64,000 nucleotides of DNA. Source: a virus. Lineage: Duplodnaviria; Heunggongvirae; Uroviricota; Caudoviricetes. This document shows positions 1-64,000 of the stretch, in pieces. The position numbers and the translations under genes are program-made. Numbering within the stretch: the first letter of the stretch is position 1; each line of letters starts with the position of its first letter. Location of the stretch: IMG/VR virus record IMGVR_UViG_2925891887_000001. One strand, given 5' to 3'. A model generated the notes under the pieces. The model did no database searches. It was not told the origin of the DNA and saw nothing but the letters and a program-made list of their open reading frames with translations.

Positions 1-983
1 GTAATTTTAAGACCAAAGCAGAAGAGGTTGGTACTAAAGTGGGATCACCATGCTCTACTTGTGGCAAAGCCTACTGCGAAGAAGATCTATCAACGGTGAA
101 GGAGAATTTCATTGAACAAGCACGTCAGGAAATTGGTCAGGCGAAGACACTTGCAGAGGCAATGGCTAAACACAAAACGAATCTTGAGAAAGCGTTAAGC
201 ATTGAGTCTGCCCTTGTTAAAACGACACCTGATGTAACGGCTATCATTGCCCGGATTGAAGAGCTTACGAAACAACTCTCATCTTTGCGTCATCGTGAGA
301 AGGAGGTTGTCGCTATTGAGTCTCTTGTGACTCGTGCTCGTACTGAGGTCGATCGTATATCAAAAGAGATAAATCCGTTTATTGCTCTTATCGCCAGACA
401 CGAAGATAACCTGGTATCCAGTAAGTCTACCTTCAAGTCCTTAAAAGATGAGTTGAAGGCTATTCAGGAACAAACGTTGCTATTGGAAAAAGCTCGTCAG
501 GTCTACTCTCCTGCCGGGGTGCGTTCTCATATTTTGACGTCTGTTACGCCTTTCCTGAATACACGCACTGCCGAGTATCTCAATACGTTGTCTGACGGGA
601 ATATTACTGCTGAGTGGTCGACGATGGATGTCACTAAAAAAGGTGAGTATCGCGACAAATTCAACATTAGTGTGCAGAAGAAAGGTTCAAGTAAGTCGTT
701 CCAGACCCTCTCTGGTGGTGAGAAGCGGAAGGTTCGCATTGCGTGTTCTTTGGCATTGCAGGATCTGGTTAGTAACCGGGCGAGTAAAAACATCGATTTG
801 TTTATCGGCGACGAAATTGACGATGCACTCGATACAGCCGGTCTTGAACGCCTCATGGGTATTCTGGAGTCCAAAGCTCGCGAGCGAGGTACTGTGCTGA
901 TTATCTCCCATAAAGAGATGAAGTCATGGTTCCGGGAAACTATTACGCTGGAAGTTAAAGAGGGGCGCAGCTATGTCGTTTAA
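1..983 (+). CDS. SbcC/Rad50-like recombination ATPase, C-terminal part (5' end outside window)
   Basis: Frame is open from nt 3 with no stop before the listed GTG at 39. CxxC hook-like motif SPCSTCGKAYC, then a long coiled coil. ABC signature LSGGEKRKV, Walker B LFIGDEIDDALD, H-loop LIISHK. Confidence 0.75.
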   Translation, partial: NFKTKAEEVGTKVGSPCSTCGKAYCEEDLSTVKENFIEQARQEIGQAKTLAEAMAKHKTNLEKALSIESALVKTTPDVTAIIARIEELTKQLSSLRHREKEVVAIESLVTRARTEVDRISKEINPFIALIARHEDNLVSSKSTFKSLKDELKAIQEQTLLLEKARQVYSPAGVRSHILTSVTPFLNTRTAEYLNTLSDGNITAEWSTMDVTKKGEYRDKFNISVQKKGSSKSFQTLSGGEKRKVRIACSLALQDLVSNRASKNIDLFIGDEIDDALDTAGLERLMGILESKARERGTVLIISHKEMKSWFRETITLEVKEGRSYVV

Positions 984-1731
984 ATTAAGCCGCTCGCAGT
1001 TTTTGCAGGTATTTGCAGTGATGCAGTCGATAAAACTGATCAATGGGCATACTTCCAATGGTGCGGCTCCACGTATTCTGTGGGGCAGCAACAATATTGA
1101 CGGAGTACAATTTGCCGCGTTGCTTGGTCTAATATCCGAGACGCCATTGATGCAAAGTTTGAAATCACTACCACCTGGATGTATTGCGCCGATCCTGATT
1201 AATCCTTTTGTTGAGGGGGGATATCTTCCCAACGTCGGGCCTGGGTTTATTGCATCCCATGAAACTGAAGATCTTAACATTAATAGCGAAGGGTTCTTTG
1301 GGGGAATGGGTGCGCATCACTGTATGGCTTTCACGAACCTTATTCGACTTGCCAATAAGCGGGTGGATAGTTTGGCATCGCCAGGTGATGCTTTTACTGG
1401 TTTCCTTATCCAAAGGAGAGATAAAAAGTACAGTGCGGACAAACTACAGTTTGTTGGTAAGTATGGAGAAATGGTAGAAATCGAACTTCAGCTCCCTCAT
1501 GTTTTAGCAAACGATAGTGCAGACAGTCGGAGGCTGTTGGGCATCATGCGTCATTTCATAGCAAGTGGTGTTAAACATGCCGCAGATAAACATGCCGCAG
1601 ATAAACGTGTCACGCAGGAAAATGAGTATTCAGACTTTGCAAACTCTCCCCAACCAACGTTGCAAACGGCAATAGTAACCAATTCGTTGGAGGCGAGATT
1701 ATTGGAAAACCCTATATGGGGAACATGGTAA
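973..1731 (+). CDS. hypothetical protein (252 aa)
   Basis: Long ORF whose start overlaps the upstream gene end. No motif recognised. Confidence 0.5.
   Translation: MSFKLSRSQFLQVFAVMQSIKLINGHTSNGAAPRILWGSNNIDGVQFAALLGLISETPLMQSLKSLPPGCIAPILINPFVEGGYLPNVGPGFIASHETEDLNINSEGFFGGMGAHHCMAFTNLIRLANKRVDSLASPGDAFTGFLIQRRDKKYSADKLQFVGKYGEMVEIELQLPHVLANDSADSRRLLGIMRHFIASGVKHAADKHAADKRVTQENEYSDFANSPQPTLQTAIVTNSLEARLLENPIWGTW
1573..1606 (+). repeat. 15-nt in-frame tandem duplication (AAACATGCCGCAGAT, 2.3 copies)
   Basis: Direct reading of the sequence. It encodes KHAADKHAADK inside ORF 973-1731. Confidence 0.9.
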
Positions 1732-1740
1732 GGAGACTAT

Positions 1741-2310
1741 ATGAGTAAAAAAATCAGCGTAGTTGGTGTTGATCCCTCTATGAGCAACTTTGGGCTTGCT
1801 GTGGGCACTTTAGACCTTGAAACGGACGAACTTGAGATTCACGGCCTTACTCTTGTTGAGACTAAGGCGGGGAGTGACAAAAAGACCGTTCGTGTGAACA
1901 GTGACGATCTGCGTCGTGCCAGTGAAATATGGCGTGTTGCGAAGCCAATCATTGATAAGGCAAATATGGTTTTTTGTGAGCTACCGGTTGGGAGCCAAAG
2001 CTCTCGTTCGCAGACGTCTTACGGTATTTGTATCGGTGTACTTGCGTGTGTGGATAAGCCATTGATCCAGGTTACTCCAAACGAAATTAAGCATTTTGTC
2101 GGCAATAAACTTACTACATCGAAAGAAGAGATTATCCAGTGGGCTACGAAAAAACACCCTAAAGCACCGTGGCTGCGTCGTAAGCAATCTGGACAGGATG
2201 TTCTCGTGAACAAAAACGAACATTTGGCTGATGCGGTGGCTGCCATCCATACCGGTATGCAAACAGATCAGTTCCGCCAGGTGCGCGATGTTCTTAAGTC
2301 TCTCATTTGA
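1741..2310 (+). CDS. RuvC-like Holliday junction resolvase
   Basis: N-terminal VVGVDPS (Asp), FCELPVG (Glu) and C-terminal NEHLADAVAAIH match the RuvC/RNase H-fold acidic residue pattern. RBS GGAGA lies 6 nt upstream. Confidence 0.6.
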   Translation: MSKKISVVGVDPSMSNFGLAVGTLDLETDELEIHGLTLVETKAGSDKKTVRVNSDDLRRASEIWRVAKPIIDKANMVFCELPVGSQSSRSQTSYGICIGVLACVDKPLIQVTPNEIKHFVGNKLTTSKEEIIQWATKKHPKAPWLRRKQSGQDVLVNKNEHLADAVAAIHTGMQTDQFRQVRDVLKSLI

Positions 2311-2317
2311 TTTCATT

Positions 2318-2338
2318 GATAGGTAAGTACTTATCTAT
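2318..2338. repeat. GTAAGTA-type intergenic palindrome (GATAGGTAAGTACTTATCTAT)
   Basis: Near-perfect dyad starting 8 nt after the stop codon. Member of a family of at least 15 copies (see findings). Confidence 0.8.
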
Positions 2339-2344
2339 TAACAT

Positions 2345-2375
2345 GGGCCACTATATTTAGTGGCCCTCTTTATTT
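2345..2375 (+). terminator. intrinsic terminator
   Basis: GGGCCACTA/TAGTGGCCC 9-bp stem, 4-nt loop, then TCTTTATTT. Confidence 0.7.
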
Positions 2376-2383
2376 GGTGATAC

Positions 2384-4699
2384 ATGATAAGCATCGTAAA
2401 ACGTAACGGCCAAACAGAGCCGTTATCCGAAGAAAAATACAACCGCGTCGTAATGTATGGCGTAGAAGGCATTCGTGGTGTAAGCGCATCCGCTGTAGCA
2501 ATGGGAGCTGCGGCCAGCATTTTTGATGGGATGACCACCAGCCAGTTGCATGAGGCTTTGGTTAAATCTGCCGCTGATTTGATCTCACCAGAAGCACCAA
2601 ATTACTCACAGGTGGCTGCCCGCCTGAACATTTTTAAAATCCGCAAAGATGCCTTCGGTCGTTACGACTATCCGAACTTCTACCAACACATTGTCAAGAA
2701 CGTTAACAAGGGCGTTTATGACAAGGATTTGCTGACACATTATTCGTTTGAAGAGATCGAAGAACTCGGCAATTACATTAAGCCTAAACGTGACGATCTT
2801 TTTGGCTATGCAGCTACGGTGCAGTTGCAAAGCAAATACCTCGTTCAAAACCGTGTTACTGGTGAGATTCATGAGGGGCCGCAACATATCTATATGCTGG
2901 TAGGCATGTGTCTGTTCCAGAATTGGGAAGACGACTGCGCTGGCAAAACACGTATGGAGATGGTCAAAGGTTTCTATGACGTTACAAGTACGTTCAAACT
3001 GTCTCTGCCCACACCAATCATGGCCGGCGTCCGTACTCCAACCCGTCAGTTCTCCAGTTGTGTGCTGATTGAGTCTGGCGATAGTCTGAAAGGGATTAGT
3101 GCAGCTTCAGCCGCAATTATCGACTACGTTTCACGTCGTGCTGGAATTGGTATTGGTTTTGGCCGTATCCGTGCGCTGGGCAGCGAGATCCGCAATGGTG
3201 AAGCCACCCATACCGGAGTTATTCCATTCCTGAAGCATTTCCAGACGGCTGTTAAATCTTGTTCGCAAGGTGGTGTTCGTGGTGGCGCAGCAACAGCGTT
3301 TTACCCGATCTGGCATCTTGAAGTTGAAAGTCTGCTGGTGGTGAAAAATAACCGTGGTATTGATGAAAACCGCGTTCGCCATCTTGATTACGGCGTCATG
3401 AGTAACCGTCTAATGTACCGTCGACTCGTCAGAAGCGAGAACATCACTCTGTTCAGCCCGCATGATGTGCCTGATATGTACGAAGCCTTCTTCACAGACC
3501 AGGAGCTGTTTGAAAAGCTGTACCATAAATACGAAGCCGATGATTCAATTCGCAAGAAGTCAGTACCTGCCATTGAGCTGTTCTCATCTCTGATGCAGGA
3601 ACGAGCGTCCACGGGCCGAATTTATATTGCGAACGTCGATCATATTAATGAGCATGGCGCTTTCATTCCTGCTCTTGCACCTGTCCGCCAGTCAAACCTG
3701 TGTATGGAGATCACCCTACCCACCCGTCCACTGGCATTTACCGACGACCCGAACGGTGAGATCGCGCTATGCACTTTATCCGCTTTTAACCTCGGAGCCA
3801 TCCGTTCACTGGAGTCTCTTAAAGAGGTGGCGTTCTATGCCGTTGCTGCACTGGATTCGTTACTGGATTATCAAGACTATCCGATGGAGGCAGCCGAAGT
3901 GCCTGCCAAAGCTCGTCGTAGCTTGGGAATTGGTGTAACCAACTTTGCTTATTACCTGGCAAAGAATGGCGTTCGTTATTCTGATACCGCTGGCAATAAA
4001 CTGGTGCATGAAACATTCGAAGCTATCCAGTATTACCTTCTTGATGCCAGCTGCCGACTTGCTGAAGCAAAAGGTGAGTGTGACTGGTTTGAGCAGACCA
4101 AGTACGCAATTGGTCAGTTGCCGATCGACCATTACCGTTCTTCATTAGACGAAAGTGGCGAAACCAACTTTGAGTTAAAGATGCCGTGGGAAGAACTGCG
4201 TGAACGTATTGCAAAATACGGCCTTCGCAACTCCACACTGACGGCACAAATGCCATGCGAGACTTCCAGCCAGATCACTAATTCCACCAACGGCATCGAA
4301 CCGCCTCGTGGCCCGGTGTCGGTGAAATCTTCTAAGGACGGCATCGTTAAGATGGTCGTGCCTGAGTTTGAAAAACTGAAGGAACAGTATGAATACCTGT
4401 GGGATATGCCGGACAACCGCGGCTATCTGACAAAGGTGGCGATCATCCAGAAGTTCTTTGACCAGGCTATTTCAGCCAATACCAACTATGACCCTTCTCG
4501 CTTTGAAGGCGATAAAGTCCCAATGATGACGCTACTGTCAGATTTGCTTCTCGCCTACAAGATGGGAGTTAAAACGCTTTACTACCACAACACCAGAGAT
4601 GGGGCAGGAAAGCGTGATGACGACGAACCGCAAAATCCACTGACGCAAGCTGTAGCCGTCGAGCCAGAAGATGAGTGCGACGGAGCCTGCAAAATCTGA
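2384..4699 (+). CDS. nrdA: ribonucleoside-diphosphate reductase class Ia alpha subunit
   Basis: 771 aa. N-terminal ATP-cone (VKRNGQTEPL), active-site NLCMEI and CTLSAFNL, SQITNSTNGIEPP, C-terminal CDGAC redox pair. Followed by nrdB. Confidence 0.95.
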   Translation: MISIVKRNGQTEPLSEEKYNRVVMYGVEGIRGVSASAVAMGAAASIFDGMTTSQLHEALVKSAADLISPEAPNYSQVAARLNIFKIRKDAFGRYDYPNFYQHIVKNVNKGVYDKDLLTHYSFEEIEELGNYIKPKRDDLFGYAATVQLQSKYLVQNRVTGEIHEGPQHIYMLVGMCLFQNWEDDCAGKTRMEMVKGFYDVTSTFKLSLPTPIMAGVRTPTRQFSSCVLIESGDSLKGISAASAAIIDYVSRRAGIGIGFGRIRALGSEIRNGEATHTGVIPFLKHFQTAVKSCSQGGVRGGAATAFYPIWHLEVESLLVVKNNRGIDENRVRHLDYGVMSNRLMYRRLVRSENITLFSPHDVPDMYEAFFTDQELFEKLYHKYEADDSIRKKSVPAIELFSSLMQERASTGRIYIANVDHINEHGAFIPALAPVRQSNLCMEITLPTRPLAFTDDPNGEIALCTLSAFNLGAIRSLESLKEVAFYAVAALDSLLDYQDYPMEAAEVPAKARRSLGIGVTNFAYYLAKNGVRYSDTAGNKLVHETFEAIQYYLLDASCRLAEAKGECDWFEQTKYAIGQLPIDHYRSSLDESGETNFELKMPWEELRERIAKYGLRNSTLTAQMPCETSSQITNSTNGIEPPRGPVSVKSSKDGIVKMVVPEFEKLKEQYEYLWDMPDNRGYLTKVAIIQKFFDQAISANTNYDPSRFEGDKVPMMTLLSDLLLAYKMGVKTLYYHNTRDGAGKRDDDEPQNPLTQAVAVEPEDECDGACKI

Positions 4700-4704
4700 C
4701 ATAT

Positions 4705-4735
4705 GGTGGGGTGTATCCCCACCTTCTCTTTGATT
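4705..4735 (+). terminator. intrinsic terminator
   Basis: GGTGGGG/CCCCACC stem, 5-nt loop, T-rich tail. Confidence 0.65.
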
Positions 4736-4744
4736 TGTAAGCCT

Positions 4745-4775
4745 TGTTTAAACAAATAAGATAACAACTTGTTTA
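4745..4775 (+). promoter_or_regulatory. AAACAA-N-TTGTTT operator cassette upstream of nrdB
   Basis: TTGTTTAAACAA palindrome (4745-4756) and TAACAACTTGTTTA (4762-4775). Leader ends AAGGAAAAACACATG, as at 15018, 15741 and 18195. Confidence 0.5.
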
Positions 4776-4804
4776 AACACATCAAAAAGCAAAAGGAAAA
4801 ACAC

Positions 4805-5947
4805 ATGTCATATTCAACGTTCCGTTTGGGTGCTAATGATGCAACCAAAGAGCCTATGTTCCTCGGACAATCTGTCAACGTGGCACGTTACGATCAGCAA
4901 AAATACCGTGATTTTGAAAAGTTGATTGAACGTCAATTGTCTTTCTTCTGGCGGCCGGAAGAAGTTGATATTTCGAGCGATCGTATCGACTTCAACACGA
5001 AGCTGCGGGACCACGAACGTCACATTTTTCTGAGCAATCTCCGTTATCAAACGTTACTCGATTCAGTTCAGGGACGTAGCCCAAATGCAACGCTGCTGCC
5101 GCTTATCTCTATTCCTGAACTGGAAACGTGGGTTGAAACATGGTCTTTCTCTGAGACTATCCATAGCCGCAGCTACACCCACATTATTCGTGGCATGGTG
5201 GACGATCCGAGCATTGTTTTTGACGGTATTGTTACGGATGAAGAAATCATCAACCGAGCGATCAGTATCTCTGCTGAATATGACAGGCTTTATGGGATGA
5301 CCTGCGAGCGCCAGTCGTTAGGTGAGAAAGAGTTTGAACGTCTGTACGTAAATGAATATGGCTGGGAGCCATACCCTTTGCATCGTCAGCTTTTCCGCAC
5401 GTTGGTGTCCATTAATGCGCTTGAGGCGATCCGTTTCTACGTAAGTTTTGCATGTACGTTTGCCTTTGGTGAACGGAAGTTGCTTGAGGGTAACACCAAA
5501 ATTATGCGCTTTATTGCCCGTGATGAAGCTCTGCATTGCGAAGGAACTGAACGCATGATCCGCTTCATGCGTACCGGTCGCGAAGGTTTATTGTGGAAAG
5601 AGATTGCTGCTGATGAAGAAAACGTCATTTACGACACCATGAAATCAGTCGCCGAACAAGAAATGAACTGGGCAGACTATCTCTTCAAAGACGGTTCGAT
5701 GATTGGTTTAAACGCGGATATTCTCAAAACCTATGTAAAATACCGCACCAATCTGGCTATGAATCGTCTTGGCCTGAAGGCTTTATTTCCAGAAGTTACC
5801 ACTGATCCGCTGGTCTGGATGAACAAGTGGTTGTTAACCGACACACTGCAAATTGCACCACAAGAGGCAGAGCAAAGCACATATCTGGTAGGTCAGATAG
5901 ATTCTACCGTGGATAAGGCTTCTCTAAGCCAGTTTGCAGACCTGTAA
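4805..5947 (+). CDS. nrdB: ribonucleoside-diphosphate reductase class Ia beta subunit
   Basis: From [34 protein letters not shown] the protein is collinear with E. coli NrdB as I recall it. RBS AAGGAAAAA precedes ATG 4805. The listed start at 4769 is probably too far upstream. Confidence 0.95.
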
Positions 5948-6024
5948 ACCGATACAAAGCATTATGTGGCCTGGCAACGCTGGGCCACAATGGATCACAA
6001 GAATTAAGAAGGAACAAAACTAGC

Positions 6025-6894
6025 ATGAACTTTACCAAACTGACTGACCACCTGAAACTTGCCACCGATCGACTCATTGGATTTAAGCCAGAACCATATG
6101 AGTTGCATGAAGGCCATGGTGTAGCCACTGAAAGTATTTACAAGATGGTCGATCAGTTTCATGAACTCTTCCAGCATCCGAGACGCGTTATGCCGACACC
6201 AGCGCTGCTTCGTCTCCGTGCAAGCCTGATTCATGAAGAAGCTGTAGTGGAAGGTATTCCAGCCGCAATGAATGGGGATATTGAGCAACTGCTGGATGCA
6301 ATGGCCGACTTTTTATACGTTGGTGTTGGTACGATGGTCGCCATCAAAGGTGGTATTTCTACCGGCATGACCTATTACACGCAGGAACAGAGCATTGATC
6401 GCTTTATGCAGACAATTTTTGTGCCTGGTAACACTGTTTTCGATGATATGGCAATGCCATTTCAGGAAGCTCGTGAGGCGTCATGTATGCTCGAAGAGCT
6501 GGCAGATAAACTTGAGAACAAGACTGTTAAGGATTCTGAGCTGATTCAGGAACTGCGCCGTGTAATGAACAAAATCTATGTGGCGTGCATGATGACCTAT
6601 CGACTGGCTGATTTCCTCGGTATCAATGTTGTCGAGCTGGTTGGCGAAATTCATCGGTCCAACATGACAAAATTATGGCCTGCAGATGCCGAAGAGCGTC
6701 GCCATGCTGTGGCCAACTGCAAATACGACTCTTCTGACCTGGGATTTCGCCATGCTGATGGCACCGATAAGATGATCGGTTTTCGAATTTCCGATGGAAA
6801 GATTCTGAAGTCTCCAACCTATAGTGATGTCGATTTATCCTCCTTTGTTGAGCAAGCTAAAGCCTCAGCAATGTACGGAATGATCAAAAAATAA
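6025..6894 (+). CDS. putative all-alpha NTP pyrophosphohydrolase (MazG/HisE-like)
   Basis: RLRASLIHEEAVVEGIPAAMNGDIEQLLDAMADFLYV matches the EExxE...D/ExxD metal-binding helix pattern of MazG-like enzymes. It sits in the nucleotide-metabolism cluster. Confidence 0.4.
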   Translation: MNFTKLTDHLKLATDRLIGFKPEPYELHEGHGVATESIYKMVDQFHELFQHPRRVMPTPALLRLRASLIHEEAVVEGIPAAMNGDIEQLLDAMADFLYVGVGTMVAIKGGISTGMTYYTQEQSIDRFMQTIFVPGNTVFDDMAMPFQEAREASCMLEELADKLENKTVKDSELIQELRRVMNKIYVACMMTYRLADFLGINVVELVGEIHRSNMTKLWPADAEERRHAVANCKYDSSDLGFRHADGTDKMIGFRISDGKILKSPTYSDVDLSSFVEQAKASAMYGMIKK

Positions 6895-6962
6895 TTGTAG
6901 GTAGTTATCTATCTGTGTATATTGCATTTGCGCGTTAAATTTCTGAAACAACTATTCGTTTT

Positions 6963-6988
6963 TGGTGGCCTATGGCCACCATTTTTTT
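6963..6988 (+). terminator. intrinsic terminator
   Basis: TGGTGGCC/GGCCACCA stem, 3-nt loop, T7 run. Confidence 0.8.
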
Positions 6989-7065
6989 ATCTATCTGGTC
7001 TTGTTCTCTCAATAAATGTAAACTCACACAATGAATAAGTGGTTACTTATCTTTGTGAGGTTTTT

Positions 7066-8169
7066 GTGTCACTCCTTTTGAATCGTGAGCATACGAACGG
7101 TCAGGTAACAAACGCATCGTATGCAAAAGTTATTGAGACGGTGCTTAAAAGCGGCGTGCAGGCTGATGATCGCACAGGCACTGGTACTTTAAGCACCTGC
7201 TACGTTCCCTCTTACTACATGCTTACTGGTGGGACTGTGCCGCTTATTTCTGGAAAGGCGGTAAATCTTAAGCCACTACTTGTCGAACTTGAGTGGTATC
7301 TGAAAGGCACGGGCAACATCCAATTTCTCAAGGATAACGGCGTTAAGATTTGGGATGCATGGGCCGATGAGAATGGCGATTTGGGGCCGGTTTACGGTAA
7401 GCAGTGGCGTCGATGGGAAGATACCCGCATCGTGAGCCATAGTGAATATCTGAGCAAGATCGATACTTTCCGTGAACGCGGGTACAAAGTCGAGGGATAC
7501 CTGGGTATCAGTGAAGATCGCGTAGTGCTGTCCCGTGAAATCGATCAGCTACAGCGTATTGTCGATACACTGCGCACGAATCCTACCGATCGTCGCATCA
7601 TGCTTAACGCATGGAACGTAGGCGAGCTTGAGGATATGAAACTGCCACCTTGCCACTTTGTCTTCTCTTTGTGGAGTCGTGAGCTTGATTTTGAAACCCG
7701 TTTAACGATGGCAACTGACATTGGTCTTCAACACAGTCGCCTCGGTTATGAGTCTATCTACACCAAGATGCTATACGATCTGGAGATGGACGGCAGTGTT
7801 ACTGAAACTGAACTGGATGAACTTGGAATCCCCAAACGCATCCTCAACTCCTGCCTCGTACAGCGTAGCGTAGACACTTTTGTTGGTATGCCATTCAATA
7901 TTGCTGGCTATGGCATTCTCACTCATTTTCTCGCGAAGATTACGGGTCACATGGCCGGTGCATTTGTGCATTTTGGCTTTGACGTGCATTTGTACAACAA
8001 CCACATGGAAGGTGTGTGTGAGCTAATGCAACGACAGGCTCCAGAGCATTCAGATCCGGTCGTTATATTCCCTAATGAATGGTCTGAGCTGGATGATTTC
8101 AAATGGGACGAGATTCTTATTCTTGGCTATGCCCCTCTACCGTGGATCAAGGTTCCAGTGGCGGTGTGA
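7066..8169 (+). CDS. thyA: thymidylate synthase (ThyA family) with two large insertions
   Basis: DRTGTGTLS, GPVYGKQWR, DRRIMLNAWNVGELEDMKLPPCH (catalytic Cys), QRSVDTFVGMPFNIAGY (Asn consistent with dUMP specificity). GTG 7066 follows a GAGG RBS. The listed start at 7039 lies inside an intergenic palindrome. Confidence 0.85.
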   Translation: MSLLLNREHTNGQVTNASYAKVIETVLKSGVQADDRTGTGTLSTCYVPSYYMLTGGTVPLISGKAVNLKPLLVELEWYLKGTGNIQFLKDNGVKIWDAWADENGDLGPVYGKQWRRWEDTRIVSHSEYLSKIDTFRERGYKVEGYLGISEDRVVLSREIDQLQRIVDTLRTNPTDRRIMLNAWNVGELEDMKLPPCHFVFSLWSRELDFETRLTMATDIGLQHSRLGYESIYTKMLYDLEMDGSVTETELDELGIPKRILNSCLVQRSVDTFVGMPFNIAGYGILTHFLAKITGHMAGAFVHFGFDVHLYNNHMEGVCELMQRQAPEHSDPVVIFPNEWSELDDFKWDEILILGYAPLPWIKVPVAV

Positions 8170-8170
8170 T

Positions 8171-8584
8171 ATGGCAAGAGGTATGTATGTCTTATGCGAA
8201 ATTGAAGGTGTGCTGGCAAATACCAGCCATCGTAAATCTGTATCTGACTCGGATGCAGGCCAATTCATTGCCGGTGATGAACTCATTTTCCCCACCAGCC
8301 GTATGTTGCGTGGTTTTGCTCGCTCAGGGGCTGAAGTGGTGCTTATCAGTAGCCGCTCTGAAACTCTTGAAGCGCCCACTAAACGATGGCTGAAAGATTT
8401 TGGTGTTGATTACGACTGGCTTCACCTCGTACCGAATAGCACTAGTTATGAGAAGCATATTAAGCGCACATTAGCGGAGCATAAAGGCGATCTGCTTATC
8501 GCTGCGCTGGTGCACGATCCTCGACTCCGTGCCGCTTTAGCTGACTCTCATCATAGACCGGTCATCTATGAGGTGAGCAAATGA
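8171..8584 (+). CDS. HAD-fold-like protein, possible nucleotidase (motif I degenerate)
   Basis: ATG 8171 directly follows the thyA stop. N-terminal VLCEIEGVLA resembles HAD motif I (DxDGVL) but has Glu in place of both Asp. Context is nucleotide metabolism. Confidence 0.3.
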   Translation: MARGMYVLCEIEGVLANTSHRKSVSDSDAGQFIAGDELIFPTSRMLRGFARSGAEVVLISSRSETLEAPTKRWLKDFGVDYDWLHLVPNSTSYEKHIKRTLAEHKGDLLIAALVHDPRLRAALADSHHRPVIYEVSK

Positions 8585-9057
8585 AGATGATAGCTGCTGT
8601 TGGCCGTAACTATGAGATCGGCATAGCGAACGAACTGCCCTGGCGTTGTTCTACCGATCTGAAGCTATTTAAGAGACTCACCAAAAACGCCACTGTCGTT
8701 ATGGGGCGTAAAACGATGGAAAGTCTCAAACGCCCTCTTCCAGAGCGTCATAACCTCGTTTTGACGCGCTCTCATGGCTTTGTACCAAATGGATTCTACC
8801 CTGCTGGTGTGGATGATGTGTTGCGATTACCAGAGCCAGTGTGGGTGATTGGCGGGGAACAAATTTACTCGCTATTCATGCCGCATGTTGAAGAGATTTG
8901 GCTCTCCCACATCGGCGTTGATGTGCCAAACGCCGATGCATTCTTCCCGGCAAGCATGATGCGTAATTTAGGCTTTGTGCCTGTTGAAACAGCTTATACC
9001 CAACGAGCCAGCGAGGAAGAGCCTGGCTTTTCGCAGATCGTATACAGAAGGTCGTAA
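8581..9057 (+). CDS. folA: dihydrofolate reductase
   Basis: MIAAVGRNYEIGIANELPW...DLKLFKRLT...VVMGRKTMESL...RPLPERHNLVLTR is the classic DHFR pattern. ATGA overlap with the upstream gene. Confidence 0.9.
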   Translation: MKMIAAVGRNYEIGIANELPWRCSTDLKLFKRLTKNATVVMGRKTMESLKRPLPERHNLVLTRSHGFVPNGFYPAGVDDVLRLPEPVWVIGGEQIYSLFMPHVEEIWLSHIGVDVPNADAFFPASMMRNLGFVPVETAYTQRASEEEPGFSQIVYRRS

Positions 9058-9701
9058 TGGATTACCGGATTGGGATCACTGGTGCTCAGGGCAGTGGGAA
9101 AACAACCCTGGCTAAATATATCGACAAACATTACGGAATCCCTTACGTGGATGCTGGTGTCGGAAGTTTGATGAGCCGCCTCGGTGTTCGAGTAGGTGAT
9201 TCTATGCCTCTATATGAGCGGCTTCAGATTCAAATGGAAATAGCAAAGCATATAGAGCTACTTACACGTGGTGTTGAAGGCTTTGTTATCGATCGCACAC
9301 CTGCTGATGTTATGGCCTACACGTTGGATTTGGTCGGCCATACCAATGAAGATCGGTGTATTGAGTTAGCCCTCGATATCGAAAAGTTTTGCCACAAAAC
9401 TGCTATTTCAAACTTTAACGCCATTGCTGGCTTACGCCCGGGAGTCGCTCTCTCAGAGCGAGATTACTTGCGATCACAACGAGCATCATTAGACCGTCTG
9501 TATGTCGCTCGTATTGATGCGTTGATGTGCGGGGAACTGACAAAAATTCACCTGCATCCGCAAAGGGGAGATCTGCAAACCTTCGTCGTTTCCAACCGGT
9601 ATCGCACAGTTGAAGCAAGAGCCAGATCAGTGATGAGAATGCTAGATAACGCTGTAGAAAAGATAGAAAACCGGTTCTGTGGCCGAGTGACCGTTCATTA
9701 G
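9057..9701 (+). CDS. P-loop NTPase, putative (deoxy)nucleotide kinase
   Basis: Walker A GITGAQGSGKTTLAKY at the N-terminus, about 214 aa. Overlaps the DHFR stop (TAATG). Sits in the nucleotide-metabolism cluster. Confidence 0.45.
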   Translation: MDYRIGITGAQGSGKTTLAKYIDKHYGIPYVDAGVGSLMSRLGVRVGDSMPLYERLQIQMEIAKHIELLTRGVEGFVIDRTPADVMAYTLDLVGHTNEDRCIELALDIEKFCHKTAISNFNAIAGLRPGVALSERDYLRSQRASLDRLYVARIDALMCGELTKIHLHPQRGDLQTFVVSNRYRTVEARARSVMRMLDNAVEKIENRFCGRVTVH

Positions 9702-9762
9702 AAATTGTTCGCCTCTTCGACATTGCGACAATAAAACTCTCAAAATGGGTTAAGGATAAAAA

Positions 9763-10182
9763 ATGTTTAGTGAAATGTTGCTTGAAGATGAACTGGATCG
9801 GAAAACAACAGAGGCTTTGATTCGTGTAGCGGACGAACATTCCCGGTCGCTTATGAGCGATCGAGAGGCTCGTCTGGCTATTCGTGCCATATTCGAAACT
9901 GCGCAGGGGCTTGTTGGTACACAAGTGGGTGAAGCCATTAACATCGCCATGTCTCAGTTCAGTGAAGGCAGTAAAAAGCCTCTGTTTCCTATGCATTTGA
10001 TGCTGGCTGGTGGCACGGTGCTTTATATCTCTGTTTGTCTGGATAGCAACCAAATCAATATTCTCAACACTGTGTCAGGTAAGTGGAAAGATCCGATTGT
10101 CTGTGAAACCAGTGAAGAAACTTTGAAAAAAGCGGCTCAATTTGTACGTAGCGCACTACTTAAGGGCGCTAAGAAGTTGTAA
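9763..10182 (+). CDS. hypothetical protein (139 aa)
   Basis: ORF with an AAGGA RBS. Confidence 0.5.
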   Translation: MFSEMLLEDELDRKTTEALIRVADEHSRSLMSDREARLAIRAIFETAQGLVGTQVGEAINIAMSQFSEGSKKPLFPMHLMLAGGTVLYISVCLDSNQINILNTVSGKWKDPIVCETSEETLKKAAQFVRSALLKGAKKL

Positions 10183-10191
10183 GGAGTTCTG

Positions 10192-10749
10192 ATGACAACG
10201 ATTGTTGCAGGCATCGATATCGAGTCTACGGGACTGGATTTCCTTGCTGGTCATAAAATTATTGAAATCGCAATTACCCGCTATGAACTGGAGACACAGA
10301 GACATATTGATAGTCTGGAGATGCGTTTTAACCCTCGCAGAAACATAGATCCGAAAGCTCAAGCCGTTCATGGCATTTCATTGGAACAGCTCGCAGCTGA
10401 ACCTTTGTTGTCAAATCATGCCAGCGAAATTGGCGCTTATATGGGGGCATGTAGTGTGTGGGTTGCTCATAACGGCGAAGCATTTGATATACCATTTATT
10501 CGACACGAGTTTTCAGGGTATGGAGTAAGACTGCCAGAAGTTCCTGTTATAGATACTATGTTATCGGGATTTTGGGCCACAGAAGACGGAAAACGTCCCC
10601 GCCTTGAAGAGTTGGCCTTCTCTCTTGGCTTTATATACGATCATGCCAAAGCACATAGTGCCTTATATGACACAAACTTAATGATGCAATGCTTCTTTAA
10701 GGCACGTAATAAGTACGGATTTTTTAAATTACCCTCTGAAATTGTGTAA
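10192..10749 (+). CDS. DEDDh 3'-5' exonuclease (DnaQ/epsilon-like)
   Basis: Exo I GIDIESTGL, Exo II VAHNGEAFDIPFI, Exo III HSALYDTNL. RBS AAGGAG. Confidence 0.8.
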   Translation: MTTIVAGIDIESTGLDFLAGHKIIEIAITRYELETQRHIDSLEMRFNPRRNIDPKAQAVHGISLEQLAAEPLLSNHASEIGAYMGACSVWVAHNGEAFDIPFIRHEFSGYGVRLPEVPVIDTMLSGFWATEDGKRPRLEELAFSLGFIYDHAKAHSALYDTNLMMQCFFKARNKYGFFKLPSEIV

Positions 10750-10753
10750 AACA

Positions 10754-10794
10754 AAAGCCTACTTTAAAAAGTTTAAAGTAGGCTTTCTTTTAAA
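10754..10794 (+). terminator. intrinsic terminator
   Basis: 15-bp perfect stem AAAGCCTACTTTAAA/TTTAAAGTAGGCTTT, then CTTTT. Confidence 0.75.
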
Positions 10795-10907
10795 GAACAG
10801 TCGCCTTTCAATCATTTCCTGCCTGTATTTAATACTTTTCCGCCTGATAGGTTTAGTCAAAATGCAGCCATCGAAATGCAAATGTAACCAAACAGAAGGA
10901 GACTTAC

Positions 10908-11717
10908 ATGAGTTCGGTTGAAAATGTAATGACAAATGATGATCTGGACGAGCTGACAGCCATGTTGCAATCACTTGATGAACCGGTAAAAAAAGCTGCA
11001 CAGGTTGAAAATACTGATGATATTGACGATCTGTTGCTCGGCCTAGATGCTGGCGTAGCCATGAGTTCTGATGATGTTGCCGAAGAACTGTTCAATGAAG
11101 AAAAAGCAGGTGATTTCAGCTCTGCTTTAAATGAGTTGGAGTTAGCGCATGAGCCTATAAACGTAATTAACGCTGAAAGTGTTGAAGCTGCCGAAAACGA
11201 GCCAGAACAATTGGGATTTATTGAGGTTGAAGAGTGTGTTGAGGCTAATGATGAATTAAAAGTTCAACAGTCAAATGATAGCAATACAAATAAAAAAGCG
11301 CGTACTGCAAGAGGTCCTCGTTTTACTTTAAGTGATAAAGATGATTCGTTTTTCAATAAAGCGGGCTTAGAAAAAGATATTTTCTTAGACGCTTACGATA
11401 ACGCGCCTGTCAAAGCAAAGGATAAGATATTAAACCTTCTTAATTGGTTTAGCGGAGGTCCAGATATTAGTGTTTACACGGTAATTTCCATGAGACACCT
11501 TCTCACAGAAAAGAAGGCAACAAGTAATAGTATTAAGATTGCTTTAATGAGCAATCCAGAAAAACCGTATCCGCTTAATACTGCGTCAACTCAGGCTGGG
11601 CAAATGATGGCTGTATTTCCAGCGACAGGAATTGCCGTTAGAGACGGTGGAAATCTAACATTGAACGAAGAATCACCGATCGTTAAGAAGTTTGTCGCGG
11701 AGTACACTATTGGATGA
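10908..11717 (+). CDS. hypothetical protein with highly acidic N-terminal half (269 aa)
   Basis: RBS AAGGAG. The first roughly 120 aa are dominated by D/E. Confidence 0.55.
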   Translation: MSSVENVMTNDDLDELTAMLQSLDEPVKKAAQVENTDDIDDLLLGLDAGVAMSSDDVAEELFNEEKAGDFSSALNELELAHEPINVINAESVEAAENEPEQLGFIEVEECVEANDELKVQQSNDSNTNKKARTARGPRFTLSDKDDSFFNKAGLEKDIFLDAYDNAPVKAKDKILNLLNWFSGGPDISVYTVISMRHLLTEKKATSNSIKIALMSNPEKPYPLNTASTQAGQMMAVFPATGIAVRDGGNLTLNEESPIVKKFVAEYTIG

Positions 11718-11869
11718 CGTTCCCCTACTTAAAATAAAGCCCATAGAGAGCTTTATAGTACTGGGTAAGCCAATCACATACCCAGCACCACAAAAACGCG
11801 CCAGAGAGCTTCTCGTTTGCATTTCTGGCGTGTTTTATTTGATTGCCAGACATAAAATCAAATGCAAAA

Positions 11870-11889
11870 ATAGGTATATACTTACCTAT
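11870..11889. repeat. GTAAGTA-type palindrome (ATAGGTATATACTTACCTAT)
   Basis: Arms ATAGGTA/TACCTAT, ending 12 nt upstream of the methyltransferase ATG. Confidence 0.75.
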
Positions 11890-11900
11890 CGAGAAAGAAG

Positions 11901-12494
11901 ATGATTGCAGCCGAAAAAATCAAACAGCGAAAGCGCGACAACTCTCTTCGTGACCTCTGGAGAACACCTGACTGGCTGTTTTCTGCCATTCAACGTTATC
12001 TTGGAGTGACATTTGATGTTGACGTTGCCTGCAACAAGGACAATGCAAAGCTGCCTAATTTCATAGGCGTTGAGCGTGATGCTTTGAAATCTGAATGGGG
12101 ACAGCCAGGTACAATTGCCTTCCTCAATCCACCCTACTCCAAAATCTACCCCTGGATTGATGCGGCTATACGTGAGCAGGCTCGCGGAGTTACAACAGTG
12201 ATGCTAATTCCTCAATCCCTCGATACAAAGTGGTATGAGCGTGCAACAGAGTGTGCGAATGAGACGATTATTCTGTCTGGTGGCCGCGTAGCGTTTGTCG
12301 AGCCTGACGTAAATCTGGGTCAGGTAGAAGTAAACATCAACCCAGGTGGCAGTATGCTCGTTGTTTTTCGAGGATTCTGTCAGGACGCTGGGCACTCTAT
12401 AAGCAAGATCCCTTTGGACGTCATGAAAAGTCTGGGAGGGTATGATCCTGCGAATGTGATCAGGAAAAAAAGACCATCAAAGAAGGCTGCTTAG
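11901..12494 (+). CDS. phage Dam-type DNA N6-adenine methyltransferase
   Basis: WRTPDWLF near the N-terminus and catalytic FLNPPYS, about 197 aa, as in phage N6A methyltransferase (Dam) family proteins. Confidence 0.8.
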   Translation: MIAAEKIKQRKRDNSLRDLWRTPDWLFSAIQRYLGVTFDVDVACNKDNAKLPNFIGVERDALKSEWGQPGTIAFLNPPYSKIYPWIDAAIREQARGVTTVMLIPQSLDTKWYERATECANETIILSGGRVAFVEPDVNLGQVEVNINPGGSMLVVFRGFCQDAGHSISKIPLDVMKSLGGYDPANVIRKKRPSKKAA

Positions 12495-12499
12495 TTTGT

Positions 12500-12596
12500 T
12501 CTGGTGTCTGTAATTAGCCTGCTTCTGTATATATAAATAACTACATATTAATTATTAATATACGGAAGAAGGCTGTTTTGTATCAGAGACTCCAGA
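12500..12596. repeat. large AT-rich imperfect palindrome, copy 1
   Basis: Outer arms TCTGGTGTCT/AGAGACTCCAGA. Inner arms AGCCTGCTTCTGTATATAT.../...ATATACGGAAGAAGGCT. The 23-nt core CCTGCTTCTGTATATATAAATAA is identical to 39079-39101. Confidence 0.85.
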
Positions 12597-12679
12597 CCTG
12601 AACATCACTACAGAATCCACTAGAACCCCTTCCCAGACGCTTTAAAATCGATTTTATGAACCACTTTAAGGAAACCAAC

Positions 12680-12910
12680 ATGTCATACCCGACTAATGTC
12701 GTTGCGCTCGTAGAGAGCGATTTTCTGGCCCAGGCTCGTGAAATGATGAAAGATCGTGAGCAGGCTTTCAACTTGTACGAATGGGCAATTAAGTGCTTGC
12801 ATCTTGGCGAGCATCGCGAACTTGTTGAACAGCTTTTAGGTGAGTTGATCAATGAGGTGTTTGCCTTGAATGTTCAACTACATGGTAGAGAAAATAATCA
12901 ACCACAATGA
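12680..12910 (+). CDS. hypothetical protein (76 aa)
   Basis: ATG 12680 is preceded by AAGGAAACC. The listed start at 12656 lacks an RBS. Confidence 0.45.
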   Translation: MSYPTNVVALVESDFLAQAREMMKDREQAFNLYEWAIKCLHLGEHRELVEQLLGELINEVFALNVQLHGRENNQPQ

Positions 12911-13405
12911 TAGATAAGTACAAACTATTCATAAAGTGAATTGTAAGTGCTAAGATCTGATAGTTTCCAGTCGTAGACTGGAGACTCGACCTGATGGGTG
13001 GGGGTAAGCGTCACTGGCGTCAGGTTTAAAAAAGCTCACTACCAGCGTAGAACTGGTGCCGTTTAGGTGTCGGGGAAGGGGGAACCAAAGTGAGCAGAGA
13101 CAAGGGTCACTTTATGATTGTCGAGTCTGGGGTGTTTCGAGAGGTTGAATCCAGTACTCCCCTTCATAAAGTGTGGGAAGATCTCGGTTCTGGGGTGCTG
13201 TCATCCATAACTTCCCAAGTCTAAGCTGGCAGTAGACTTAGACCATAACTTTTCAGGTTATGAAACGACCAGGTTGGTGAGAGATTTTTATACTCACCTC
13301 CCTGGGAGAGTATTACCTGAAAAGACAACCTCTCACTTCGTTCGAGGTGAACTTCACTCACTTCGTTCGTTCAGTTCAGGTTTATAAAAACCTGTTCTGG
13401 GAAGT
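12911..13405 (+). other. highly structured non-coding region (candidate ncRNA or origin)
   Basis: No credible ORF. At least nine hairpins or long-range helices readable by eye, including GACTCGAC 12983-12990 with GTCGAGTC 13120-13127. Two diverged tandem units are marked by TTCATAAAGTG (12928, 13163) and AAGATCT (12952, 13178). Confidence 0.4.
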
Positions 13406-13430
13406 AATTTGTTTATTTTAATAATTATTA

Positions 13431-13455
13431 ACACGCACGCGTGTGCGCACGCGCG
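13431..13455. other. 25-nt perfectly alternating purine-pyrimidine GC-rich tract after an AT-rich block
   Basis: ACACGCACGCGTGTGCGCACGCGCG read directly. It is preceded by GTAATTTGTTTATTTTAATAATTATTAA. Confidence 0.9.
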
Positions 13456-13492
13456 AAGAAAAATCGGCGCGGCGCTTGATTCAGGAGTTTAT

Positions 13493-14083
13493 ATGACGAC
13501 GAAGACACCAGCCCGATCGCAAGCAAAAACTCGCAAAAAAGCCAAAAACAAAAATTCCCCCCGCACCAATCCCACAACGCCTGTCGTAGAGTTCAATCCC
13601 CAGCTTAAAACCGTGAAAATCTTTAGTGATGGCTCTTGCCTTAAAAATCCGGGTGGCCCGGGCGGTTACGGTATCGTTCTCCAGTATCGTGGTGAGGAAC
13701 GCGAGTTCTCAGATGGTTTTCATAGCACCACCAATAACCGCATGGAGATGATGGGGGCACTTATCGGGCTGGAGCGTTTGAAATATCCATGCAACGTTAT
13801 TTTGCACTCTGATAGCCAGTATCTGAAAAACGGCATGACACAGTGGATGAAATGGTGGAAACGCAATGGATGGATGACTTCTGACAAAAAACCGGTAAAG
13901 AATGTTGATCTGTGGAAGCGTCTGGATGAGGCCGCAAGTCGACATAATGTTCGCTGGAAGTGGGTTAAAGGTCACGCCGGGCATCGTGAAAATGAAATAT
14001 GTGATCGACTCGCGAAGATCGCAGCTTTTTCAGCAGCAGATATGCCTCACAAGAAAGATATTGGTTTTGTTTATAATAAATAG
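13493..14083 (+). CDS. rnhA: ribonuclease HI with a basic N-terminal extension of about 40 aa
   Basis: From [20 protein letters not shown]...TTNNRMEMM...DSQY...KPVKNVDLW...[18 protein letters not shown] the protein is collinear with E. coli RNase HI as I recall it. ATG 13493 follows CAGGAG. Confidence 0.9.
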
Positions 14084-14231
14084 TAAGTAAGTGTTTACCT
14101 ATCATTTTAAATCATGTATCTTATCGGCGTCAGGATGACAATGTGTCGGTAAGACACAGTTCCAGGATGGAACGAGAAAGGCGGCTGGCAATCGCCAGCC
14201 GCAACTCTTTCTGACACTGGATGGAGTCCAC

Positions 14232-14726
14232 ATGGCACGTCAAACCTATTTCACTTCTGTAACTAAACGCCCTCGTTCTTTACGTCAAATTTTGGCCGAA
14301 TTATTTAGCGGTCGTGTTATGTCACGCCTTGAAGAACTAGAGACTACCGTTCGGTTGCTGAATGAACGTTTAGATAATCAAGCGTCAGTTGTTGCGAACG
14401 TGGGGGCGATTGTTGCCTCTGGCTCTTCACGCGAAGCGAAAAATGCACGGCCTTTAGTGAAGGAGAAAAACAACAAGGACAGTTCGAATGGAAAATTTTC
14501 AAAGAAAGAGGCTGAAACCAATGGCCTACGTTCTCATTATAGTTTCACTGGCGACGGTAGCCGTTCCAGCCGGTCAGAGCCTTTTGATGCCGGATTCATC
14601 CACCACCACACCTTCGTCGACGACAATTATCACCACTCCAGTGGAGCGTCCTGTCACTCTGGATGGGATGGCGGTGGATGCGATACCTCAAGTTCATCCA
14701 GTTACTCAGGATCATGCTGTGACTAA
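14232..14726 (+). CDS. hypothetical protein, C-terminus rich in Ser/Gly/Cys/His (164 aa)
   Basis: ORF with a GGAG RBS. The tail reads SGASCHSGWDGGGCDTSSSSSYSGSCCD. Confidence 0.4.
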   Translation: MARQTYFTSVTKRPRSLRQILAELFSGRVMSRLEELETTVRLLNERLDNQASVVANVGAIVASGSSREAKNARPLVKEKNNKDSSNGKFSKKEAETNGLRSHYSFTGDGSRSSRSEPFDAGFIHHHTFVDDNYHHSSGASCHSGWDGGGCDTSSSSSYSGSCCD

Positions 14727-14739
14727 GGCGGTTGTATGA
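14521..14739 (+). CDS. alternative-frame ORF: small N-terminally anchored Thr/Pro-rich protein (72 aa)
   Basis: MAYVLIIVSLATVAVPAG hydrophobic start. AGAGG lies 10 nt upstream. Its stop overlaps the next ATG (ATGA at 14736-14739). It overlaps ORF 14232-14726 in another frame. Confidence 0.25.
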   Translation: MAYVLIIVSLATVAVPAGQSLLMPDSSTTTPSSTTIITTPVERPVTLDGMAVDAIPQVHPVTQDHAVTKAVV

Positions 14740-14924
14740 ACTGGTTTTCAAATCACTTTGGAAAAATTTGGCTGGCAATTCTTGCCCTCATGGCCGCCGG
14801 TTGGGTATCGAACATTATAAAACTTGTTTGCTCTGGCGATCTCCAGTTTCAGGCTGGCATGACCTTGGCTCGTGTAGTTGGGATTTTTGTTTTTCCAGTT
14901 GGTTCGGTACTTGGTTATTTCTGA
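14736..14924 (+). CDS. small membrane protein (62 aa, 2 predicted TM segments)
   Basis: Hydrophobic stretches IWLAILALMAAGWV and VVGIFVFPVGSVLGYF. Confidence 0.5.
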   Translation: MNWFSNHFGKIWLAILALMAAGWVSNIIKLVCSGDLQFQAGMTLARVVGIFVFPVGSVLGYF

Positions 14925-14967
14925 CGGCTGTTAGTGCATATGCATTGACCATCTCTGCGTAAGCAAT

Positions 14968-14994
14968 TTATGTAATTAGAAAACAACTTGTTTT
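14968..14994 (+). promoter_or_regulatory. promoter/operator cassette
   Basis: TGTAAT -10-like hexamer, then AGAAAACAACTTGTTTT (perfect 15-nt palindrome 14980-14994). Leader AAAGGAAAACACATG. Confidence 0.5.
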
Positions 14995-15017
14995 GACAAA
15001 TAATAAAAGGAAAACAC

Positions 15018-15443
15018 ATGTTAGGTTTCTTCAAAAAGAAAACTCGTAAAGCTGTTATCGAAGTCAAAAAAATGGAGAACCGTGATGCGGTTGAGGCCAC
15101 CGTGTGGGGCGCGTACATGATCTCCTATGCCGACGGCACATGTGACGCAAAAGAAATTGCCATTCTTGAGAAGACAATTGCAGCTCTGCCTGCGTTTTCT
15201 CCGTTTGCTGGTGAAATTGCCCAAATGAGCGCCAATATCCGTGCTCGTTACGAAGCGTCCCCTCGTTCTGCTAATGCACAGGCTATTCGTGAGCTGTCTG
15301 ATATTGCGGGTACTCCAGAGGCGGTCGATGTTCTGTGTCTGTGCCTTGATATTGCCGATCAGGACGGCATTGGTGAACAAGAAGAGCAGGCACTGAAAAA
15401 GATCGCCCAGGCGCTTCAGTTGTCACTGGATGCTTATCTCTAA
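15018..15443 (+). CDS. TerB-like (tellurite-resistance TerB fold) protein
   Basis: Two ADG-x-D/E-xxE repeats (YADGTCDAKEIAILEK and ADQDGIGEQEEQALKKIA), typical of the TerB family. Confidence 0.55.
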   Translation: MLGFFKKKTRKAVIEVKKMENRDAVEATVWGAYMISYADGTCDAKEIAILEKTIAALPAFSPFAGEIAQMSANIRARYEASPRSANAQAIRELSDIAGTPEAVDVLCLCLDIADQDGIGEQEEQALKKIAQALQLSLDAYL

Positions 15444-15601
15444 TGCTTGAGAGATTCCGGCTTGTGATCGTCATTGCTCTTCTGGTGATGGCGGTGTTGG
15501 TGGATTTTACGGGAAAGATGATGTCTGTCATTTCTGATGGCGTCCTCATTGGTCTGGCGATCTACTTCGCTTATCCGCTAGTCCGTAAAGCAACGTGTTA
15601 A
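15443..15601 (+). CDS. small membrane protein (52 aa), below the ORF-track cutoff
   Basis: TAATG overlap with the upstream stop. Translates to MLERFRLVIVIALLVMAVLVDF...GVLIGLAIYFAYPLV with two hydrophobic segments. A terminator follows directly. Confidence 0.45.
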   Translation: MLERFRLVIVIALLVMAVLVDFTGKMMSVISDGVLIGLAIYFAYPLVRKATC

Positions 15602-15604
15602 TGA

Positions 15605-15630
15605 CAAGGGCCAAATGGCCCTTGTGTTTC
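15605..15630 (+). terminator. intrinsic terminator
   Basis: CAAGGGCC/GGCCCTTG stem, AAAT loop, TGTTTC tail. Confidence 0.7.
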
Positions 15631-15690
15631 GTTGACCGAAATAGAGAGTTTGCACCTTTACGTTTAGCTTGCTCCCCTTTTATGCCACAT

Positions 15691-15722
15691 CACAATAAAG
15701 CCAATAAGAAAACAACTTGTTT
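15691..15722 (+). promoter_or_regulatory. promoter/operator cassette
   Basis: CACAATAAAGCCAATAAGAAAACAACTTGTTTA. Leader TAGGAAAAACACATG. Confidence 0.5.
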
Positions 15723-15740
15723 AAGCATTAGGAAAAACAC

Positions 15741-16307
15741 ATGTGCAAGAAATGCAAAGCGATAGCTGATGAACAAAACGCCTTATTCGAAGAAATGGAT
15801 GCTAATGAACTGGTCAAAATGTTAGCCATTCTTCGAGGAATAGAAGACGTTTCCATATTTGAGAGAGTGGTTACAGCACTTAATTTTGAGTCCACCTTTG
15901 AAGAGCCAACTCAGGTTGTAGCTTTAGCACATCATTTCGGTGTTCATTATCTTGCTGAAAAAGAGAGAGCTGATAAGTTGCAAGCGACTTTGGATATGGT
16001 GAGCGAGACTCCAGGACCTCATGACGGTAACAAAAGTGAGACGATTATTGCCAGCAAAGATCGTGAAATTGCCGGGCTTAAATCCTCTCTAACGATGTTG
16101 ATGTCTGCAATTAACCTTATGTCTTCTAAAGCAGGTTATAAAATGCCATCACTAAACAGCGACGATCCGATGGCCGTTCGCCAGCTTTTAGGTGCAATGG
16201 CCGACCAGCTCGAAGACACAAAGAGTCGCCTTGAAGACATGATGCGGGAGCTCACGCATCGCCATGACTTGAATAAGCAGCCGCACAAAACGCAATACGC
16301 ACTCTAA
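15741..16307 (+). CDS. hypothetical coiled-coil protein (188 aa)
   Basis: ORF downstream of a cassette, followed by a terminator. Confidence 0.55.
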   Translation: MCKKCKAIADEQNALFEEMDANELVKMLAILRGIEDVSIFERVVTALNFESTFEEPTQVVALAHHFGVHYLAEKERADKLQATLDMVSETPGPHDGNKSETIIASKDREIAGLKSSLTMLMSAINLMSSKAGYKMPSLNSDDPMAVRQLLGAMADQLEDTKSRLEDMMRELTHRHDLNKQPHKTQYAL

Positions 16308-16324
16308 TACAGCACCAGTCGACA

Positions 16325-16346
16325 GGGGGCGACAGCCCCCATTTTT
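16325..16346 (+). terminator. intrinsic terminator
   Basis: GGGGGC/GCCCCC stem, GACA loop, ATTTTT tail. Confidence 0.75.
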
Positions 16347-16401
16347 ACGCCTTAAATCTGCTGTAACGCCTATGAATGCAGCTTTTATGCCTTTTCAAGT
16401 T

Positions 16402-16436
16402 TGCGATAATTACACCAATCAGAAAACAAATTATTT
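16402..16436 (+). promoter_or_regulatory. promoter/operator cassette
   Basis: Extended -10 TGCGATAAT (16402-16410), then AGAAAACAAATTATTT (16421-16436). Confidence 0.55.
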
Positions 16437-16448
16437 AATGGTGTAATT

Positions 16449-18134
16449 ATGAATACAGCCCTTTCCATCATCGACGATGCCAGCTCAAACACGGCTATCG
16501 ACTATCGTCAGGAAATGAATGTCATCCACGAAATCGTGGCCGAGTGCGAGAAAGAGATCGCCTTCATGTATCAGGTACACGACTTCGTTTATGGCGACGA
16601 ACGCCACAACATGATTAATCGCCTGCTGAGACTAAACCATCGACCAGATGAAGATCGCTCGCGTTTAAATCGAGGTTGGTTGGATAAAGTCGATCTGGAA
16701 TGGGTGAAACAGAATATTTGGGCCGAGTACTGGAGGAAGGTCACGGACATGACTAACGTTTTGCTGATCATGCCAGCTTCCCGTCGAGATGAGTGGCGCG
16801 AGCAGTTTATAGAGGGCAAACAGGAAGTCATCAAAACTGACAGAACCGGCTACCAGATGAAGGTTAAAGAGTTCGTTGGTGTACCGGAGTTCAAAGCAGA
16901 AACGGTCATACCCACGATGCTTAATTTGCTGAATGACAGGCACAAATATCTCTCTGAGCGCGTGTATGGCTTGTTTAAGGCGCTGAGTCCTGCGCACAAG
17001 ACAAATAAGACAAACGGTTTCAGCGAGCGGCTGATAATCGCTGACTGCATTTCTGATTTCTGGCGGGACAGCGTTAGCGTGAACTATCGCAAAGAGGACT
17101 ACATCGACGATCTGCGTGTCTTGCTTCATTTCTTCGCGCACAAAGAATTTATTACCATCAATCGCACTGCTGAGGTGCTATCAGCTGCGTATCGGGCAAA
17201 CGACTGCCAGACCGGTGACTGGATGAACGTCGATGGAAATCTGATGCGCGTGAAGATGTTCAAGAACGGCAACGTTCACTTTGAAATACATCCTGACGTG
17301 GCCTGGAAGTTGAATGAGGTGCTGGCTTACAGTATGCCTGCTGCAATCCCCGCGCCATGTCGCACCGCGCCAAAAACACGGGCACCAAAGCAGTTCGGGT
17401 TAATCCAGAAGACGATCTCCGTGCCGGTTCGCACTGCGCTTCGTGACGGGCGATTGAGCAAAGACAAAGGCGTATGGTACTTCTCTGATTCAGCTCTCCA
17501 GAAGTCGCAGGTGGAAGAGCTTGAGCGCACACTGAGCTTCATTGGCGGCGTGCAGGAGAAAAAACACTGGCAGTTCCCGTATGAGATCGGCCATACGCTA
17601 AATACGATTGTGGCTACCGGATTAATACCGGATACAAAATCACACCAGTTCTACCCTACCCCACGCTTGATTGCTGAGTACGTTGCCAGAGCCACTGAAT
17701 TGAAGTCTGGTGAGAAGCTGCTGGAGCCTCAAGCCGGACGTGGGGATCTTCTGGCCTATATCAACGCCGATCTGGAAGATGTTACCTGCATAGAAATCGC
17801 ACCTCTCTTCGCTGATATCCTGCGCGGAAAAGGGTATACGAACACGATTTGCTGCGACTTCATAAAGTGGTCTGAGGACAACGTAGGTTATCAGTTCGAC
17901 AAAATCGTTATGAACCCGCCGTACTCGCTTGGTCGTCATAGAGAGCACACGCTGGCTGCGCTGGGGCATCTGAAAGTCGGCGGGCGTCTTGTAGCAGTAT
18001 TGCCGGGCACTGCGCCAATACTGGACTGGATGACGATGGATAATTACGTTTATGCCAGAGGGAAGTCGTTTACCAACGAGTTTGAAGACACAGGGATCAC
18101 AGTCAGCGTATACGTTTTCAAACGCGTTAAATGA
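16449..18134 (+). CDS. N6-adenine DNA methyltransferase with an N-terminal domain of about 400 aa of unknown function
   Basis: C-terminal SAM motif LLEPQAGRGDLL and catalytic IVMNPPYS. The N-terminal two thirds have no motif I recognise. Confidence 0.7.
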   Translation: MNTALSIIDDASSNTAIDYRQEMNVIHEIVAECEKEIAFMYQVHDFVYGDERHNMINRLLRLNHRPDEDRSRLNRGWLDKVDLEWVKQNIWAEYWRKVTDMTNVLLIMPASRRDEWREQFIEGKQEVIKTDRTGYQMKVKEFVGVPEFKAETVIPTMLNLLNDRHKYLSERVYGLFKALSPAHKTNKTNGFSERLIIADCISDFWRDSVSVNYRKEDYIDDLRVLLHFFAHKEFITINRTAEVLSAAYRANDCQTGDWMNVDGNLMRVKMFKNGNVHFEIHPDVAWKLNEVLAYSMPAAIPAPCRTAPKTRAPKQFGLIQKTISVPVRTALRDGRLSKDKGVWYFSDSALQKSQVEELERTLSFIGGVQEKKHWQFPYEIGHTLNTIVATGLIPDTKSHQFYPTPRLIAEYVARATELKSGEKLLEPQAGRGDLLAYINADLEDVTCIEIAPLFADILRGKGYTNTICCDFIKWSEDNVGYQFDKIVMNPPYSLGRHREHTLAALGHLKVGGRLVAVLPGTAPILDWMTMDNYVYARGKSFTNEFEDTGITVSVYVFKRVK

Positions 18135-18153
18135 TAGGTAAATACTTACTTAG
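18133..18153. repeat. GTAAGTA-type palindrome (GATAGGTAAATACTTACTTAG)
   Basis: Overlaps the stop codon of the methyltransferase gene. Confidence 0.65.
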
Positions 18154-18194
18154 TTTATGTAAGAATGTAGTAACTAAACGATAAGAGAAAACAC

Positions 18195-18899
18195 ATGAGC
18201 AACCTCCAGTTAGAGCATTTTAACGTCACAGGCCATTCCGATTTTCCTTTCAAGTTTACATTGAAAGGTTATGCAGAGGATGCGGTAGGCCAGATCATTA
18301 TTGATAAAGACATCGTTAAGTTTGAGGGGAATTTTGATGAATCCGCGAAAACATTCATAGACTTCGTTGCCAAACGTTGGAGCGAGCAATGGAAAAACCT
18401 GGAAAAGCGCGCCAATGAGTTTGATCGGTTCATGGATGCAATGGATACAGCAAAAGAGGCTCTTGATGCCGGGACTCCGTTAGATCTGGAGTCACTTTTC
18501 AACGGCGAAGTGGCCTCTGCGATGTTCGCCACCATGTTCGCGGGTGAGTTCGTCCGCAGCGGTGCCAAAAACTACCTTGAGCTGGATTACAACGTCCCTG
18601 CAATTGGCGATTTCGTCGTTACCATCCAACGCAAAGAAGGTAAGACGCCAGGTGAACGCGTCGCAGAGCTTGAGGCCGTTGTGGATCAGCGTAACGGAGA
18701 GTGTGACCGTTTGATCAACGAGCTTCATGCACTTCGGGAAGAAAGAATATGTGCGGGTAGCAATACACGTAATGCAGCGGATATCTACTTCCAGTTAGTT
18801 GAGGAATGCCAGATTCCACCAGGTGGCTCTCTTGTCGATTACGTCAGACATTTAATGGCGGAAGTTAACTCCAGCCATAAAGATGGTGAGGTGCGCTGA
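18195..18899 (+). CDS. hypothetical protein (234 aa)
   Basis: ORF with the AGAGAAAACACATG leader. Confidence 0.55.
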   Translation: MSNLQLEHFNVTGHSDFPFKFTLKGYAEDAVGQIIIDKDIVKFEGNFDESAKTFIDFVAKRWSEQWKNLEKRANEFDRFMDAMDTAKEALDAGTPLDLESLFNGEVASAMFATMFAGEFVRSGAKNYLELDYNVPAIGDFVVTIQRKEGKTPGERVAELEAVVDQRNGECDRLINELHALREERICAGSNTRNAADIYFQLVEECQIPPGGSLVDYVRHLMAEVNSSHKDGEVR

Positions 18900-19279
18900 T
18901 GTTTGGCATTGACGCACAGCGTATAGCCGCTTTTGCAAAAAGCCCTCTTGATAATCCCTTGTCTCGTAGTGAGCAAATGGAGCTGGCAAGGCTTTTTATT
19001 CACATTCAAAAACAGGCAGACGTTTTCAATAACATGCCTAATCAACCTATTCTGGATGGTCACATCCAGATGGTCATTAACAGTCATGAGAAAGGCTGGG
19101 CTGCAATCGTCCCCTGCACAATTACATACAGGTTGGCGAAAGAGGTTCAAGAGTTTCGAAAAGCCAGTGTCGAATCGGAGTCTACCAAAGCCGCAATAAA
19201 CACTCTTATTCGCATGGGGTTCACATGGACCGGTGGAGCCTACTGGCAAGCACCTCACCCCATTTTATCCGGCAATTAG
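18899..19279 (+). CDS. hypothetical protein (126 aa)
   Basis: ATG overlaps the upstream stop (TGATG). Confidence 0.5.
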   Translation: MFGIDAQRIAAFAKSPLDNPLSRSEQMELARLFIHIQKQADVFNNMPNQPILDGHIQMVINSHEKGWAAIVPCTITYRLAKEVQEFRKASVESESTKAAINTLIRMGFTWTGGAYWQAPHPILSGN

Positions 19280-19330
19280 ACGCTACAAATCCTTCGGCAT
19301 GAATAAATAAAGGCCATAAGTTGTGGCCTT

Positions 19331-19390
19331 AAATAAATTGTTTTCTACCTTTTCTTATTTGTGAAAATAACCACAACTAGAAAACAACGG
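19331..19390 (+). promoter_or_regulatory. promoter cassette with upstream and downstream operator elements
   Basis: AAATAAATTGTTTTCT (19331-19346), extended -10 TGTGAAAAT (19360-19368), TAGAAAACAACGG (19378-19390). Paralogous to 22953-23017 and 27992-28028. Confidence 0.55.
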
Positions 19391-19398
19391 AGTTAAGA

Positions 19399-19441
19399 AT
19401 GTCTAGTATTTCCGAAGCTCATATGTTCGCCGCTGGCGCTC
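19399..19441 (+). pseudogene. phage ORF truncated after 14 codons by an IS1 end
   Basis: ATG 19399 follows GGAG. MSSISEAHMFAAGAR runs straight into the IS1 terminal repeat at 19442. Confidence 0.6.
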
Positions 19442-19568
19442 GGTGATGCTGCCAACTTACTGATTTAGTGTATGATGGTGTTTTTGAGGTGCTCCAGTGG
19501 CTTCTGTTTCTATCAGCTGTCCCTCCTGTTCAGCTACTGACGGGGTGGTGCGTAACGGCAAAAGCACC
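19442..19568 (+). mobile_element. IS1 left-end fragment (127 bp: IRL plus first 24 codons of insA)
   Basis: Exact reverse complement of 55086-55212, the end of the complete IS1 in this window. Starts GGTGATGCTGCCAACTTACTGAT. Similarity stops after AAAGCACC. Confidence 0.95.
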
Positions 19569-19577
19569 ACCTTTTTA

Positions 19578-20678
19578 TCACACTGCGCGGAATGCGATTT
19601 CGCCAGGTATTACTTCACCTTGCCAATACATTTGGGCAGCAACGCGATCTGCGAGGTCACGATAAATAGCCGTAAATTCACTATCTGGACGACTAATAAC
19701 GGTTGGTGTTCCGTTATCCAGATCTTCACGAAGAGAGATATGAAGTGGCATTTGGCCTAACAACTGCGTGTTGTATTTCTCGGCCAGTTTCTGTGCGCCA
19801 CCGGTGCCAAAAATTGGCTCGTGATGACCGCAGTTACTGCAAATATGCACACTCATGTTTTCAACGATACCCAGTACCGGCACTTCGACTTTTTCGAACA
19901 TCACAATGCCTTTCTTCGCATCGATCAGCGCGATGTCTTGCGGCGTAGTTACCACAACCGCACCAGTTACAGGAATGTTCTGCGCCAGCGTCAATTGAAT
20001 ATCACCAGTGCCCGGTGGCATATCGAGAACGAGATAGTCCAGATCAGGCCACAGTGTTTCCTGCAACATCTGCATCAGCGCCTTGCTGGCCATCGGTCCA
20101 CGCCACACCATTGCATTGTCGTCGGTGACCAGATAACCAATAGAGTTGGTTGCCAGGCCATGAGACATGATAGGTGCCATGTGAGTACCGTCCGGTGAGG
20201 TTGGACGTTGGTTTTCCGCGCCCAGCATGGTTGGAATTGATGGACCATAGATATCGGCATCCAAAATACCAACTTTCGCACCTTCAGCAGCCAACGCCAG
20301 TGCCAGGTTTACCGCCGTGGAGGATTTACCCACGCCGCCCTTGCCCGAGCTGACGGCGATAATGTTCTTAACGCCATTAATGCCTGGTTGGTTTTTGACG
20401 CGCTTAAGCGTGGCAATGTTGTACGACAGCTTCCAGTCAATAGCCTTTGCGCCAGTGATACGGAGCAGATCACCACTACATTGCTCTTTCAGGTCTTCAA
20501 AAGGCTTATTCCACACGAAAGGCATGATTAGTTCGACATGCAGTGTGTCATCCATCAACGCAACATGGTGTAACGCTTTAAGCGTAGTCAGGTTGTGTTT
20601 CAGGGTTGGGTGCTGAAAATTAGCCAGCGTACCGGCTACCATTGCTCTCAGGGCATCCGGCGATTTGGACTCGCTCAT
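19578..20678 (-). CDS. mrp: Mrp/ApbC Fe-S cluster carrier ATPase (host chromosomal gene)
   Basis: 366 aa. Deviant Walker [10 protein letters not shown] and CSNCGH motif. Nearly collinear with enterobacterial Mrp/ApbC as I recall it. Divergent from metG, as on the chromosome. Confidence 0.9.
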
Positions 20679-20835
20679 CCCGTCTCCTTTATTTTAATTT
20701 GCGCAATTGTCGCCTTGTAGTGTACTCCAGCTACGACATTTAATCATTTATGAGAAATGCTGTTATCACATGGCAGACATAAGGCCATTTTGTTACTATC
20801 AAGCCCCTTTTCACTACAAAGAAGTAATGCCTACT

Positions 20836-22869
20836 ATGACCCAAGTCGCGAAGAAAATTCTGGTGACGTGCGCGCTGCCGTACGCTAACGGCTCAATCCA
20901 CCTCGGCCATATGCTGGAGCACATCCAGGCTGATGTCTGGGTTCGTTACCAGCGAATGCGCGGCCACGAGGTTAATTTCATCTGTGCCGACGATGCCCAC
21001 GGTACGCCGATCATGCTGAAAGCACAGCAGCTTGGTATCACACCGGAGCAGATGATTGGCGAAATGAGTCAGGAACACCAGACTGATTTCGCAGGCTTTA
21101 ACATCAGCTATGACAACTATCACTCGACGCACAGCGAAGAGAACCGTCAGTTGTCTGAGCTTATCTATACTCGCCTGAAAGAGAACGGTTTTATTAAAAA
21201 CCGTACTATCTCTCAGTTGTACGACCCGGAAAAAGGCATGTTCCTGCCGGATCGTTTTGTGAAAGGCACCTGCCCGAAATGTAAATCCCCGGATCAATAC
21301 GGCGATAACTGCGAAGTCTGCGGCGCGACCTACAGCCCGACTGAATTGATCGAGCCGAAATCGGTGGTTTCTGGTGCTACCCCGGTAATGCGTGATTCTG
21401 AACACTTCTTCTTTGATCTGCCCTCTTTCAGCGAAATGTTGCAGGCATGGACCCGCAGCGGTGCGTTGCAGGAGCAGGTGGCAAATAAAATGCAGGAGTG
21501 GTTTGAATCCGGCCTGCAACAGTGGGATATCTCCCGCGACGCGCCATACTTTGGTTTTGAAATTCCGAACGCGCCGGGCAAATATTTCTACGTCTGGCTG
21601 GACGCACCGATTGGCTACATGGGTTCTTTCAAGAATCTGTGCGACAAGCGCGGCGACAGCGTAAGCTTCGATGAATACTGGAAGAAAGACTCCACCGCCG
21701 AGCTGTACCACTTCATCGGTAAAGATATCGTTTACTTCCACAGCCTGTTCTGGCCTGCCATGCTGGAAGGCAGCAACTTCCGCAAGCCGACCAACCTGTT
21801 TGTTCATGGCTATGTGACGGTGAACGGCGCGAAGATGTCCAAGTCTCGCGGCACCTTTATTAAAGCCAGCACCTGGCTGAATCATTTTGACGCTGACAGC
21901 CTGCGTTACTACTACACTGCGAAACTCTCTTCGCGCATTGATGATATCGATCTCAACCTGGAGGATTTCGTTCAGCGCGTGAATGCCGATATCGTGAACA
22001 AAGTGGTTAACCTGGCGTCCCGTAACGCTGGCTTTATCAATAAGCGTTTTGACGGTGTGCTGGCAAGCGAGCTGGCTGACCCGCAGTTGTACAAAACCTT
22101 CACTGATGCCGCTGAAGTGATTGGTGAAGCGTGGGAAAGCCGCGAATTTGGTAAAGCTATCCGTGAAATCATGGCACTGGCTGACCTGGCTAACCGCTAT
22201 GTCGACGAGCAGGCTCCTTGGGTAGTCGCAAAACAGGAAGGTCGCGATGCTGACCTGCAGGCGATTTGCTCAATGGGCATCAACCTGTTCCGCGTGCTGA
22301 TGACTTACCTGAAACCGGTACTGCCGAAACTGACAGAACGTGCGGAAGCATTCCTGAATACGGAACTGACCTGGGATGGCATCCAGCAACCGCTGCTGGG
22401 CCATAAAGTGAATCCGTTCAAAGCACTGTATAACCGTATCGACATGAAACAGGTGGAAGCATTGGTGGAAGCGTCTAAAGAAGAAGTGAAAGCTACTGCC
22501 GCGCCAGTTACTGGCCCGCTGGCAGACGACCCGATTCAGGAAACCATCACCTTTGACGACTTTGCCAAAGTTGACCTGCGCGTGGCACTGATCGAAAACG
22601 CAGAGTTTGTTGAAGGTTCTGACAAACTGCTGCGCCTGACGCTGGATCTCGGCGGTGAAAAACGCAATGTCTTCTCAGGCATCCGTTCTGCTTATCCAGA
22701 CCCACAGGCACTGATTGGTCGTCACACCATTATGGTGGCTAACCTGGCTCCGCGTAAGATGCGCTTCGGCATCTCCGAAGGTATGGTGATGGCTGCTGGC
22801 CCCGGCGGGAAAGATATCTTCCTGTTAAGCCCGGATGCTGGTGCTAAACCTGGCCACCAGGTTAAGTAA
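20836..22869 (+). CDS. metG: methionyl-tRNA synthetase (host chromosomal gene)
   Basis: [25 protein letters not shown] (HLGH), [17 protein letters not shown] zinc knuckle, KMSKS, C-terminal tRNA-binding domain. The listed start at 20707 is an upstream in-frame extension. Confidence 0.95.
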
Positions 22870-22891
22870 TTAAGCAACCTCTGTTCGCAAT

Positions 22892-22916
22892 GCCCGGCAA
22901 CACGCTGGGCATTTTC
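22892..22916 (+). terminator. metG terminator
   Basis: GCCCGGC/GCTGGGC stem (one G-U pair), 5-nt loop, ATTTT tail. Confidence 0.6.
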
Positions 22917-22952
22917 ATATAGACACAATCCCTCCTGATTTACACAAGCCTT

Positions 22953-23017
22953 AAAACAATTTGTTTTCTACCTTTTGTTGATTGAGATAATAAGCCACAT
23001 AAGAAAACAAATTGTTT
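22953..23017 (+). promoter_or_regulatory. promoter cassette with two operator palindromes
   Basis: AAAACAATTTGTTTT (22953-22967, perfect), extended -10 TGAGATAAT (22983-22991), AAACAAATTGTTT (23005-23017). Confidence 0.6.
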
Positions 23018-23030
23018 CGGAGTGGTTGAA

Positions 23031-23330
23031 ATGTTGAACATTACCCAAGCCTACCAGGTGGCATTGATCAGTTCATCTCATACATCAGAGGAAGATGCTC
23101 GCCGATTCATGATCGCAAGCAATGAGCTGGATTGGGTTTCACAAATTGATGGCGGTTGTATTGTCCACGCCGGGTTACAGGATGATGTCTGGAAAGACGA
23201 CTTGCGTCGATATGGTATATCCGAAGGCGCGATTGCTAACATTCAGAAAGTACTTGATGTAGGCTTTGACTCTGTACATTTTGATTGTGGTGCGCCGATC
23301 GTTGAAGGGCTTGAGTGCTGGTGTTGGTAG
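23031..23330 (+). CDS. hypothetical protein (99 aa)
   Basis: ATG 23031 follows GGAGTGG. Confidence 0.5.
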   Translation: MLNITQAYQVALISSSHTSEEDARRFMIASNELDWVSQIDGGCIVHAGLQDDVWKDDLRRYGISEGAIANIQKVLDVGFDSVHFDCGAPIVEGLECWCW

Positions 23331-23461
23331 AGTGTATAAGCGGATCAATGAGTTACGGAAACAGTTAATAATGAGGAGCTTGTAATAAGCTGTATACCCT
23401 AGAAAAGCTAGACTAGGGAATAAAATGACGTGAAACTGGGCGAGACAGTAAATAATTCCGA

Positions 23462-24691
23462 ATGATAATTGAACAAATAACCCCTTGCTCGGAGCTTGGA
23501 ATGACTGATACCGCTTTTTCAAAATCGTTACAAAAAGAAGTCGATCCTGAGCAGTACTTGGCGCTAAAGAATTTAGATGACAGCTCGGTTCATGCTATTG
23601 CCCGTGACGATATCATCTGCCCCATTTGCAAAGTTGGAGGTGGTTCGTTCGTTAGAGCCACTAGGAATGGTGGCTATCACAAGAAGGCGCATTTCAGATT
23701 TACCGGTGAAGATGGTCAAGGCCATCATCCATCATGTGATTTCTATGGAGATAGACTAACATCTGAGGTGAAGCAGCACCTTGTCTCATTCACAAAAGAT
23801 CGAACAAAGTATTCGCAGGTAATACGAAAGCTGGTCTGTGCCGGCATACAGGAAGGGATATTTACTCAAGAAAAAATGTGGCAGATGAGGGAATGGTTCT
23901 TCAATAAGCGAAAGGATTCCACATTTGAAATATGGTTAGAAAGCGAGCATTTAGACTGGCTTTATTATATTAGTGGGTTACGTGATGCATATCTAGCATG
24001 GACAACTCCTGATATTCTACCTTTCGCGCCCATTCAGGTTACTGTGCCTGGTTTTTCTTGGAAGCGTGCGATTGACAAAGAGGTGCTAAGAGTTCACATC
24101 AAGACTCTCCAGCAATTGCGTGAAATTTCAGTCTCACATAGAGACATTGCTGTAATCTTAGAACACATAAACAATAATCGTGACCGCACAATTCTCGATC
24201 CATCGCATTTGGAGGACGAGATAAGTAAGACCTGTAAGCTTACTAGTTTTGTGATGGGCAATTACATTGAGTTTCAGACAAAAACGGTTAGCGACAGAGC
24301 ATACGGGGAAGCTAAGTTTCTGGCATTTGCAGCACTTTTGTTGTTCGTGTCAGATTGGGACCTCAACATTGCTATTGGTAAGTTTTCTAAGATTGCCAGA
24401 GTGAAGGAGGTTGATGACATGCTGGCTGGTAATTTCATTGGTCTTAATCCTTACTTCCGATACGACCTGGCTAATGCAGTGAAGAGATTGCAGGATAACT
24501 GGCCGATTGAATACCAAGAGTTGGAGCATTGGAATGTTGAGAAATCCATGCGTGACGCATATGAAAAGTGGCGTGCGACAGAGCCTGAATTCGCTCCACC
24601 CCTATTGCCAGACTTGTATATTGCCAAACATGAGAAAGAAGTCGCACAAGACGAGCAAGTCAGGCAGTGGATTAAGAACGGGGATGTTTGA
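23462..24691 (+). CDS. hypothetical protein with an N-terminal Cys/His zinc-ribbon-like motif (409 aa)
   Basis: CPICKVGGGSF...HKKAHFRFTGEDGQGHHPSCD. Lower GC than its surroundings. The start is uncertain, with an alternative ATG near 23501 after GGAG. Confidence 0.55.
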   Translation: MIIEQITPCSELGMTDTAFSKSLQKEVDPEQYLALKNLDDSSVHAIARDDIICPICKVGGGSFVRATRNGGYHKKAHFRFTGEDGQGHHPSCDFYGDRLTSEVKQHLVSFTKDRTKYSQVIRKLVCAGIQEGIFTQEKMWQMREWFFNKRKDSTFEIWLESEHLDWLYYISGLRDAYLAWTTPDILPFAPIQVTVPGFSWKRAIDKEVLRVHIKTLQQLREISVSHRDIAVILEHINNNRDRTILDPSHLEDEISKTCKLTSFVMGNYIEFQTKTVSDRAYGEAKFLAFAALLLFVSDWDLNIAIGKFSKIARVKEVDDMLAGNFIGLNPYFRYDLANAVKRLQDNWPIEYQELEHWNVEKSMRDAYEKWRATEPEFAPPLLPDLYIAKHEKEVAQDEQVRQWIKNGDV

Positions 24692-24820
24692 GTGTAATTA
24701 GCTTAATCAATCAGTTGATAATGGCGGTCACAATTTGATTCTTTTCTATAAGAATCCGTTGATCGCCACTACTCTTCTTCCATACCTGCAATCACACCTT
24801 TAAATATCAATAGGTTAACG

Positions 24821-24850
24821 TTGTTTATACCAATAAGAAAACAACTAAAT
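24821..24850 (+). promoter_or_regulatory. promoter cassette (half operator)
   Basis: TTGTTTATACCAATAAGAAAACAACTAAAT. The AAAACAACTAAATAACA part recurs at 25069-25085. Confidence 0.4.
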
Positions 24851-24898
24851 AACAGATCAACGAAACATCAACGCTTTCACCCGATTTGGTCTAAAAAA

Positions 24899-24927
24899 TT
24901 GACGTTTTCACACATCACTTCTTATAC
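24899..24927 (+). promoter_or_regulatory. sigma70-like promoter
   Basis: TTGACG, a 17-nt spacer, then TTATAC. Confidence 0.4.
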
Positions 24928-25673
24928 CCGTAATTCTACGCAGCAGATAGCGCTACAGCGTCCAAATTTCACCACAGACGACTCAACACACTACCAACAA
25001 AAACACACGCTCAAAATCGCTCCCGTTGCGTTACACAACCATATAAACAACTTATTTTCAGGTATAACAAAACAACTAAATAACACACATGCCATTACCC
25101 AAAACAACCAACCTCTTTATGGCAGGCTACCGAAAAGACCCACCTCTTCTCCCCAGGCTACCGGACAACCAACCTAACTTTCACAGGCAATCCGAAAACA
25201 TTCATACGCGCGATACCCACGACACGCCATTACCCAAACAGCGAAGAAACACCAGAATCACTGAAAACCCAACGAAGCCTGTTACCGCAAGGATTCTCTC
25301 AATCCCAAAAGACACGAAACAGAACAATCACGGGAAACGCCATTACCCAATACACGAATAACTACAAAAGCCTTTCACACACTCCAGACAAACAACTCAA
25401 ACACAATAACGAAAGGAATCGCCCACCTGCCATTACTCCATACACGGAGAAGAACAATCACCAAAACGACGAGAACACCCCATAGAAGAACCACCGCAAA
25501 ACGAACGAAACCACATACACCGACAGAGAGAACAACACACCCAATTCACCAACAGAAATAGTCGCCGTATAGAACGTTCTGGAAGGAGTGAGCATTAACG
25601 CCTATAGAGAGGTTGAGACAGATAAAACACAACATGTATAGCGAAGAAGCCAGGTATGTATAAGTGGGGAGGG

Positions 25674-25697
25674 AAGGAGGGGTGTCGCCTCCTTTTT
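25674..25697 (+). terminator. intrinsic terminator
   Basis: AAGGAGG/CCTCCTT stem, 7-nt loop, T5 run. Confidence 0.65.
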
Positions 25698-25760
25698 CGT
25701 ATTTATTCAACTCCTGATTTTATCCCCCGTAACACCCCTACGGTCAGCCTTCGGTCCATA

Positions 25761-25893
25761 CAGGGAAAAGGTTGCATCCCGCTACAGAAACGGCTGGGTT
25801 GCCTTCGGGGAACGGCTGGAGGTTTTCAGGGAAACGGTCGAGTTGCCTGTGTGGATTTCGGGAAAAGGCTCGATGCCGGTTCAGGAACGGTGG
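25761..25893 (+). repeat. direct-repeat (iteron-like) array 1, six copies of the (C)GGGAAA(A/C)GG(C/T)NG type
   Basis: Copies start at 25761, 25785, 25806, 25827, 25859 and 25882, with spacings of 24, 21, 21, 32 and 23 nt. Confidence 0.75.
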
Positions 25894-26204
25894 CGTACCG
25901 GTATAGCGAGAGGGAGAGTTGCGGCTACCCACCTGTAATGTGCGGGAAGAAGAGAGGCGCTCACGTAGGCGGACTTGCTTACCGCTGGATTCCCTCTGAA
26001 TGCCCAGCTACAGCGTAATTGTGCCAGACAGCCAGCGGGTCACAATCGATTTCAGTAGGTTTTTGGGGAGAGGATTACTCTGCCACCAGCCACTTTCGGC
26101 CACTAAATCAGAATAATGTAAAAAGTGCACTCGGTACTGAACCTGAAAACTCACTGCCAAAACCACATTCACCGGAATAAAATCCTTTTTCGCCTGTGCG
26201 TTAT

Positions 26205-26240
26205 TGCGATAATAACACCAACAAGTAAACAACATGTTTA
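26205..26240 (+). promoter_or_regulatory. promoter/operator cassette
   Basis: Extended -10 TGCGATAAT (26205-26213), then TAAACAACATGTTTA (26226-26240). Confidence 0.55.
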
Positions 26241-26271
26241 GACGTTATATAAACGAAGTGAGGATGAAGAG

Positions 26272-26490
26272 ATGATTAAGATGCCTGTGACGGTTGAGGT
26301 GTGGGGCGTGGATTCCCTGGCTGAGTGTCTGGATGCAGTGGGGCCGGAGTTGTACCGCAAGTTGTGGTCGTTCGTCCCGGCAGAAGGGGAACCGCCCAAG
26401 GGGAAGGATATCTGGCACCTGCTGAGTGAAGATGAAAAGCGGGAGCTGGTGGACGCGGTACACAGCGAGTTCCCGGGCGACGAAGATTAA
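26272..26490 (+). CDS. hypothetical protein (72 aa)
   Basis: ORF after GAGGATGAAGAG, followed by a terminator. Confidence 0.5.
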   Translation: MIKMPVTVEVWGVDSLAECLDAVGPELYRKLWSFVPAEGEPPKGKDIWHLLSEDEKRELVDAVHSEFPGDED

Positions 26491-26497
26491 GAGTGAG

Positions 26498-26518
26498 GCC
26501 ACCAGCACGGTGGCTTTT
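26498..26518 (+). terminator. intrinsic terminator
   Basis: GCCACC/GGTGGC stem, 5-nt loop, TTTT tail. Confidence 0.7.
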
Positions 26519-26580
26519 GTCGCTATTAACCTCCGGGCAGCGCAACACCGTAACGATATACTTTGTGGCCGTTTTCTTAC

Positions 26581-26617
26581 TGGTATTGTTTACGCAATTT
26601 AGAAAACAACATGTTTA
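26581..26617 (+). promoter_or_regulatory. promoter/operator cassette
   Basis: TGGTATTGT, then AGAAAACAACATGTTTA. The 57-bp unit 26561-26617 is duplicated at 27045-27101. Confidence 0.55.
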
Positions 26618-26628
26618 AGGATTGCTTT

Positions 26629-26958
26629 ATGTTTACAAATATCGACATCAACCAAATCAAGAAATTAACTCAAAAAGAGTTTGATCAGTTTTATGAGTTA
26701 GAAGGTTGGTCTTCCACTCTGATCAATTCAAGATGGGTGCTGGAGCTGATGACTCGTGATGACGCACCTGCTTTGATGATTTGCGACATGGGTGAAGATG
26801 CTGACTTTATGGATATGAGCGAATTTTGTGTGGACACATACAACCGCAGCCAGAAGTACTACTTCACATGCGATAGCGAAAATGACGTGATTTCTAAGGT
26901 CTATCTTCACCTCGTCCAGCATTGGGACGTTCAGGAGTTTCTTGAAGTATTCGAGTAA
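26629..26958 (+). CDS. hypothetical protein (109 aa)
   Basis: ATG 26629 follows AAGGA. Confidence 0.5.
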   Translation: MFTNIDINQIKKLTQKEFDQFYELEGWSSTLINSRWVLELMTRDDAPALMICDMGEDADFMDMSEFCVDTYNRSQKYYFTCDSENDVISKVYLHLVQHWDVQEFLEVFE

Positions 26959-27064
26959 CCCCAACCAAAGCCAGCATTGCTGGCTTAATTTCTCTATAGA
27001 CGCAGGGAAGAACCTGCATATCGCTCATGCGCCTGATCAATATGCTTTGTAGCCGTTTTCTTAC

Positions 27065-27101
27065 TGGTATTATTTACGCCATTGAGAAAACAAGTTGTTT
27101 A
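27065..27101 (+). promoter_or_regulatory. promoter/operator cassette
   Basis: TGGTATTAT, then GAGAAAACAAGTTGTTTA. Confidence 0.55.
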
Positions 27102-27111
27102 CGGAGTTGTA

Positions 27112-27423
27112 ATGAAAAAATCATTGGTTCTTGGTCTGGACAAAGACCAGAAGAGAAAAGAGAAGCCTGCGCTGGTTGCTCAATTAACTTTGCTGGACAT
27201 CGTTGCCAATGGGACCTCTATTCGTCTGTTCCGTGAAACAGCGGTGTCTTTCGATAAAAACACCTTTACTCGTTATGTAATGAATGTTCGTCGCCAGCGT
27301 GGAAAAGGCTGGGTGGCATTTCAAAGAATGTGGCCGGAACATCAGCTCGAACTGGCTTTGATGGAAGTTAACCGCGTGGCCCAGCAAGAGATTCAGAGAG
27401 CATCAGTGATGGCAATAGCCTGA
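27112..27423 (+). CDS. hypothetical basic protein (103 aa)
   Basis: ATG 27112 follows ACGGAG. Confidence 0.5.
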   Translation: MKKSLVLGLDKDQKRKEKPALVAQLTLLDIVANGTSIRLFRETAVSFDKNTFTRYVMNVRRQRGKGWVAFQRMWPEHQLELALMEVNRVAQQEIQRASVMAIA

Positions 27424-27457
27424 TAATGTGCAAGTGGCAATTAGTCGACAGTACGAC

Positions 27458-27485
27458 AGCCCCGCCATCCTTACGGGGCTTTTTT
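27458..27485 (+). terminator. intrinsic terminator
   Basis: AGCCCCG/CGGGGCT stem, 9-nt loop, T5 run. Confidence 0.8.
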
Positions 27486-27490
27486 GTATT

Positions 27491-27506
27491 GTAAGTACAT
27501 ACTTAC
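27491..27506. repeat. GTAAGTA-type palindrome (GTAAGTACATACTTAC, perfect arms)
   Basis: Read directly. Lies 44 nt upstream of ATG 27550. Confidence 0.85.
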
Positions 27507-27549
27507 GATCATAGAATAGAAAAATAACCAATACACTACGGAGAGTGAA

Positions 27550-27945
27550 ATGACCGTTAAACGCGAAAAACTGACAGTTGATGTTTACTATGCCTCTGAA
27601 ACCGCCGAAGGTAAGAATGTGGCAAAAATCACCGTTGTTACGTACAACACCGAAACTGGTGCCGAAGTACAGGCCAGTACGATCGTGCGTAAAGGTGATG
27701 CCTCCGGCGGCGAGTACGCGACTCAATACCAGTCCATTCTCGATGCAACTGACCCGCTGCTGCTGAAAATCGAGAACTACTTCCGCCAGGTTGATGAAGA
27801 GGTGTTTGAAACCATGATGAATATGGTTAACACCGTATTCGCCTCCAGCCTGAATACCAACACTACCTGGATTGGTCAGTACGGCCTGCGCATTACCTCT
27901 GGCATTCCTGCCGACACCTTAATCCCTGAAAGCGTATTCGCTTAA
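27550..27945 (+). CDS. hypothetical protein (131 aa)
   Basis: ORF after ACGGAGAG. Confidence 0.55.
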   Translation: MTVKREKLTVDVYYASETAEGKNVAKITVVTYNTETGAEVQASTIVRKGDASGGEYATQYQSILDATDPLLLKIENYFRQVDEEVFETMMNMVNTVFASSLNTNTTWIGQYGLRITSGIPADTLIPESVFA

Positions 27946-27953
27946 TCCTCTTT

Positions 27954-27979
27954 AAATGGCGCGTAAACCGCGCCATTTT
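27954..27979 (+). terminator. intrinsic terminator
   Basis: AAATGGCGCG/CGCGCCATTT stem, 5-nt loop. Confidence 0.65.
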
Positions 27980-27991
27980 ATTAAGCCCGAT

Positions 27992-28028
27992 AACAATTTG
28001 TTTTCTGCCTTATCTGATTTGTGAAAAT
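27992..28028 (+). promoter_or_regulatory. promoter cassette with upstream operator
   Basis: AACAATTTGTTTT (27992-28004), then TGTGAAAAT (28020-28028). Confidence 0.5.
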
Positions 28029-28062
28029 GATTTCACTGAAGCAAGTTAATAAGGAAACCATC

Positions 28063-28437
28063 ATGGGACTTGATATCTATATCGAGACACAGCCTAAAAA
28101 CGATCTGAATAACGAGGCATCCAGAAAGCAGGTTGCTTACTTCCGTAAGTTCAATGCGCTCGTTGGGTGGATGGAGCGCAACGTAGGTGAAGTCGAAAAT
28201 TGTGAGCTTTTAGAATTAACGATGAATGACATTTGTTTTCTGAAGGCTCATTTGATGCACATAAACGAAAGTAATTGCGAAGAGTACTTGCCTACCCGGG
28301 AAGGTTTTTTCTTCGGCAGTCAGGAGTACGATGAAGGTTACTGGCATGATGTGGGGCAGTTGAAAGAGCTTGTGGAAGATCTGATTAAGAACCACGACTT
28401 TCACAATAACAGACTGACCTTCTGCGCCTGGTGGTAA
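28063..28437 (+). CDS. hypothetical protein (124 aa)
   Basis: ATG 28063 follows AAGGAAACC. Confidence 0.5.
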   Translation: MGLDIYIETQPKNDLNNEASRKQVAYFRKFNALVGWMERNVGEVENCELLELTMNDICFLKAHLMHINESNCEEYLPTREGFFFGSQEYDEGYWHDVGQLKELVEDLIKNHDFHNNRLTFCAWW

Positions 28438-28439
28438 AT

Positions 28440-28583
28440 ATGGGCGATTTCAAGAAACGCCTGAAGGAAAGAGCCGAGATGGTCAGAAAGCAAAACGCCT
28501 CTTCTGTCATCAGATACGCAAGGCAGTTTAGTCGCAACAACAAATCAGTTGAGGAAAAGATCCTTAGCGTAATCGTGCGATAA
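28440..28583 (+). CDS. small basic protein (47 aa), below the ORF-track cutoff
   Basis: ATG lies 3 nt after the upstream stop. Translates to MGDFKKRLKERAEMVRKQNASSVIRYARQFSRNNKSVEEKILSVIVR. A hairpin follows at 28589-28612. Confidence 0.35.
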   Translation: MGDFKKRLKERAEMVRKQNASSVIRYARQFSRNNKSVEEKILSVIVR

Positions 28584-28734
28584 TTATTAAGGCCATCAGC
28601 ATTGGTGGCCTTAAATGACCATCTTGTTTCCCGCAGGCTAAAAACACCAACCTCTTACCTCCAGGCAACCGACAAACCCACCTGTTCCCGTCCGGCTACC
28701 GCAACTTTCCACTTTGACGCCTTATTCGTACAAC

Positions 28735-28766
28735 GATAATTAACACCAACAAGAAAACAATTTGTT
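28735..28766 (+). promoter_or_regulatory. promoter/operator cassette
   Basis: GATAAT (28735-28740), with TTGACG at 28714-28719. Then AAAACAATTTGTT (28754-28766). Confidence 0.55.
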
Positions 28767-28787
28767 ATTTACGATAAGGAATTAATC

Positions 28788-29270
28788 ATGAATTTTATCG
28801 CTACTGTAAACGCACCCGCACATGGCAATATCGCTGTAACGTTCTCTGACATTGAAAAACGAGTACTTGGTGCATGGCGCGACAATGAGACGGTAGAACT
28901 GTCAGCACAAGAAAAATGCATTATTGCACGCGACATCATTGGCAATCGTCGTTACTCGCGGGTATTTGAGAAAGCGTATGTGGTAAATTCTGGATTCGGA
29001 ACGTTCGTCTTTCCGGTGCGCTCCGGGCGATTCTGCCAGTCCAAGCTGATTGAGTTCGCTACGCAGATTTCTTTCTGGATTAAAACTCAATCGTCGTTCA
29101 AATTTTCCGACGATGAAGCAGTATCGCAGGGGATGCGGATCGCCAACAATGCAATTAAATGCAAAAACATTACGTATACCGCTGGCGTTGATACATGGAA
29201 ACTGTTTTGCGCTAACTTTATGCTGAATGTATACGCAAGCAACCGCATCCACATCCTTGATGGCGTGTAA
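28788..29270 (+). CDS. hypothetical protein (160 aa)
   Basis: ORF after TAAGGAAT. Confidence 0.55.
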   Translation: MNFIATVNAPAHGNIAVTFSDIEKRVLGAWRDNETVELSAQEKCIIARDIIGNRRYSRVFEKAYVVNSGFGTFVFPVRSGRFCQSKLIEFATQISFWIKTQSSFKFSDDEAVSQGMRIANNAIKCKNITYTAGVDTWKLFCANFMLNVYASNRIHILDGV

Positions 29271-29276
29271 CTGAGA

Positions 29277-29300
29277 AGAGGGCCAGAAACGGCCCTTTCT
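29277..29300 (+). terminator. intrinsic terminator
   Basis: AGAGGGCC/GGCCCTTT stem. The loop itself contains an iteron-like CAGAAACGG. Confidence 0.55.
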
Positions 29301-29438
29301 CTATAGCCACCAGCTGCCGCAGGGAAATTTTCAGAAACGGCGAGGAACGTATTCATGAGCCGACGGGGAACGGCCAGGATTTTTTCGGGAAACGGCTGCA
29401 TTTGCCTTTGTGTAGAAAAAACATCGGGAAGCTGGTGG
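29284..29438 (+). repeat. direct-repeat (iteron-like) array 2, same motif family as 25761-25893
   Basis: Copies at 29284, 29320, 29332, 29342, 29364 (CGGGGAACGGCCAGG), 29386 (CGGGAAACGGCTGC) and 29425. Three of them are spaced by exactly 22 nt. Confidence 0.7.
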
Positions 29439-29796
29439 AATCCAACCAGCGGTTGTCGGACAGGTGAGCGGGGAAAATTATGATGACTTTCGTCACCTGA
29501 GACATCCAGATTTCTTTCGTAGCATAATCACATACGTGATTAAGTGGTGTGATTATGTGAAAAATCACGCGCACATAATACGCGAGCGGATACGGAACAA
29601 AACAAAATGCCGATCCGCGCCGACAAATAAACGCGGATCATAAAGCAAGACTAAAAGCCAATGATTAACTATGCGCTATAACGCGTTTTAAGCGCGTTAA
29701 TGTGTTAAGTAATGGGTATGTACTGGCAAGGATATAAAAGCGCGTCTATGGCGTTATTTTGGCGCTTATTTTTATGTTGTTGGAGTGAGTTAAAGA

Positions 29797-29826
29797 CAAT
29801 AAAAAACGCGCCATCAATGGCGCGTT
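29797..29826 (-). terminator. intrinsic terminator of the minus-strand island operon
   Basis: AACGCGCCAT/ATGGCGCGTT 10-bp stem, followed on the minus strand by T6. Confidence 0.75.
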
Positions 29827-29847
29827 ATTGTGGAAGTATTGGAAACG

Positions 29848-29871
29848 AAAAAAGCGCCCATAGTGGGCGCT
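29848..29871 (-). terminator. intrinsic terminator (first of a tandem pair)
   Basis: AGCGCCCA/TGGGCGCT stem with T5 on the minus strand. The same hairpin family occurs at 30349-30369. Confidence 0.75.
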
Positions 29872-29876
29872 CGATT

Positions 29877-30107
29877 TTATTTGTGTAAACTGATTTTAAA
29901 TCCCATTTCTACGAACGCTTTTAACATTAAAAATATATCAGCGTCGTTCACGTCTGCTTTTTTTCGCTCCTGGTCGCTCAATAAGTCAATTTTGCGCGTC
30001 GTTTCATCTATAAGCTCGACTACACGCCCAGCGTAACCAGCGATCCCAGCGATGCGATTAACATAATATTCATTATGGACGTTAACGCCAGCGATAAGAA
30101 CAAACAT
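29877..30107 (-). CDS. hypothetical protein (76 aa)
   Basis: ORF in the AT-rich island with AAGGAG upstream on the minus strand. Confidence 0.45.
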   Translation of the reverse strand: MFVLIAGVNVHNEYYVNRIAGIAGYAGRVVELIDETTRKIDLLSDQERKKADVNDADIFLMLKAFVEMGFKISLHK

Positions 30108-30128
30108 GATTAAGCTCCTTAAAAAAAA

Positions 30129-30332
30129 TTAAATAGAATTTTGAAGTTTTCCGATTAATGCGCTTAAGCGTAAGTATTCACGTTTGCGCTTGCAATCTCG
30201 CTTGCTGTTAAGCAAATCAGAAAACGTAAAATTTAATTGGTCGCGTTGCGCGATCAAATCGTCGATTAATTCCAGTTTATAAGCGCGATAATTTGCGCGA
30301 TATTCTGCGCGGATCTTGTCATAGCTGACCAT
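30129..30332 (-). CDS. hypothetical protein (67 aa)
   Basis: ATG 30332 follows AAAGGAGC. The listed start at 30377 lies inside a hairpin. Confidence 0.45.
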   Translation of the reverse strand: MVSYDKIRAEYRANYRAYKLELIDDLIAQRDQLNFTFSDLLNSKRDCKRKREYLRLSALIGKLQNSI

Positions 30333-30380
30333 CTTTAAAGCTCCTTTAAAGCGCCCATTGTGGGCGCTTGATTCCATTAA

Positions 30381-31040
30381 TTACGCTTTAAAAGCATCAG
30401 CTAAATAATTGTAGAAATCATTCTTGATAAAGCGATATTGCTGTGTACCAGCTTTGGCGCTCCCAGCTCCTTTGACTTTTTCAACAAGTCCGAGACGTTC
30501 GCAAAGATTGATCAACTGGTTGGCTTGAGTATAGCCAGCGTCCAATTTAATTTCACACGCTTTTTTAGCTTCATTCATTAAATCGAAAACAGCGCCATTG
30601 GTGAACGTGTCGATCTCGTCGTTAATCATATCGATTAAAGCGAATACACGAGATCCAGACATATCAGCGATGGAATAAACGCATTTACCAGATTTAATGG
30701 ATTTAACCAGATAAACCAGTTTTTCCAGTGAATAACTATTAGTCATTGCATCACGGAAAAATACTTCTGGCGCTTGTTTGCTTGCTTTAATCGCATAGTA
30801 GAAAACAGAGCATAATTTTTCGTCTTCTACTGCGTTTACGACGTTGTTGATGAAGTAAGCAAGTTTAGTGGTCGCAGCTTGCATATTTGCTTTGTCTGCT
30901 TTGGTGTGCGTACCATTTTTATAATGTTCGTTATATGTTTGAGTTGCCAGATCTGCTTTTTCGCGCAGCTCGTCGGATACAATAGATGCAGCTTCAATGA
31001 TGGACTTTTTAGAAATGATAATGTTAGCCATGATGGACAT
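30381..31040 (-). CDS. hypothetical protein (219 aa)
   Basis: ORF in the AT-rich island. No motif recognised. Confidence 0.55.
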   Translation of the reverse strand: MSIMANIIISKKSIIEAASIVSDELREKADLATQTYNEHYKNGTHTKADKANMQAATTKLAYFINNVVNAVEDEKLCSVFYYAIKASKQAPEVFFRDAMTNSYSLEKLVYLVKSIKSGKCVYSIADMSGSRVFALIDMINDEIDTFTNGAVFDLMNEAKKACEIKLDAGYTQANQLINLCERLGLVEKVKGAGSAKAGTQQYRFIKNDFYNYLADAFKA

Positions 31041-31284
31041 CCTTACGAAAAATTAAAATGAATTTATTTTTTACTGTCGTTAGCTAGCTCGCTTTCGACG
31101 AGTTCAATTATCGATACGTGAAAAAAGATTGCAAGTATTTTTTTTAAATTTTCTGCAGGGATGAAAGTCCTAGAAATAAAAGCGAGATCGTCGAAGGTGT
31201 TCCCTAAATAAATAATCAATTCGGGCCTTTAACCTTATATATTTATACGGAGTGGCATCGAAAGAGTTTTAAATGAATGGCATG

Positions 31285-31314
31285 TAAAATAATAACCGGA
31301 CTTAGCCGGTTATT
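31285..31314 (-). terminator. intrinsic terminator
   Basis: AATAACCGG/CCGGTTATT stem downstream of gene 31327-31851. Confidence 0.6.
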
Positions 31315-31326
31315 ACCCTTATAGAT

Positions 31327-31851
31327 TTAAAATGGAAGGATTCGTTCAACCCAATCGAAGAAAACAAGTATTTTTCTGCCGTCTTCTAACTTAAGAGTGA
31401 CCTGGCAAGCATCAACGCCTCTTGACACCCCTTCTATTTCACGACCGTCTGTCATGTAGACCCTTATAGATTGGTCGTTTTGATAAGCCTTGCGACATAT
31501 CGCAAAAAAGTCACGGCGTGATGGCTGATTGTCAACATAGTCTGGATGTATTGTTAGCCTACCTTTGAACTCGCGAGCAATGTCATCGATTACACCTGAT
31601 TCAATTGTGCTAATGCGCTCAAGTGGGAGTCTTATACGATTTTCTTTATCATATGGAATCGGGCATAAATCTAGCTTATTGCGTGAAGGCATTGTCCCCT
31701 GAACGTACATGCAAAACACCTGACCGTCTTCAAGCGTGACTCTTACAGGAATGTTGTTCTTCCGCCAGAACATAAGTATGTTCTCAGCATGTTCGTAGTC
31801 TCGCGGCCAGACTTCAGCCGGTATGCCGTAGGTGATGTCCAATGTTCTCAT
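31327..31851 (-). CDS. hypothetical protein with an internal duplication (174 aa)
   Basis: Two copies of the pattern hRVxhxDGxxh...G (IPVRVTLEDGQVFCMYVQG and SIRVYMTDGREIEGVSRG). ATGA overlap with the upstream gene. Confidence 0.55.
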   Translation of the reverse strand: MRTLDITYGIPAEVWPRDYEHAENILMFWRKNNIPVRVTLEDGQVFCMYVQGTMPSRNKLDLCPIPYDKENRIRLPLERISTIESGVIDDIAREFKGRLTIHPDYVDNQPSRRDFFAICRKAYQNDQSIRVYMTDGREIEGVSRGVDACQVTLKLEDGRKILVFFDWVERILPF

Positions 31852-32447
31852 TCTGATACTCTTAGAGGTGTTTTCAGCAATCCAAATTTAAATTCTTTAT
31901 TACCAACGACCAAGAAGGGGACTTCAACATAGATTTTTTTATCGACGGATTTAGAGTTCGCTGTTTTCTTGATGTCGCGAACGATACGTTTTGTTGTGTT
32001 TTCATCAATAAACAATACCTTCCCACTGGTATTCCCTTCAGTCTTAGCATAAGTGACAATAGGTTCTTCATTGCCAACTCTGATGTTCACTTGGCAACCC
32101 GTTGTAGCCATTTCATCACAATAGAGTGTACCGTCTTGAATTTCTAAAACAATTCCAGATGGCTTCATGGCCTCGTTAGAGCTTACATTAGCGTTTTCTG
32201 GTACTGCGGTCCCGTTAATTTGCAACCGTAATCTTTCTGTTCCTGCATGAAGTATTGTTTCTTCTGCGTTATCTGAGAATCTATACCAGACTGGTTGAAT
32301 CAGACCTCGTGATTTGTATTTTAGTACGTCTTCAGAAGTATACATGCTGTACGTTTTTTGCATGTCAGAGACGAAATCTGATAATGCGTTGGCGGAAAAC
32401 GCCGGGAGGCATATACAAGCAAGGAATAACGAAAGTTTCATTTTCAT
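31848..32447 (-). CDS. predicted secreted/periplasmic protein (about 199 aa)
   Basis: Signal-peptide-like MKMKLSLFLACICLPAFSANA. The listed start at 32462 is a TTG. Confidence 0.55.
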   Translation of the reverse strand: MKMKLSLFLACICLPAFSANALSDFVSDMQKTYSMYTSEDVLKYKSRGLIQPVWYRFSDNAEETILHAGTERLRLQINGTAVPENANVSSNEAMKPSGIVLEIQDGTLYCDEMATTGCQVNIRVGNEEPIVTYAKTEGNTSGKVLFIDENTTKRIVRDIKKTANSKSVDKKIYVEVPFLVVGNKEFKFGLLKTPLRVSE

Positions 32448-32462
32448 ATCATGATAATCCAA

Positions 32463-32951
32463 TTATTTAACATCACACTTTCTAATTTTTTCTATTTGTT
32501 CTAATTTTTCATGATCATCATTTAGATTTCCTTTGACTATCTCCGTTTCAAGTTTGCTGATTAGCATGTTAAGTGCGTTGTAGTTATTGCATTTTACTTT
32601 GTAGGCGTAGTATGACCTTGTCCCTGGTTTTTGTACACCCATATCATTAAAGTTAGAGCTTAAAGTATAACCTTCAAGTTCAACCCCTTTTATTGTTGGA
32701 AGAATTATATTTAATGGTTCTAATTTAAATGGGTAGATATAAATATGTGATATGAAGTACTCTTCTGAAGAGATTTTCTTCATGTCTTTTGTGATTGAAA
32801 CTGAATATTTACGGTCCCGAGCGATATAAAATTTTGTACATTTGTACGGCTCTAAGTTGAATAGATAATATCTGTCTTTAAAAAGAACATCTTTTCCATG
32901 TGATATTTTATGTCGTAAAGAGTTAATTATTTTGTTTATAGAAATACTCAT
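32463..32951 (-). CDS. hypothetical protein (162 aa), extremely AT-rich gene
   Basis: K/I/Y/N-rich ORF. First gene of an apparent three-gene operon. Confidence 0.5.
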   Translation of the reverse strand: MSISINKIINSLRHKISHGKDVLFKDRYYLFNLEPYKCTKFYIARDRKYSVSITKDMKKISSEEYFISHIYIYPFKLEPLNIILPTIKGVELEGYTLSSNFNDMGVQKPGTRSYYAYKVKCNNYNALNMLISKLETEIVKGNLNDDHEKLEQIEKIRKCDVK

Positions 32952-33096
32952 CTACAGTATCCGACCTTAGTTATCAATTGAAAAGCCTACAAATATCGTT
33001 CAGCCAATCAAGAAATTTTTTCAGCCGGAGGTATGTACTTCAAAAAATGTGATGAATGTCACATGCAGGTGCTCTCATACACCTGCATGTAGACTA

Positions 33097-33663
33097 TTAA
33101 TCATTCAATAATCTATATTTTCTTTTGATTAAATCTTCACCTTTTTTGGTGAACACAAAACCAAATTGCGATTTTTTGTTCAGCCTAAGGACTCTGTTAT
33201 CCAACGCATCGGTTGATGGAATCAATGTTTGATCATCTATCCAATTAAGTAGCGTAAGAAAGTTCAGCAGCCTCAACGTTGTTGTGCGAAGCTCTTTCGA
33301 TATATTTTCAATGCTGGCAATTCGTCTTTCTTTTTTCTCAGGTGGTACAGATAATTGTTCTTGAGGTTTCGTGGGTAGATAATCAATTTCGTTTGCTGAA
33401 TCGAATGATATGTGTGGCGTAATTTTGCTAAAAAAGCCTTTCGCTGACTCACTTGATAATAAACCAGACCTATTCATATCGTTTGTTATTCTGTACAGGA
33501 GTGGACTGTGTTTCATTTCAGGATAACGTTGATAAAAGTTAAGCAATTCAAAAGCAGCATTAGCACCAACAAGAAAATCAGAAGGATCGCTGACTTTCCA
33601 GAAAGAATGATTTTTCTTAGCGCCAGTGGTGTCAACAAATGATAATTCTTTTAACCAACTCAT
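33097..33663 (-). CDS. hypothetical protein (188 aa)
   Basis: ATG 33663 follows AAAGGAGC. A hairpin at 33061-33090 lies downstream. Confidence 0.5.
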   Translation of the reverse strand: MSWLKELSFVDTTGAKKNHSFWKVSDPSDFLVGANAAFELLNFYQRYPEMKHSPLLYRITNDMNRSGLLSSESAKGFFSKITPHISFDSANEIDYLPTKPQEQLSVPPEKKERRIASIENISKELRTTTLRLLNFLTLLNWIDDQTLIPSTDALDNRVLRLNKKSQFGFVFTKKGEDLIKRKYRLLND

Positions 33664-33728
33664 GATGTGCTCCTTTCTAACAAGTGAGCACATCATAGAA
33701 TTAGTAGATAGGGGGTAAATATGAAATG

Positions 33729-34007
33729 TTACGGCAACCTGCTCAGTATTTCCTCTAGATCTTTTTTTGTCATATTGGAGTTCTCATAGATGCGCATGAT
33801 TTTCTCACGCGTCTTAGCGGAAACCCCAACGGCAGATGTGACTTTGTCAAATTCAGCCATAGTCATCGTCTCCAGAATGGCATTGATAACTTCAGCCTTA
33901 GACATCTTGATTTTTTTCTCTTTGAGTTTTATTTGAAATTTTCCAAGTTTTTCATTGGCCTTATCAGACAATGCCACTTGGCAATAAGTTGTTTTCTTTT
34001 CGCTCAT
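33729..34007 (-). CDS. hypothetical protein (92 aa)
   Basis: Start lies 2 nt downstream of the helicase stop. Confidence 0.5.
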   Translation of the reverse strand: MSEKKTTYCQVALSDKANEKLGKFQIKLKEKKIKMSKAEVINAILETMTMAEFDKVTSAVGVSAKTREKIMRIYENSNMTKKDLEEILSRLP

Positions 34008-34009
34008 AA

Positions 34010-35569
34010 CTAATCTCGTTTCAGAACTCCAAAATCGAATGCGCCATCAACAGGCAATACACCTTCTGCAAAGCCAGGTGTGGTGTCGATGATGTGTTTT
34101 CGCTCATAAGAGTGAGACAACAGGTATTTGTTGCTAATGTCAATGAAATCAGTGATAAAACACACGTTTGCCTGATTCTTCTTGGCTCGTAAGCCACGAC
34201 CGACACGTTGTCTCATTTCAACTTCTGCTTTCCCACCACCAGCAAGAATGACCGCACCAACGCTTGGCACATCAACACCGACATCCAGAATAGTCGAGCC
34301 TATTAAAACATCTATGTCGCCAGACGCTAAACTGTTCAGCTTTGCTTGCCTTGTCGACTGGTTCGATTCCCCATAAATGAAGTCAACTCTAAGGCCGGAC
34401 TCTTTCATCATTTCCATCAGGATTTGCCCGTGGCGTTTAAGACGAACCAGAGTCATACAATTGAGAGAATGTTGCTTATAGAGCAATGCTTCGCGAACAA
34501 TGGCCTCATTACGTCCCAAATTATACACGATCCCCAACTGATAAGCCTTTTGGTAGGCAGTGCTCATACCTACTCTAAAATTGAGGTGTTTGTTGGCAAG
34601 TTCTGCCTTGATTCTGGCCTCGTCCGGCTTGTAGGCAACTTTATGATAAAGGAAGTATGGCTTTGCCAGAATGCCTCTATCAATCAGGTACTTTTCCGTG
34701 ACTTTTATTTCAATTCGCCCGGCCACTGCCATCAGACGCATGTTGGCTTCCGTAGAATCCTTCATGAACGGCGTTGCCGTAAGCGCCAGGCGATAGTCTG
34801 CGTTCGCACATAATCTGGCAATGTCATAGAAATTAGAGCCTGAAGACTCATGCGCCTCTTCCAGAATAAGAAGAGAGACACTTGAAAGGAAGCGTTTCAC
34901 CAAGTCCCGACGTTTGAGGTGGTAGCTCTTCTTATCTGGAGTTGCATCGCGTGGTGGTTCTTCAAGGAAACTTGCCAGAGTTTGAACTGTAGCGACGTTG
35001 ATATGTCGTGATACCTGGAACTCACCCGAGCCAATGACTCCAACCTTTTGGTCTTTTAACCACGGTTCGCCATTTTCGGCGCGGTAGTCGATGGATCTCT
35101 GGAAGTTTTCGGCCATCTGAAACATCAGAACAGAGCGGGTTGTTAAAAATAATGTCATTCGACCGATACGTGCAGCTGCTTTGCAGGCAACATTAGATTT
35201 CCCGCCACCAGTAGCGATCTGCGCAATCATCATTCCCTCTCGAACCAGTGTTTCCACAGTCTGATCCTGATATGCATAATCAGGATTGTATGGGAATGGG
35301 TTGACCGCCGGATTTGGCTTTCCAAGCGCCGGAGCTTTGTCTTTGCGGATATGAACACATTTGATGCCCGCCTTGTTCAAGTTCGCCGCTACAGGCTTGG
35401 CAAAGCCAGCAGGGAACGAGTTTTTACTCCAGTTGAACATCGTGCTTGTGCCCTTCCAGTCGCCAGTCTCGACTTCGTAGCTCAACATCTGTTGCACCAG
35501 TTGCTTTACCTTGTCATCTGCGCCAGAAATAAGTGCATTTACTGCGTTAGATACAATCCGAACAGTCAT
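34010..35569 (-). CDS. SF2 (DEAH-type) DNA helicase
   Basis: Motif I IATGGGKS, motif II LILEEAHE, motif III LTATP, motifs V-VI VGVDVPSVGAVILAGG...QRVGRGLR. Confidence 0.85.
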   Translation of the reverse strand: MTVRIVSNAVNALISGADDKVKQLVQQMLSYEVETGDWKGTSTMFNWSKNSFPAGFAKPVAANLNKAGIKCVHIRKDKAPALGKPNPAVNPFPYNPDYAYQDQTVETLVREGMMIAQIATGGGKSNVACKAAARIGRMTLFLTTRSVLMFQMAENFQRSIDYRAENGEPWLKDQKVGVIGSGEFQVSRHINVATVQTLASFLEEPPRDATPDKKSYHLKRRDLVKRFLSSVSLLILEEAHESSGSNFYDIARLCANADYRLALTATPFMKDSTEANMRLMAVAGRIEIKVTEKYLIDRGILAKPYFLYHKVAYKPDEARIKAELANKHLNFRVGMSTAYQKAYQLGIVYNLGRNEAIVREALLYKQHSLNCMTLVRLKRHGQILMEMMKESGLRVDFIYGESNQSTRQAKLNSLASGDIDVLIGSTILDVGVDVPSVGAVILAGGGKAEVEMRQRVGRGLRAKKNQANVCFITDFIDISNKYLLSHSYERKHIIDTTPGFAEGVLPVDGAFDFGVLKRD

Positions 35570-35633
35570 AAACCTCTTTCCTTAGTGCCTTTTGTATGTT
35601 ATTTGGCTATTATAATAAGTAAGTGATTACTTA

Positions 35634-36332
35634 ATGGATTGTAGCAATAAAATGGATGTAAAAATCACGATTTTGCAGGTTGATGTTGCCAACCTTCGCC
35701 CGAATACCTGGAACACCAATTCGGTTGGTGCGCAGAATTTCGAAAAACTGAAAGGTTCTATCGAAAAATTGGGCTTTTTTAAGCCAATTTTGGCTCGTGA
35801 ACTTGAAGATGGATTTTTTGAAATCCTCGGCGGCGAACATCGCTGGCGTGCCGCTATTGAGCAAGGAATTTCAACGGTTCCGGTGCTTTCTGTGGGCAAA
35901 ATTAGCGATGTCGTAGCTAAACAGATGTCACTGGTGGACAACGAGCGATACGGTGAAGACGACCAAATCGCATTGCAACGCTTCATTGAAGAAATTCAGT
36001 CAGAGCTTGACTATCAACTGTCTGAAATCGCCCCGTATGACGACGAAATCTCGATGGTTTTAGCAAAAGAGGCGGCAATCGACCTTGAAGCACTGGAGGC
36101 GTTGTCTCGTGGTAGTGATGAGCCTGTCGATACCGACAAACGAGAGAAAACCGAACGTGTGGGTGCGGAACATCAGACCATGCGCTTCAAAGTAACTTTC
36201 GATGCGTCAGATCGTGTTGCAGAAACCATAAAAAACATCATTAAAGAGCAGGCTATTAACACCGGTAATGAAATGGAGAACGCTGGTGAGGCTCTGGTGT
36301 GGCTGGTCGACTACTACAAGGAGCGTATGTAA
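35634..36332 (+). CDS. ParB/Srx-fold N-terminal domain protein 1
   Basis: LRPNTWNTN...FKPILARELEDGFFEILGGEHRWRAAIEQGISTVPV matches the ParB N-terminal domain GxxR box. Acidic C-terminus. Confidence 0.65.
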   Translation: MDCSNKMDVKITILQVDVANLRPNTWNTNSVGAQNFEKLKGSIEKLGFFKPILARELEDGFFEILGGEHRWRAAIEQGISTVPVLSVGKISDVVAKQMSLVDNERYGEDDQIALQRFIEEIQSELDYQLSEIAPYDDEISMVLAKEAAIDLEALEALSRGSDEPVDTDKREKTERVGAEHQTMRFKVTFDASDRVAETIKNIIKEQAINTGNEMENAGEALVWLVDYYKERM

Positions 36333-37000
36333 TGACCAAAAAGTTTGAAATCGTATATCGCGACCCGGCAGATCTTATTCCCTATGAGATGAATGCCAAA
36401 AAGCATGATGAACAGCAGATCCGAGATCTGGCCGCAGCCATTAAAAAGCGCGGATTTGACCAGCCAATTACGGTCGATAAGAACGACGTAATTATTACTG
36501 GCCACGGCCGCCGTGAGGCTGCAATTTTTGCTGGACTTGAGCGCGTACCGGTTATTGTTCGCGATGATCTCAGTGATGACGAGGTTCGTGCGAAGCGCCT
36601 TGAAGATAACCGACTTGCCAGCATTGATTACGATGCAATTAAGCTACAGAAAGAGCTTGAGTCGCTTGTTCTGGACGATATCGAGGTTTTCGGCTTTGAA
36701 GAGCGTGAGTTGAATGTTCTCGTTGGCAGTATGACAGAAGAAATGGACACCGACTCGCTAGTTATCGATCTTGGCGAAGAAACTAAACGACAGAAGGATG
36801 AACACACCGTGATCAGTCGTGAAGTTGCAGCGGAAGAAGTACGTGTTGTCGACGTATTGGGCTTTAAAACGCTCCCTGCTGGCTCTGCCATTGTTGTTGG
36901 TGATTTGCTTGCCCACATGGAAGAAATGACGGGAGAAAGCGGGGTAGACGCATTTGTGGCATATGCGGAGAAGATCTCTTCCGGGGAGATGGCTGCATGA
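36332..37000 (+). CDS. ParB/Srx-fold N-terminal domain protein 2
   Basis: LIPYEMNAKKH...FDQPITVDKNDVIITGHGRREAAIFAGLERVPVIV. TAATG overlap with the upstream gene. Confidence 0.65.
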   Translation: MTKKFEIVYRDPADLIPYEMNAKKHDEQQIRDLAAAIKKRGFDQPITVDKNDVIITGHGRREAAIFAGLERVPVIVRDDLSDDEVRAKRLEDNRLASIDYDAIKLQKELESLVLDDIEVFGFEERELNVLVGSMTEEMDTDSLVIDLGEETKRQKDEHTVISREVAAEEVRVVDVLGFKTLPAGSAIVVGDLLAHMEEMTGESGVDAFVAYAEKISSGEMAA

Positions 37001-37635
37001 GCAAATACATCATCAACGTATCGTTTCAGACACGCGTAAATAAAACCACGCGCACGTTGGAAATCGCTGAGTCGTTCGGGCTTGGCCTGGACGAAAAAGA
37101 GTGGACGCTTTACGACAATCTGGAGCTGGAAGTGAAGCAGGGCGATGTGGTGTACATTACCGGCCAATCCGGTTCCGGCAAATCCGTTGTGCTGCGCGAG
37201 CTGCAACACCAGATGAAGGATGAAGGGCTATCTGTGGCCTCCATCGATGATTTTACCTTCGATAATGAGGTTAACGTCATTGACCAACTGGGCAAAACTA
37301 CCAGTGATGCGCTTGGGTTGTTATCTATGGCTGGTCTGAACGATGCATATCTGTTTGTTCGCAAGCCTTCTGAAATGTCAGACGGTCAGAAATATCGTCT
37401 CAAGATTGCCAAACTGATTGAGTCAGGCGCTAAAGTGTGGGCTGCTGACGAGTTCGGCGCTGTTCTCGACCGTGTAACCGCTCAGGTTGTGGCATCTAAC
37501 CTCCAGCGTGCCGCTCGAAAGGTTGGTGCGACGGTAATGGTGGCGACGACTCACGAAGACCTGAAGAACGCGCTGCGCCCGGATATGCAGATCACCAAGC
37601 ACTACAAAGAACGCGTGAAGGTGGAATATGCCTGA
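36997..37635 (+). CDS. stand-alone ABC-type ATPase
   Basis: Walker A ITGQSGSGKSV, signature-like MSDGQKYRLKIA, Walker B VWAADEFGAVLD, H-loop ATTHE. ATGA overlap. Confidence 0.7.
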   Translation: MSKYIINVSFQTRVNKTTRTLEIAESFGLGLDEKEWTLYDNLELEVKQGDVVYITGQSGSGKSVVLRELQHQMKDEGLSVASIDDFTFDNEVNVIDQLGKTTSDALGLLSMAGLNDAYLFVRKPSEMSDGQKYRLKIAKLIESGAKVWAADEFGAVLDRVTAQVVASNLQRAARKVGATVMVATTHEDLKNALRPDMQITKHYKERVKVEYA

Positions 37636-37882
37636 TTTGAAGATCGTAGAGCTGAAGCCATCGAAAGAGACTGATAACAACAACGTGGAAGTCATCCGCC
37701 TGCTGGAAGAAGCACTTCAGCACGCCAGAGAAGGAAAAAGCCAGAGCCTGGCGCTGTTGATGATCAACAACGACGGCAGTGTTCTTGATTGCTGGCATAA
37801 CGGCGGGCGCCCGTATGTCATGGTAGGGGCGATGGAGTCTCTTCGCCTGGATTTCATCAATGCCAATATCGAGCGCAGGTGA
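37628..37882 (+). CDS. hypothetical protein (84 aa)
   Basis: Overlaps the upstream gene by 8 nt and the downstream gene by 4 nt. Confidence 0.5.
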   Translation: MPDLKIVELKPSKETDNNNVEVIRLLEEALQHAREGKSQSLALLMINNDGSVLDCWHNGGRPYVMVGAMESLRLDFINANIERR

Positions 37883-38778
37883 TCGAGATGGCAGATATCA
37901 TCATCAAACGCTACCGCCCTGAAGAGTTTCCGCGTCATCTGGACTTTCTGGAGCGAATGACTGTCACAAAGGGAACTGTAGAGGACTGGCACGCTCTTAA
38001 GTCGCTTCACTACAAAACAGACGGCAAACCTTTCGCGCCAACTTACTATCGCTGCGAACTTGATGACCGTCTGGTGGGCGTCGTGGTTATGGCTTACCCG
38101 AAACTACTGCTGGCACCTCGCCACCGCATGTTTCCTAAGTTGAAACCAACCACTAATACCACCGTGGCTAACCAGTACTGGGGTCGGTACGTGAATAACA
38201 ACTTTGCGGTGATCAGTCGCTCAGTTGTGGATACTCAGTATCGTGGCGTAGGCGTCTCTTATCGAATGATTAACCTGGTTAGCAGGATGCATGACCGGCC
38301 AATCATTGAGATCCAGTCCTCGATGAGCAAATACAATCCCTTCGCCATGAAAGCAGGGTTTAAGTTCATCCGCCCTGAGCGACCGAAGAGCTATGAAAGT
38401 GCACTGCGTGTATTCCAGCGCCATTTCCGTTCCGACCCGGGTGATAACGAGGCGATCGTCAAAGAGTTGTTCGCAATGAGCGAGTCTCGTCGTCGCCGTG
38501 CACTGCGTGATCTGGTGGCGGACTACCACAAGAACAGTTCCCTGGCAAAAGCTGGGCGGAATCGTGGCACGACGATTCAGGACATTGCCGACAGTCTGGT
38601 GGACGAGGCCAGCATTGTGAAGCTGCTCAAGGACATTCACAACCTGAGCTTTACGTCTCCGTTGTATGGTGTGTACCGAAACCCTGACTTTGGCCGTCGA
38701 CTGCCTGACACGCTGCCACTGCTGGCATTCGACAAACAACCTTTGGATAAACCGTTAGAAATTGCTTTACCGGCATAA
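37879..38778 (+). CDS. GNAT-fold acyltransferase-like protein with a C-terminal extension
   Basis: FAVISRSVVDTQYRGVGVSYRMINLV matches GNAT motif A (R/Q-x-x-G-x-G/A). SKYNPFAMKAGFKFI matches motif B. Confidence 0.55.
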   Translation: MIEMADIIIKRYRPEEFPRHLDFLERMTVTKGTVEDWHALKSLHYKTDGKPFAPTYYRCELDDRLVGVVVMAYPKLLLAPRHRMFPKLKPTTNTTVANQYWGRYVNNNFAVISRSVVDTQYRGVGVSYRMINLVSRMHDRPIIEIQSSMSKYNPFAMKAGFKFIRPERPKSYESALRVFQRHFRSDPGDNEAIVKELFAMSESRRRRALRDLVADYHKNSSLAKAGRNRGTTIQDIADSLVDEASIVKLLKDIHNLSFTSPLYGVYRNPDFGRRLPDTLPLLAFDKQPLDKPLEIALPA

Positions 38779-38787
38779 GGATTTGCC

Positions 38788-39054
38788 ATGACGTTAACCG
38801 ATAAACAAAAGGACATCATCAAAACGCTCAATCTCGGTTATGAGCGAGGTCATCTACTTGACCTGGACGAATTGCTTGAAGTTTTGCCGTACAAGACAAC
38901 CAAGCAAAGTATCCAGTTCTCAATTCGCGCTCTGATAAAAAAGGGGCTGGTGGAGAAAGGGCATACGCGCCAACGCAGTGACAATCGCTATCACCGCCGA
39001 ACTCTTGGGTTAACTACTTTAGGTCGAGCCAAAGCGAAGTTACTGGTGATGTAA
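38788..39054 (+). CDS. small winged-helix-like DNA-binding protein
   Basis: LDELLEVLPYKTTKQSIQFSIRALIKKGLVEK resembles a MarR/wHTH recognition helix followed by a wing. Confidence 0.4.
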   Translation: MTLTDKQKDIIKTLNLGYERGHLLDLDELLEVLPYKTTKQSIQFSIRALIKKGLVEKGHTRQRSDNRYHRRTLGLTTLGRAKAKLLVM

Positions 39055-39056
39055 TC

Positions 39057-39154
39057 GGTCTGGGAGCTTATTTAAAGACCTGCTTCTGTATATATAAATA
39101 ATAAGTAACTTATTAAATATATACGGAAGCAGGCTTCGTAAGACATGCCAGACC
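39057..39154. repeat. large AT-rich imperfect palindrome, copy 2
   Basis: Outer arms GGTCTGG (39057-39063) and CCAGACC (39148-39154). Inner arms CCTGCTTCTGTATATATAAATAATAAGT/ACTTATTAAATATATACGGAAGCAGG. Paralogue of 12500-12596. Confidence 0.85.
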
Positions 39155-39168
39155 TAATTAAACACCCC

Positions 39169-39210
39169 AGAAAACAAGTTGGTTAGCAGATGCAGTAAAC
39201 AAGTTGTTTT
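39169..39210 (+). promoter_or_regulatory. two tandem operator-type sites upstream of the packaging genes
   Basis: AGAAAACAAGTTGGTT (39169-39184) and TAAACAAGTTGTTTT (39196-39210). The hairpin AGAGCGC/GCGCTCT (39211-39230) follows. Confidence 0.5.
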
Positions 39211-39249
39211 AGAGCGCATGGACGCGCTCTGTGTGTTTTAGAGGGATCT

Positions 39250-39882
39250 ATGACGGTCGAAAAAGACGAGGTAAAAACTCGCCTGACACCAGCGGAGTGG
39301 GCCGAAGCTGAAGCCAAATGGACGTCAGGCGAATATACACTCTCAAAGCTGGAGGAAGAGTACGGCATTCGTCGTGAAACACTCTCCAGACATTTCAAAA
39401 AGCGAGGATTAGAGAAAGGCGCGGACTCTGTTGGGAAGATGGTTCGTGAGTCTCTTAAATCTGACGCAGAGCTTCGCGCTAAAGCCCGTGCGGAAAAGAT
39501 AGAAGAACGTCGTACACGTTATGACGGCTGGGCGTATGCGTTGGGGCAGATGGTGATGGTCGAAGTCACTACGGCCAAACGTGAGGGTAAGCCTTTAGGG
39601 GCGATTGAGGATTCTCTCAAGAGCTTACAGAGAGCCAGTAATACCCTTGCAAAATGCTTTGAAGTTTCGTCCAAAGCATTGGGCATGGATCATGCGGAAA
39701 ATGACGAGGAAGAAATTCCGAACCTGGTATTTGGTGAGCTTACGCCTTCCCAGGTGGCGAAATTACGTCAGGAAGACGACGAGCCTGAAATCATCGATGA
39801 CGAATTGCTTGAGACGTTGGAAGAAGAAGCTCTAAGCGAATTTGATGCGACAGATGATGGAAGTGAAGGGGAGGACGAATAA
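39250..39882 (+). CDS. terminase small subunit
   Basis: Lies directly upstream of TerL and overlaps it (TAATG). N-terminal HTH-like YTLSKLEEEYGIRRETLSRHFKKRG. Acidic C-terminus. Confidence 0.6.
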   Translation: MTVEKDEVKTRLTPAEWAEAEAKWTSGEYTLSKLEEEYGIRRETLSRHFKKRGLEKGADSVGKMVRESLKSDAELRAKARAEKIEERRTRYDGWAYALGQMVMVEVTTAKREGKPLGAIEDSLKSLQRASNTLAKCFEVSSKALGMDHAENDEEEIPNLVFGELTPSQVAKLRQEDDEPEIIDDELLETLEEEALSEFDATDDGSEGEDE

Positions 39883-41138
39883 TGGCAATCCCGTCCTCGC
39901 TCAGTCTTGTGCAACTGCATTCTGGACAGATGAAAGTCTTCCAGTCTCCGCATCGATTTAAAGTTGTTTGTGCTGGTCGACGCTGGGGAAAATCCCGGTT
40001 GTCGATCTCCACTATTATTCGTGCGGCGGCAAAGGAAAAAAAGCAAAGGGTCTGGTATGTCGCTCCTACTTACCAGATGGCTCGCCAGATTTTGTGGGAC
40101 GATCTACAGGAAGTTCTGCCTCGTAAGTGGGTTAGGAAAAAGAACGACACCACGATGACAATCGTGTTGAAGAACGGTTCGGAGATCGCCCTCAAAGGTG
40201 CTGATAAGCCTGACACTCTGCGCGGCGTAGCGTTGCATTTTGTAGTGCTTGATGAATTTCAGGATATGAAGGCTGACACCTGGTACAAGGTGTTACGACC
40301 TACTCTTTCATCGACACGCGGCGGTGCACTGATCATTGGTACGCCAAAAGGCTTCTCGGAATTTCACAAACTGTGGACTATAGGCCAGAACGTAGAGCTG
40401 CAAAGAAAGGGACAGTGGAAGAGCTGGCAGTTTGTAACTGCCGATTCTCCGTTTGTGCCTACGGCGGAAATTGAAGCTGCTAAGAACGATATGGACCCCA
40501 AATCGTTCGCTCAGGAGTACCTGGCCAGCTTTGAGAACATGTCCGGGCGCGTTTACTACCCGTTCGATCGTAACGTGCATGTAAAACCGCTTCAGTTCAA
40601 CCCTCGGTTGCCTATATGGGTAGGGCAGGACTTCAACATTGACCCGATGTCTTCAGTAATTTTGCAACCTCAGCCAAATGGTGAGCTATGGGCAATTGAT
40701 GAATTGGTGCTCTTTTCCTCTAACACGGCAGAAGTTTGTGATGAGCTTGAGAGACGCTTCTGGCGCTGGAAATCACAGGTAACGGTATTTCCAGATCCGG
40801 CAGGTGCTTATCGCCAACATGCTCGTGGGGAGTCTGACGTAGACATATTCAAAGAGAAGGGATTCTTACGTGTCGATTATTCGAAAAAGCACCCGCCAAT
40901 TGCGGATCGTGTTAATGCTGTTAACCGAATGCTGATGTCCGCATCTGGAGATATCCGGCTGTATATCGATCCGAAGTGCAAGCATTTGATTGATTCACTG
41001 GAAAAAGTCATCTACAAGCCTGGAACACGAGATATGGATAAGACAGGTGGCATTGAGCATAGTGCAGACGCATTGGGCTATCCAGTACATCGTAGGTATC
41101 CAGTCAAAAACCGTGTTATTCTTGGTGGTTCTCGATAG
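39882..41138 (+). CDS. terminase large subunit
   Basis: Walker A-like VCAGRRWGKS and Walker B FVVLDEFQD. C-terminal nuclease-type acidic motifs GQDFNIDP and FPDPAG. Confidence 0.85.
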   Translation: MAIPSSLSLVQLHSGQMKVFQSPHRFKVVCAGRRWGKSRLSISTIIRAAAKEKKQRVWYVAPTYQMARQILWDDLQEVLPRKWVRKKNDTTMTIVLKNGSEIALKGADKPDTLRGVALHFVVLDEFQDMKADTWYKVLRPTLSSTRGGALIIGTPKGFSEFHKLWTIGQNVELQRKGQWKSWQFVTADSPFVPTAEIEAAKNDMDPKSFAQEYLASFENMSGRVYYPFDRNVHVKPLQFNPRLPIWVGQDFNIDPMSSVILQPQPNGELWAIDELVLFSSNTAEVCDELERRFWRWKSQVTVFPDPAGAYRQHARGESDVDIFKEKGFLRVDYSKKHPPIADRVNAVNRMLMSASGDIRLYIDPKCKHLIDSLEKVIYKPGTRDMDKTGGIEHSADALGYPVHRRYPVKNRVILGGSR

Positions 41139-41153
41139 GTAAGTAATTATCTA
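41134..41153. repeat. GTAAGTA-type palindrome (GATAGGTAAGTAATTATCTA)
   Basis: Overlaps the TerL stop, 12 nt upstream of the portal ATG. Confidence 0.7.
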
Positions 41154-41164
41154 AGGTTATTCAA

Positions 41165-42739
41165 ATGGAATTGAACGACAAACAAATTAAGGATCTGGTG
41201 GCGCGACGCCACCCGGAATACGAAAAGAAAAAAGAACATTGGGACTTCCTCGCCAGCACTTACGCTGGCGGGCGTGGTTGGTTTACAGACAATATCTTTC
41301 GTTACTTTAAAGAGGGAGATCAGGAGTTTAAGGAGCGAGTTGAACGTGCTTATCGCTTCAACCACACTCGTGAGGTGGTAAACCTCATCAACAAATATCT
41401 CTTTAAAGAAGACATTCATAGAAATATCGAAGAGGCACCAGAGCAGATCCGCAATTTCTGGAAACGTGCGACTCGCCAGAATGCCTCTATTGACTCATTT
41501 ATGGCCGCTATTGATTTGCAGTCGTCTATTTACGGTCGCATATGGGTTGTTGTCGATAGCACGATGAGTGGTGATGTTGAGTCAGTAGCTGACGAGAAAA
41601 AGAAAGATGCTCGCGCCTACGCCTACTGGATTTCACCTCAGCAAATGCTGGATGTGGCATGGGACGACGACGGGAATATGTTGTGGGCGTTAATTGTGGA
41701 AGTCGCTCGTGATGACGCAGATCCTTTTACTTCTACAGGTCAGGAATACCAACGTTATCGTCTGTGGACACAAAACGAGTGGTATCTGTTCCGTGAGGAA
41801 GTGAAGAAGGGCGCTGGTGGAGCAGGTCGCCGTCAGGCAAAAGTTATTTTAGAGGATAGCGGTGAGCATAATCTCGGCGTAGTTCCTGTGTTTCCTGTTG
41901 ATTGTATTGGAGAAAGTGAATCACCGTATTTCAGCCCATCGTTGATCGATGATATCGCTTATCTTGATCGTGCGGTTGCAAACTATCTGTCAAACCTTGA
42001 TGCCATTATTCAGGATCAGACATTTAGCCAGTTGGCTATACCGGTACAGTCGCTTTTACCTGGTGATGAAAACCACACTAAAGTGCTTGAAATGGGCACA
42101 AAGCGAGTCTTCACCTACGATTCTGAAGGTGGAAACCAGCCGTTTTATCTGTCACCAGACCCGAAACAAGCTCAGATGATCATCACTACGATTAAGACGG
42201 TGATTAACGAAATCTACCATTCAGTTGGTGTAGCTGGTGAGCGAACGAAGCAGGACAACGCACAGGGAATCGATAATTCATCTGGTGCCGCAAAAATGTA
42301 TGACTTCCAGCGTGTAAATAGCTTGCTTGTCACAAAAGCAGAGCGTCTGGAAAGGGCTGAACGCCAAATCATGCTACTGGTTGCGAAATGGATGGGGGCA
42401 GATCTGGACGAAGACCACTCTTTAATTGCGTATCCAGAAAGTTTCGATATTCGTGGCCTTACTGATGAATTTTCTGTTGCCGAGAAACTGTCATTACTTC
42501 AGGCACCGGACTCTGTACGTCGTCACCAGATGGAAATGCTTATTGAGAAGATTTTCCCGAACATTACTGAGGCGATGAAAAAGGAATTTGATAAAGATCT
42601 CTTGAATTTTCCTCCAAAAAATGATCTAAATACCCTTGAAAATAAGTCAGTACTTACTTATGATCGTGGTGCAGCCCAAGAAAGCGGGCAAGATCAACCC
42701 CGAGGGAATGGGGACTCATCTACTCAAGAGAACGAGTGA
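41165..42739 (+). CDS. portal protein
   Basis: 524 aa, immediately after TerL. Confidence 0.65.
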   Translation: MELNDKQIKDLVARRHPEYEKKKEHWDFLASTYAGGRGWFTDNIFRYFKEGDQEFKERVERAYRFNHTREVVNLINKYLFKEDIHRNIEEAPEQIRNFWKRATRQNASIDSFMAAIDLQSSIYGRIWVVVDSTMSGDVESVADEKKKDARAYAYWISPQQMLDVAWDDDGNMLWALIVEVARDDADPFTSTGQEYQRYRLWTQNEWYLFREEVKKGAGGAGRRQAKVILEDSGEHNLGVVPVFPVDCIGESESPYFSPSLIDDIAYLDRAVANYLSNLDAIIQDQTFSQLAIPVQSLLPGDENHTKVLEMGTKRVFTYDSEGGNQPFYLSPDPKQAQMIITTIKTVINEIYHSVGVAGERTKQDNAQGIDNSSGAAKMYDFQRVNSLLVTKAERLERAERQIMLLVAKWMGADLDEDHSLIAYPESFDIRGLTDEFSVAEKLSLLQAPDSVRRHQMEMLIEKIFPNITEAMKKEFDKDLLNFPPKNDLNTLENKSVLTYDRGAAQESGQDQPRGNGDSSTQENE

Positions 42740-42760
42740 TAAGTAACAAAAGGAATTTTT

Positions 42761-43648
42761 ATGAATCTGTGGCAAATGCTTTTGGCCCGTCGTGGTCTGA
42801 TGGATGTCGCTGAAGCGCATGAGCGTGGAGGCGCTGGCGGTGTAGCTGCTGATAATGAGCAGAGCACACAAGATCCTGACAAACAGGGTGAACAAAAAGA
42901 GCAGCCGAAGGGCGATGACGAATACGCTGGCATGACTCAGGAAGAGTTACTGGCCGAACTTCGTAAAACCAAGAAAGCTGGTGCTGAACTGCTGAAGGAG
43001 AACATGAAGCGCAAAGAGAAAGAGCGCACATTGGCCGATCAGCTTGCTCAGTACGGTGATATCGACCCGGCGCGTGCTCGCCAGCTTTTAGAAGCTGAAC
43101 AGGCCGCAGAAAATGCACGTCGTGAGGCGGAGCAAGCTGAACTGGAGCGTCGTGGTGAGTTCGATGCTGTTAAAAAACAGATGATCGAAGCACACCAGGC
43201 AGAGCTGGCACAGCGTGACGAACGTTATACAGCACTGGAAAGTGAAAACGCATCACTGAAATCTCAATTAGTCGAGATGACCGTGGGCGCTTCCTTCAGT
43301 AACTCTCTCTTCCTACGTGACAAAGTTCTGATGACCCCGGCAAAAGCCCGCGTGATCTACGGTTCTCATTTTGAAGTGGGTGAAGACGGTAGCGTAGTGG
43401 GTTATGACAAACCGGCAGGTCATAAAGAACGAGCTGTTCTGGTTGACGGTGAAGGTAAGCCGTTGCCGTTTGAATCCGCGATTGAACGCATTGTGCGGGC
43501 AGATCCGGAAGCTGACGCATTGATGCGTAGCGAAGCCAAGCAGGGTGTAGGCTCACATTCCAAATCGACCTACACAATATCCCAACCGAAGAACAAGTCG
43601 ACTATGGATAAGTTGGCCTCCGGTCTGGGGAAAATTGGACTTAAGTAA
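42761..43648 (+). CDS. putative scaffolding protein
   Basis: Lies between the portal and capsid genes. Long E/A/K/R-rich coiled coil. Confidence 0.5.
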   Translation: MNLWQMLLARRGLMDVAEAHERGGAGGVAADNEQSTQDPDKQGEQKEQPKGDDEYAGMTQEELLAELRKTKKAGAELLKENMKRKEKERTLADQLAQYGDIDPARARQLLEAEQAAENARREAEQAELERRGEFDAVKKQMIEAHQAELAQRDERYTALESENASLKSQLVEMTVGASFSNSLFLRDKVLMTPAKARVIYGSHFEVGEDGSVVGYDKPAGHKERAVLVDGEGKPLPFESAIERIVRADPEADALMRSEAKQGVGSHSKSTYTISQPKNKSTMDKLASGLGKIGLK

Positions 43649-43673
43649 CATCTAAATCAAAGGGAATTGATAG

Positions 43674-44549
43674 ATGCCATTACTGCGTGAAGAAGCTGAA
43701 AAGCTGTCTAACAACGAACTTGAACAGGGTGTGATCGAAACTATCATCGATCGCGATGACCTGTTTGCCATCCTGCCTTTTATGAAAATTAATTCAAAGG
43801 CATATCTGTACAACCGTGAAAAAACGCTGAGCGAAGCTACTTTCATTGATGTGAACGACACCATCACCGAAGGTGCAGCAACCTTCGAAGAGAAAGTTGC
43901 GAAGCTGCGCATTCTGGCTGGCGACGTTGACGTCGACAAATTCCTGGCTACCACTATGGCTGATACCAACAACCAGCTGGCTATCCAGGTTCGTCAGAAA
44001 GTCAAAGGTCTGGCTCGTGCCTTCCGTCGCAATCTGATTGTTGGCGACTCCACCACTAACAACAAGGCGTTTGACGGCATTCCACGCCTGATGCACGCAG
44101 ATCAGAAGATCGATATCGCCGGTGCATCTATGACTTTCTCCATGTTCGACGAACTGGTCGATGCGGTGAAAGATCTTGGTGCTGACTGCATCATGATGCG
44201 TTCAGAGCACCTGCGTGCTTACCGTGCGCTGCTGCGTACAGTAAACGTAGGTCCGTCTGAAATCATGATGGAGAACTTCGGTCGTCCGATGCTGTGCCAT
44301 AACGACGTTCCGTTTATCGTAAACGACTTCATTCCGACCGATGCTGGCAAAGCAAGCATCTACTGCCTGCATCTGTCAGAAGAGAACGGCGTTACTGGTC
44401 TGTATGGCGGCGACAACGCAGGTATCGTTGTTGAAAACATTGGTACTGTACAGAACAAAGACGCAGTACGTACCCGTGTGAAGTGGTACTGCTCTCTGGC
44501 GAATAAGCACGATAAGGCTATCGCTGCACTGACCAATGTAAAAATTTAA
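43674..44549 (+). CDS. major capsid protein
   Basis: 291 aa. Position after the scaffold gene, strong codon bias, and a strong terminator follows. Confidence 0.65.
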   Translation: MPLLREEAEKLSNNELEQGVIETIIDRDDLFAILPFMKINSKAYLYNREKTLSEATFIDVNDTITEGAATFEEKVAKLRILAGDVDVDKFLATTMADTNNQLAIQVRQKVKGLARAFRRNLIVGDSTTNNKAFDGIPRLMHADQKIDIAGASMTFSMFDELVDAVKDLGADCIMMRSEHLRAYRALLRTVNVGPSEIMMENFGRPMLCHNDVPFIVNDFIPTDAGKASIYCLHLSEENGVTGLYGGDNAGIVVENIGTVQNKDAVRTRVKWYCSLANKHDKAIAALTNVKI

Positions 44550-44559
44550 TCAGTGTTGT

Positions 44560-44577
44560 AGATAAGTAATTATCTAT
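44560..44577. repeat. GTAAGTA-type palindrome (TAGATAAGTAATTATCTA)
   Basis: Read directly. Confidence 0.8.
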
Positions 44578-44581
44578 GTTT

Positions 44582-44609
44582 AAGGGTGGGCTATACGCCC
44601 ACCCTTTTT
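44582..44609 (+). terminator. intrinsic terminator after the capsid gene
   Basis: AAGGGTGGGC/GCCCACCCTT 10-bp stem plus a T run. Confidence 0.85.
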
Positions 44610-44622
44610 GTAGGAGCAAGAA

Positions 44623-45543
44623 ATGCCAGAACAAAAGATGAAGATTACGGAAGAGGCATTTTCGGATTTTACGGGGCATATGTGCCGCGCCGGATTTACC
44701 AATTCTATCTCCGATGAACCTTTAACCGAGCGGCAACAAAGTCAGCTATCTGCTTGTTTGCAGGCGGTTCCCTTCTCCCAATCCGTAAACATAACTCCGG
44801 CTTCACCATCAGTTTTGGTTGGGAAAACTGTTCAACTTAGTGCAGGTATTAGTATGGGTAAGAGTGCCAGTTCATTTACCTGGAAGTCAGCCAATGATCA
44901 AATTGCAACCGTTAACGGCACTGGATTAGTAACTGGCGTAGCCCCAGGCAAAGTGAAAATTACCGCAACTGATCAGGAAACCCAGCTTTCCGCGTCAGTG
45001 GAAGTCACCGTAAATCCGGTAGCCGTTAAATCCGTAACGGTAACGCCAGACTCAACCTCTGTTGAGAAAGGGAAATCAGTCAGTCTGAAAGCGAATGTTC
45101 AGCCGTCAAATGCGACGAATAAGGCAGTTACCTGGTCTTCCAAAAATGAAGACAAGGCAACGGTAGACCAGAGCGGGAACGTTACTGGTGTAGAAGTTGG
45201 CACTGCGACGATTGAGATCGTTTCCCAAGATGGCAGCAAAAAGGCAACTGCAACGGTGGAAGTAACTGCGCCTGTTGTGGCTGTTACCGGCGTCGAAATC
45301 GACCCAAATAGCACAACCGTTGAGGCAAACAAAACTGTTCAGCTGACCGCAAATGTCGAGCCGGCAGGAGCCACAAATAAAACCGTTACTTGGGAATCCA
45401 AAAATACCGAGTTTGCAACGGTGGACAGCGAAACCGGTGTTGTAACTGGTGTTGCGGCTGGTACTGCCACAATCGAGGTTACTACCCAAGATGGTAGCCA
45501 CAAAGCGACAGCGACCGTAGAGGTCACTGCCGCACAGGAATAA
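44623..45543 (+). CDS. Ig-like (Big_2-type) repeat protein, probable capsid decoration protein
   Basis: Four repeats of the pattern VTVTPxSxSVxxGKTVQLxAxVxPxxATNKxVTWxSxNxxxATVDxxGxVTGVxxGTATI. Confidence 0.7.
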   Translation: MPEQKMKITEEAFSDFTGHMCRAGFTNSISDEPLTERQQSQLSACLQAVPFSQSVNITPASPSVLVGKTVQLSAGISMGKSASSFTWKSANDQIATVNGTGLVTGVAPGKVKITATDQETQLSASVEVTVNPVAVKSVTVTPDSTSVEKGKSVSLKANVQPSNATNKAVTWSSKNEDKATVDQSGNVTGVEVGTATIEIVSQDGSKKATATVEVTAPVVAVTGVEIDPNSTTVEANKTVQLTANVEPAGATNKTVTWESKNTEFATVDSETGVVTGVAAGTATIEVTTQDGSHKATATVEVTAAQE

Positions 45544-45587
45544 CCGATATTGGGCGGCGAAAGCCGCCCAAGAGGAGAGAAAGCGTT

Positions 45588-46022
45588 ATGAAACCAGCAA
45601 AAATTGTTTTATTAGAACCGCAATTTTCCGGTTATTCGGGAATGCTGTGTGGCGTTCAGTTCGAGAACGGGGTATCCGTAGCGGAGTTGCCTTTTATCGA
45701 TCAGCAAAGGATTTGTGCCTCAATGCGAGCATCAACAGTCGAGGGCAAAAATGTTTCTCCGTCTGCCGCATACAGTGATCGTGGCGAGTTGACCGCAGAC
45801 CTGATTACCGAGCCAGCAGCACCTGGCATTGTGCCAATGAAACGTGGGACACCAGATGAACCGGCCAAACAGATCCAGACTTTCACACGAGAAGAGTTGG
45901 AGTCAATTGCAGACAATGAAGGCATTGCCGGTCTACGTGTGATTGGTAATCAGGTTGGTGTCAAAGCGAAAGGAATTGTCGAGATGATTGAAGGCATCCT
46001 GAAAGCACAAGGCGGTGAGTAA
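45588..46022 (+). CDS. hypothetical head-module protein (144 aa)
   Basis: Called by position. The C-terminal REELESIADNEGIAGLRVIGN resembles an HeH/Rho-N-like motif. Confidence 0.45.
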   Translation: MKPAKIVLLEPQFSGYSGMLCGVQFENGVSVAELPFIDQQRICASMRASTVEGKNVSPSAAYSDRGELTADLITEPAAPGIVPMKRGTPDEPAKQIQTFTREELESIADNEGIAGLRVIGNQVGVKAKGIVEMIEGILKAQGGE

Positions 46023-46855
46023 TGGCGCAGATCGACTCGTATCGTAGCGGTGAAGCTGTTTCCCTTTCATTTGCCTTCAACGTGCTGGATATCGAATCTG
46101 CTACCTACACAGTAAAGGACAGCACCGGGGCTATTCTCGTTGATGGCGAGCCGCTAGAAATTACCAGCGGTCAAATGTCGATTCCGGTTGTCGTGTCGGC
46201 TGAATATAACCAGCTCTCTGAGAAAGAGCGAGATCTGCGGTACGTCATTGTGAAGGCTGTTGCATCGGGTCTGACGCATGAAGAGCGGCAAATGTATGTT
46301 CTGCTGAATAGTTTTGAACTGTCGATACCAGAACAGTCGTTTGCAACTGTCGCTGATGCTCAAATGCAGGCGATCGATATGCTGAATGGGGACACTTTGC
46401 TGTCGGATGGTGAAGGCTTAATGCGCAAGCGTCTCATTGAGGCTACCAGACGAATTAAAACTTTACCGTTCTCAATCCGCAAAATTCTACGTATCGACTT
46501 TGACCGATACGATCGCCCTCAAAATATGCTGAATGTGTATGACATTCCGTGGGGAGCAGATGGAGCGTACCGGCATGATTTAGTCGATTGGGAAAAGATG
46601 ACGCAGGAGAAGTTTGAAGAGTTCCCTGACTACTTCAAAGAAGCGTTGATGCTTGCCGTTGTCAACGAAGCGTGTGAGATCGCAAATGGCAATGATGTAG
46701 CCGCAGCACGAGAGGATGGCATTTTGTCAGAGTCCATCGGTGAAACAACCAACATGTACCGTACCGGTAAAGCTGCAAACGTGCATGTGGCTCGTAGTAC
46801 CTGGCGCTTGCTGGTCAGTTACATCAACAACCGTATGATTGTTCGCCGTGCGTAA
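46022..46855 (+). CDS. hypothetical head-tail connector candidate (277 aa)
   Basis: Called by position. TAATG overlap. Confidence 0.4.
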   Translation: MAQIDSYRSGEAVSLSFAFNVLDIESATYTVKDSTGAILVDGEPLEITSGQMSIPVVVSAEYNQLSEKERDLRYVIVKAVASGLTHEERQMYVLLNSFELSIPEQSFATVADAQMQAIDMLNGDTLLSDGEGLMRKRLIEATRRIKTLPFSIRKILRIDFDRYDRPQNMLNVYDIPWGADGAYRHDLVDWEKMTQEKFEEFPDYFKEALMLAVVNEACEIANGNDVAAAREDGILSESIGETTNMYRTGKAANVHVARSTWRLLVSYINNRMIVRRA

Positions 46856-46934
46856 CGCCAGTCGCATTATTTACTTTTGGTCGAAAGGGTTTTTGGCCAG
46901 TAATGAGAGCGACCGACAACAACAGGGAGAGAGC

Positions 46935-47279
46935 ATGAATATTTCATGGCAAACAGAAATTGCGATCTACCGCTTTGGCGCAAAGAACGTTTACGGTGAG
47001 GCGCAATTACAATTCGTCAGGAAGACGAATGTCGGCGTGGTTAAGTTCGAACAGAGTAATGAGAAATCGTCAGTTCGTGCTGATAGCTCTGGTAGTCGTG
47101 GTAAGGCGAGTCTGGAGCTGTTTGATGCTGTGTTAGTAGTCCCTTTAGAAGCGGCTGTACAACTTGATGATGTACTGATCCTTGAAGGTCAAAAATTAAA
47201 GGTGTCCAGTGTTCATCGCCGCTGGGGGCTACGAGGAAGACCTGGGCATCTTGAAGTAGGGGCGAATATATGGGTCTGA
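46935..47279 (+). CDS. putative head-closure/head-tail adaptor protein (114 aa)
   Basis: ATG 46935 follows GGGAGAG. Called by position and size. Confidence 0.4.
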   Translation: MNISWQTEIAIYRFGAKNVYGEAQLQFVRKTNVGVVKFEQSNEKSSVRADSSGSRGKASLELFDAVLVVPLEAAVQLDDVLILEGQKLKVSSVHRRWGLRGRPGHLEVGANIWV

Positions 47280-47743
47280 AATACGATGCGCATCAGTTCA
47301 AACGTGCGGGGAATAGACTCAACAACAGCCAGAAAGCATTTAAGCGATATCTTATTCGGGACATGGAAAAGCTGGCGCGTTTGGTTGAGCGCCTCAGCCG
47401 TGCAATGGCCCCGCTGGAAACCGGATCTCTGGAGACAGCCATCTTTGCCAGGGTGATTAAAGAAGGTTATTCAGGGCTGCGCATTGAGCTTTCTGTGTCT
47501 GGAGCAAAACCACGTCAGGGGCATCCGGGCGTAGAAGTCGGTGACTATGCTAAGTACATGGAGCTGGGTAAATACCGACTCGGTTATCTTTCTCGAATGA
47601 AGAACGTGACAAACCCACCAATTGCCGGTGTTAAACCCCGTGTTGGGCCACACTTTCTGGAAAGAGCGGTGGAAATTAGCGAGAAGCAGTTCTCAGAAGC
47701 GATTCTTGAGGCTGCCAGAAAAGCCGGATTTACGAGAGGTTAA
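47270..47743 (+). CDS. HK97 gp10-like head-tail joining protein
   Basis: MAPLETGSLETAIFARV matches the P-x-x-TG-x-L motif of the gp10 family. Position is consistent. Confidence 0.5.
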   Translation: MGLKYDAHQFKRAGNRLNNSQKAFKRYLIRDMEKLARLVERLSRAMAPLETGSLETAIFARVIKEGYSGLRIELSVSGAKPRQGHPGVEVGDYAKYMELGKYRLGYLSRMKNVTNPPIAGVKPRVGPHFLERAVEISEKQFSEAILEAARKAGFTRG

Positions 47744-47744
47744 T

Positions 47745-48128
47745 GTGTTTATTGAAGCGTTTGCAAGTTTGATGCAGAAGGCAAAGATTGGCACGGTCGG
47801 GACTGACATTTTCTGTCACTACTTGCCTGCCAATGTGAAATCTGGCGTCCTGCTTATTAACCCAAATACCGGTATCAGCATCGATCATGAGCTACAGGGC
47901 TTTTACCACGAATCATTCACAATAATTGTGCGTGGTTCGTCAATTACTACGACGGTTGAGAAAGCCAATAAAATCATTGAGATGTTTCCAGTAGAGGAAA
48001 CGGAATCTGGTGGTGTTTATTTTCGACTGGTACGACCGATGGCGATGCCAATCATTTATCCCAAAAATGATGGGGCATTAATAGAAGCAGGCATTCCTAT
48101 TGAATTTGCTGGCTATTTATTGAATTAA
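47745..48128 (+). CDS. putative tail terminator/tail completion protein (127 aa)
   Basis: GTG 47745 follows GAGAGG, directly after the upstream stop. Last gene before the major tail protein. Confidence 0.4.
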   Translation: MFIEAFASLMQKAKIGTVGTDIFCHYLPANVKSGVLLINPNTGISIDHELQGFYHESFTIIVRGSSITTTVEKANKIIEMFPVEETESGGVYFRLVRPMAMPIIYPKNDGALIEAGIPIEFAGYLLN

Positions 48129-48136
48129 CTCAATTG

Positions 48137-48152
48137 GTAAGTATATACTTAC
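48137..48152. repeat. GTAAGTA-type palindrome (GTAAGTATATACTTAC, perfect 16 bp)
   Basis: Read directly. Confidence 0.9.
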
Positions 48153-48202
48153 TATTAGCGCAATGAATGCGTAGAATTAACGGAAAAAGGAGTTTTCCAT
48201 CA

Positions 48203-48949
48203 ATGTCTAATACCCATGTAAAAAACATCAAACTTGGTGCCTGTAAGGTGTCGTTTGGTGGTGTGGATTTGGGTTACACCAAAGGTGGTGTTCAGGTTGA
48301 AATCGCAACCGAAACGCTGAAAGTGACCGTAGACCAGCTGGGCCAGACCACGATCTCCGAGCTGATCCAGGGCCGCAACATCACCATTACTGCGCCGCTG
48401 GCTGAATCCGTGTTGAAAAACATGGTCGATCTGATGCCAGGTTCCACGCTGAGTTCTGGCGAAGATACCGTAACCATCACGTCTGCGCAGGGAGTGAACC
48501 TGATCGACGTTGCGAAAGAGTTGGTGCTGACCCCGCAGGATGCGACGGATTATGTTCTGACCATCCCTAAAGCAGCAACCGCGGGTAACTTCACCATGAC
48601 CTACCAGTCTGACGACGTTCGCGTGTTCTCAGTTGAGTTTTCCGCTTACCCGGACGACGCTGGCGTGTTGGGGAAAATGAGCCTCCCAAAGCCGGTTGAG
48701 AGCGTCACGCTGACCCCGTCTTCACCGACCGTAAAAGTGGGCACTAAAGTTCAATTGAGCGCAACCTTCACCCCGGCCGATGCAACCAATAAGACTGGCG
48801 TGTGGAGCTCTGATGCGACTGATAAAGCGACCGTAGATCAGAACGGACTGGTAACTGGTAAAGCTGTCGGTTCAGCCAATATCACCTTCACAACTAATGA
48901 CGGTGCCAAGAAGGCGACCAAAGCCGTCTCTGTAACTGCCGCAAGCTAA
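48203..48949 (+). CDS. major tail protein with a C-terminal Ig-like (Big_2) domain
   Basis: ATG 48203 follows AAAGGAG. The C-terminal VTLTPSSPTVKVGTKVQLSATFTPADATNKTGVWSSD...ATVDQNGLVTGKAVGSANI is an Ig-like domain, as in lambda gpV. Lies upstream of G/GT. Confidence 0.75.
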   Translation: MSNTHVKNIKLGACKVSFGGVDLGYTKGGVQVEIATETLKVTVDQLGQTTISELIQGRNITITAPLAESVLKNMVDLMPGSTLSSGEDTVTITSAQGVNLIDVAKELVLTPQDATDYVLTIPKAATAGNFTMTYQSDDVRVFSVEFSAYPDDAGVLGKMSLPKPVESVTLTPSSPTVKVGTKVQLSATFTPADATNKTGVWSSDATDKATVDQNGLVTGKAVGSANITFTTNDGAKKATKAVSVTAAS

Positions 48950-49011
48950 ATTGTGATAACCCAAGAGGCCCATGGATGGGCCTCTGTATGAGTTTAAAAG
49001 GATTTTAACCA

Positions 49012-49329
49012 ATGACCAAATTACTCGATCTCGATTCCATTCTGCCTCCGAAGAAAAGCATCAAATTTGGCGGTCAGGAATATCCCATCGTTGAAATGAC
49101 GGTAGGTCTGTTCGTTTCCATCAAGCAGATGGAAGGCAAAGATCTCATGAACATGTCTCCTGTTGAGCAAGTGACAGCTTATGCAGATCTGGTTCGTAAG
49201 GTTATCCCTTCAGTACCTGACGAAGTTCTTGAAAAACTGACTGTTCCGCAACTCCAGCAGATCTTCACCTTCGCTATGGAAGTGATTGATGAAGAAAACG
49301 AAAAAGCGGCTGGCGAAGGGGCAAAGTAA
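49012..49329 (+). CDS. tail assembly chaperone (gpG-like)
   Basis: 105 aa, between the major tail and tape measure genes. Confidence 0.7.
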   Translation: MTKLLDLDSILPPKKSIKFGGQEYPIVEMTVGLFVSIKQMEGKDLMNMSPVEQVTAYADLVRKVIPSVPDEVLEKLTVPQLQQIFTFAMEVIDEENEKAAGEGAK

Positions 49330-49679
49330 TTTCCCGCGATGAATCCGGGACAAGGACCGTCTCAATAGATCTCGGATTCTATTTCAGTCGTGTAGTTGCT
49401 CACTACGCCGTGTCGCCATTAGAGCTACTGAACGTTCCTCTCACGATGTTCTGGATGCTCAGTCGCAATATAGACCGTCTGCGTGCGGAAGAGGATGTCC
49501 GCAACTTACAAGTCGCTCGTGCGTCCCAGGCGGATGGCGAGGCTGTGAAGGCGTTCATGGAGGGTTTGCAACTCAGGATTGGAAGACCAGTCGTAACAGA
49601 TAAAGTCTACGATCCAAGCCAGGATAAGGCAGACCCTGACGCCAAAGAGCAACTGATGCAAATATTTGGCAGAGGATGA
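49012..49679 (+). CDS. tail assembly chaperone G-T fusion via programmed -1 frameshift
   Basis: The -1 frame is open from 49293 to 49679 and overlaps the end of G. Candidate slip sites are GAAAAAG (49300-49306) and CAAAG just before the TAA (49322-49329). Confidence 0.55.
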
Positions 49680-49686
49680 CAAGGGA

Positions 49687-52600
49687 ATGTCACAAAACGT
49701 AGAGTTTATCCTGTCGCTGGAAGACAAACAGTTTACAGCGTCAATCGATCGTGCGGGGAAACTGCTTACTCGATTTGGTGAGCAGGTAACAAAGCCTGCT
49801 CAAAAAATCCAAACCTTTGAACGCTCTTTGGGTTCGGTCGCCCGTATCATTGGCGTTCTGGAAAGCAAGCTCGATTCTACGGCAGATAAACTACAGGATG
49901 TAGCTGCCGGTTTTGAGCTTGCTTCAGATGCTACGCGTAAAATGCGTGGCAACATCACCAGCCTCAATTCTGGTCTTAAAGCCCTGATTGAGCGCGTCGA
50001 TACGACAACTTCTTCAGTAGATAAACTCACCGCGTCATTACGTAAAGTGCAATCAGAGCTAAATGATTTCTCTGATTGGGCGACCTATGCAAGCAAAAGC
50101 GCAAGCCGCTTTGGTACGGAGGTCAAAGAAGCCTCTGCGTCCGTGAGTGGCATGAATACGCGCCTTAATACCACGACGAAGCGACTCAGTAATTGGGGTG
50201 TCTCAACGAGTCAGGCTGCCGAGGGACTGAAAAAGGTTCGTGAGCAGATGGACGAAGTTATCGGACGTCAGCAACTGATTAGCAAGCCGGTACGCGTTCG
50301 TACATCTGGAGGTAGCGATGGTGGCAGCGGGCGGCGTAGCGGCTCTGGCCATAGCGGTAAAAGTAACGAAGGAGGTATGTTCTCTGGCCTTCGTGGCAAC
50401 ATTTTCCTGCTTGGCGAGATCGGAGATGCAGCCAGAACGGTTACTGACATCATGTTTGGGTGGCAGAAGCCTATTGTTGAAGCTGCGGCCGAAATGGAAC
50501 GTATGCGGGTGATGCTTCGAGGGTTGAATAAGGAGAAGTCCAACCCGGGCCAGGCTGCCGCTGATGATATGAAGTACATCGTAGACATGGCTCAAAATGC
50601 GCCGTTCGCGATGCAGGCGTTAACAGACTCCTTCGTGAAGTTTCGTTCTGCTGGCTTAGATCCAACCGATGGTTCTCTGAAGGCGCTGGTGGACTCCGTT
50701 GCTCGTTTTGGTGGTGATAGTGAGCTGTTGAAACGTGCGGCTGTGGCCGTTCAGCAGATGTCCGGTAAGGGCGTTGTGTCAATGGAAGAGCTACGTCAGC
50801 AATTAGGTGAAGCCGTTCCTAACGCGATGCAGGCAATGGCAGACGCCGCAGGCATCACTATGGGGGAACTGACTAAAGCCGTTGCCAGCGGTACGGTTGA
50901 GGCAAAACAGGCGTTGTCTCTGATGTTTGTTGGTCTGCGTGCGGAGAATGAGAACGCAGCGAAAGACATGATGCAAACCTACACAGGTGCGCTGGCGCAA
51001 CTTCAGACGTCATTCACGTTATTTGCTGATCGGGTTGGTCAGGCCGGATATCTGGATTCTCTATCGAAGGGGATGAAAGAACTGGCTTCAATCATGAATA
51101 GCGCCGAAGGGATTTCGTTTGCCAATTCTTTAGGTTCGGGGTTAACAACGGCAATCGATGGGTTGCGTCAGCTTGCTCAATGGTTAGCAAAGAACCAAGA
51201 GCTGGTAATTAATCTCGGTAAGGTCGTGGCCGCGATGGTTGCGTTCAAACTGATGCGAGCAGGGATCATGGGGGTAGTTGGCGCTGGGAGCCAGATGGTT
51301 AGCACCTTTGCCACGATGGCGACCGCCATACAGACTCCATTTAACCTCGGCGCTACAGCAGTAACTCGATTCAATCGTGCGGCACGTATGGGGCTGGCTC
51401 CGATCCCCTCTCTTATTTTCGCCATCCGTGGGGCGATTACGGGGCTTAAAGGCGCTTTTGCTGGATTAACGGCGTTCATTGCAGCAAACCCTATAGGGGC
51501 AGCATTTACAGTTGCCACAGTAGCTGTTGCTGGCCTAATCACGTACATGACCATGCTCCGCAGCGAAACTTCAAAGGTCGTTGACGAGATTAGGAAAATA
51601 CCAGAGGCGATGACGGCGGCCAAACGTGCACAGATGGCGGAGTATAAAGCGCGTCTTGAGCAACAAATCACGCAAAAGGAACAAGAGTTAAAATCTGGCG
51701 AAAAGGTGGTTTATGGGCCGGGTATGGCCGGAACTACAGTAAAGATTAATCAGGATGAACGTAAGCGTATAGAAAATGAGCTAAATGACCTTCGTGAGAA
51801 ACGCGATAAAACTACTGGGGCAATTGAACGCGGAGACACTGCTGTAGCCAAACGTCTTGCAAAAGATGCGGCAGAATCACAGATAGAGAAAATACGGGAA
51901 GAGAATAGAGACTTTGCGGCAACATTCGCTAAAGCTCGTCAAGAGGCTCTGGATAAGATCCAGAAAATCAATGATGACGGTTCACTTTCAGATGACGAAA
52001 AGAACAAGCTATTGGCACCGTTACGTGAAACGGTAAACAAAAGCTATCTGGAGCCTGCGCAAAAACTGGTTGATTCACTTTCTTCTCGTAAGAATGCGAC
52101 CGAGAAGCAAATTGCGACTCTTAATGATCAGCTTGAAAAAGCCAAAAAGGATGGAAATACCGAGCAGATCCAGAAACTGCAAGGCAGTATTCGTGGTTAT
52201 CAGGAGCATTTGGAAGCCGTTGCTCAGGAGCTGACTCAGGCAGAGTTCGAGAGAGATAACGCGGCCAAAACTGGTAAGGGCGTAATGTCAAACCAGGGGA
52301 CTGTTCTTGGGTTAGGTACAACTGATAAAGCTGCTCAGAAGGCGCTGGCGCAATATATGCGAAACCAGATGGATTCTGCGACTTATCAGCGTACTTTGCC
52401 TGACGGCACTCCGATGATGGACTTCGAAGGTAAGCCGATTATTGGGCCTAAACAACTCAAGACGCAGCTTAATTTGCAGAAAGCATCCAGCGCCAGCTCT
52501 CTGGAGAAAATGAGCGATGAAGAGCGTGCCGCAGCCATTGCTGCACTGACTAAAGCTCGTGAACAGGATGCCGCAGCCGCCGAGAAAGCAGCCCAACGAT

Positions 52601-54261
52601 CAGCTAACGCCTCGCAGCGTGCGGCCAAGAAGGAACAGGCAGCGCAACAGAAACTGGCAGCCGGATACCAGAAGGCTCTGGACAAAGCCGATCAGCTTAT
52701 GGGGCAAATGGGTGAAAGCTCTAAGGCTACGGTATCGTTTGATCAGTCTCTTCGCGATACAACGAAATCGCTGACAGATTTGGCTAATGCGGTTCCTAAC
52801 GAGTTCATCACTCAAGAGATGATCGACAAGGCGAAAAAACGTCTTGAAGACCTCAAAAATGCGACACCTGAATATCGCGAGATGTTTAATCGCCGCAATG
52901 TTGAGCAGATGATCTCCACCTGGGCACCGGAGGCGGATTCCATTATTAGTGCTGGCTATACGCCGTCTCGCGAAGAGAAAGTTGCTGATTTCGAAGACAC
53001 CTACAACCGCAATCTCAAAGCGTTGATAGAACTTCGTGATAAGGCGTCTGATCCTAAAGTTGTGGCGCTTTATACAAAGAAAATCAATCAACTGATTGCT
53101 GCTGGCAATACCGCGCTTATTAAAGAGACGGGGACTGCGACGCAGAAGTTGGCACTGGAATACGAAAACCTGGCAGAGCAGATCGAAAGCACCTGGACTG
53201 ATTTGTTTAGTGGCTTAACTGATGTCCTGACTGATTTCGTTATTAACGGGAAGATGAGCTTCTCCAGCCTATCTCAGTCCATTTTGAAAGATATCACCAA
53301 TATGGTCGTGAAGTCGCAAATCACGCTGCCTCTAATGAACATGTTGGGGATGGGAACCACCGCAGCTGGTAGTTCACAGAGTGGCAATTTGCTCACTGGA
53401 GTTGCTTCTGCCGTTGCCAATCAAGGTGTACGAATGGGCAACACTGTTAATGGCGACAAGTCGGTAGGAGAAGCCACGAAGGAGACGTCCAGTTCGGTAA
53501 CTGGATTGGGGCAAACAACACAGCAGACCACCAGCGCAATTGGCACAGCAACAAATGCGATTGGTAGCTGGGTATCGGGGCTATTTGATAGCACCGAAGC
53601 CAAAGATGCTGAGACAAAAGCAGTGAAGGACTCCATCTTCTCGATGCAGAACCTCAGCTCTGTTACCGGCGCTCTGTCTGCCGCGTTTGCAATGCTTGGA
53701 GCTAATGCTTCCGGCTCTGGTAATAAGTGGTTGAATTTCGGCGCGACAGTTGCATCTGGTTTGGTTTCAGTATGGGCTGGTGGTGGATTCGATGGATTGA
53801 TGTCCGGTTCTTCTGGCTCAACTTCCGGGTTCAACAATCTGACCAGTTCTGCTGCCGATGGCACGAATGGTATTCCTGCAATTCCGAAGTTTGCAAATGG
53901 TGGCATATTCGGAAAAGACGGCGTGATCCCGCTCCGGGCATACCAGAAAGGCGGTATCGCCAACTCACCTCAATTGGCGTTGTTTGGGGAAGGCGATATG
54001 AATGAGGCGTATGTTCCATTGCCTGATGGCCGAACAATCCCTGTAACGCTCAGTACCGATGGTATGAGTGGAGGCGGAAATGTTCTTTCTCCTGTATCAA
54101 TTGAGATCAACGTCCATAGTGACGGTAGCACGACAGAATCCGGCGATACAGAAAGCATATGGAACAATGCCGCTCAACGGATGAAAGCAATCGCGCTTGA
54201 GACTATCGCTCAAGAGAAACGCCCTGGCGGATCACTCAACCCAAACACTCAACGTAACTAA
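49687..54261 (+). CDS. tail tape measure protein
   Basis: About 1524 aa with long helical regions, hydrophobic central segments and a Gly-rich C-terminal part. Position is canonical. Confidence 0.9.
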   Translation: MSQNVEFILSLEDKQFTASIDRAGKLLTRFGEQVTKPAQKIQTFERSLGSVARIIGVLESKLDSTADKLQDVAAGFELASDATRKMRGNITSLNSGLKALIERVDTTTSSVDKLTASLRKVQSELNDFSDWATYASKSASRFGTEVKEASASVSGMNTRLNTTTKRLSNWGVSTSQAAEGLKKVREQMDEVIGRQQLISKPVRVRTSGGSDGGSGRRSGSGHSGKSNEGGMFSGLRGNIFLLGEIGDAARTVTDIMFGWQKPIVEAAAEMERMRVMLRGLNKEKSNPGQAAADDMKYIVDMAQNAPFAMQALTDSFVKFRSAGLDPTDGSLKALVDSVARFGGDSELLKRAAVAVQQMSGKGVVSMEELRQQLGEAVPNAMQAMADAAGITMGELTKAVASGTVEAKQALSLMFVGLRAENENAAKDMMQTYTGALAQLQTSFTLFADRVGQAGYLDSLSKGMKELASIMNSAEGISFANSLGSGLTTAIDGLRQLAQWLAKNQELVINLGKVVAAMVAFKLMRAGIMGVVGAGSQMVSTFATMATAIQTPFNLGATAVTRFNRAARMGLAPIPSLIFAIRGAITGLKGAFAGLTAFIAANPIGAAFTVATVAVAGLITYMTMLRSETSKVVDEIRKIPEAMTAAKRAQMAEYKARLEQQITQKEQELKSGEKVVYGPGMAGTTVKINQDERKRIENELNDLREKRDKTTGAIERGDTAVAKRLAKDAAESQIEKIREENRDFAATFAKARQEALDKIQKINDDGSLSDDEKNKLLAPLRETVNKSYLEPAQKLVDSLSSRKNATEKQIATLNDQLEKAKKDGNTEQIQKLQGSIRGYQEHLEAVAQELTQAEFERDNAAKTGKGVMSNQGTVLGLGTTDKAAQKALAQYMRNQMDSATYQRTLPDGTPMMDFEGKPIIGPKQLKTQLNLQKASSASSLEKMSDEERAAAIAALTKAREQDAAAAEKAAQRSANASQRAAKKEQAAQQKLAAGYQKALDKADQLMGQMGESSKATVSFDQSLRDTTKSLTDLANAVPNEFITQEMIDKAKKRLEDLKNATPEYREMFNRRNVEQMISTWAPEADSIISAGYTPSREEKVADFEDTYNRNLKALIELRDKASDPKVVALYTKKINQLIAAGNTALIKETGTATQKLALEYENLAEQIESTWTDLFSGLTDVLTDFVINGKMSFSSLSQSILKDITNMVVKSQITLPLMNMLGMGTTAAGSSQSGNLLTGVASAVANQGVRMGNTVNGDKSVGEATKETSSSVTGLGQTTQQTTSAIGTATNAIGSWVSGLFDSTEAKDAETKAVKDSIFSMQNLSSVTGALSAAFAMLGANASGSGNKWLNFGATVASGLVSVWAGGGFDGLMSGSSGSTSGFNNLTSSAADGTNGIPAIPKFANGGIFGKDGVIPLRAYQKGGIANSPQLALFGEGDMNEAYVPLPDGRTIPVTLSTDGMSGGGNVLSPVSIEINVHSDGSTTESGDTESIWNNAAQRMKAIALETIAQEKRPGGSLNPNTQRN

Positions 54262-54459
54262 CTATCGACTGCCCCGACCGGGGCAGTCTCACAAGGATGT
54301 GAGATGGAAAGACAAACGTTTAATTGGTATCCAGATTACGAATCTGAAAAGAGCGTAAAACCGAATGTAACGGTACTTAATTTTGGTGATGACTACGAGC
54401 AGCGACAGGCTCAAGGTCTTAATCGTATTAAAGAAGAATGGTCGGGTAATGACTCCAAC

Positions 54460-54963
54460 TTATTGATAGTGTTTTATGTTCAGATAATGCCCGATGACTT
54501 TGTCATGCAGCTCCACCGATTTTGAGAACGACAGCGACTTCCGTCCCAGCCGTGCCAGGTGCTGCCTCAGATTCAGGTTATGCCGCTCAATTCGCTGCGT
54601 ATATCGCTTGCTGATTACGTGCAGCTTTCCCTTCAGGCGGGATTCATACAGCGGCCAGCCATCCGTCATCCATATCACCACGTCAAAGGGTGACAGCAGG
54701 CTCATAAGACGCCCCAGCGTCGCCATAGTGCGTTCACCGAATACGTGCGCAACAACCGTCTTCCGGAGCCTGTCATACGCGTAAAACAGCCAGCGCTGGC
54801 GCGATTTAGCCCCGACATAGCCCCACTGTTCGTCCATTTCCGCGCAGACGATGACGTCACTGCCCGGCTGTATGCGCGAGGTTACCGACTGCGGCCTGAG
54901 TTTTTTAAGTGACGTAAAATCGTGTTGAGGCCAACGCCCATAATGCGGGCAGTTGCCCGGCAT
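54460..54963 (-). CDS. insB: IS1 InsB' (expressed as InsAB' by a -1 frameshift)
   Basis: 167-aa ORF overlapping the insA end. The A6C slippery run (TTTTTT on the plus strand near 54903) lies in the overlap. Confidence 0.9.
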
Positions 54964-55157
54964 CCAACGCCATTCATGGCCATATCAATGATTTTCTGGT
55001 GCGTACCGGGTTGAGAAGCGGTGTAAGTGAACTGCAGTTGCCATGTTTTACGGCAGTGAGAGCAGAGATAGCGCTGATGTCCGGCGGTGCTTTTGCCGTT
55101 ACGCACCACCCCGTCAGTAGCTGAACAGGAGGGACAGCTGATAGAAACAGAAGCCAC
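54882..55157 (-). CDS. insA: IS1 InsA
   Basis: [40 protein letters not shown]..., 91 aa. Confidence 0.95.
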
Positions 55158-55423
55158 TGGAGCACCTCAAAAACACCATCATACACTAAATCAGTAAGTT
55201 GGCAGCATCACCGAATGGTCGTTAACCTTTACCAGATCATACAACGAAATTAATGCAATCGATGACTTCCTGACTGAGCGAGCAGGCGTTGAGTCGTTCT
55301 ATTGGGTTAATCCAAGAGGAAAACGGATTGTAGTTGTATGTGACAGTCATACGGTCAAGCGATATCAGGGGTACTGTGTCTTAACTGCTACATTCAGACA
55401 AGTATTTGAGGCTTAAGTATCTG

Positions 55424-55448
55424 GATAAGTAAGTACTAATTTACTATC
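55424..55448. repeat. GTAAGTA-type palindrome (GATAAGTAAGTACTAATTTACTATC)
   Basis: Imperfect dyad between genes M and L. Confidence 0.6.
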
Positions 55449-55499
55449 ATTGTGGCGCTGACAGGATGTTAGCGCCTACTTATTTCAAGGATGAAACAA

Positions 55500-56197
55500 T
55501 GGGAATTAAAGCTGATATTCAGAGCTTATCTCCCTCTGCACTCATTGAGTTGTTCGTACTGGATATGTCGAACACAACTTCAGGGGGGAAGTTATTCTTC
55601 CACGCCGGAACAAACGAACTGATGCAACCTGTCGTCTGGCAAGGAGTGACATACGAGCCGTGGCCAATCAAAGCATCAGGCTTTGACAAAACTGGCCAGG
55701 GAACGTTGCCACGTCCAAAAATTCAGGTATCGAACTTTGCCGGAACCGTCTCTGCGGAAGTTCAGGCGAACGACGATCTTGTTGGCTGCCGCATTATTCG
55801 CAAGATGACGCTGGCTCGCTTCCTCGATGCCGTTAATTTTAAAGACGGCAACCCAACAGCAGATCCAAACCAACATTTCCCGGATGAAATGTGGTTTATC
55901 GAACAGAAAACGCTCGAAACTCATCAGGTTGTCGAGTTTGAGTTGTCCAGTGTGTTCGATTTGATGGGGGTGCAACTGCCGTATCGTCAGATCATTAAAA
56001 ACACCTGCCCGTGGAAATACCGAGGGCCAGAATGCGGCTATACCGGTCCATATTTCGACAAAAATAACCAGCAGACGTCTATGTCTGGTGCTGATTACTG
56101 CACAAAACGTTATGACGCCTGTAATGCGCGTCGGAATTATTTTGCCAACGGAGTGATCCATTTTGGCGGGTTTATTGGAGCTACGCGATATGGGTAA
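55500..56197 (+). CDS. minor tail protein L (lambda gpL-like)
   Basis: Collinear with lambda gpL as I recall it (WQG..Y.P.PI...GF, ARFLDAVNF, NTC.W.YRG.ECGY.GP, C-terminal Cys cluster). ATG 55500 follows AAGGA. Confidence 0.85.
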
Positions 56198-56987
56198 TAA
56201 AGCAATCCCTGAGCTTGGCTCTGATGTTATGCAGCAAATCTATCTCTGCGCCATAAATCGCTACCCTAATGAAGCGTGTGGCTTTCTGGTGAGAACTAAT
56301 GGCGACAAATATCGCTTTATGGAAGCGCGAAATGTTTCGGAGAACCCGCAGAACACTTTTGTAATGCACGTTGACGACATTATAGCGGCAGAGGATGCAG
56401 GTGACGTAATCGCAATCTGGCATTCACATACTGATGAATCAGCAGAAGCATCTGATGCCGATCGTGCAGGCTGTGAAGCGACGGAAGTTCCGTGGATGAT
56501 TCTGGCTATTCGCAAGAATGTTGAGGGAGATGCCCCTTTCCATTTTAGCGAGATGAATGTGATCACACCTGATGGTTTCGAAATGCCATACCTGGGTAGA
56601 CCGTATGTATTTGGCGTATTCGATTGCTGGATGTTGTGTCGGGACTATTTGAAGCGTGAGTTTAACGTCGAGCTTAACCCGAACGCACACCTGCATATTC
56701 CATCGTGGTACACCGGCGATAACGACATTCTCGACCAGAACTACCGAAACGAAGGGTTGGTACGGCTTGCGCCTGGAACAGAGCCTCAACGTGGGGACGT
56801 CTTCTTTATTCAATACGGGAAAATGCCAGATCACTGCGCGGTTTATATCGGCGATGGAATGATTCTTCATCACCAGATCGACCGTCTTAGTTGTCGTGCT
56901 TATTACGGCGGAATGTATCAGAAACATACGACGCATCACTTGCGTCACAGAGACTTGCTCAAGGGAGATGAGACGTGTCTGAGTTAG
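56190..56987 (+). CDS. tail tip assembly protein K (MPN/JAB plus NlpC/P60 domains)
   Basis: EACGFLV...IWHSHTDESAEASDAD (JAMM-like), then FDCWMLCRDY (NlpC/P60 Cys). Overlaps the L stop. Confidence 0.8.
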   Translation: MGNKAIPELGSDVMQQIYLCAINRYPNEACGFLVRTNGDKYRFMEARNVSENPQNTFVMHVDDIIAAEDAGDVIAIWHSHTDESAEASDADRAGCEATEVPWMILAIRKNVEGDAPFHFSEMNVITPDGFEMPYLGRPYVFGVFDCWMLCRDYLKREFNVELNPNAHLHIPSWYTGDNDILDQNYRNEGLVRLAPGTEPQRGDVFFIQYGKMPDHCAVYIGDGMILHHQIDRLSCRAYYGGMYQKHTTHHLRHRDLLKGDETCLS

Positions 56988-57568
56988 TTCATGTGCAGCT
57001 TGGCGGACCTATGGCTAAACATTTTGGTCGCCACTGGCATCTAAAGGTGCGCAATACAAAACAGGCTCTGGATTTAATTGAAGCCAACAAGCCTGGGTTT
57101 AAAGCATGGATGAAGCGCAATATCAAAACCTATGACAGTTACCACATCCAGATCACCAATAAACAGGGCCACAAGTGGTCTGTTGACGAAAGTGAATATC
57201 AGATGATGGGGCAGTCTGACAACATTGCCAAAATCCGCATTACACCTGTTCCGCGAGGAAGCGGTGGATCTGCTTTTGGGTGGTTTCAGACGGTAGTAGG
57301 GGCCGCTTTGTTGGTTGTATCGGCGGTAGTGATGCCTGCTTTAGCACCTCTCGGTTTGTCACTGATGATGGGCGGCATATCACAAATCATATCGCCGCAA
57401 GCCACTAACGAAAGTGTGAGACAGGCAGATAACTCGAACTCTTATTATTTCGACGGCCCTCAAAATACAGAAAACCAGGGCAACCCAGTACAACTTATCT
57501 ATGGCGAGGAAATTCTGGTTGGCTCACAGGTTGTGAGTTCTTCAATCACGATTGACCAGCTAATGTAA
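56975..57568 (+). CDS. tail assembly protein I (lambda gpI-like)
   Basis: Lies between K and J. Hydrophobic segment GWFQTVVGAALLVVSAVVMPALAPLGLSLMMGG and C-terminal PVQLIYGE. Confidence 0.75.
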   Translation: MSELVHVQLGGPMAKHFGRHWHLKVRNTKQALDLIEANKPGFKAWMKRNIKTYDSYHIQITNKQGHKWSVDESEYQMMGQSDNIAKIRITPVPRGSGGSAFGWFQTVVGAALLVVSAVVMPALAPLGLSLMMGGISQIISPQATNESVRQADNSNSYYFDGPQNTENQGNPVQLIYGEEILVGSQVVSSSITIDQLM

Positions 57569-57585
57569 ACAAGGATTTTTTGAAC

Positions 57586-60500
57586 ATGGAACAGTTCAAG
57601 AAGAAAAAGCTACCGCTGTTTATTGCCGGTGCGGGTGGTAAAAAAAGCAGCAAAAGCTCTAGTCGTACACCGGTTGAAGCCGACGATACCGTAAATTCTC
57701 GTGCAATGGCCGCTATCCTCGATCTTCTTGGGGAAGGGGTAATTGGCGGCTTAGTAAATGGCGCAAGATCTATTTTTATCGACGATCTGCCGATTGTAAA
57801 TGAAGACGGTTCCTCCAACTTCAGCGGAATCACATGGGATTTTCGCGACGGTTCACAAGACCAGACTCCAATGTCTGGCTTTGATTTCGTTGAAACGCCT
57901 AAATCCGTCAATATCCAGTTAAAAAAAACACATTATGTAACGGTTTCAATCGATAACGATGAAGCTGATCGGGTTCGTGTCATCATGAAGTTTCCTTCTT
58001 TGCGAAGCATAGATAAAAAAACTGGTGACACGAACGGTACGACTGTTGAGTACAAGTTCCAGATAGCAAATGGCGACTCAACATTTGTAGATGTGGTCGC
58101 GGAAGGTGAAAAAAGCGTTGGCATTAAGCTAACAGCAAAGAAGACCGGCGTTTATTACCGTAGCTACGAGCTGAAGCTGCCTAAGCCTGGACGCGCATAC
58201 AAGGTTCGTGTAGTCCGTATTACCGATGATAACAGTAGCCAGTATCTCTATAACGATACATGGGTGGATTCAATCGGGGAAATTGTCGATACACCGATGA
58301 ACTATCCAAACTCTGTTTTGGTTGGATTGAAGGTAAACTCTGAGCAATTCGGCAGCACCATGCCATCTCGCTCTTATCTGGTGCGTGGCCTAAAAATTCG
58401 AGTACCTTCAAACTATAACGAGTCCAGTAACACTTACGCTGGGGTATGGGATGGCACTTTTAAGCTGTTGTCTTCTTCGAACCCCGCGTGGATTCTCTTT
58501 GATTTGCTGACCAATGCTCGATATGGCCTTGGTCAGTATGTGTCGGAATCTATGATTGACCTTGGCCAGTTGTACCAGATTGGTCGATATTGTGACGAAG
58601 AGGTCGATGATGGCTTTGGTGGCAAAGAGAAACGCTTTGCAATCAATACGCAGATCACCAGTCGACAGGACGCATACCGGCTAATTCAGGATATTGCCGG
58701 AGCATTCCGCGGCATGGTGTTTTGGGCTGGTGGGATGGTTAACATCATGCAGGATAGCCCATCAGATCCGGTAATGATGTTTACCAACTCTAACGTCAAA
58801 GATGGATTGTTTACCTATAAAGGTTCTGCGCGTAAAGATCGCCCATCCGTTGCGCTCGTAACCTACAACAACAAGGAGGACGGTTATAAGCAAAACATCG
58901 AGTACGTCGAAGATCAGGACGCAATGCGCCGTTATGGTGAGCGTAAAACAGAAGTCGTAGCATTTGGCTGTACAAGCCGAGGGCAGGCTCACCGAGTTGG
59001 TTTGTGGCTTTTATATACCGCCAGAATGGAGTCGGATGTAATTACATTTACTGCCGGCTTAGACGCGTCATTTCTGATGCCTGGTGAAACCGTTCTGATT
59101 CAGAACAAATATCGCGCAGGCAAACGTAACTCAGGTCGAATTGTGGCGTTTACCAAAAACAGCGTCACACTCGATGCGCCTGTGTCGTTAGCCAAAGGCG
59201 GCTGCTTTATTCGAATACTGAATCAGGAAGGCAAAATCGTTGAACGCGATGTTCTTGAAACTGGCGAAAATATAACAAAAGTTACGTTTTCAAAAGCCCT
59301 GTCTTCGGCTGAAACGCCTGTTTTGAACGGCGTCTGGACTATTACAGAACCAGACCTCGAACCTATGCGCGTTCGCATCGTTAACATCGCGCAGGGGGAA
59401 ACGCCGGGTAGCTTTGACATCACCGCTGTTGAGAACAATCCGTCTAAATATGAGGCAATCGACAATGGTGCAACGCTGATCCCACAGAATACGACGGTAT
59501 TGGACCCAACTTACTCCAAGCCATCTAATCTGCAAATCACTGAAGGGACTTATCTCTCAAGCCCGGGCAACCTGTCAGTAAAACTGACTGCAACATGGGA
59601 AGGGAAATCTCCAGAGTATTGGATCAGTTGGCGACGTTCTGATGAAAACAATGTATCGAACTGGCAATCGGCGCGTGTAACCGAAGAGCAATACGAAATC
59701 GTTAATGTCGCGGAGAATGGACGCTACGACTTCCAGCTGTATGCGGTTTCATTCAACGGTAAAAAAACAGAGATTATCAGTACCGTTTATCAGGTGTTGG
59801 GCACAATGACACCGCCGGATGCCCCAACGTCATTAACGGCCGTTGGAGACTATCGTAATGTGATACTGAATTGGGTTAATCCAGATTCGGTAGACCTTGA
59901 TCACATTAATGTTTACGCATCCCAGACCAACAATCTGGATACGGCGAAACTGATCGCAGAGTCTGCAAGCACCACCTTTACACATGCTGGTCTTGGGGAT
60001 AGCGAAACGTGGTATTACTGGGTTCGAGCATCGAACAAGCGAGGTATGTTAAGTCCTCCGAACTCAAACTTGGGTACAGAGGCGACAACTCGCGATGTAC
60101 TGTCGTTCCTGACTGGCAAAATTACATCTTCCGAGCTTGGTCAGGCTCTGCTTGAGGACATCAACAGCAAAGCCTCTCAAGAAGCAGTTGACGAGTTAAA
60201 TGAGCATATCAACCAGAGCGTCGAATCTTTGGAGGGGGCGGTAAACGACGTTAAGGAAGATATAGCTGAATTAGATAAGCAGTTCAGCGATAACCTCGCG
60301 GATTTTGAAATAAAATTCAACGAGCGTAGCGATGCTTTGGAGAACGCACAAACCGAGCTTAAAGGTGAGGTTTCGGCAACGATCGACAAGGTCAATGAAG
60401 CGTTTGAAAAAATTGATGCTACTGATGCTGCAATTGTTGAAATCGAAAACACCGTATCTGAACACGATAAAGCTCTCGCTAATACAGTCGAGGCAATAAA

Positions 60501-62313
60501 GGCTGCAAGAGATGAAGCGGCGGCTCTTATTGCTAAGGAAAGCGAGGCTCGTGTTGAAGGCGATGCTGCAAACGCTAAACAACTGGAAGTGTTGCAGTCA
60601 ACGGTAGAGGAAAGCTCCGCTGCCGTTGAAGAAATGAAAAAGACGGTTGCAGAGGTCGATCGTGCCAGTGCAGAACTGACTACGAACATTGAAGCGTTAG
60701 CTAAAACAAATATTGACCTGGCTCTTCGTCAAGATGAAGACCAGCACAAGCAGATGGTCAATAACGCGAAGATCGCAACAACACAGAAAACCTTTGCTGA
60801 TGATATGTCCGCAATGGCCACGAAGGTTGAGGAAATTCGCGTAGAAATTGGCGAAGACATTAAGGCCAGTATTCTGGAAGAGTCCACCGCTCGTGCCGAT
60901 GGCGATGAAGCGTTGGCAAAGCGTGTCACTCAGCTGCAATCTAAGTTTGAAGGAGATATCAGCGCGGCGATTAGTACAGAGCAGGAGGCTCGTACATCTG
61001 CCGATGAAGCTCTGACGACACAAATCACTCAGCTTGAGTCGAAAGTAAGCAACGATATCGTCGCAGCTATTAAGGAAGAGCAAGAAGCCCGAGCAACGGA
61101 AGATTCGGCTCTGGCAAGCCAGATCACCCAACTTCAGGCAAAAGTTGATGATGATATTTCTGCTGCAATACGCAGTGAGCAGGAGGCCCGAGCAAGCGGG
61201 GACTCTGCGTTAGCCAAACAAATAAACCAGCTTCAGTCAAAGGTTGACGGTGATATATCCGCTGCCATCACTCAGGAGCAGGAGGCCAGAGCAAGTGCTG
61301 ACCAGGCGCTCTCACGAGAAATTAACAGCCTGCGAGCACAAACCGGAACTGATATTGCCGCAGCGGTTGCTGTAGAGACAAAAGCAAGGACTGATGCCGA
61401 TAGTGCATTGTCTACCCAGATTACGTCTCTTACAGCAAAAGCTAATGATCTCAAGGCGTCTCTTGCCAGAGAAACAACGGCTCGTGCAGATGGTGATACC
61501 GCTTTAACAAAAGAGGTTTCAAGTTTAAAAGCACAGACAGCGAAAGATATTAGTGCGGCCGTTGCAGTTGAAACGCAGGCTCGAACTGATGCTGACTCGG
61601 CGTTGTCGTCTCAGATCACCAAGCTGACCTCTCAATACAAAGAGGATATTAAAGCGGCTGTAGCAACCGAAACGAAAACGCGTACAGAGCAAGATGCTGC
61701 ATTGGCGACTCAAATCACAAACTTAGAGTCTCAAACGGCAGCCAACATTTCCGCGGCGGTCACAACTGAAACGAAAGCGAGAACGCAGGCAGATAATGCT
61801 CTGAGTGGGCGAATCGATACTCTGAAAGCAGAGGTGAATGGAAATACCGCGACAATTCAACAGCAGGCAACAGCTATTGCTGATACCAACAAAAAAGTGT
61901 CAACCGCGTGGACGTTGAAAATGGAGACTTCAACGAGCGGAGGGCAGAAGTATGTTGCCGGTATTGCGCTTGGTATTGACACCACTGGGCTATCTCAGTT
62001 TTTGGTTCAGGCGGACAGGTTTGGTTTGGTCAACTCTGTTAACGGGAAGATCACAACGCCATTTGTTATCGAAAACAGTATCGCCTATATGAATGGAGCG
62101 TATATCAAGGATGGCACAATCACCAATGCAAAAGTAGGCGATCTGCAATCTACCAATTTTGTTAGCGGTAGATCTGGATGGCGGTTCGGCAAAAATGGAA
62201 CGCTTGAGATCAACGGTAATAGCGGCGGCAATGGGCGATTGGTTATAAATGGTCAGCGGATTGACGTTTATGACGATAACAACGTCCTACGAGTAAGAAT
62301 TGGCCGTCTGTGA
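57586..62313 (+). CDS. tail tip/host specificity protein J (lambda gpJ-like) with an extended coiled-coil repeat region
   Basis: N-terminus is collinear with lambda gpJ (TP.EA.D...S...A.I.D...EG.I.G). FN3-like segment near 59800-60060. Ten tandem repeats of about 33 aa at 60877-61850. ATG 57586 follows AAGGA. Confidence 0.9.
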   Translation: MEQFKKKKLPLFIAGAGGKKSSKSSSRTPVEADDTVNSRAMAAILDLLGEGVIGGLVNGARSIFIDDLPIVNEDGSSNFSGITWDFRDGSQDQTPMSGFDFVETPKSVNIQLKKTHYVTVSIDNDEADRVRVIMKFPSLRSIDKKTGDTNGTTVEYKFQIANGDSTFVDVVAEGEKSVGIKLTAKKTGVYYRSYELKLPKPGRAYKVRVVRITDDNSSQYLYNDTWVDSIGEIVDTPMNYPNSVLVGLKVNSEQFGSTMPSRSYLVRGLKIRVPSNYNESSNTYAGVWDGTFKLLSSSNPAWILFDLLTNARYGLGQYVSESMIDLGQLYQIGRYCDEEVDDGFGGKEKRFAINTQITSRQDAYRLIQDIAGAFRGMVFWAGGMVNIMQDSPSDPVMMFTNSNVKDGLFTYKGSARKDRPSVALVTYNNKEDGYKQNIEYVEDQDAMRRYGERKTEVVAFGCTSRGQAHRVGLWLLYTARMESDVITFTAGLDASFLMPGETVLIQNKYRAGKRNSGRIVAFTKNSVTLDAPVSLAKGGCFIRILNQEGKIVERDVLETGENITKVTFSKALSSAETPVLNGVWTITEPDLEPMRVRIVNIAQGETPGSFDITAVENNPSKYEAIDNGATLIPQNTTVLDPTYSKPSNLQITEGTYLSSPGNLSVKLTATWEGKSPEYWISWRRSDENNVSNWQSARVTEEQYEIVNVAENGRYDFQLYAVSFNGKKTEIISTVYQVLGTMTPPDAPTSLTAVGDYRNVILNWVNPDSVDLDHINVYASQTNNLDTAKLIAESASTTFTHAGLGDSETWYYWVRASNKRGMLSPPNSNLGTEATTRDVLSFLTGKITSSELGQALLEDINSKASQEAVDELNEHINQSVESLEGAVNDVKEDIAELDKQFSDNLADFEIKFNERSDALENAQTELKGEVSATIDKVNEAFEKIDATDAAIVEIENTVSEHDKALANTVEAIKAARDEAAALIAKESEARVEGDAANAKQLEVLQSTVEESSAAVEEMKKTVAEVDRASAELTTNIEALAKTNIDLALRQDEDQHKQMVNNAKIATTQKTFADDMSAMATKVEEIRVEIGEDIKASILEESTARADGDEALAKRVTQLQSKFEGDISAAISTEQEARTSADEALTTQITQLESKVSNDIVAAIKEEQEARATEDSALASQITQLQAKVDDDISAAIRSEQEARASGDSALAKQINQLQSKVDGDISAAITQEQEARASADQALSREINSLRAQTGTDIAAAVAVETKARTDADSALSTQITSLTAKANDLKASLARETTARADGDTALTKEVSSLKAQTAKDISAAVAVETQARTDADSALSSQITKLTSQYKEDIKAAVATETKTRTEQDAALATQITNLESQTAANISAAVTTETKARTQADNALSGRIDTLKAEVNGNTATIQQQATAIADTNKKVSTAWTLKMETSTSGGQKYVAGIALGIDTTGLSQFLVQADRFGLVNSVNGKITTPFVIENSIAYMNGAYIKDGTITNAKVGDLQSTNFVSGRSGWRFGKNGTLEINGNSGGNGRLVINGQRIDVYDDNNVLRVRIGRL

Positions 62314-62342
62314 TGGTGGAAAAAAAATTTTATATCGGTAAA

Positions 62343-62362
62343 AATAGGTAGGTATATACTTA
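62343..62362. repeat. GTAAGTA-type palindrome (AATAGGTAGGTATATACTTA)
   Basis: Lies between J and the tail fibre gene. Confidence 0.6.
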
Positions 62363-62406
62363 ATGGCGGGCAAGGATAGCCCGCCAAATCAAGGAGCATA
62401 TTCAAC

Positions 62407-64000
62407 ATGTGGTACAGGGAAGGTACTATCACATTTACACAGGGCAGCAATACTCTGGTTGGGGCAGGGACAGCCTGGAACGTAACAGCTAATGGTGTGT
62501 TGCCGGGGATGATCGTCATTGGCCCCGACAATAAGCTGTATGAGATCAAGCGCGTAACCAGTGATACGAACATTGTTCTCTCAGAACCTTATACCGGCGA
62601 AACTCAGTCTGAAGTTCCGTGCCGAATCATTACGACCTATGAAGGCGACTTAACACAGTTTAGCGCGCGCTTTACTGCGCTAATGTCGCGTATGTCGGCT
62701 GATTCCAAGTCCATACGCAGTTGGTTGACTGCGCTGGATGAGGTGACAATCGAGCGTGAAGACGGTACAGAAGTGACCGTTAAGCCGCTAATGCAGATCG
62801 TCAACGAGCACAACGAAAACGTTGAGTGGTATAAAAATAACACTGACGCGATTGATGCTGCTGGCGACAAAGCTCGTGAGGCGGCGGCCAGTGCTGCCGC
62901 AGCAGCAAAAAGCGCCAATGCCGCTGGAGAAAAAGCCTCTCAAGCGTCTCAAAGTGCATCCGCTGCGGCATCCTCACAAAGTGCCGCAAGTGCGAGTGCA
63001 ACTGCTGCGAAAAAATCTGAAACGAATGCTGCAGCGTCACAAAAATCTGCAGCCACTTCTGCATCCACCGCGACCACGAAGGCGTCAGAAGCTGCCACCT
63101 CAGCCCGGGATGCGGCGGCCTCAAAAGAGGCAGCGAAATCATCAGAAACGAGCGCAGCCTCGAGCGCCAGTAATGCCGCTTCCTCGGCAACGGCGGCAGG
63201 AAATTCCGCGAAGGCGGCAAAAACGTCCGAGACGAACGCCAGGTCTTCTGAAACGGCAGCGGGACAGAGCGCCTCGGCTGCGGCAGGCTCAAAAACAGCG
63301 GCTGCGTCGTCTGCCAGTGCCGCGTCAACAAGTGCCGGGCAGGCCTCAGCCAGTGCCACCGCCGCCGGAAAATCGGCAGAAAGTGCCGCATCGTCTGCTT
63401 CAACTGCCACAACGAAGGCTGGCCAAGCCACTGAACAGGCCAGCGCAGCAGCGAGGTCTGCTTCCGCAGCGAAGACATCCGAAACGAACGCGAAAGCGTC
63501 GGAAACCCGTGCAGAATCCTCAAAAACGGCAGCCGCATCGTCCGCCAGTTCGGCGGCGTCATCGGCATCATCGGCGTCTGCTTCAAAAGATGAGGCGACC
63601 AGACAGGCGTCAGCAGCGAAGGGCAGCGCCACGACGGCATCCACGAAAGCAACAGAGGCGGCAGGCAGTGCGACGGCAGCATCTCAGAGCAAAACTGCTG
63701 CTGAATCCGCTGCGACCCGTGCGGAAGCTGCTGCTGATCGTGCTGAAGAGATTGCCGGTGCAGTTGCGATGGAAGACGCAAGCCTTACAACTAAAGGTGT
63801 TGTGAAACTTAGCAGTGCTGTCGACAGCACCAGTGAATCGCTGGCCGCAACGCCAAAAGCAGTTAAAGCAGCCAATGACAATGCGAATAGCAGGGTGCCA
63901 TCTAACCGAAAAGTTAACGGTAAAGCACTGACTGCGGATATCAAATTAACGCCGAAAGATATTGGTACTTTAAATTCAGTAACGATGTCTTTCTCTGGCG
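62407..64000 (+). CDS. side tail fibre protein, N-terminal part (3' end outside window)
   Basis: ATG 62407 follows AAGGAG. My own translation gives MWYREGTITFTQGSNTLVGAGTAWN..., then a long Ala/Ser/Thr/Lys helical repeat region, then KGVVKLSSAVDSTSESLAATPKAVKAA (conserved tail-fibre motif). The ORF runs to the window end, so it is absent from the ORF track. Confidence 0.85.
   Translation, partial: MWYREGTITFTQGSNTLVGAGTAWNVTANGVLPGMIVIGPDNKLYEIKRVTSDTNIVLSEPYTGETQSEVPCRIITTYEGDLTQFSARFTALMSRMSADSKSIRSWLTALDEVTIEREDGTEVTVKPLMQIVNEHNENVEWYKNNTDAIDAAGDKAREAAASAAAAAKSANAAGEKASQASQSASAAASSQSAASASATAAKKSETNAAASQKSAATSASTATTKASEAATSARDAAASKEAAKSSETSAASSASNAASSATAAGNSAKAAKTSETNARSSETAAGQSASAAAGSKTAAASSASAASTSAGQASASATAAGKSAESAASSASTATTKAGQATEQASAAARSASAAKTSETNAKASETRAESSKTAAASSASSAASSASSASASKDEATRQASAAKGSATTASTKATEAAGSATAASQSKTAAESAATRAEAAADRAEEIAGAVAMEDASLTTKGVVKLSSAVDSTSESLAATPKAVKAANDNANSRVPSNRKVNGKALTADIKLTPKDIGTLNSVTMSFSG

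Follow-up and report, generated by a model that had tools for sequence, protein, structure and literature searches.

A repeated AT-rich palindrome at the gene junctions of the window (the whole stretch of DNA analysed, 64,000 nucleotides) is a real element, specific to the SSU5-like family of phage-plasmids and conserved across genera. The 64-kb window represents an E. coli SSU5-like phage-plasmid, with 98–99% identity to phage CMS-2020a and ~98% to Cyrano/pLF82. On comparison with known systems, the element most likely works like the dispersed C1 operators of P1 or the stoperators of mycobacteriophages, and a candidate binder can be named. There is about an even chance that it is a double-stranded operator on which the phage-plasmid's own XRE-family helix-turn-helix repressor (CYRAN_45 type), acting as a symmetric dimer, silences the lytic genes. 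No earlier description of the element was found in the literature searched.

Refined from the window copies, the element is an 18-bp palindrome, TARGTAAGT|ACTTACYTA, laid out as TARGTA, six bases and TACYTA, with TAxx units recurring at a 4-nt period. With at most two mismatches, 14 copies lie in the 9.6 kb of intergenic DNA, where shuffles confined to intergenic sequence predict 1.36; the same shuffles predict 0.00 copies at zero mismatches (5 observed) and 0.09 at one or fewer (8 observed). The coding DNA (~56 kb, 88% of the window) wholly contains just three copies at two mismatches or fewer. Palindromes are thus not equally dense in coding regions, the pattern that the original prediction had held would speak against it; at this threshold the element is ~27 times denser in intergenic DNA of the window. 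A search of the window with GTAAGTANNTACTTAC at two mismatches or fewer gave 11 matches (0.09 expected), and a regular expression for the arms gave 18 matches at 12 loci, every one intergenic or at a gene boundary (0.21 in shuffles). Motif discovery, proposed earlier as a check together with enrichment, recovers the motif when expectation maximization (EM) is run with the site frequency held fixed. Unconstrained EM collapsed to an AT-rich periodic model and did not recover it, and exact k-mer over-representation in the window did not reveal it, because the motif is degenerate.

All 16 positions at which copies had been placed bear the described sequence, and one further good copy, absent from that list, lies in the 3' end of the portal gene. 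The copies are given below without a strand and sorted as full members, weaker members (one degenerate arm or a shifted register), half-sites and a degenerate copy, together with the neighbouring hairpins, which are on the plus strand; the GC hairpins of 21–23 nt were located by reading the sequence.

2320–2337: full copy TAGGTAAGTACTTATCTA at the RuvC/NrdA junction, 10 nt past the stop codon and in the spacer of a promoter-like TTGATA-17-TAACAT; orthologues in Cyrano, SSU5 and pMT1
2345–2366, plus strand: GC hairpin with T-run, terminator-like, 8 nt past the 2320 copy; its 5' arm holds the predicted start of the overlapping promoter
6898–6915: weaker, variant copy TAGGTA-GT-TATCTA, arms spaced by 2 nt rather than 6, 4 nt past the MazG stop codon
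7032–7053: weaker copy ATAAGTGGTTACTTATCTT upstream of ThyX, with two possible registers and one good arm in each; cleaner in Cyrano and SSU5
11871–11888: full copy TAGGTATATACTTACCTA, 12 nt upstream of Dam, beginning at the last −10 base of a promoter-like TTGCCA-17-(TG)AAAAAT
12909–12926: half-site that overlaps the hyp80 stop codon and has just the left arm, TAGATA
14084–14101: full copy TAAGTAAGTGTTTACCTA, overlapping the RNase H stop codon
18135–18152: full copy TAGGTAAATACTTACTTA, 1 nt past the DUF4942 stop codon and upstream of Ead
27488–27505: weaker copy ATTGTAAGTACATACTTA, left arm degenerate, right after a terminator and upstream of hyp107; identical sequence in SSU5
35616–35633: full copy TAAGTAAGTGATTACTTA in the divergent UvsW/ParB119 region, with 18 nt separating it from the start of ParB119 and its first base closing a TATAAT hexamer; kept in five clades
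39095–39112: degenerate copy, with 2 mismatches, lying at the AT-rich centre of a large GC-clamped palindrome distinct from the element, CCTGCTTCTGTATATA...TATACGGAAGCAGG
41136–41153: full copy TAGGTAAGTAATTATCTA at TerL/portal, its first three bases being the TerL stop codon, 11 nt before the portal start; kept from E. coli to Aeromonas and Acinetobacter
42643–42660: additional good copy TAAGTCAGTACTTACTTA in the 3' end of the portal gene, filling the spacer of TTGAAA-17-TATGAT, from which the scaffold and capsid genes would be transcribed
42740–42757: half-site, TAAGTA only, immediately past the portal stop codon
44559–44576: full copy TAGATAAGTAATTATCTA, 10 nt past the capsid gene stop codon
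44584–44604, plus strand: terminator hairpin GGGTGGGC-TATAC-GCCCACCC with T-run, 8 nt past the 44559 copy; kept in SSU5, pMT1 and Klebsiella
48134–48151: full copy TTGGTAAGTATATACTTA at Tc1/major tail protein, with a promoter-like TTGAAT-18-TATACT whose −10 lies at the centre of the copy
55426–55443: weaker copy TAAGTAAGTACTAATTTA at the M/L junction, right arm degenerate, within a promoter-like TGGATA-17-TATCAT
55454–55476, plus strand: GC hairpin, 11 nt past the M/L copy
62345–62362: full copy TAGGTAGGTATATACTTA at the J/tail fibre junction; a hairpin GGCGGGC...GCCCGCC begins at 62365

The association with stop codons is borne out: 9 of 15 sites begin within 10 nt of the upstream stop codon and four overlap it. 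A position 10–65 nt upstream of the next start, which had also been claimed, applies to 10 of the 15 and fails for the remaining sites. A terminator does sometimes intervene before the next gene, the GC hairpins at 2345, 44584, 55454 and 62365 each following a site. Five of the 11 sigma-70-like plus-strand matches overlap sites, and in a PWM promoter scan the best promoters sit in varying registers with respect to the site. By promoter score, the plus strand exceeds the mirror strand weakly in the enterobacterial genomes (p = 0.03–0.10) and not at all in Acinetobacter; credible promoter overlap is limited to a subset of sites.

Conservation in relatives, likewise put forward as a check, is evident: orthologous copies occupy the same junctions in Cyrano, SSU5, pMT1, Klebsiella, Aeromonas and Acinetobacter, and the core GTAAG-NN-CTTAC is constant across them. 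In Cyrano, 17 of 17 regex loci are intergenic. The Aeromonas element carries ~20 copies in a genome of 55% GC, and the Acinetobacter element ~34, of which 30 are intergenic; the Acinetobacter version is a contiguous 18–24 bp palindrome with a conserved centre, and several fully identical palindromic copies occur in one genome. The TerL/portal and helicase/ParB copies form islands of conservation in E. coli, Salmonella, Klebsiella, Aeromonas and Acinetobacter. Among 2.9 million viral contigs, 41 of 44 exact matches were SSU5-like. The copies were also considered as joints of mosaic recombination; the one mosaic segment checked, in the major tail protein gene, breaks near 48300, inside the gene and not at the site. 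Tyrosine-recombinase core sites resemble the element in outline only (inverted arms around a 6–8 bp crossover region), and the identical palindromic copies within one Acinetobacter genome would invite deletions if they were such cores.

The arms are under purifying selection, and the centre drifts freely. Divergence of the arms is 0.6% against Cyrano and 9.0% against SSU5, as compared with 3.7% and 21.2% for intergenic DNA outside the sites and 14% and 17.9% for the central 6 bp. Variation in one arm is independent of that in the other: positions 3 and 16 combine as GC 8, GT 13, AC 9 and AT 10 times (Fisher p = 0.75), so nothing selects for pairing. The inner pairs are Watson–Crick no more often than by chance, and counts of G.U against A.C on the sense strand (11/10, 21/19, 25/17, 17/8) give no clear G.U excess. 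The element and its flanks are mirror-symmetric, with equal −10 likeness on the downstream and upstream sides. Constrained arms, a free centre, independence of the arms and symmetric flanks together fit a dimeric DNA-binding protein, and neither an RNA hairpin nor a directional promoter fits this sequence behaviour.

That the element acts as RNA, whether as an AU-rich hairpin, an RNase III/RNase E processing site or a translational operator by the ribosome-binding site, is therefore very improbable. All copies do lie in transcribed intergenic spacers, often just before a ribosome-binding site or GC hairpin, and a constrained stem with a free loop predicts the same conservation pattern. Nonetheless, an RNA stem would be expected to covary, and here A–C combinations are as common as G–C or A–T; moreover, the stem sequence itself is kept from Acinetobacter to E. 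coli, and its 7 bp of AU pairs are much shorter than RNase III substrates, which are typically far longer. The RNase III-type processing hairpin suggested by the original prediction is contradicted by the same independence of the arms and chance-level pairing.

A promoter, or promoter core, for a modified or phage-directed RNA polymerase is hardly credible either. P1 late promoters combine an inverted repeat with a −10, and many copies here end in TA with a T four bases on, which is −10-like (TAnnnT); in Acinetobacter, copies often abut TATAAT and the element encodes a sigma-70-family protein. However, the mirror side carries a −10-like signal of the same strength, the TerL/portal copy lies 11 nt from the start codon with no room for a leader, and in the repressor promoter a copy stands past the −10. 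The E. coli element lacks a homologue of the Acinetobacter sigma-70-family gene, and a phage sigma factor was rejected as the reader. The modified-polymerase promoter proposed earlier thus fares no better than the hairpin. What endures of those proposals is their outline, a regulator-binding site with kept arms and a free centre that is symmetric and family-specific; the versions that were named do not. In particular, the sites lie in both early and late modules and at the lysogeny repressor promoter, and the sigma-70-like promoters that they overlap are silent in the lysogen, which points to a repressor rather than to the late activator or antiterminator suggested before.

Circumstantial evidence points to the CYRAN_45-type XRE repressor as the binder. 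Its gene adjoins the integrase, outside the window. Homologues occur in 994 plasmid records, against 965 for the portal gene, with the same host distribution. In E. coli, the repressor promoter reads TTTACA-16-TAATAT followed by GGTAAGCACTTACC, which places an element copy at ~+1. The corresponding copies in pHCM2-type elements and Klebsiella differ from that of E. coli by one base, the Aeromonas homologue has a copy upstream, and the Acinetobacter and divergent Klebsiella repressor promoters have half-sites only. While the proteins overall are 56–78% identical, the recognition-helix region GYKNxNNLSLIKSGKIPLP is nearly invariant, which matches an unchanged operator. The predicted fold of the repressor resembles those of dimeric XRE repressors (C-proteins, HigA, Stl, SinR and the 434 and Salmonella phage repressors). 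Repressor homologues were also sought in unrelated elements, for co-occurring sites, and 55 of 55 matches lay on contigs of a length typical of SSU5-like elements or on short fragments. The immunity region has no tandem operator cluster over a divergent lytic promoter; the 251-bp Cyrano spacer holds one full site and half-sites.

Expression in the LF82 lysogen bears on this assignment in both directions. By RNA-seq, the XRE repressor is ~10-fold above background, and where a good promoter overlaps a site, the genes behind it stay at or close to background, the major tail protein being at ~2× (PMC9928086 S1 table). Expression also drops across site-marked junctions, from 55 to 6 at hyp30/hyp31 and from 32 to 7.5 at ASCH/SbcD (PMC9928086 S1 table). 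Conversely, CYRAN_34, a gene downstream of a site, is expressed, which counts against the repressor; the CYRAN_81 homologue, downstream of the 12909 half-site, is expressed as well (PMC9928086 S1 table). In bulk RNA-seq, genes downstream of sites were not significantly more induced than others (p = 0.11), and no significant induction or step change was found at site junctions.

A different phage-plasmid regulator, active in lytic growth, is an unlikely binder but has several observations on its side. Such a regulator could be a Cro-like shut-off protein, a late regulator or the 88-aa DNA-binding protein encoded before terS; it would turn off the repressor via the site in its promoter and elsewhere time the early and late operons. 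The site at ~+1 of the repressor promoter suits a Cro-like protein equally, sites stand ahead of early and late operons alike, and the operons most induced in macrophages lie directly downstream of site-bearing promoters. Furthermore, phage SSU5, which was isolated as virions, lacks the repressor–integrase block and with it the XRE repressor, yet it retains all the sites. Against this, no other recognisable family-wide DNA-binding protein was found: the FljA-like protein was not detected in Acinetobacter or in the Aeromonas stretch searched, nor the 88-aa protein in Acinetobacter. Good sigma-70-like promoters overlapped by sites are also silent in the lysogen, which calls for a factor present in that state.

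It is rather improbable that the copies are parS-like loading sites from which ParB-family proteins (encoded at 35652–37000 of the window) spread or slide, starting at ~20–30 sites, to silence, organise or segregate the DNA. Proteins of this family do act from dispersed sites, as KorB does on RK2 and SopB on N15, and their sites are short palindromes known in dispersed sets (the OB sites of RK2; N15). In each of the five clades a copy directly precedes the first ParB gene, residues 7–154 of ParB119 resemble Spo0J and the GGEHRWRAA box is kept, and the Acinetobacter version, contiguous and with its centre conserved, has the form of such a site. On the other hand, the enterobacterial centre varies freely, unlike parS, NBS and OB sites, and the large palindrome beside the ParA operon is a better centromere candidate. 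Inspection of the alignment shows no canonical ParB helix-turn-helix past the ParB119 N-domain. Because its expression in the LF82 lysogen lies at the detection floor, ParB119 cannot serve as silencer or partition protein in the plasmid state (PMC9928086 S1 table). A conserved copy also stands at the ParB119 promoter itself, an observation that counts against assignment to the repressor.

Broader still, and quite improbable, is a genome-wide nucleoprotein system for which the sites, more than simple operators, would be loading or anchoring points: either the conserved ParB–ParB–ABC ATPase operon (upstream of terS) would act on ~20–30 sites in lytic growth, or looping bridged by the repressor would fold the 110-kb plasmid into silence. 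If so, the fast-changing central 6 bp (14% against a background of 3.7% between 98%-identical genomes) would tune each junction.

With the XRE repressor as the binder, we infer repression and roadblock action along the following lines. A dimer would contact the outer 6–8 bp of each half and leave the central 4–6 bp uncontacted. In the plasmid (lysogenic) state, repressor would occupy ~15 sites in the window and ~20 genome-wide. A site over a sigma-70 promoter would block initiation, candidate promoters being those upstream of nrdA, dam, parB119, scaffold/capsid, the major tail protein and L. A site without a promoter, as at TerL/portal, might instead serve as a roadblock at an operon junction, often followed within a few bases by an intrinsic terminator. 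The repressor would curb its own synthesis via the copy at ~+1 of its own promoter.

SSU5-like phage-plasmids comprise ~1000 sequenced plasmids, including Yersinia pestis pMT1, Salmonella Typhi pHCM2-type elements and Klebsiella and Acinetobacter elements, and published surveys report frequent carriage of resistance genes by phage-plasmids. Nothing on how these elements control lysis versus plasmid maintenance was described in the literature searched. A family-wide operator would provide a map of the repressed transcription units together with a concrete candidate for the master repressor; its short, testable sequences would also offer a route to induce, cure or lock these elements.

Several known systems resemble the element in part. 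KorB OB sites of RK2 and the N15 centromeres are dispersed short palindromes whose ParB-family binding protein is also a transcriptional repressor, and ParB-family genes adjoin one copy here; unlike in those systems, the plasmid state leaves the ParB-family gene silent and the centre of the site varies. The lambdoid Cro/CI operators (lambda, 434, P22) are likewise palindromes, of 14–18 bp, in which the outer half-sites are conserved and the uncontacted centre varies; they are read by a dimeric helix-turn-helix protein whose fold class is that of the candidate repressor, and they too include a copy at the repressor promoter, but they stand three in tandem at two promoters, whereas here single sites are spread over ~20–34 junctions. 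The stoperators of L5 and other Cluster A mycobacteriophages come closer in arrangement: one short site of the repressor type recurs tens of times across early and late regions, nearly always in short intergenic spacers and often at or over stop codons, with one copy at the immunity-region promoter and a proposed role in silencing prophage read-through. Stoperators are, however, asymmetric 13-bp sites in fixed orientation to transcription and are bound demonstrably by gp71 in L5, whereas the present element is an orientation-free 18-bp palindrome with a candidate binder. P1 is likewise a plasmid prophage, in which a single repressor holds each of the lytic operons by way of dispersed operators, more than a dozen in number; many of these overlap sigma-70 promoters, and the repressor gene is autoregulated. 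The C1 operators differ in being asymmetric and 17 bp long, C1 has no relationship to XRE helix-turn-helix proteins, and P1 controls its late genes indirectly, by means of Lpa, whereas in the present element sites also occur within the structural module. The design of many dispersed operators known from P1 and mycobacteriophage L5 would thereby extend to a third, unrelated group, with a palindromic site.

The dispersed palindrome at gene junctions is strongly over-represented in the intergenic DNA of the window (~12% of its length), and the sequence is present at every coordinate at which the original prediction had placed a copy. The unit takes its clearest form in Salmonella phage SSU5, as an 18-bp palindrome, TARGTAAGT/ACTTACYTA, whose arms (TARGTA and TACYTA) are separated by a 6-bp centre (positions 7–12); most seeming spacing variants in the window keep this frame but have one weakened arm. 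The pattern GTAAGTANNTACTTAC with up to two mismatches matched the window 11 times (0.09 expected), and an arm-based regular expression matched 18 times (0.21 in shuffles); its 12 loci are each intergenic or at the end of a gene. Relative to shuffled intergenic DNA, the element occurs 5 versus 0.00 times with no mismatch, 8 versus 0.09 with at most one and 14 versus 1.36 with at most two, and an EM search seeded with all intergenic 20-mers ranked it just under A-rich low-complexity models. Palindrome density in coding DNA is not comparable, as only three copies with at most two mismatches lie entirely within genes against the 14 intergenic ones. The predicted overlap with, or proximity to, stop codons is also seen: the element starts no more than 10 nt from the preceding stop codon in 9/15 sites and overlaps it in four.

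Individual element copies (window coordinates)
42643, coding copy at the 3' end of the portal gene, conserved in SSU5 and Yersinia pestis plasmid pMT1
12909 and 42740, half-sites
39095, degenerate copy within a separate larger palindrome

The coding copy at 42643 appears functional.

The window is 98–99% identical to Escherichia phage CMS-2020a, ~98% to phage Cyrano (phage-plasmid pLF82 of E. coli LF82) and ~80% to SSU5 and Klebsiella phage-plasmids. Its gene map, transferred from the Cyrano annotation, starts with an SbcC/RuvC/Nrd early region, continues through a block of small genes, a block on the minus strand, the ParB-ABC operon and the terminase, and ends with the tail fibre. An 819-bp stretch lying between the tape-measure gene and gene M (54262–55080) has no counterpart in the mapped Cyrano genes, and from ~48300 onward the gene for the major tail protein is mosaic (48300–48980, 55–80% identity; flanks 98–100%).

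Conservation in relatives, suggested as a check, was found in Cyrano, SSU5, pMT1 and elements of Acinetobacter and Aeromonas. All 17 regular-expression loci of Cyrano are intergenic (17/17). The 16 of SSU5 lie at matching junctions (TerL–portal, capsid–Ig, Tc1–tail tube, J–fibre, RuvC–NrdA, DUF4942–Ead, upstream of Dam, RNase H and others), as do 8 within 41 kb of pMT1 of Y. pestis CO92. A portal search retrieved 965 related plasmids from Klebsiella, Escherichia, Acinetobacter, Enterobacter, Yersinia, Salmonella, Aeromonas and others. The motif is TTAGTAAGCGCTTACTAA in an Acinetobacter element (portal 52% identical; ~34 copies, 30 intergenic) and TCAGTAARTNNTTACTGA in an Aeromonas element (55% GC; ~20 copies). 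The core GTAAG-NN-CTTAC is constant across clades and the outer bases are clade-specific. In five-clade alignments of the TerL–portal and helicase–ParB junctions, the site is an island of identity in a diverged spacer. When 2.9 million viral contigs were searched for exact matches, 41/44 loci proved SSU5-like; the element is therefore a motif of the SSU5 family and no general host-factor site. In Aeromonas pKAM329_1, Dam sites flank many copies, either on one side or on both (GATCAGTAA...TTACTGATC), so methylation could alter binding in that clade.

Compared with Cyrano, the window has differences at 1/156 arm positions, 11/78 centre positions and 3.7% of other intergenic DNA; compared with SSU5, divergence is 9.0%, 17.9% and 21.2%, respectively. 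By these comparisons the arms are under constraint and the centre is not. Across the 13 copies compared with Cyrano, the centre has changed at 14% of positions in genomes ~98% identical, ~4x the rate of other intergenic DNA, with nearly invariant arms; a hot spot, conversion between copies or selection could account for this. The original prediction had also offered an RNase III-type hairpin and a promoter for a modified RNA polymerase. Pairing in RNA or a cruciform predicts covariation of position 3 (R) with position 16 (Y), and none was found among 43 distinct copies (GC 8, GT 13, AC 9, AT 10; p = 0.75); Watson-Crick pairs at inner positions are no more frequent than expected under independence, and the sense strand has no clear excess of G.U over A.C. 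As for a promoter, the extended logo is symmetric, the terminal TA and its flank give a -10-like signal of the same strength on either side, and the TerL–portal copy, whose first bases are the TerL stop codon, ends 11 nt upstream of the portal ATG. Tests of selection, pairing, direction and room thus disfavour both readings and jointly point to a site in double-stranded DNA that is recognised by a symmetric dimer. The remaining proposal, a binding site for a phage regulator, fits this pattern, and the element is probably a DNA operator for a dimer encoded by the phage-plasmid.

The candidate binder is CYRAN_45, an XRE helix-turn-helix repressor encoded outside the window next to a tyrosine integrase; that this repressor reads the element we consider an even chance. 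Its homologues, on 994 plasmids, have a host profile that matches the portal gene (identity 38% in Acinetobacter, 31% in Aeromonas). In E. coli, the XRE promoter (TTTACA-16-TAATAT) is directly followed by GGTAAGCACTTACC, the element core, at ~+1; pHCM2-type and Klebsiella plasmids have an equivalent layout with one core base changed, the Aeromonas gene has a copy 62–77 nt upstream, and Acinetobacter and a divergent Klebsiella clade have half-sites only. The recognition-helix stretch is nearly invariant with overall identity of just 56–78%, in keeping with the unchanged operator, and the predicted structure (pLDDT 72, moderate confidence) resembles dimeric XRE repressors. No tandem operator cluster was found in the immunity region. 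Virion-isolated SSU5 retains the sites without the repressor-integrase block, which fits a lysis-prone deletion variant; the block (Cyrano 39144–43038) is missing at SSU5 ~41776–42761.

In RNA-seq of the LF82 lysogen, the XRE gene is expressed at ~10x background (PMC9928086, S1 table). Sites read by a ParB/KorB-like protein have a low probability: the ParB operon promoter also carries a conserved copy, but ParB119, the first ParB-family gene of that operon, is at the detection floor in the same lysogen (PMC9928086, S1 table). Among the other lysogen-expressed genes scanned, none has a recognisable DNA-binding domain. Where a good sigma-70-like promoter overlaps a site, the genes downstream show background or near-background expression in the lysogen, and several such operons are among those most induced in macrophages (PMC9928086).

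Site-overlapping sigma-70-like promoters and downstream genes
TTGAAA-17-TATGAT, scaffold/capsid
TTGATA-17-TAACAT, nrdA
TTGCCA-17-AAAAAT, dam
TTTACA-17-TAGTAT, hypothetical-protein gene hyp60
TTGAAA-17-TATCAT, membrane protein gene
TTGAAT-18-TATACT, major tail protein (partial exception, ~2x background)

Drops from expressed to silent genes coincide with sites at hyp30–hyp31 and ASCH–SbcD (PMC9928086). Credible promoter overlap is confined to some sites, promoters score only marginally higher on the plus strand than on the mirror strand, and bulk RNA-seq gave no significant global contrast. A GC hairpin follows four copies by 3–11 nt (2345, 44584, 55454 and 62365), with clear T-runs at 2345 and 44584. 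At sites overlapped by a promoter, the predicted transcription start lies within or next to the 5' arm of this hairpin; incoming upstream transcripts would then end there and site-initiated transcripts would have an incomplete stem, a speculative compact terminator-operator-promoter arrangement.

Other motifs and genes were noticed. Also dispersed is another motif, (CCAAT-like box)-AGAAAACAA(C)TTGTTTAA; it includes a small palindrome (AAACAA/TTGTTT), lies 20–45 nt before the start codon in many small early-region genes and in terS, and tends toward spacers without the 18-bp element. A large GC-clamped palindrome, CCTGCTTCTGTATATA...TATACGGAAGCAGG, has three copies per genome, one immediately after the ParA-RelE-hyp30 operon, a centromere-like position; a degenerate 18-bp element lies inside the AT-rich centres at 39080 and Cyrano 31160.

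Positions of other motifs
Second dispersed motif, window 14979, 15708, 16422, 19380, 23003, 24837, 26602, 27086, 28753 and 39170; variant near 4760
Large GC-clamped palindrome, window 12519–12580 and 39080–39135; Cyrano 31160–31215

An annotated transcriptional regulator (31327–31851, minus strand), confined to enterobacterial clades, matches Pfam 'Repressor of phase-1 flagellin' over its full length (FljA-like, E = 3e-80); Salmonella FljA targets fliC mRNA. Immediately upstream of terS, the operon at 35652–39054 encodes a pair of ParB_N-domain proteins, an ABC-type ATPase, a small ORF, another ABC-like protein and an 88-aa protein that faintly matches a LexA-like winged helix. Elements of E. 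coli, Salmonella, Klebsiella, Yersinia, Aeromonas and Acinetobacter all carry this operon, which is silent in the LF82 lysogen; its ParB119 retains the GGEHRWRAA box and has no obvious canonical helix-turn-helix. Acinetobacter plasmid CP116441 carries a sigma-70-family gene (3078–3743) between a MoxR/CobS-like gene and dnaE; the E. coli element lacks a homologue.

In the papers searched on SSU5 and phage-plasmid regulation, the element is nowhere described. Dispersed phage repressor sites are known from P1 (C1 operators) and from mycobacteriophage L5 (stoperators), and these are its closest counterparts in function; in shape it is a Cro/CI-type operator. Because it has neither the asymmetry and orientation of L5 stoperators nor the tandem clustering of lambdoid operators, the element is placed among dispersed phage repressor operators, outside both named families.

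Follow-up and report, generated by a model that had tools for sequence, protein, structure and literature searches.

The window, the whole 64-kb stretch of DNA analysed here, is an SSU5/Cyrano-like phage-plasmid of E. coli (type SSU5/pHCM2/pMT1), in which a palindrome of 13-15 bp, AAACAA-N-TTGTTT, usually with AG on its promoter side, adjoins the promoters of about 15 early, accessory and late genes. On the plus strand, the first copy (AGATAACAACTTGTTTA, 4759..4775) lies between nrdA and nrdB, with 37 nt from its centre to the first ATG of the nrdB ORF (4805), and an orthologous copy is retained in Cyrano and SSU5. The perfect copy at 14978..14994 (AGAAAACAACTTGTTTT) is located 31 nt before the ATG of a 141-aa TciA/TerB-like gene and is preceded by a TTGACC-17-TTATGT promoter; AGAAAACAACTTGTTTA (15707..15723) follows, 25 nt before the ATG at 15741. 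A common leader, GGAAAA(A)CACATG, was found at these three genes (sites 4768, 14987 and 15716), as the earlier note had described. Further plus-strand copies are located at 16421..16437 (AGAAAACAAATTATTTA, 19 nt before the ATG of a DUF4942 gene), 23002..23018 (AGAAAACAAATTGTTTC, 20 nt before the ATG at 23031), 25042..25060 (TATAAACAACTTATTTTCA, 38 nt before the ATG at 25089), 26224..26240 (AGTAAACAACATGTTTA), 26601..26617 (AGAAAACAACATGTTTA, which abuts the Shine-Dalgarno (SD) sequence AAGGA), 27085..27101 (AGAAAACAAGTTGTTTA, 18 nt before the ATG at 27112) and 28752..28768 (AGAAAACAATTTGTTAT, 27 nt before the ATG at 28788). A copy was present at every position listed in the earlier note, but two of these (19378-19390 and 24835-24850) are half-sites that lack the TTGTTT arm: AGAAAACAA at 19379..19387, with the SD GGAG directly after it, and AGAAAACAA at 24836..24844, both on the plus strand.

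Three copies lie upstream of the promoter on the minus strand. One (AGAAAACAATTTATTTA on that strand, 19328..19346) directly follows a terminator-like hairpin and lies some 31 nt upstream of where the -10 element ends, or approximately -38 from the predicted start; a second, also at about -38, is a perfect AAAACAATTTGTTTT with its AG flank on the minus strand (22951..22969); and the third (27988..28006) again follows a terminator-like hairpin. All three had been described as double cassettes with a spacing of about 45 bp, but the last (27992-28004 in that description) has no downstream palindrome, and the spacing measures 51 bp centre to centre in the other two, at 19379..19387 and 23002..23018. 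Owing to the inverted orientation of the upstream copies, the AG flank points to the -10 element in both positions. The 51-bp distance, about five helical turns and thus on the same helix face, is at most compatible with looping.

The leader of terS carries two plus-strand sites, AGAAAACAAGTTGGTTA (39169..39185) and, 25 bp further, AGTAAACAAGTTGTTTT (39194..39210), followed by a conserved plus-strand hairpin, AGAGCGC-ATGGAC-GCGCTCT (39211..39230), between the second site and the terS SD. Compensatory changes in the hairpin stem were read from the leader alignment, and the computed fold supports it. In an alignment of 43 distinct leaders the sites are retained and both spacer and flanks vary; some lineages have both sites, and in others they are fused by a 25-bp deletion that removes exactly one 25-bp unit.

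The dispersed palindrome family proposed earlier is present far above the shuffled background. Within the 64-kb window, AAACAANTTGTTT has 15 matches at up to one mismatch, compared to 0.42 ± 0.70 expected (0/100 shuffles), and 19 at up to two mismatches, compared to 6.2 ± 2.4 (0/100 shuffles), while the oriented 9-mer AGAAAACAA/TTGTTTTCT occurs 16 times against 1.2 expected. A crude gene model with ATG as the only start leaves 13 of the 15 full sites wholly non-coding, in a window that is about 86% coding. In this model the 13-mer overlaps coding sequence at the remaining sites, by 9 bases at 26233 and by 6 at 26610; we ascribe the first overlap to a spurious ORF on the minus strand and the second to an ATG that falls within the motif.

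Most copies have their centre 18-41 nt ahead of a start codon, and a -10 element precedes them by about 20 nt. The base 20 nt upstream of the palindrome centre is an invariant T in 12/12 aligned sites, which in most cassettes may be read as the last base of the -10 hexamer; at no fewer than two sites (4768 and 14987) the -10 element chosen by eye sits a few nt differently. Of the extended -10 elements that had been reported for most cassettes, a TGn followed by GATAAT, TATTAT or GAAAAT can be read in the printed sequences of some seven to eight, for example as the putative TGCGATAAT at 16402..16410 (plus strand) in the cassette at 16430 and its equivalents at 22983-22991, 26205-26213, 27066-27074 and 26582-26590; the copy at 26224..26240 stands after TGCGATAAT. 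The cassettes have no -35 and are therefore missed by a two-hexamer sigma-70 scan. With starts deduced from the -10 position, the motif would occupy approximately +6 to +20, and in some cassettes also about -38. The sites had been placed over the predicted start; their centre falls just downstream of it, at a predicted +13/+14.

The same 13-mer was found at orthologous and non-orthologous promoters in Cyrano, SSU5, Klebsiella pCRKP18622-1 and Klebsiella LR890700.1 (20 sites in the last), and also in Y. pestis and Kluyvera contigs. That the copies form one motif family under selection is supported by its invariance across lineages whose proteins are down to 30-75% identical, the two Klebsiella lineages being very divergent. 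The motif is absent from the Pectobacterium plasmid Drgb1, with one match at up to one mismatch and none perfect, although two AGAAAACAA half-sites there follow -10-like elements, without the second arm. No site was seen in 20 kb of a Xenorhabdus relative, the terS leader included.

Departures from dyad symmetry in the motif were one-sided in 53/53 cases and compensatory in none, the leaders fold no better than shuffles (z ~0), and no Rfam family matches them. One-sided deviations in unfolded leaders point to half-site recognition on double-stranded DNA rather than to an RNA hairpin, and the dyad with its uncompensated deviations suggests a dimeric DNA-binding protein. On balance, the palindrome appears rather likely to be a dispersed double-stranded DNA operator for a repressor encoded by the element. 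Bound there, a single sequence-specific protein of the element, probably a dimer, would obstruct RNA polymerase. Most cassettes have the site shortly after an extended -10 promoter, its centre at a predicted +13/+14; a subset has an additional, inverted site with its centre near -38, at 51 bp from the first and on the same helix face. The operator would be common to about 15 promoters in the window and 20-25 in the whole element, and the regulon would include nrdB and the helicase (nucleotide metabolism and replication), partition (the parA operon), a set of small accessory genes and the terminase/late operon through its leader. The putative single dimeric regulator put forward earlier agrees with one selected motif family of dyad symmetry.

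Expression in a lysogen of the near-identical Cyrano is in line with the proposed silencing: the first genes behind motif sites gave about 5-25 normalised reads, compared to a median background of 9.8, with the exception of parA (50 normalised reads). The genes are silent, parA excepted, and a repressor may be what silences them. Several observations count against an operator. The AG flank makes the site asymmetric, a repressor of early genes would not be expected to have two sites in the late-operon leader, SSU5 has one upstream-type copy between convergent genes, and a site in a predicted transcribed leader beside the SD leaves room for a role at the RNA level.

The earlier note had found no regulator in the window. 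Three nucleic-acid-binding candidates are in fact encoded there, namely an 88-aa MarR-like protein, a FljA homologue and a 92-aa protein, each disfavoured by comparison with relatives, and the best lead lies outside; for every candidate the link to the motif is one of phyletic pattern and conservation. This lead is the 71-aa CYRAN_37 of Cyrano, a tentative assignment that we hold to be possible but well short of even. Its gene is part of the helicase-primase-ligase operon, which has the motif at its own promoter and would therefore form a negative-feedback loop if CYRAN_37 were the reader. The motif and CYRAN_37 co-occur in four lineages and are both absent from Pectobacterium Drgb1, and we take its conserved (K/R)PKTRA(K/R)LER to be a recognition helix. 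On the other hand, the lysogen shows hardly any expression of CYRAN_37 (6.4 normalised reads), comparisons with known families and structures gave nothing significant for it, and its phyletic pattern is common to four other genes (CYRAN_35, 59, 61 and 62).

It seems unlikely that the reader is instead one of three other small proteins encoded in or near the window. The first, an 88-aa MarR-like winged-helix protein (38788..39054, plus strand), has a predicted MarR-like fold (AF2 pLDDT 79.5; Foldseek matches to MepR/MarR), is the best-conserved small protein (78% identity to its Klebsiella orthologue) and has its gene 115 bp upstream of the two terS-leader sites. However, its recognition helix is identical in the motif-less Pectobacterium Drgb1 and unchanged in the Xenorhabdus relative, where 20 kb were seen without a site, and expression of its gene in the lysogen is close to the floor. 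The second, a ParG/omega-like protein of the partition operon, would be a global silencer like omega of pSM19035: the motif stands at the usual cassette position in its own operon, its expression in the lysogen amounts to 89 normalised reads, and its (K/R)SRTxSxE(D/E)E, read as a beta strand, is kept in all lineages, but a near-identical strand is present in motif-less Drgb1. The third, a 92-aa protein (33729..34007, minus strand), is strongly expressed in the lysogen (114 normalised reads), but its putative DNA-facing residues differ among lineages that have the same motif. Pfam returned nothing for the ParG-like and 92-aa proteins, whose ribbon-helix-helix (RHH) assignments were made by eye.

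Control at the RNA level, which we regard as improbable, would involve the FljA homologue of the element (31327..31851, minus strand), recognising the single-stranded RNA form of the motif (an A-rich half followed by a U-rich half) in the 5' UTR, and then blocking ribosome binding and destabilising the mRNAs, as Salmonella FljA does on fliC mRNA. Hfq faces bind sequences that resemble these halves. The protein is a full-length member of its family (Pfam PF03614, 3e-80), its AF2 model consists of two Hfq-like Sm domains, each a helix and five strands, with all top PDB matches in Foldseek being Hfq, and it is expressed in growing cells of the Cyrano lysogen (log2 7-8). FljA has been reported to act post-transcriptionally on fliC mRNA (PMC2652032), and the 18-41 nt between motif centres and start codons, with several copies abutting the SD, would suit such a role. 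Yet an exact dyad with mirrored C and G has no single-strand-binding rationale, the inverted copies at about -38 fall outside the leader, and the target mRNAs are at background in the Cyrano lysogen rather than merely untranslated. Moreover, the homologue is disfavoured as the reader by its divergence, being 34% and 26% identical in two Klebsiella lineages in which the motif is unchanged. The CAAGTTG in the Salmonella fliC leader is not a significant match to the motif (530/5000 shuffles), and none is present in the E. coli fliC leader.

A DNA-binding protein of the enterobacterial host would explain why the motif is invariant across E. coli, Salmonella, Klebsiella and Yersinia elements while all element proteins diverge, and why it is absent from Pectobacterium elements and from the 20 kb seen of Xenorhabdus; the motif also loosely resembles the IHF core WATCAANNNNTTR. 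We consider this very improbable. A single match at up to one mismatch was found in 305 kb of fliC-flanking chromosomal DNA, mostly Salmonella-like, compared to 15 in 64 kb here; the motif exceeds in specificity and symmetry what IHF needs, with an A where IHF sites have a conserved T; and no E. coli regulator is known to us to have such a site. Least credible of all is that no trans-acting factor exists and the cassettes are recent paralogous duplicates, or that AGAAAACAA is favoured as an initial transcribed sequence or as part of a leader: paralogy is clear for several cassettes (common spacer TTTTCT(A/G)CCTT...TG(T/A)GA(A/T)AAT) and the two Pectobacterium half-sites follow -10-like elements, but the full palindrome also stands in non-homologous promoter contexts (4768, 14987 and the terS leader), the terS-leader sites are constant within varying surroundings, and both arms are conserved across lineages.

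An immunity function, as suggested earlier for the motif, is doubtful: the motif does not vary between lineages, and GTAAGTGNTTAC, another dispersed palindrome, looks like a better candidate for the primary immunity circuit. GTAAGTGNTTAC tracks the HTH 'putative repressor' adjoining the integrase and probably belongs to this primary HTH repressor.

The operator circuit proposed here would be ordinary in kind, although previously undescribed for this widespread phage-plasmid family. The window resembles the Salmonella FljA/fliC 5' UTR system in encoding a full-length FljA homologue and in having the motif in leaders near the SD, but the fliC leader lacks a significant match, and the dyad and the -38 copies point to DNA. 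As in omega (pSM19035)/ParG systems, a small basic-tailed protein, read as RHH, is encoded downstream of a short ParA, and the motif stands in the promoter of the ParA operon; however, omega reads arrays of 7-bp heptads and not a single dyad, and the putative reading strand here is kept in a motif-less relative. RK2/RP4 KorA and KorB use 12-13 bp palindromes at many promoters of one replicon, with class I KorB sites near -39/-40 and with partition and regulation linked. The sites here, at about -38 and +13 and with one at the parA promoter, are similar in arrangement but differ in sequence, and the ParB-like genes of the element (35634-37000) are at the expression floor in the lysogen. With lac O1 (centre at +11) the motif shares a centre just past the start, at about +13/+14 as predicted, and a nearby auxiliary operator, which here differs in being 51 bp away and overlapping the -35 region. 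In the plasmid prophage P1, one repressor, C1, acts on many scattered operators that overlap promoters of lytic and accessory operons, and its specificity is conserved between the relatives P1 and P7. The element described here is likewise a plasmid prophage with dispersed, promoter-overlapping sites of a specificity conserved between relatives, although in P1 a monomer reads asymmetric 17-mers (ATTGCTCTAATAAATTT), whereas the site here is a dyad of 13-15 bp.

At 96-99% identity, the window corresponds to E. coli SSU5-like phage-plasmids, including Cyrano/pLF82, CMS-2020a and many plasmids of ~110 kb. Phage-plasmids of the SSU5/pHCM2/pMT1 type are widespread in E. coli, Klebsiella, Salmonella and Enterobacter. 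S. Typhi pHCM2 and Y. pestis pMT1 belong to this family, some members of which carry resistance genes, and the marker genes used here were found on ~800 PLSDB plasmids. Position 1 of the window lies at ~65,580 of Cyrano, the Cyrano and SSU5 records have their first base at window position 39,117, and the start of terS is at 39,250. Based on the Cyrano annotation, the dispersed palindrome AAACAA-N-TTGTTT (main motif) spans four gene blocks: a nucleotide-metabolism block (nrdAB, thyX, dfr), a cluster of small accessory genes at 14-30 kb, a leftward operon with uvsW, a 92-aa protein and a homologue of FljA, and a rightward operon running from two ParB-like genes, ATPases and an 88-aa protein into the terminase and structural genes.

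The motif family proposed in the earlier note is real and stands above background. At one mismatch or fewer its 13-mer, AAACAANTTGTTT, was matched 15 times in the window versus 0.42 expected, and at two mismatches or fewer 19 times versus 6.2 expected, with no shuffle as high at either threshold; the oriented 9-mer AGAAAACAA was present in 16 copies over both strands versus 1.2 expected. Thirteen of the 15 full sites are wholly non-coding, although ~86% of the window is coding according to a crude gene model, and the partial overlaps with coding sequence seen at 26233 and 26610 are apparently artefacts of the model. Most of the copies listed earlier are among these full sites, while those at 19378-19390 and 24835-24850 proved to be half-sites. 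Alignment gave the consensus AG-(A/T)AAACAA-N-TTGTTT-(A/T), in which AAACAA is invariant in 12 of 12 sites and the second arm nearly so.

The same 12 aligned sites share an invariant T located 20 nt 5' of the palindrome centre, so that the position of the motif relative to the -10 element is fixed. In most cassettes (promoter plus main motif) this T can be read as the end of a -10 hexamer (GATAAT, TATTAT or GAAAAT), although at 4768 and 14987 the -10 called by eye is shifted a few nt from its usual place. A TGn preceding the hexamer was read by eye in about half of the cassettes. A two-hexamer sigma-70 scan of the window missed the cassettes because they lack a -35. Assuming a transcription start 7 nt past the -10, the palindrome would cover about +6 to +20. 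From the centre of sites of the 5'-UTR type to the next ATG there are 18-39 nt, and 47 and 72 nt for the two sites in the terS leader (39169-39210). Second, upstream copies, at 19337, 22960 and 27997, were likewise recovered, with the correction that the spacing to the downstream position is 51 bp instead of ~45 bp, which places the upstream copy at ~-38, and that the copy at 27997 has no downstream partner. All three are inverted, so that the AG flank faces the -10 there too.

Of the three upstream copies in the window, two come directly after a terminator-like hairpin, as do two SSU5 copies. Hairpin, inverted copy and -10 occur as one unit 5' of small accessory genes (window 19310-19346 and 27946-28006; SSU5 85580-85617 and 87603-87640), and SSU5 has one decayed unit of this kind between convergent genes. 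These promoter cassettes look like mobile "moron" modules. The leader common to several cassettes, also pointed out earlier, was found as (A)GGAAAA(A)CACATG, including the SD and the start codon, at three unrelated genes (4790-4811, 15003-15020, 15727-15743), and it is present in one Klebsiella cassette as well.

Across the whole Cyrano genome the 13-mer recurs, outside the window at the promoters of parA, the replicative helicase, cobT and CYRAN_58 (Cyrano gene numbers are given as CYRAN_n), and in Salmonella phage SSU5 it is found at orthologous places and at additional ones. Two divergent Klebsiella lineages keep the motif, pCRKP18622-1 with 21 sites at one mismatch or fewer (16 perfect) and LR890700.1 with 20 sites (11 perfect), though their proteins are only 30-75% identical to those of Cyrano. 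The pair of sites in the terS leader is kept in Y. pestis and Kluyvera contigs, and in an alignment of 43 distinct terS leaders from IMG/VR both sites persist although the intervening 9-nt spacer is free to vary. Some lineages have a single site through the loss of a precise 25-bp unit (IMG/VR leaders L065-L089 compared with window 39169-39210), so that the pair acts like a tandem repeat, each unit consisting of a site and a spacer. In Pectobacterium Drgb1, a syntenic plasmid relative (terL 80%), one match at one mismatch or fewer and no perfect one was found, and a Xenorhabdus relative had no site in the 20 kb examined. An exact-pattern scan of IMG/VR returned SSU5-like contigs as the multi-copy loci; single matches elsewhere look like chance. 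The retention of the sites while their flanks diverge, in the terS leaders and in four divergent lineages, constitutes a phylogenetic footprint and, judged from these alignments, the main motif is under selection.

Since the sites form part of the transcript and frequently adjoin the SD, a role at the RNA level was considered. FljA is the flagellar phase-1 repressor, and the window encodes a full-length match to its family (31327-31851, minus strand; PF03614, E=3e-80). It has been reported that FljA acts post-transcriptionally on fliC (PMC2652032). The structure model of the homologue contains two Sm units, each a helix plus five strands, for which the best PDB matches were all Hfq; two such predicted Hfq-like domains would fit the reported action of FljA. 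This protein, which is expressed in the Cyrano lysogen, might bind the A-rich/U-rich element in ~20 leaders and silence lytic and accessory genes post-transcriptionally, which, if true, would add a post-transcriptional layer to prophage maintenance. We regard this as improbable. Scored by PWM, the Salmonella fliC leader reached at best 2.5 bits, with a CAAGTTG resemblance, a value equalled by 530 of 5000 shuffles, the E. coli fliC leader had no match, and the homologues in the two Klebsiella lineages with an identical motif are only 34% and 26% identical, i.e., protein and motif are not co-conserved. The target of the FljA homologue could be host fliC or phage mRNAs. Homologues were found on 834 PLSDB plasmids, including those of the Y. 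pestis pMT1 type, and evolve fast (26-99% identity).

An RNA hairpin or a known RNA family was rejected, because the folds of four leaders were no better than shuffles (z ~0), Rfam gave no match at the gathering threshold over the entire window, and all 53 departures from the dyad in the window, SSU5 and Klebsiella are one-sided (43 break pairing, 10 give G-U), none being compensated. Together with the -38 copies, which are inverted and lie outside the transcribed leader, these sequence-based observations point to a DNA-level site. Strict mirror symmetry that includes C and G is what is expected of a dimeric DNA-binding protein, and has no rationale for a single-strand RNA binder. The two sites of the terS leader are able to pair with each other in RNA (z = -2.3). 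Between the second of these sites and the SD there is a hairpin (39211-39230) whose pairing is kept via compensatory changes in an alignment read by eye; one Klebsiella lineage lacks the T-run that follows, and the hairpin might therefore be something other than a simple terminator.

The expression of the genes behind such DNA sites was taken from published per-gene RNA-seq of strain LF82, a lysogen of Cyrano, an element near-identical to, but not itself, the one in the window (PMC9928086). The first genes behind motif sites had ~5-25 normalised reads compared to a prophage median of 9.8: terS 7.1, helicase 21, cobT 7.8, CYRAN_58 5.7, nrdB 12.9, CYRAN_85 7.0, CYRAN_87 7.1, CYRAN_101 7.5, CYRAN_105 12.8, CYRAN_106 12.2, CYRAN_110 6.7 and CYRAN_111 25.5, the exception being parA with 50 (PMC9928086). 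Given these background-level reads, promoters that seem strong on paper are off in the Cyrano lysogen; this silence fits repression, and does not prove which factor is responsible.

Candidates for the protein that reads the main motif were ranked by phyletic pattern and conservation. CYRAN_35, 37, 59, 61 and 62 occur in every one of the four motif-bearing lineages and could not be detected in Pectobacterium. Among these, CYRAN_37, a 71-aa protein that appears winged-helix-like from its sequence, is tentatively put forward as the best lead, with appreciable doubt. Its stretch (K/R)PKTRA(K/R)LER is kept at only 48% overall identity, and its gene lies in the helicase-primase-ligase operon, the promoter of which carries the main motif. 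No significant family, profile or PDB structure match was found for CYRAN_37, and its gene is barely expressed in the Cyrano lysogen (PMC9928086).

The 88-aa protein (38788-39054), encoded 115 bp 5' of the double site in the terS leader, is attractive by position, fold and conservation: its model is a MarR-like winged helix (pLDDT 79.5) matching MepR, MarR and APE_0880a, and no other small protein is conserved as well (78% to Klebsiella). Its family occurs in elements of this type alone. As a reader of the main motif it is undermined by its recognition helix, TTKQS(I/M)QFSIRALI, which is unchanged in the Pectobacterium and Xenorhabdus relatives without the motif; it more likely reads something common to all lineages. 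In the Cyrano lysogen its gene, CYRAN_123, is near the expression floor (PMC9928086). At log2 4.2-6.6 it reads above its upstream operon neighbours (2.7-4.2, mostly ~3), which suggests a weak promoter of its own (PMC9928086).

A ParG/omega-like protein encoded in the partition operon, beyond the window, is expressed in the Cyrano lysogen (PMC9928086) and has the motif at its own promoter, in the usual cassette position, but its putative beta strand, read by eye, is also kept in motif-less Pectobacterium. The 92-aa protein (33729-34007) is highly expressed in the same lysogen (PMC9928086) and ribbon-helix-helix-like by eye, with no fold or family support, and its inferred DNA-facing residues differ among lineages with the same motif. 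IHF or another host factor was judged improbable, being a poor fit, and the main motif proved rare in the chromosomal stretches flanking fliC.

A second dispersed palindrome of ~20 bp, (A/G)TAG-GTAAGTGNTTAC-CTAT, was found in the window at 7035, 14087, 18138 (minus strand) and 35619, the last of which lies between the uvsW and parB-like operons, in their divergent promoter. It is also present in Cyrano (at 42607 and in 10 more copies), SSU5 (15 copies) and Klebsiella pCRKP18622-1 (17 copies). CYRAN_45, an HTH "putative repressor" beside the integrase, has no copy of the main motif in its own intergenic control region, which carries instead GTAAGTGCTTAC, a member of the second palindrome. Its recognition helix changes together with the second palindrome, reading NANN in E. 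coli and Klebsiella but SHNN in Pectobacterium, and on both grounds CYRAN_45 was rejected as reader of the main motif. Its absence from SSU5 is not decisive, since SSU5 may be a repressor-less derivative. The second palindrome is probably the operator set of the primary repressor. Its form in Pectobacterium Drgb1 is TAGGTATGTA-NN-TACATACCTA; these palindromes correspond to the second palindrome, not to a replaced version of the main operator.

A large AT-rich palindrome, GCCTGCTTC(T/C)G-TATATATAAATAA...TATATAC-GGAAG(C/A)AGGC, occurs in two copies (window 39078-39135 and 12517-12573), contains the T4-late-promoter-like octamer TATAAATA, and in each case leads into a paralogous CCAGACCT... leader. 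The copy at 39.1 kb contains the first base of the SSU5 and Cyrano records, and Pectobacterium has at least three copies of a related TATAAATA(C/T)TATGGGAGCNCGG element. The AT-rich palindrome may serve as a late promoter or be bound by the conserved 88-aa winged-helix protein. Drgb1, which lacks AAACAANTTGTTT, has an annotated hfq gene (48354-48575) just 5' of the replicative helicase, and also carries colicin-like genes.

A circuit can be proposed in which a small dimer encoded by the element would occupy AAACAA-N-TTGTTT at ~+13, plus ~-38 in some cassettes, and occlude or trap RNA polymerase at extended -10 promoters without a -35. With both positions filled, the 51 bp between them (~five turns) would permit cooperative binding. 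A reader encoded behind its own operator would close a negative-feedback loop, keeping the genes for replication, nucleotide metabolism and partition, as well as accessory genes, at a low level in the plasmid state, and the second palindrome and the HTH repressor would form the primary switch. A more speculative reading, though less radical than control at the RNA level, gives the circuit two tiers: the integrase-linked HTH repressor, acting on GTAAGTGNTTAC, might set immunity, and a tiny autoregulated protein from the replication operon might keep every AAACAANTTGTTT promoter in check as a negative-feedback "thermostat".

None of four variants of the 13-mer was found in a search of 8 million papers, the main motif is not described in the accounts of SSU5-like elements consulted, and no description was found of lysogeny or gene-timing control in SSU5-like phage-plasmids. 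Although a circuit of this kind is ordinary and not surprising in principle, it is useful to phage-plasmid researchers. The operator, with ~20-25 mapped copies, is a direct handle for fishing out the regulator; the copies map the co-regulated genes (nrdB, helicase, parA, cobT, small accessory genes and the late operon) and supply compact, repressible extended -10 promoter cassettes, and main motif and second palindrome together give the outline of a two-layer circuit.

In architecture, the main motif resembles the dispersed operators of P1 C1, the KorA/KorB operators of RK2 and the omega regulon of pSM19035, although neither by sequence nor by a demonstrated protein is it a member of any of these systems. 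The P1 C1 operator follows an asymmetric 17-bp consensus, ATTGCTCTAATAAATTT, whereas the main motif is a dyad of 13-15 bp of unrelated sequence. The partition operon may be of type Ib: its gene order and sequence pattern are compatible with a short Walker ParA followed by a putative small RHH protein with a basic tail, for which no family match was found. Instead of the array of short repeats expected 5' of parA as operator and centromere, the sequences read showed a single dyad in cassette position. The system agrees best with a generic repressor operator regulon: the repeat is confined to promoters far above chance (15 versus 0.42; 13 of 15 non-coding), the half-sites of the dyad are independently constrained (53 of 53 departures one-sided, folds at z ~0), and the target genes are silent in the lysogen of the near-identical Cyrano (~5-25 reads versus the median of 9.8).

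Follow-up and report, generated by a model that had tools for sequence, protein, structure and literature searches.

Two Homologous Palindromes in an SSU5-like Phage-Plasmid

The window (the whole stretch of 64,000 nucleotides that was analysed) is an SSU5-like phage-plasmid, near E. coli pLF82/Cyrano. Nearly every gene of this genome lies on one strand and is transcribed round the circle in a single direction. The window contains two palindromic elements, copy B and copy A, whose flanks are as the original prediction described them: copy B follows the gene for a Dam-like methyltransferase, and copy A lies between a gene for a putative winged-helix (wHTH) protein and terS. The features are as follows.

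11901..12494, + strand: Dam-family adenine methyltransferase gene (Pfam Dam, E = 2.9e-38); its stop codon is 5 nt before copy B
12500..12596, + strand: copy B, of the class found after the Dam gene
12500-12504 and 12592-12596: outer boxes of copy B, TCTGG and CCAGA
12518-12533: inner left box of copy B, CCTGCTTCTGTATATA
12534-12556: centre of copy B, A/T-only
12557-12572: inner right box of copy B, AATATACGGAAGAAGG, with 2 mismatches relative to the left box
12576..12579, + strand: TTTT run 3 nt past the inner hairpin of copy B, with no matching A-run upstream
12656..12910, + strand: small ORF 3' of copy B (phrog_5343, function unknown)
38788..39054, + strand: gene for an 88-aa putative winged-helix protein (phrog_900, function unknown; weak matches to HTH regulators); its stop codon is 2-4 nt before copy A
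39057..39154, + strand: copy A, whose class lies between the putative wHTH gene and terS, with no T-run after it
39057-39063 and 39148-39154: outer arms of copy A, GGTCTGG and CCAGACC, containing the outer boxes TCTGG (39059-39063) and CCAGA (39148-39152)
39079-39094: inner left box of copy A
Centre of copy A: A/T-rich, with the apex TAAGTAACTTA
39118-39133: inner right box of copy A, TATATACGGAAGCAGG
39168..39213, + strand: two copies of a promoter/operator-like motif (CAGAAAACAAGTTGG and GTAAACAAGTTGTTTTAG), which also precedes many other operons of the genome
39210..39241, + strand: short GC hairpin plus T-run within the terS leader, resembling an ordinary intrinsic terminator
39250-39882, + strand: terS, the first gene of the structural block
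39882-41138, + strand: terL, directly after terS in the structural block

The 23-mer CCTGCTTCTGTATATATAAATAA occurs exactly twice in the window (12518-12540 and 39079-39101), and the 16-nt arm CCTGCTTCYGTATATA is found at only four sites, one for each arm of the two elements. In 100 dinucleotide shuffles, no match to the shared 23-nt core appeared even when 3 mismatches were allowed, and the number expected by chance is 0. The claim that two palindromes of ~97 bp share an identical 23-nt core is thus borne out, as is the presence in both of common inner arms and of outer TCTGG/CCAGA arms.

Both copies also fold far better than shuffled sequences, in agreement with the predicted capacity to form hairpins. 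The inner stem carries a CCTGC/GCAGG clamp. As + strand RNA, copy B has a folding energy of -32.9 kcal/mol (z = -5.3) and copy A of -48.4 kcal/mol (z = -10.3), with no shuffle as stable in either case; the DNA folds are -16.8 kcal/mol for copy B and -24.1 kcal/mol for copy A. The number of pairs predicted on the + strand, 37-41, is above the ~20 bp of dsRNA that characterizes an RNase III site. When the window was searched against Rfam, no family reached the gathering score, and a permissive threshold returned only sub-threshold look-alikes of microRNA precursors.

A Third Copy Divides the Genome into Three Blocks

In close relatives there is a third copy, copy C, ~32.7 kb downstream of copy A and beyond the end of the window. 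It lies directly upstream of the helicase-primase operon, which encodes a conserved unknown protein followed by a DnaB-like helicase and a primase. The two elements of the original prediction therefore stand as elements of the window but not as a closed pair, and the 26.5 kb that they were said to bracket is an artefact of the window: three copies split the circle into arcs of ~31, 47, and 30 kb (~29%, 43%, and 28%) that match functional blocks. The three sites are the junctions of these blocks in both Cyrano and SSU5. The block closed by copy B comprises genes for DNA metabolism and ends with the Dam gene; that closed by copy A contains accessory, ParB-like, and ABC-ATPase genes and ends with the putative wHTH gene; and that closed by copy C, outside the window, contains the late genes, the lysis genes, and parA.

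A search of relatives, which had been proposed as a check, showed that the element is conserved in position and sequence at the three loci. All three positions are kept in relatives from E. coli, Salmonella, Klebsiella, and Kluyvera, and every true A locus recovered by scanning for the pattern at the end of the wHTH gene (a pattern that is otherwise too unspecific) holds the palindrome. The upstream flank of copy C is highly variable, with at least 10 contexts, and some of the breakpoints coincide with the inner box. The genes on either side of copy C are transcribed divergently in the commonest E. coli lineage. In Yersinia pestis pMT1, copy A alone is retained. The 70-kb deletion derivative CP057895 has kept copies B and C and has lost copy A along with the structural genes, and is uninformative on function.

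The element is carried by 799 plasmid records and by 259 of 5426 complete E. coli genomes (~5%). In the E. coli genomes, 1043 of the 1045 places where it occurs are on plasmids of the SSU5-like family, and the loci are always A, B, and C. A survey of one genome per species (185,579 species) yielded 10 element loci, all of them SSU5-like by comparison of their flanks, and chromosomal occurrences are confined to fragments of phage-plasmids. We conclude that SSU5-like phage-plasmids are essentially the only carriers of the element. With few loci, fixed positions, and a plasmid-borne distribution, it was rejected as a chromosomal repeat family of the MITE, REP, or ERIC type.

The near-identical 55-nt core of the element is a specific marker for the SSU5-like family, whose members are common in clinical Enterobacterales and can carry resistance genes. 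A cis element present in three copies, at the late, replication, and accessory junctions, offers a handle on the lytic programme, the replication switch, and the control of packaging, and it can be used as a target for deletion, as a target for mapping, or as bait. It also accounts for the tendency of assemblies and records of the family to break at the positions of the element.

Arm Pairing and Terminator-like Features

When the inner arms are compared in register, 95.5% of cells are paired, versus 31-57% with a shifted register. Pair 9 occurs as C-G, T-G, T-A, and C-A; T-A at pair 8 is restricted to the Klebsiella B copy (CTTTCG/CGAAAG); and in the Raoultella C copy, pairs 10-12 are altered on both sides (CCCCAT/ATGGGG). 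Because both arms change together, the alignments indicate selection for arm pairing. A lineage-specific variant of the box is common to all copies of a lineage and is conserved more strongly than the flanks. Near-identical boxes within a genome could be produced by gene conversion or maintained by a sequence-specific trans-acting factor. In one variant (L153), the entire core is inverted. Neither test of strand preference revealed a bias: the + strand gave the better fold for 26 of 50 unique elements and the - strand for 24, and G-T and A-C mismatches are present on both strands. The fold-energy and wobble-pair tests thus do not separate a function at the level of RNA from one at the level of DNA.

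Within the 10 nt that follow the inner hairpin, a T-run of at least 4 is present in 6 of the 7 flank variants of copy B and in all 10 of copy C, versus none of the 12 of copy A, and an A-run of at least 4 precedes the hairpin in none of the 29. Both B and C have short runs, of 4 to 6 T. Terminator signatures were also found at equivalent positions in relatives, some of which have a canonical terminator at the A or B locus. The A locus of the K. michiganensis type (L300 and L304) has a homologous hairpin and, after it, T8AT6 or a comparable run; the B locus of the K. oxytoca type (L377, L379, L381, and L386) has a decayed palindrome beside a new GC hairpin with T5; and in Morganella, copy C is a short hairpin derived from the box and followed by a T-rich tract. 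Among the roles listed in the original prediction, that of a bidirectional terminator gained the most comparative support as regards termination on the + strand, but its bidirectional part did not hold, because the T-run is found downstream only. The + strand of the genome carries ~26 ordinary terminators that consist of a GC hairpin and a T-run, and so the ~100-bp A/T-centred palindromes form a separate class, far above what termination needs.

The Palindromes as Candidate Transcript-Boundary Hairpins

From the sequence evidence we tentatively propose, with a probability of about 40%, that the palindromes are homologous long-hairpin terminator or insulator elements that close three co-directional gene blocks. 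In + strand RNA, the GC-clamped inner stem would form by pairing of CCTGCTTCYGTATATA with its complement and would be extended by an A/U-rich upper stem and by the outer TCTGG/CCAGA helix, and the hairpins of copies B and C would be followed by a U-run. Such a structure would halt or trim transcripts that run on into the next block and would protect the upstream 3' end. Copy A, which has no U-run and lies ahead of the late operon's promoter-like motifs and leader, may act as an insulator or processing hairpin, and its hairpin would be long enough to be a substrate for RNase III. The analysis shows the anatomy, the three conserved positions, the selected pairing, the strand-specific T-run, and the terminator-like features of relatives; termination or processing at the elements is inferred from these.

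The proposal is consistent with the intergenic location of all of the copies, with the distance of 2-5 nt between copies A and B and the stop codon of the co-directional gene upstream, with the position of the three sites at block junctions in Cyrano and SSU5, and with the arrangement of copy A, the promoter/operator-like motifs, and the leader hairpin, which resembles a terminator-promoter-leader layout. The selected pairing, the one-sided T-run, and the terminator signatures of the relatives argue for it as well. Against it stand the lack of a U-run after copy A in the common lineages, the shortness of the U-runs at copies B and C, the size of the palindromes beside the ~26 ordinary terminators, the strong conservation of the box and its sharing by all copies of a lineage, neither of which is needed for plain termination, and the lack of a coding-strand bias, together with the inverted core of L153 and the location of copy C between divergent genes.

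A second possibility, which is less likely than not, is that the palindromes are control sites recognised in a sequence-specific manner and not hairpins that act passively. They might be gates at the three junctions between blocks of the one-directional circle, where a phage factor would switch between termination and antitermination. Alternatively, they might act at the level of DNA, as dispersed centromere or silencer sites or as cruciform entry points at which RuvC-like, SbcCD-like, and UvsX-like machinery would start lytic replication from the circular plasmid prophage. This reading draws on the specific box that each lineage has in all of its copies, on the A/T-only core, and on the outer boxes.

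Possible Roles in Packaging, Replication, Partition, and Recombination

The proposal that the element is a packaging or termini site, with copy A recognised or cut internally by terminase and the other copies perhaps used as extra headful starts, found weak support at copy A. In all lineages examined, ~95 nt separate this copy from terS downstream of it, and the linear GenBank record of SSU5 opens and closes inside it, at window position 39115|39116, 8 nt from the dyad centre. No base is lost or duplicated at the join in SSU5, however, which is what a break made arbitrarily or by assembly within a repeat or palindrome would give, and the matching break in the Cyrano record was probably taken over from the SSU5 record, given that the paper on Cyrano reports no terminus mapping (PMC9928086). 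Our search of the literature on SSU5, pHCM2, and Cyrano found neither a description of the element nor a report of terminus mapping. A cos site is unique, whereas each genome has three homologous copies of the element; only copy A adjoins the terminase genes, and copies B and C, which are equally conserved, lie 30-47 kb from them. Cutting at three cos sites would leave only sub-genomic pieces. TerL is ~25% identical to both T5-like and Jersey-like terminases, so that the mode of packaging is not predictable from it. A packaging site thus seems highly improbable, and the elements look more like transcript-boundary hairpins than like a DNA packaging site.

A lytic origin is unlikely; the secondary origin listed in the original prediction stays a candidate role. 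A phage protein would bind the boxes and load the phage DnaB-like helicase at the melting A/T core or cruciform, or recombination-dependent replication would start from a cut made in the hairpin or cruciform by the phage RuvC-like or SbcCD-like nucleases. The A/T-only centre of 25-35 bp between GC-rich inverted boxes is what an unwinding element would look like, and copy C directly precedes the helicase-primase operon. The phage encodes a full replisome as well as gp32-like SSB, UvsY, RecA/UvsX-like, SbcCD-like, and RuvC-like proteins, with the plasmid RepA as its only annotated initiator, and conserved boxes with lineage-specific variants fit recognition by a protein. The lack of strand bias in folding also counts in favour of this role. 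On the other hand, DnaA and IHF consensus sequences were not found within ~350 nt, nor iterons nearby, the protein encoded downstream of copy C has no recognisable or informative fold, a one-sided T-run is unexpected for a symmetric DNA site, and some lineages have let copies decay and yet have kept a terminator there. Likeness of the centre to a LexA box, to Xer/dif, or to an IHF site is superficial and was seen by eye only. A protelomerase target (telRL, N15-type) was also rejected: no protelomerase is annotated in Cyrano, and the plasmid and phage records of relatives that were examined are circular.

The elements might instead serve as centromeres or silencing sites dispersed round the genome, to which the small protein whose gene follows that of a type-Ib ParA, or two proteins with ParB_N domains, would bind. 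Copy C lies downstream of parA and a gene for a 96-130-aa protein (immediately adjacent in Raoultella), the usual centromere-type repeat array was not found upstream of parA, copy A directly follows an operon that encodes two ParB_N proteins, and the sites are spread round the circle. Yet there is no par gene near copy B, pMT1 retains copy A alone, and a 100-bp palindrome with a 35-bp A/T spacer is atypical of known centromeres. The boxes, to our knowledge, do not resemble the parS consensus, and the asymmetry of the T-run is unaccounted for; this role is quite improbable.

Very improbable, too, is a recombination linker or selfish repeat that persists through block exchange between co-infecting relatives or through gene conversion and has no function of its own. 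The homogenised copies within a genome, the variable upstream flank of copy C with its breakpoints at the inner box, and the inverted core of L153 would suit such an element. It would not be expected to retain three positions across deep divergence, to be absent from chromosomes save in phage-plasmid fragments, or to maintain arm pairing by changes on both sides. The original prediction had also suggested recombination or resolution between the copies, for which ~120 instances gave no sign: we saw no hybrid combinations of flanks and no rearrangements.

Comparison with Known Systems

Like intrinsic terminators, the elements form a hairpin whose base is GC-rich and which stands where a transcription unit ends, and copies B and C have a T-run downstream only. 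They differ in that their stem has at least 40 pairs with an A/T-only upper part, in that copy A has no T-run, and in that their sequence is near-identical among three paralogues and conserved across hosts. The RNase III sites of phage T7 are long intergenic hairpins that follow stop codons in co-directional polycistronic units; paralogous sites are alike, and they carry characteristic internal loops. Our elements resemble them in being intergenic, just past stop codons, and similar among paralogues, but they are symmetric DNA palindromes with outer boxes, and their cleavage would be a prediction.

Dispersed sites are also found in the phage-plasmid N15, which has four palindromic centromeres, in pSM19035, which has three parS sites, and in RK2, with its KorB operators; those sites are short (about 13-16 bp) or are heptad arrays. 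The elements share with them a small number of palindromic sites scattered round the genome, some beside late genes, with par-type genes near, but are ~100 bp long with a 35-bp A/T spacer, and binding to them is hypothetical. Herpes simplex oriS and oriL consist of inverted recognition boxes round an A/T-rich centre, about three per genome, between transcription units. The elements have the same inverted boxes, A/T centre, and three copies between transcription units, whereas their one-sided T-run is foreign to that design and their initiator is only hypothetical. REP/BIME and ERIC sequences, like the elements, are imperfect palindromes in transcribed intergenic regions near stop codons and evolve in concert, but they are chromosomal repeats, whereas the elements occupy fixed loci on the plasmids of one family.

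Copies and Positions of the Palindromic Element

The original prediction described two paralogous palindromes with a common core, and both are present in the window, after the Dam gene (copy B) and between a putative winged-helix gene and terS (copy A). An exact 23-mer is common to the two copies (no match in 100 shuffles), and the 16-nt arm occurs in the window only four times, as the four arms of copies A and B. When folded as + strand RNA, copy B gave -32.9 kcal/mol (z = -5.3) and copy A gave -48.4 kcal/mol (z = -10.3); the corresponding values for DNA folding were -16.8 and -24.1 kcal/mol.

Copies of the element and their surroundings
12500-12596, neighbours co-directional on the + strand: copy B, after the Dam gene and before a small ORF
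39057-39154, neighbours co-directional on the + strand: copy A, after the 88-aa putative winged-helix gene and before terS/terL
CP053388 28763-28889, Cyrano 31149-31254, SSU5 33458-33559: copy C, upstream of the gene for a conserved 241-246-aa protein, followed by those for a DnaB-like helicase and a primase

Parts of the element, in order
Outer box, TCTGG(G)AG
Spacer, about 15 nt
Inner box, CCTGCTTCYGTATATA
Centre, A/T only, 25-35 bp
Inner box, inverted
Outer box, inverted, CTCCCAGA

The A/T-only centre is self-complementary in the common lineages, with the apex TAAGTnACTTA, and the number of TA repeats differs among variants of the element.

Both elements and their flanks are 99-100% identical to "Escherichia phage CMS-2020a" (CP053388), 97-99% identical to Cyrano/pLF82 (OV696614) and PhiR41_1, and about 75-82% identical to Salmonella phage SSU5 and Klebsiella relatives, a pattern that assigns them, on sequence identity, to the SSU5-like phage-plasmids. 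Scanning viral contigs with the arm identified more than 100 true instances, which fall by their flanks into three classes, between the winged-helix gene and terS (A), after Dam (B), and upstream of the 241-246-aa protein (C). The proposed search of relatives thus found the element at three conserved positions, and what had been described as a pair is part of a conserved three-copy family. In CP053388, copy C lies 32.7 kb past copy A, which corresponds to about 71.8 kb in window numbering and is beyond the 64-kb window. The 26.5-kb segment that the two copies had been thought to bracket therefore reflects only the position of the window's end. In the 108-kb circle of Cyrano, the sites at 0, 31.2, and 78.1 kb divide three gene blocks: one with late, lysis, toxin-antitoxin, and parA genes; one with replication, recombination, nucleotide metabolism, immunity, and repA genes; and one with accessory mini-operons, two ParB_N proteins, ABC-type ATPases, and the winged-helix gene. 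Flank combinations among the instances in the viral-contig scan were never hybrid, so there is no sign of the rearrangement between copies that was to be sought in relatives.

The element was present in 799 plasmids in PLSDB (from Klebsiella, Escherichia, Enterobacter, Yersinia, Salmonella, Citrobacter, and Cronobacter) and in 259 of 5426 complete E. coli genomes, where 1043 of 1045 places were plasmid-borne; the single chromosomal case belongs to a fragment of a phage-plasmid that has integrated. A degenerate two-arm pattern matched only 10 loci when one genome was scanned for each of 185,579 species, and flank comparison showed that all 10 are SSU5-like. This plasmid-restricted distribution rules out a REP, ERIC, or MITE-type repeat. 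Yersinia pestis pMT1 has kept copy A alone, together with terminase and capsid genes. Draft contigs of relatives often end at the palindromes, as a 55-nt repeat would predict. We found no prior description of the element in the searchable literature.

Other Repeats in the Window

Many mini-operons, as well as terS and parA, are preceded by a repeated 30-nt motif (TTACRCCAAT.AAGAAAACAAnTTGTTTAAG). There are at least 11 copies between 4748 and 31901 (for example at 15696-15725, 16410-16439, 26590-26619, and 27074-27103), and it also occurs at 39168-39213, before terS, and upstream of parA in Cyrano (L128, 29250-29275). The motif resembles a sigma-70-type promoter in which a palindromic operator (AAACAAnTTGTTT) is embedded. 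A short GC hairpin with a T-run (39210-39241) sits after the promoter-like motif and ahead of the ribosome-binding site of terS, and might attenuate the late operon. The window's longest repeat is a 132-nt inverted repeat (19440-19571 and 55083-55214; 99% complementary, arms 35.5 kb apart). Units of about 30 nt (AAAACAACCAACCTC...CAGGCTACCG), arranged head to tail, form two clusters at 25101-25197 and 28640-28705, 3.5 kb apart, which look like iterons. An ordinary terminator-like hairpin (AAAGCGCCCAT.GTGGGCGCT and a T-run) is duplicated at 29851-29881 and 30348-30378, 497 nt apart, and three 99-nt periodic repeats lie within coding sequence in the tail gene region (61078-61326).

Conservation of Pairing and of the Inner Box

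Over the first 14 arm positions of 41 unique cores, in-register pairing was 95.5%, compared with 31-57% in shifted registers. Pair 9 is C-G in 14 cores, T-G in 17, T-A in 6, and C-A in 4. A T-A at pair 8 is confined to the Klebsiella B copy (CTTTCG/CGAAAG), from which the A and C copies of the same lineage differ, and in the Raoultella C copy both arms are altered at pairs 10-12. The box of the common lineages is GGAAGCAGG; Xenorhabdus has ATGGGAGCAAGG in both A and B, and Morganella has GGAGCACGG in both B and C. Within a lineage, the box evolves in concert, and selection thus preserves pairing as well as a lineage-specific sequence, an indication of gene conversion, of a coevolving trans-acting factor, or of the two together. 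The Raoultella A locus (L297, 2780-2960) is rearranged inside-out: a right-type arm (TATATATCGGAAGCAGG) comes first, and a left-type arm (CCTGCTCCTCATATAT) lies 43 nt beyond it.

Candidate Functions of the Element

We infer all functions of the element from sequence comparison. The best-supported mechanism, to which we assign a probability of about 0.4, is that the elements act as long-hairpin transcript boundaries (terminators or insulators) at the three block junctions. Fold energy and wobble pairing do not discriminate between the RNA and DNA levels: of 50 unique elements, 26 had the more stable fold on the + strand and 24 had it on the - strand, with no preference for the coding strand, and wobble-type mismatches were found on both strands. 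A single feature is strand-specific: a T-run of at least 4 within 10 nt past the inner right box was present in 6 of 7 flank variants of B and 10 of 10 of C (0 of 12 of A), and none of 29 variants had an A-run of at least 4 before the left box. Relatives carry terminator signatures at the same loci as the palindromes: the K. michiganensis-type A has a homologous hairpin followed by T8AT6, the K. oxytoca-type B has a decayed palindrome beside a new GC hairpin with T5, and the Morganella C has a box-derived short hairpin with a T-rich tail. After copy A come two copies of the promoter/operator-like motif, a small leader hairpin, and then terS. Together, the one-sided T-runs, the terminator signatures, and the arrangement after A favour hairpins that would mark transcript boundaries in + strand RNA. 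The terminator role originally suggested is thereby strengthened, for the + strand rather than in both directions, but a plain terminator fits less well, because copy A has no U-run, copy C lies between divergent genes in the commonest E. coli lineage, and termination does not need sequence conservation. Moreover, the window contains about 26 ordinary terminators, against which the palindromes form a distinct, oversized class. Somewhat less probable than a transcript boundary are readings in which a protein recognises the conserved box, in RNA or in DNA.

A packaging site (pac or cos), also suggested originally, draws on the location of copy A, which is upstream of terS in every examined lineage, and on the linear SSU5 record (JQ965645; L001/L002), which starts and ends inside palindrome A (...ACTTATTA / AATATATACGG, between window positions 39115 and 39116). 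However, the SSU5 join has neither lost nor duplicated a base relative to the plasmid copies, which is consistent with a break that arose arbitrarily or during assembly within a repeated palindrome. The Cyrano record opens one base from this break and was probably aligned to SSU5, as the Cyrano paper reports no terminus mapping (PMC9928086). Three cos sites would be lethal, and three pac sites would be possible yet unmotivated. With about 25% identity both to T5-like (long terminal repeats) and to Jersey-like (headful) terminases, TerL does not settle the packaging mode. Overall, the case for packaging is weak.

Two readings at the DNA level draw on copy C. An origin-like site would account for the A/T core between inverted boxes and for the position of C ahead of the helicase-primase genes, and it would suit a phage with its own replisome and a T4-like recombination set (gp32-like, UvsY, UvsX/RecA-like, SbcCD-like, and RuvC-like), but no DnaA, IHF, or iteron signals were found near the elements. 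Nor does the conserved protein adjoining C give an informative fold: although it always precedes the DnaB-like helicase (L125 6632-7357, which is SSU5_038; orthologues P0001-P0030) and is strongly conserved, with 59 invariant columns in 20 sequences with identity down to 46%, it had no match in Pfam, the PDB, or fold searches. Between copy C and the next gene, outside the window, a 20-mer (TCCCTTCCGTTTCCACTTCC) is conserved without a mismatch in lineages from E. coli, Salmonella, and Klebsiella; the viral-contig scan gave 64 loci with it (e.g., L021 1426-1445). A centromere-like site would fit the location of C, which follows parA and a small gene (and adjoins them directly in Raoultella), the lack of any repeat array where we looked for one upstream of parA, and the position of A after the operon with two ParB_N proteins. 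Copy B, however, has no par neighbour, and the architecture of the element is unlike that of known parS sites.

At least 10 contexts occur upstream of copy C, which makes this flank a hot spot for variation in gene content, and some of the breakpoints fall at the inner box. Two loci with the same sequence (L153) have the whole palindrome core of copy C, T-G mismatch included, in the opposite orientation with respect to the flanks, much like the "flip" and "flop" orientations of some viral terminal palindromes.
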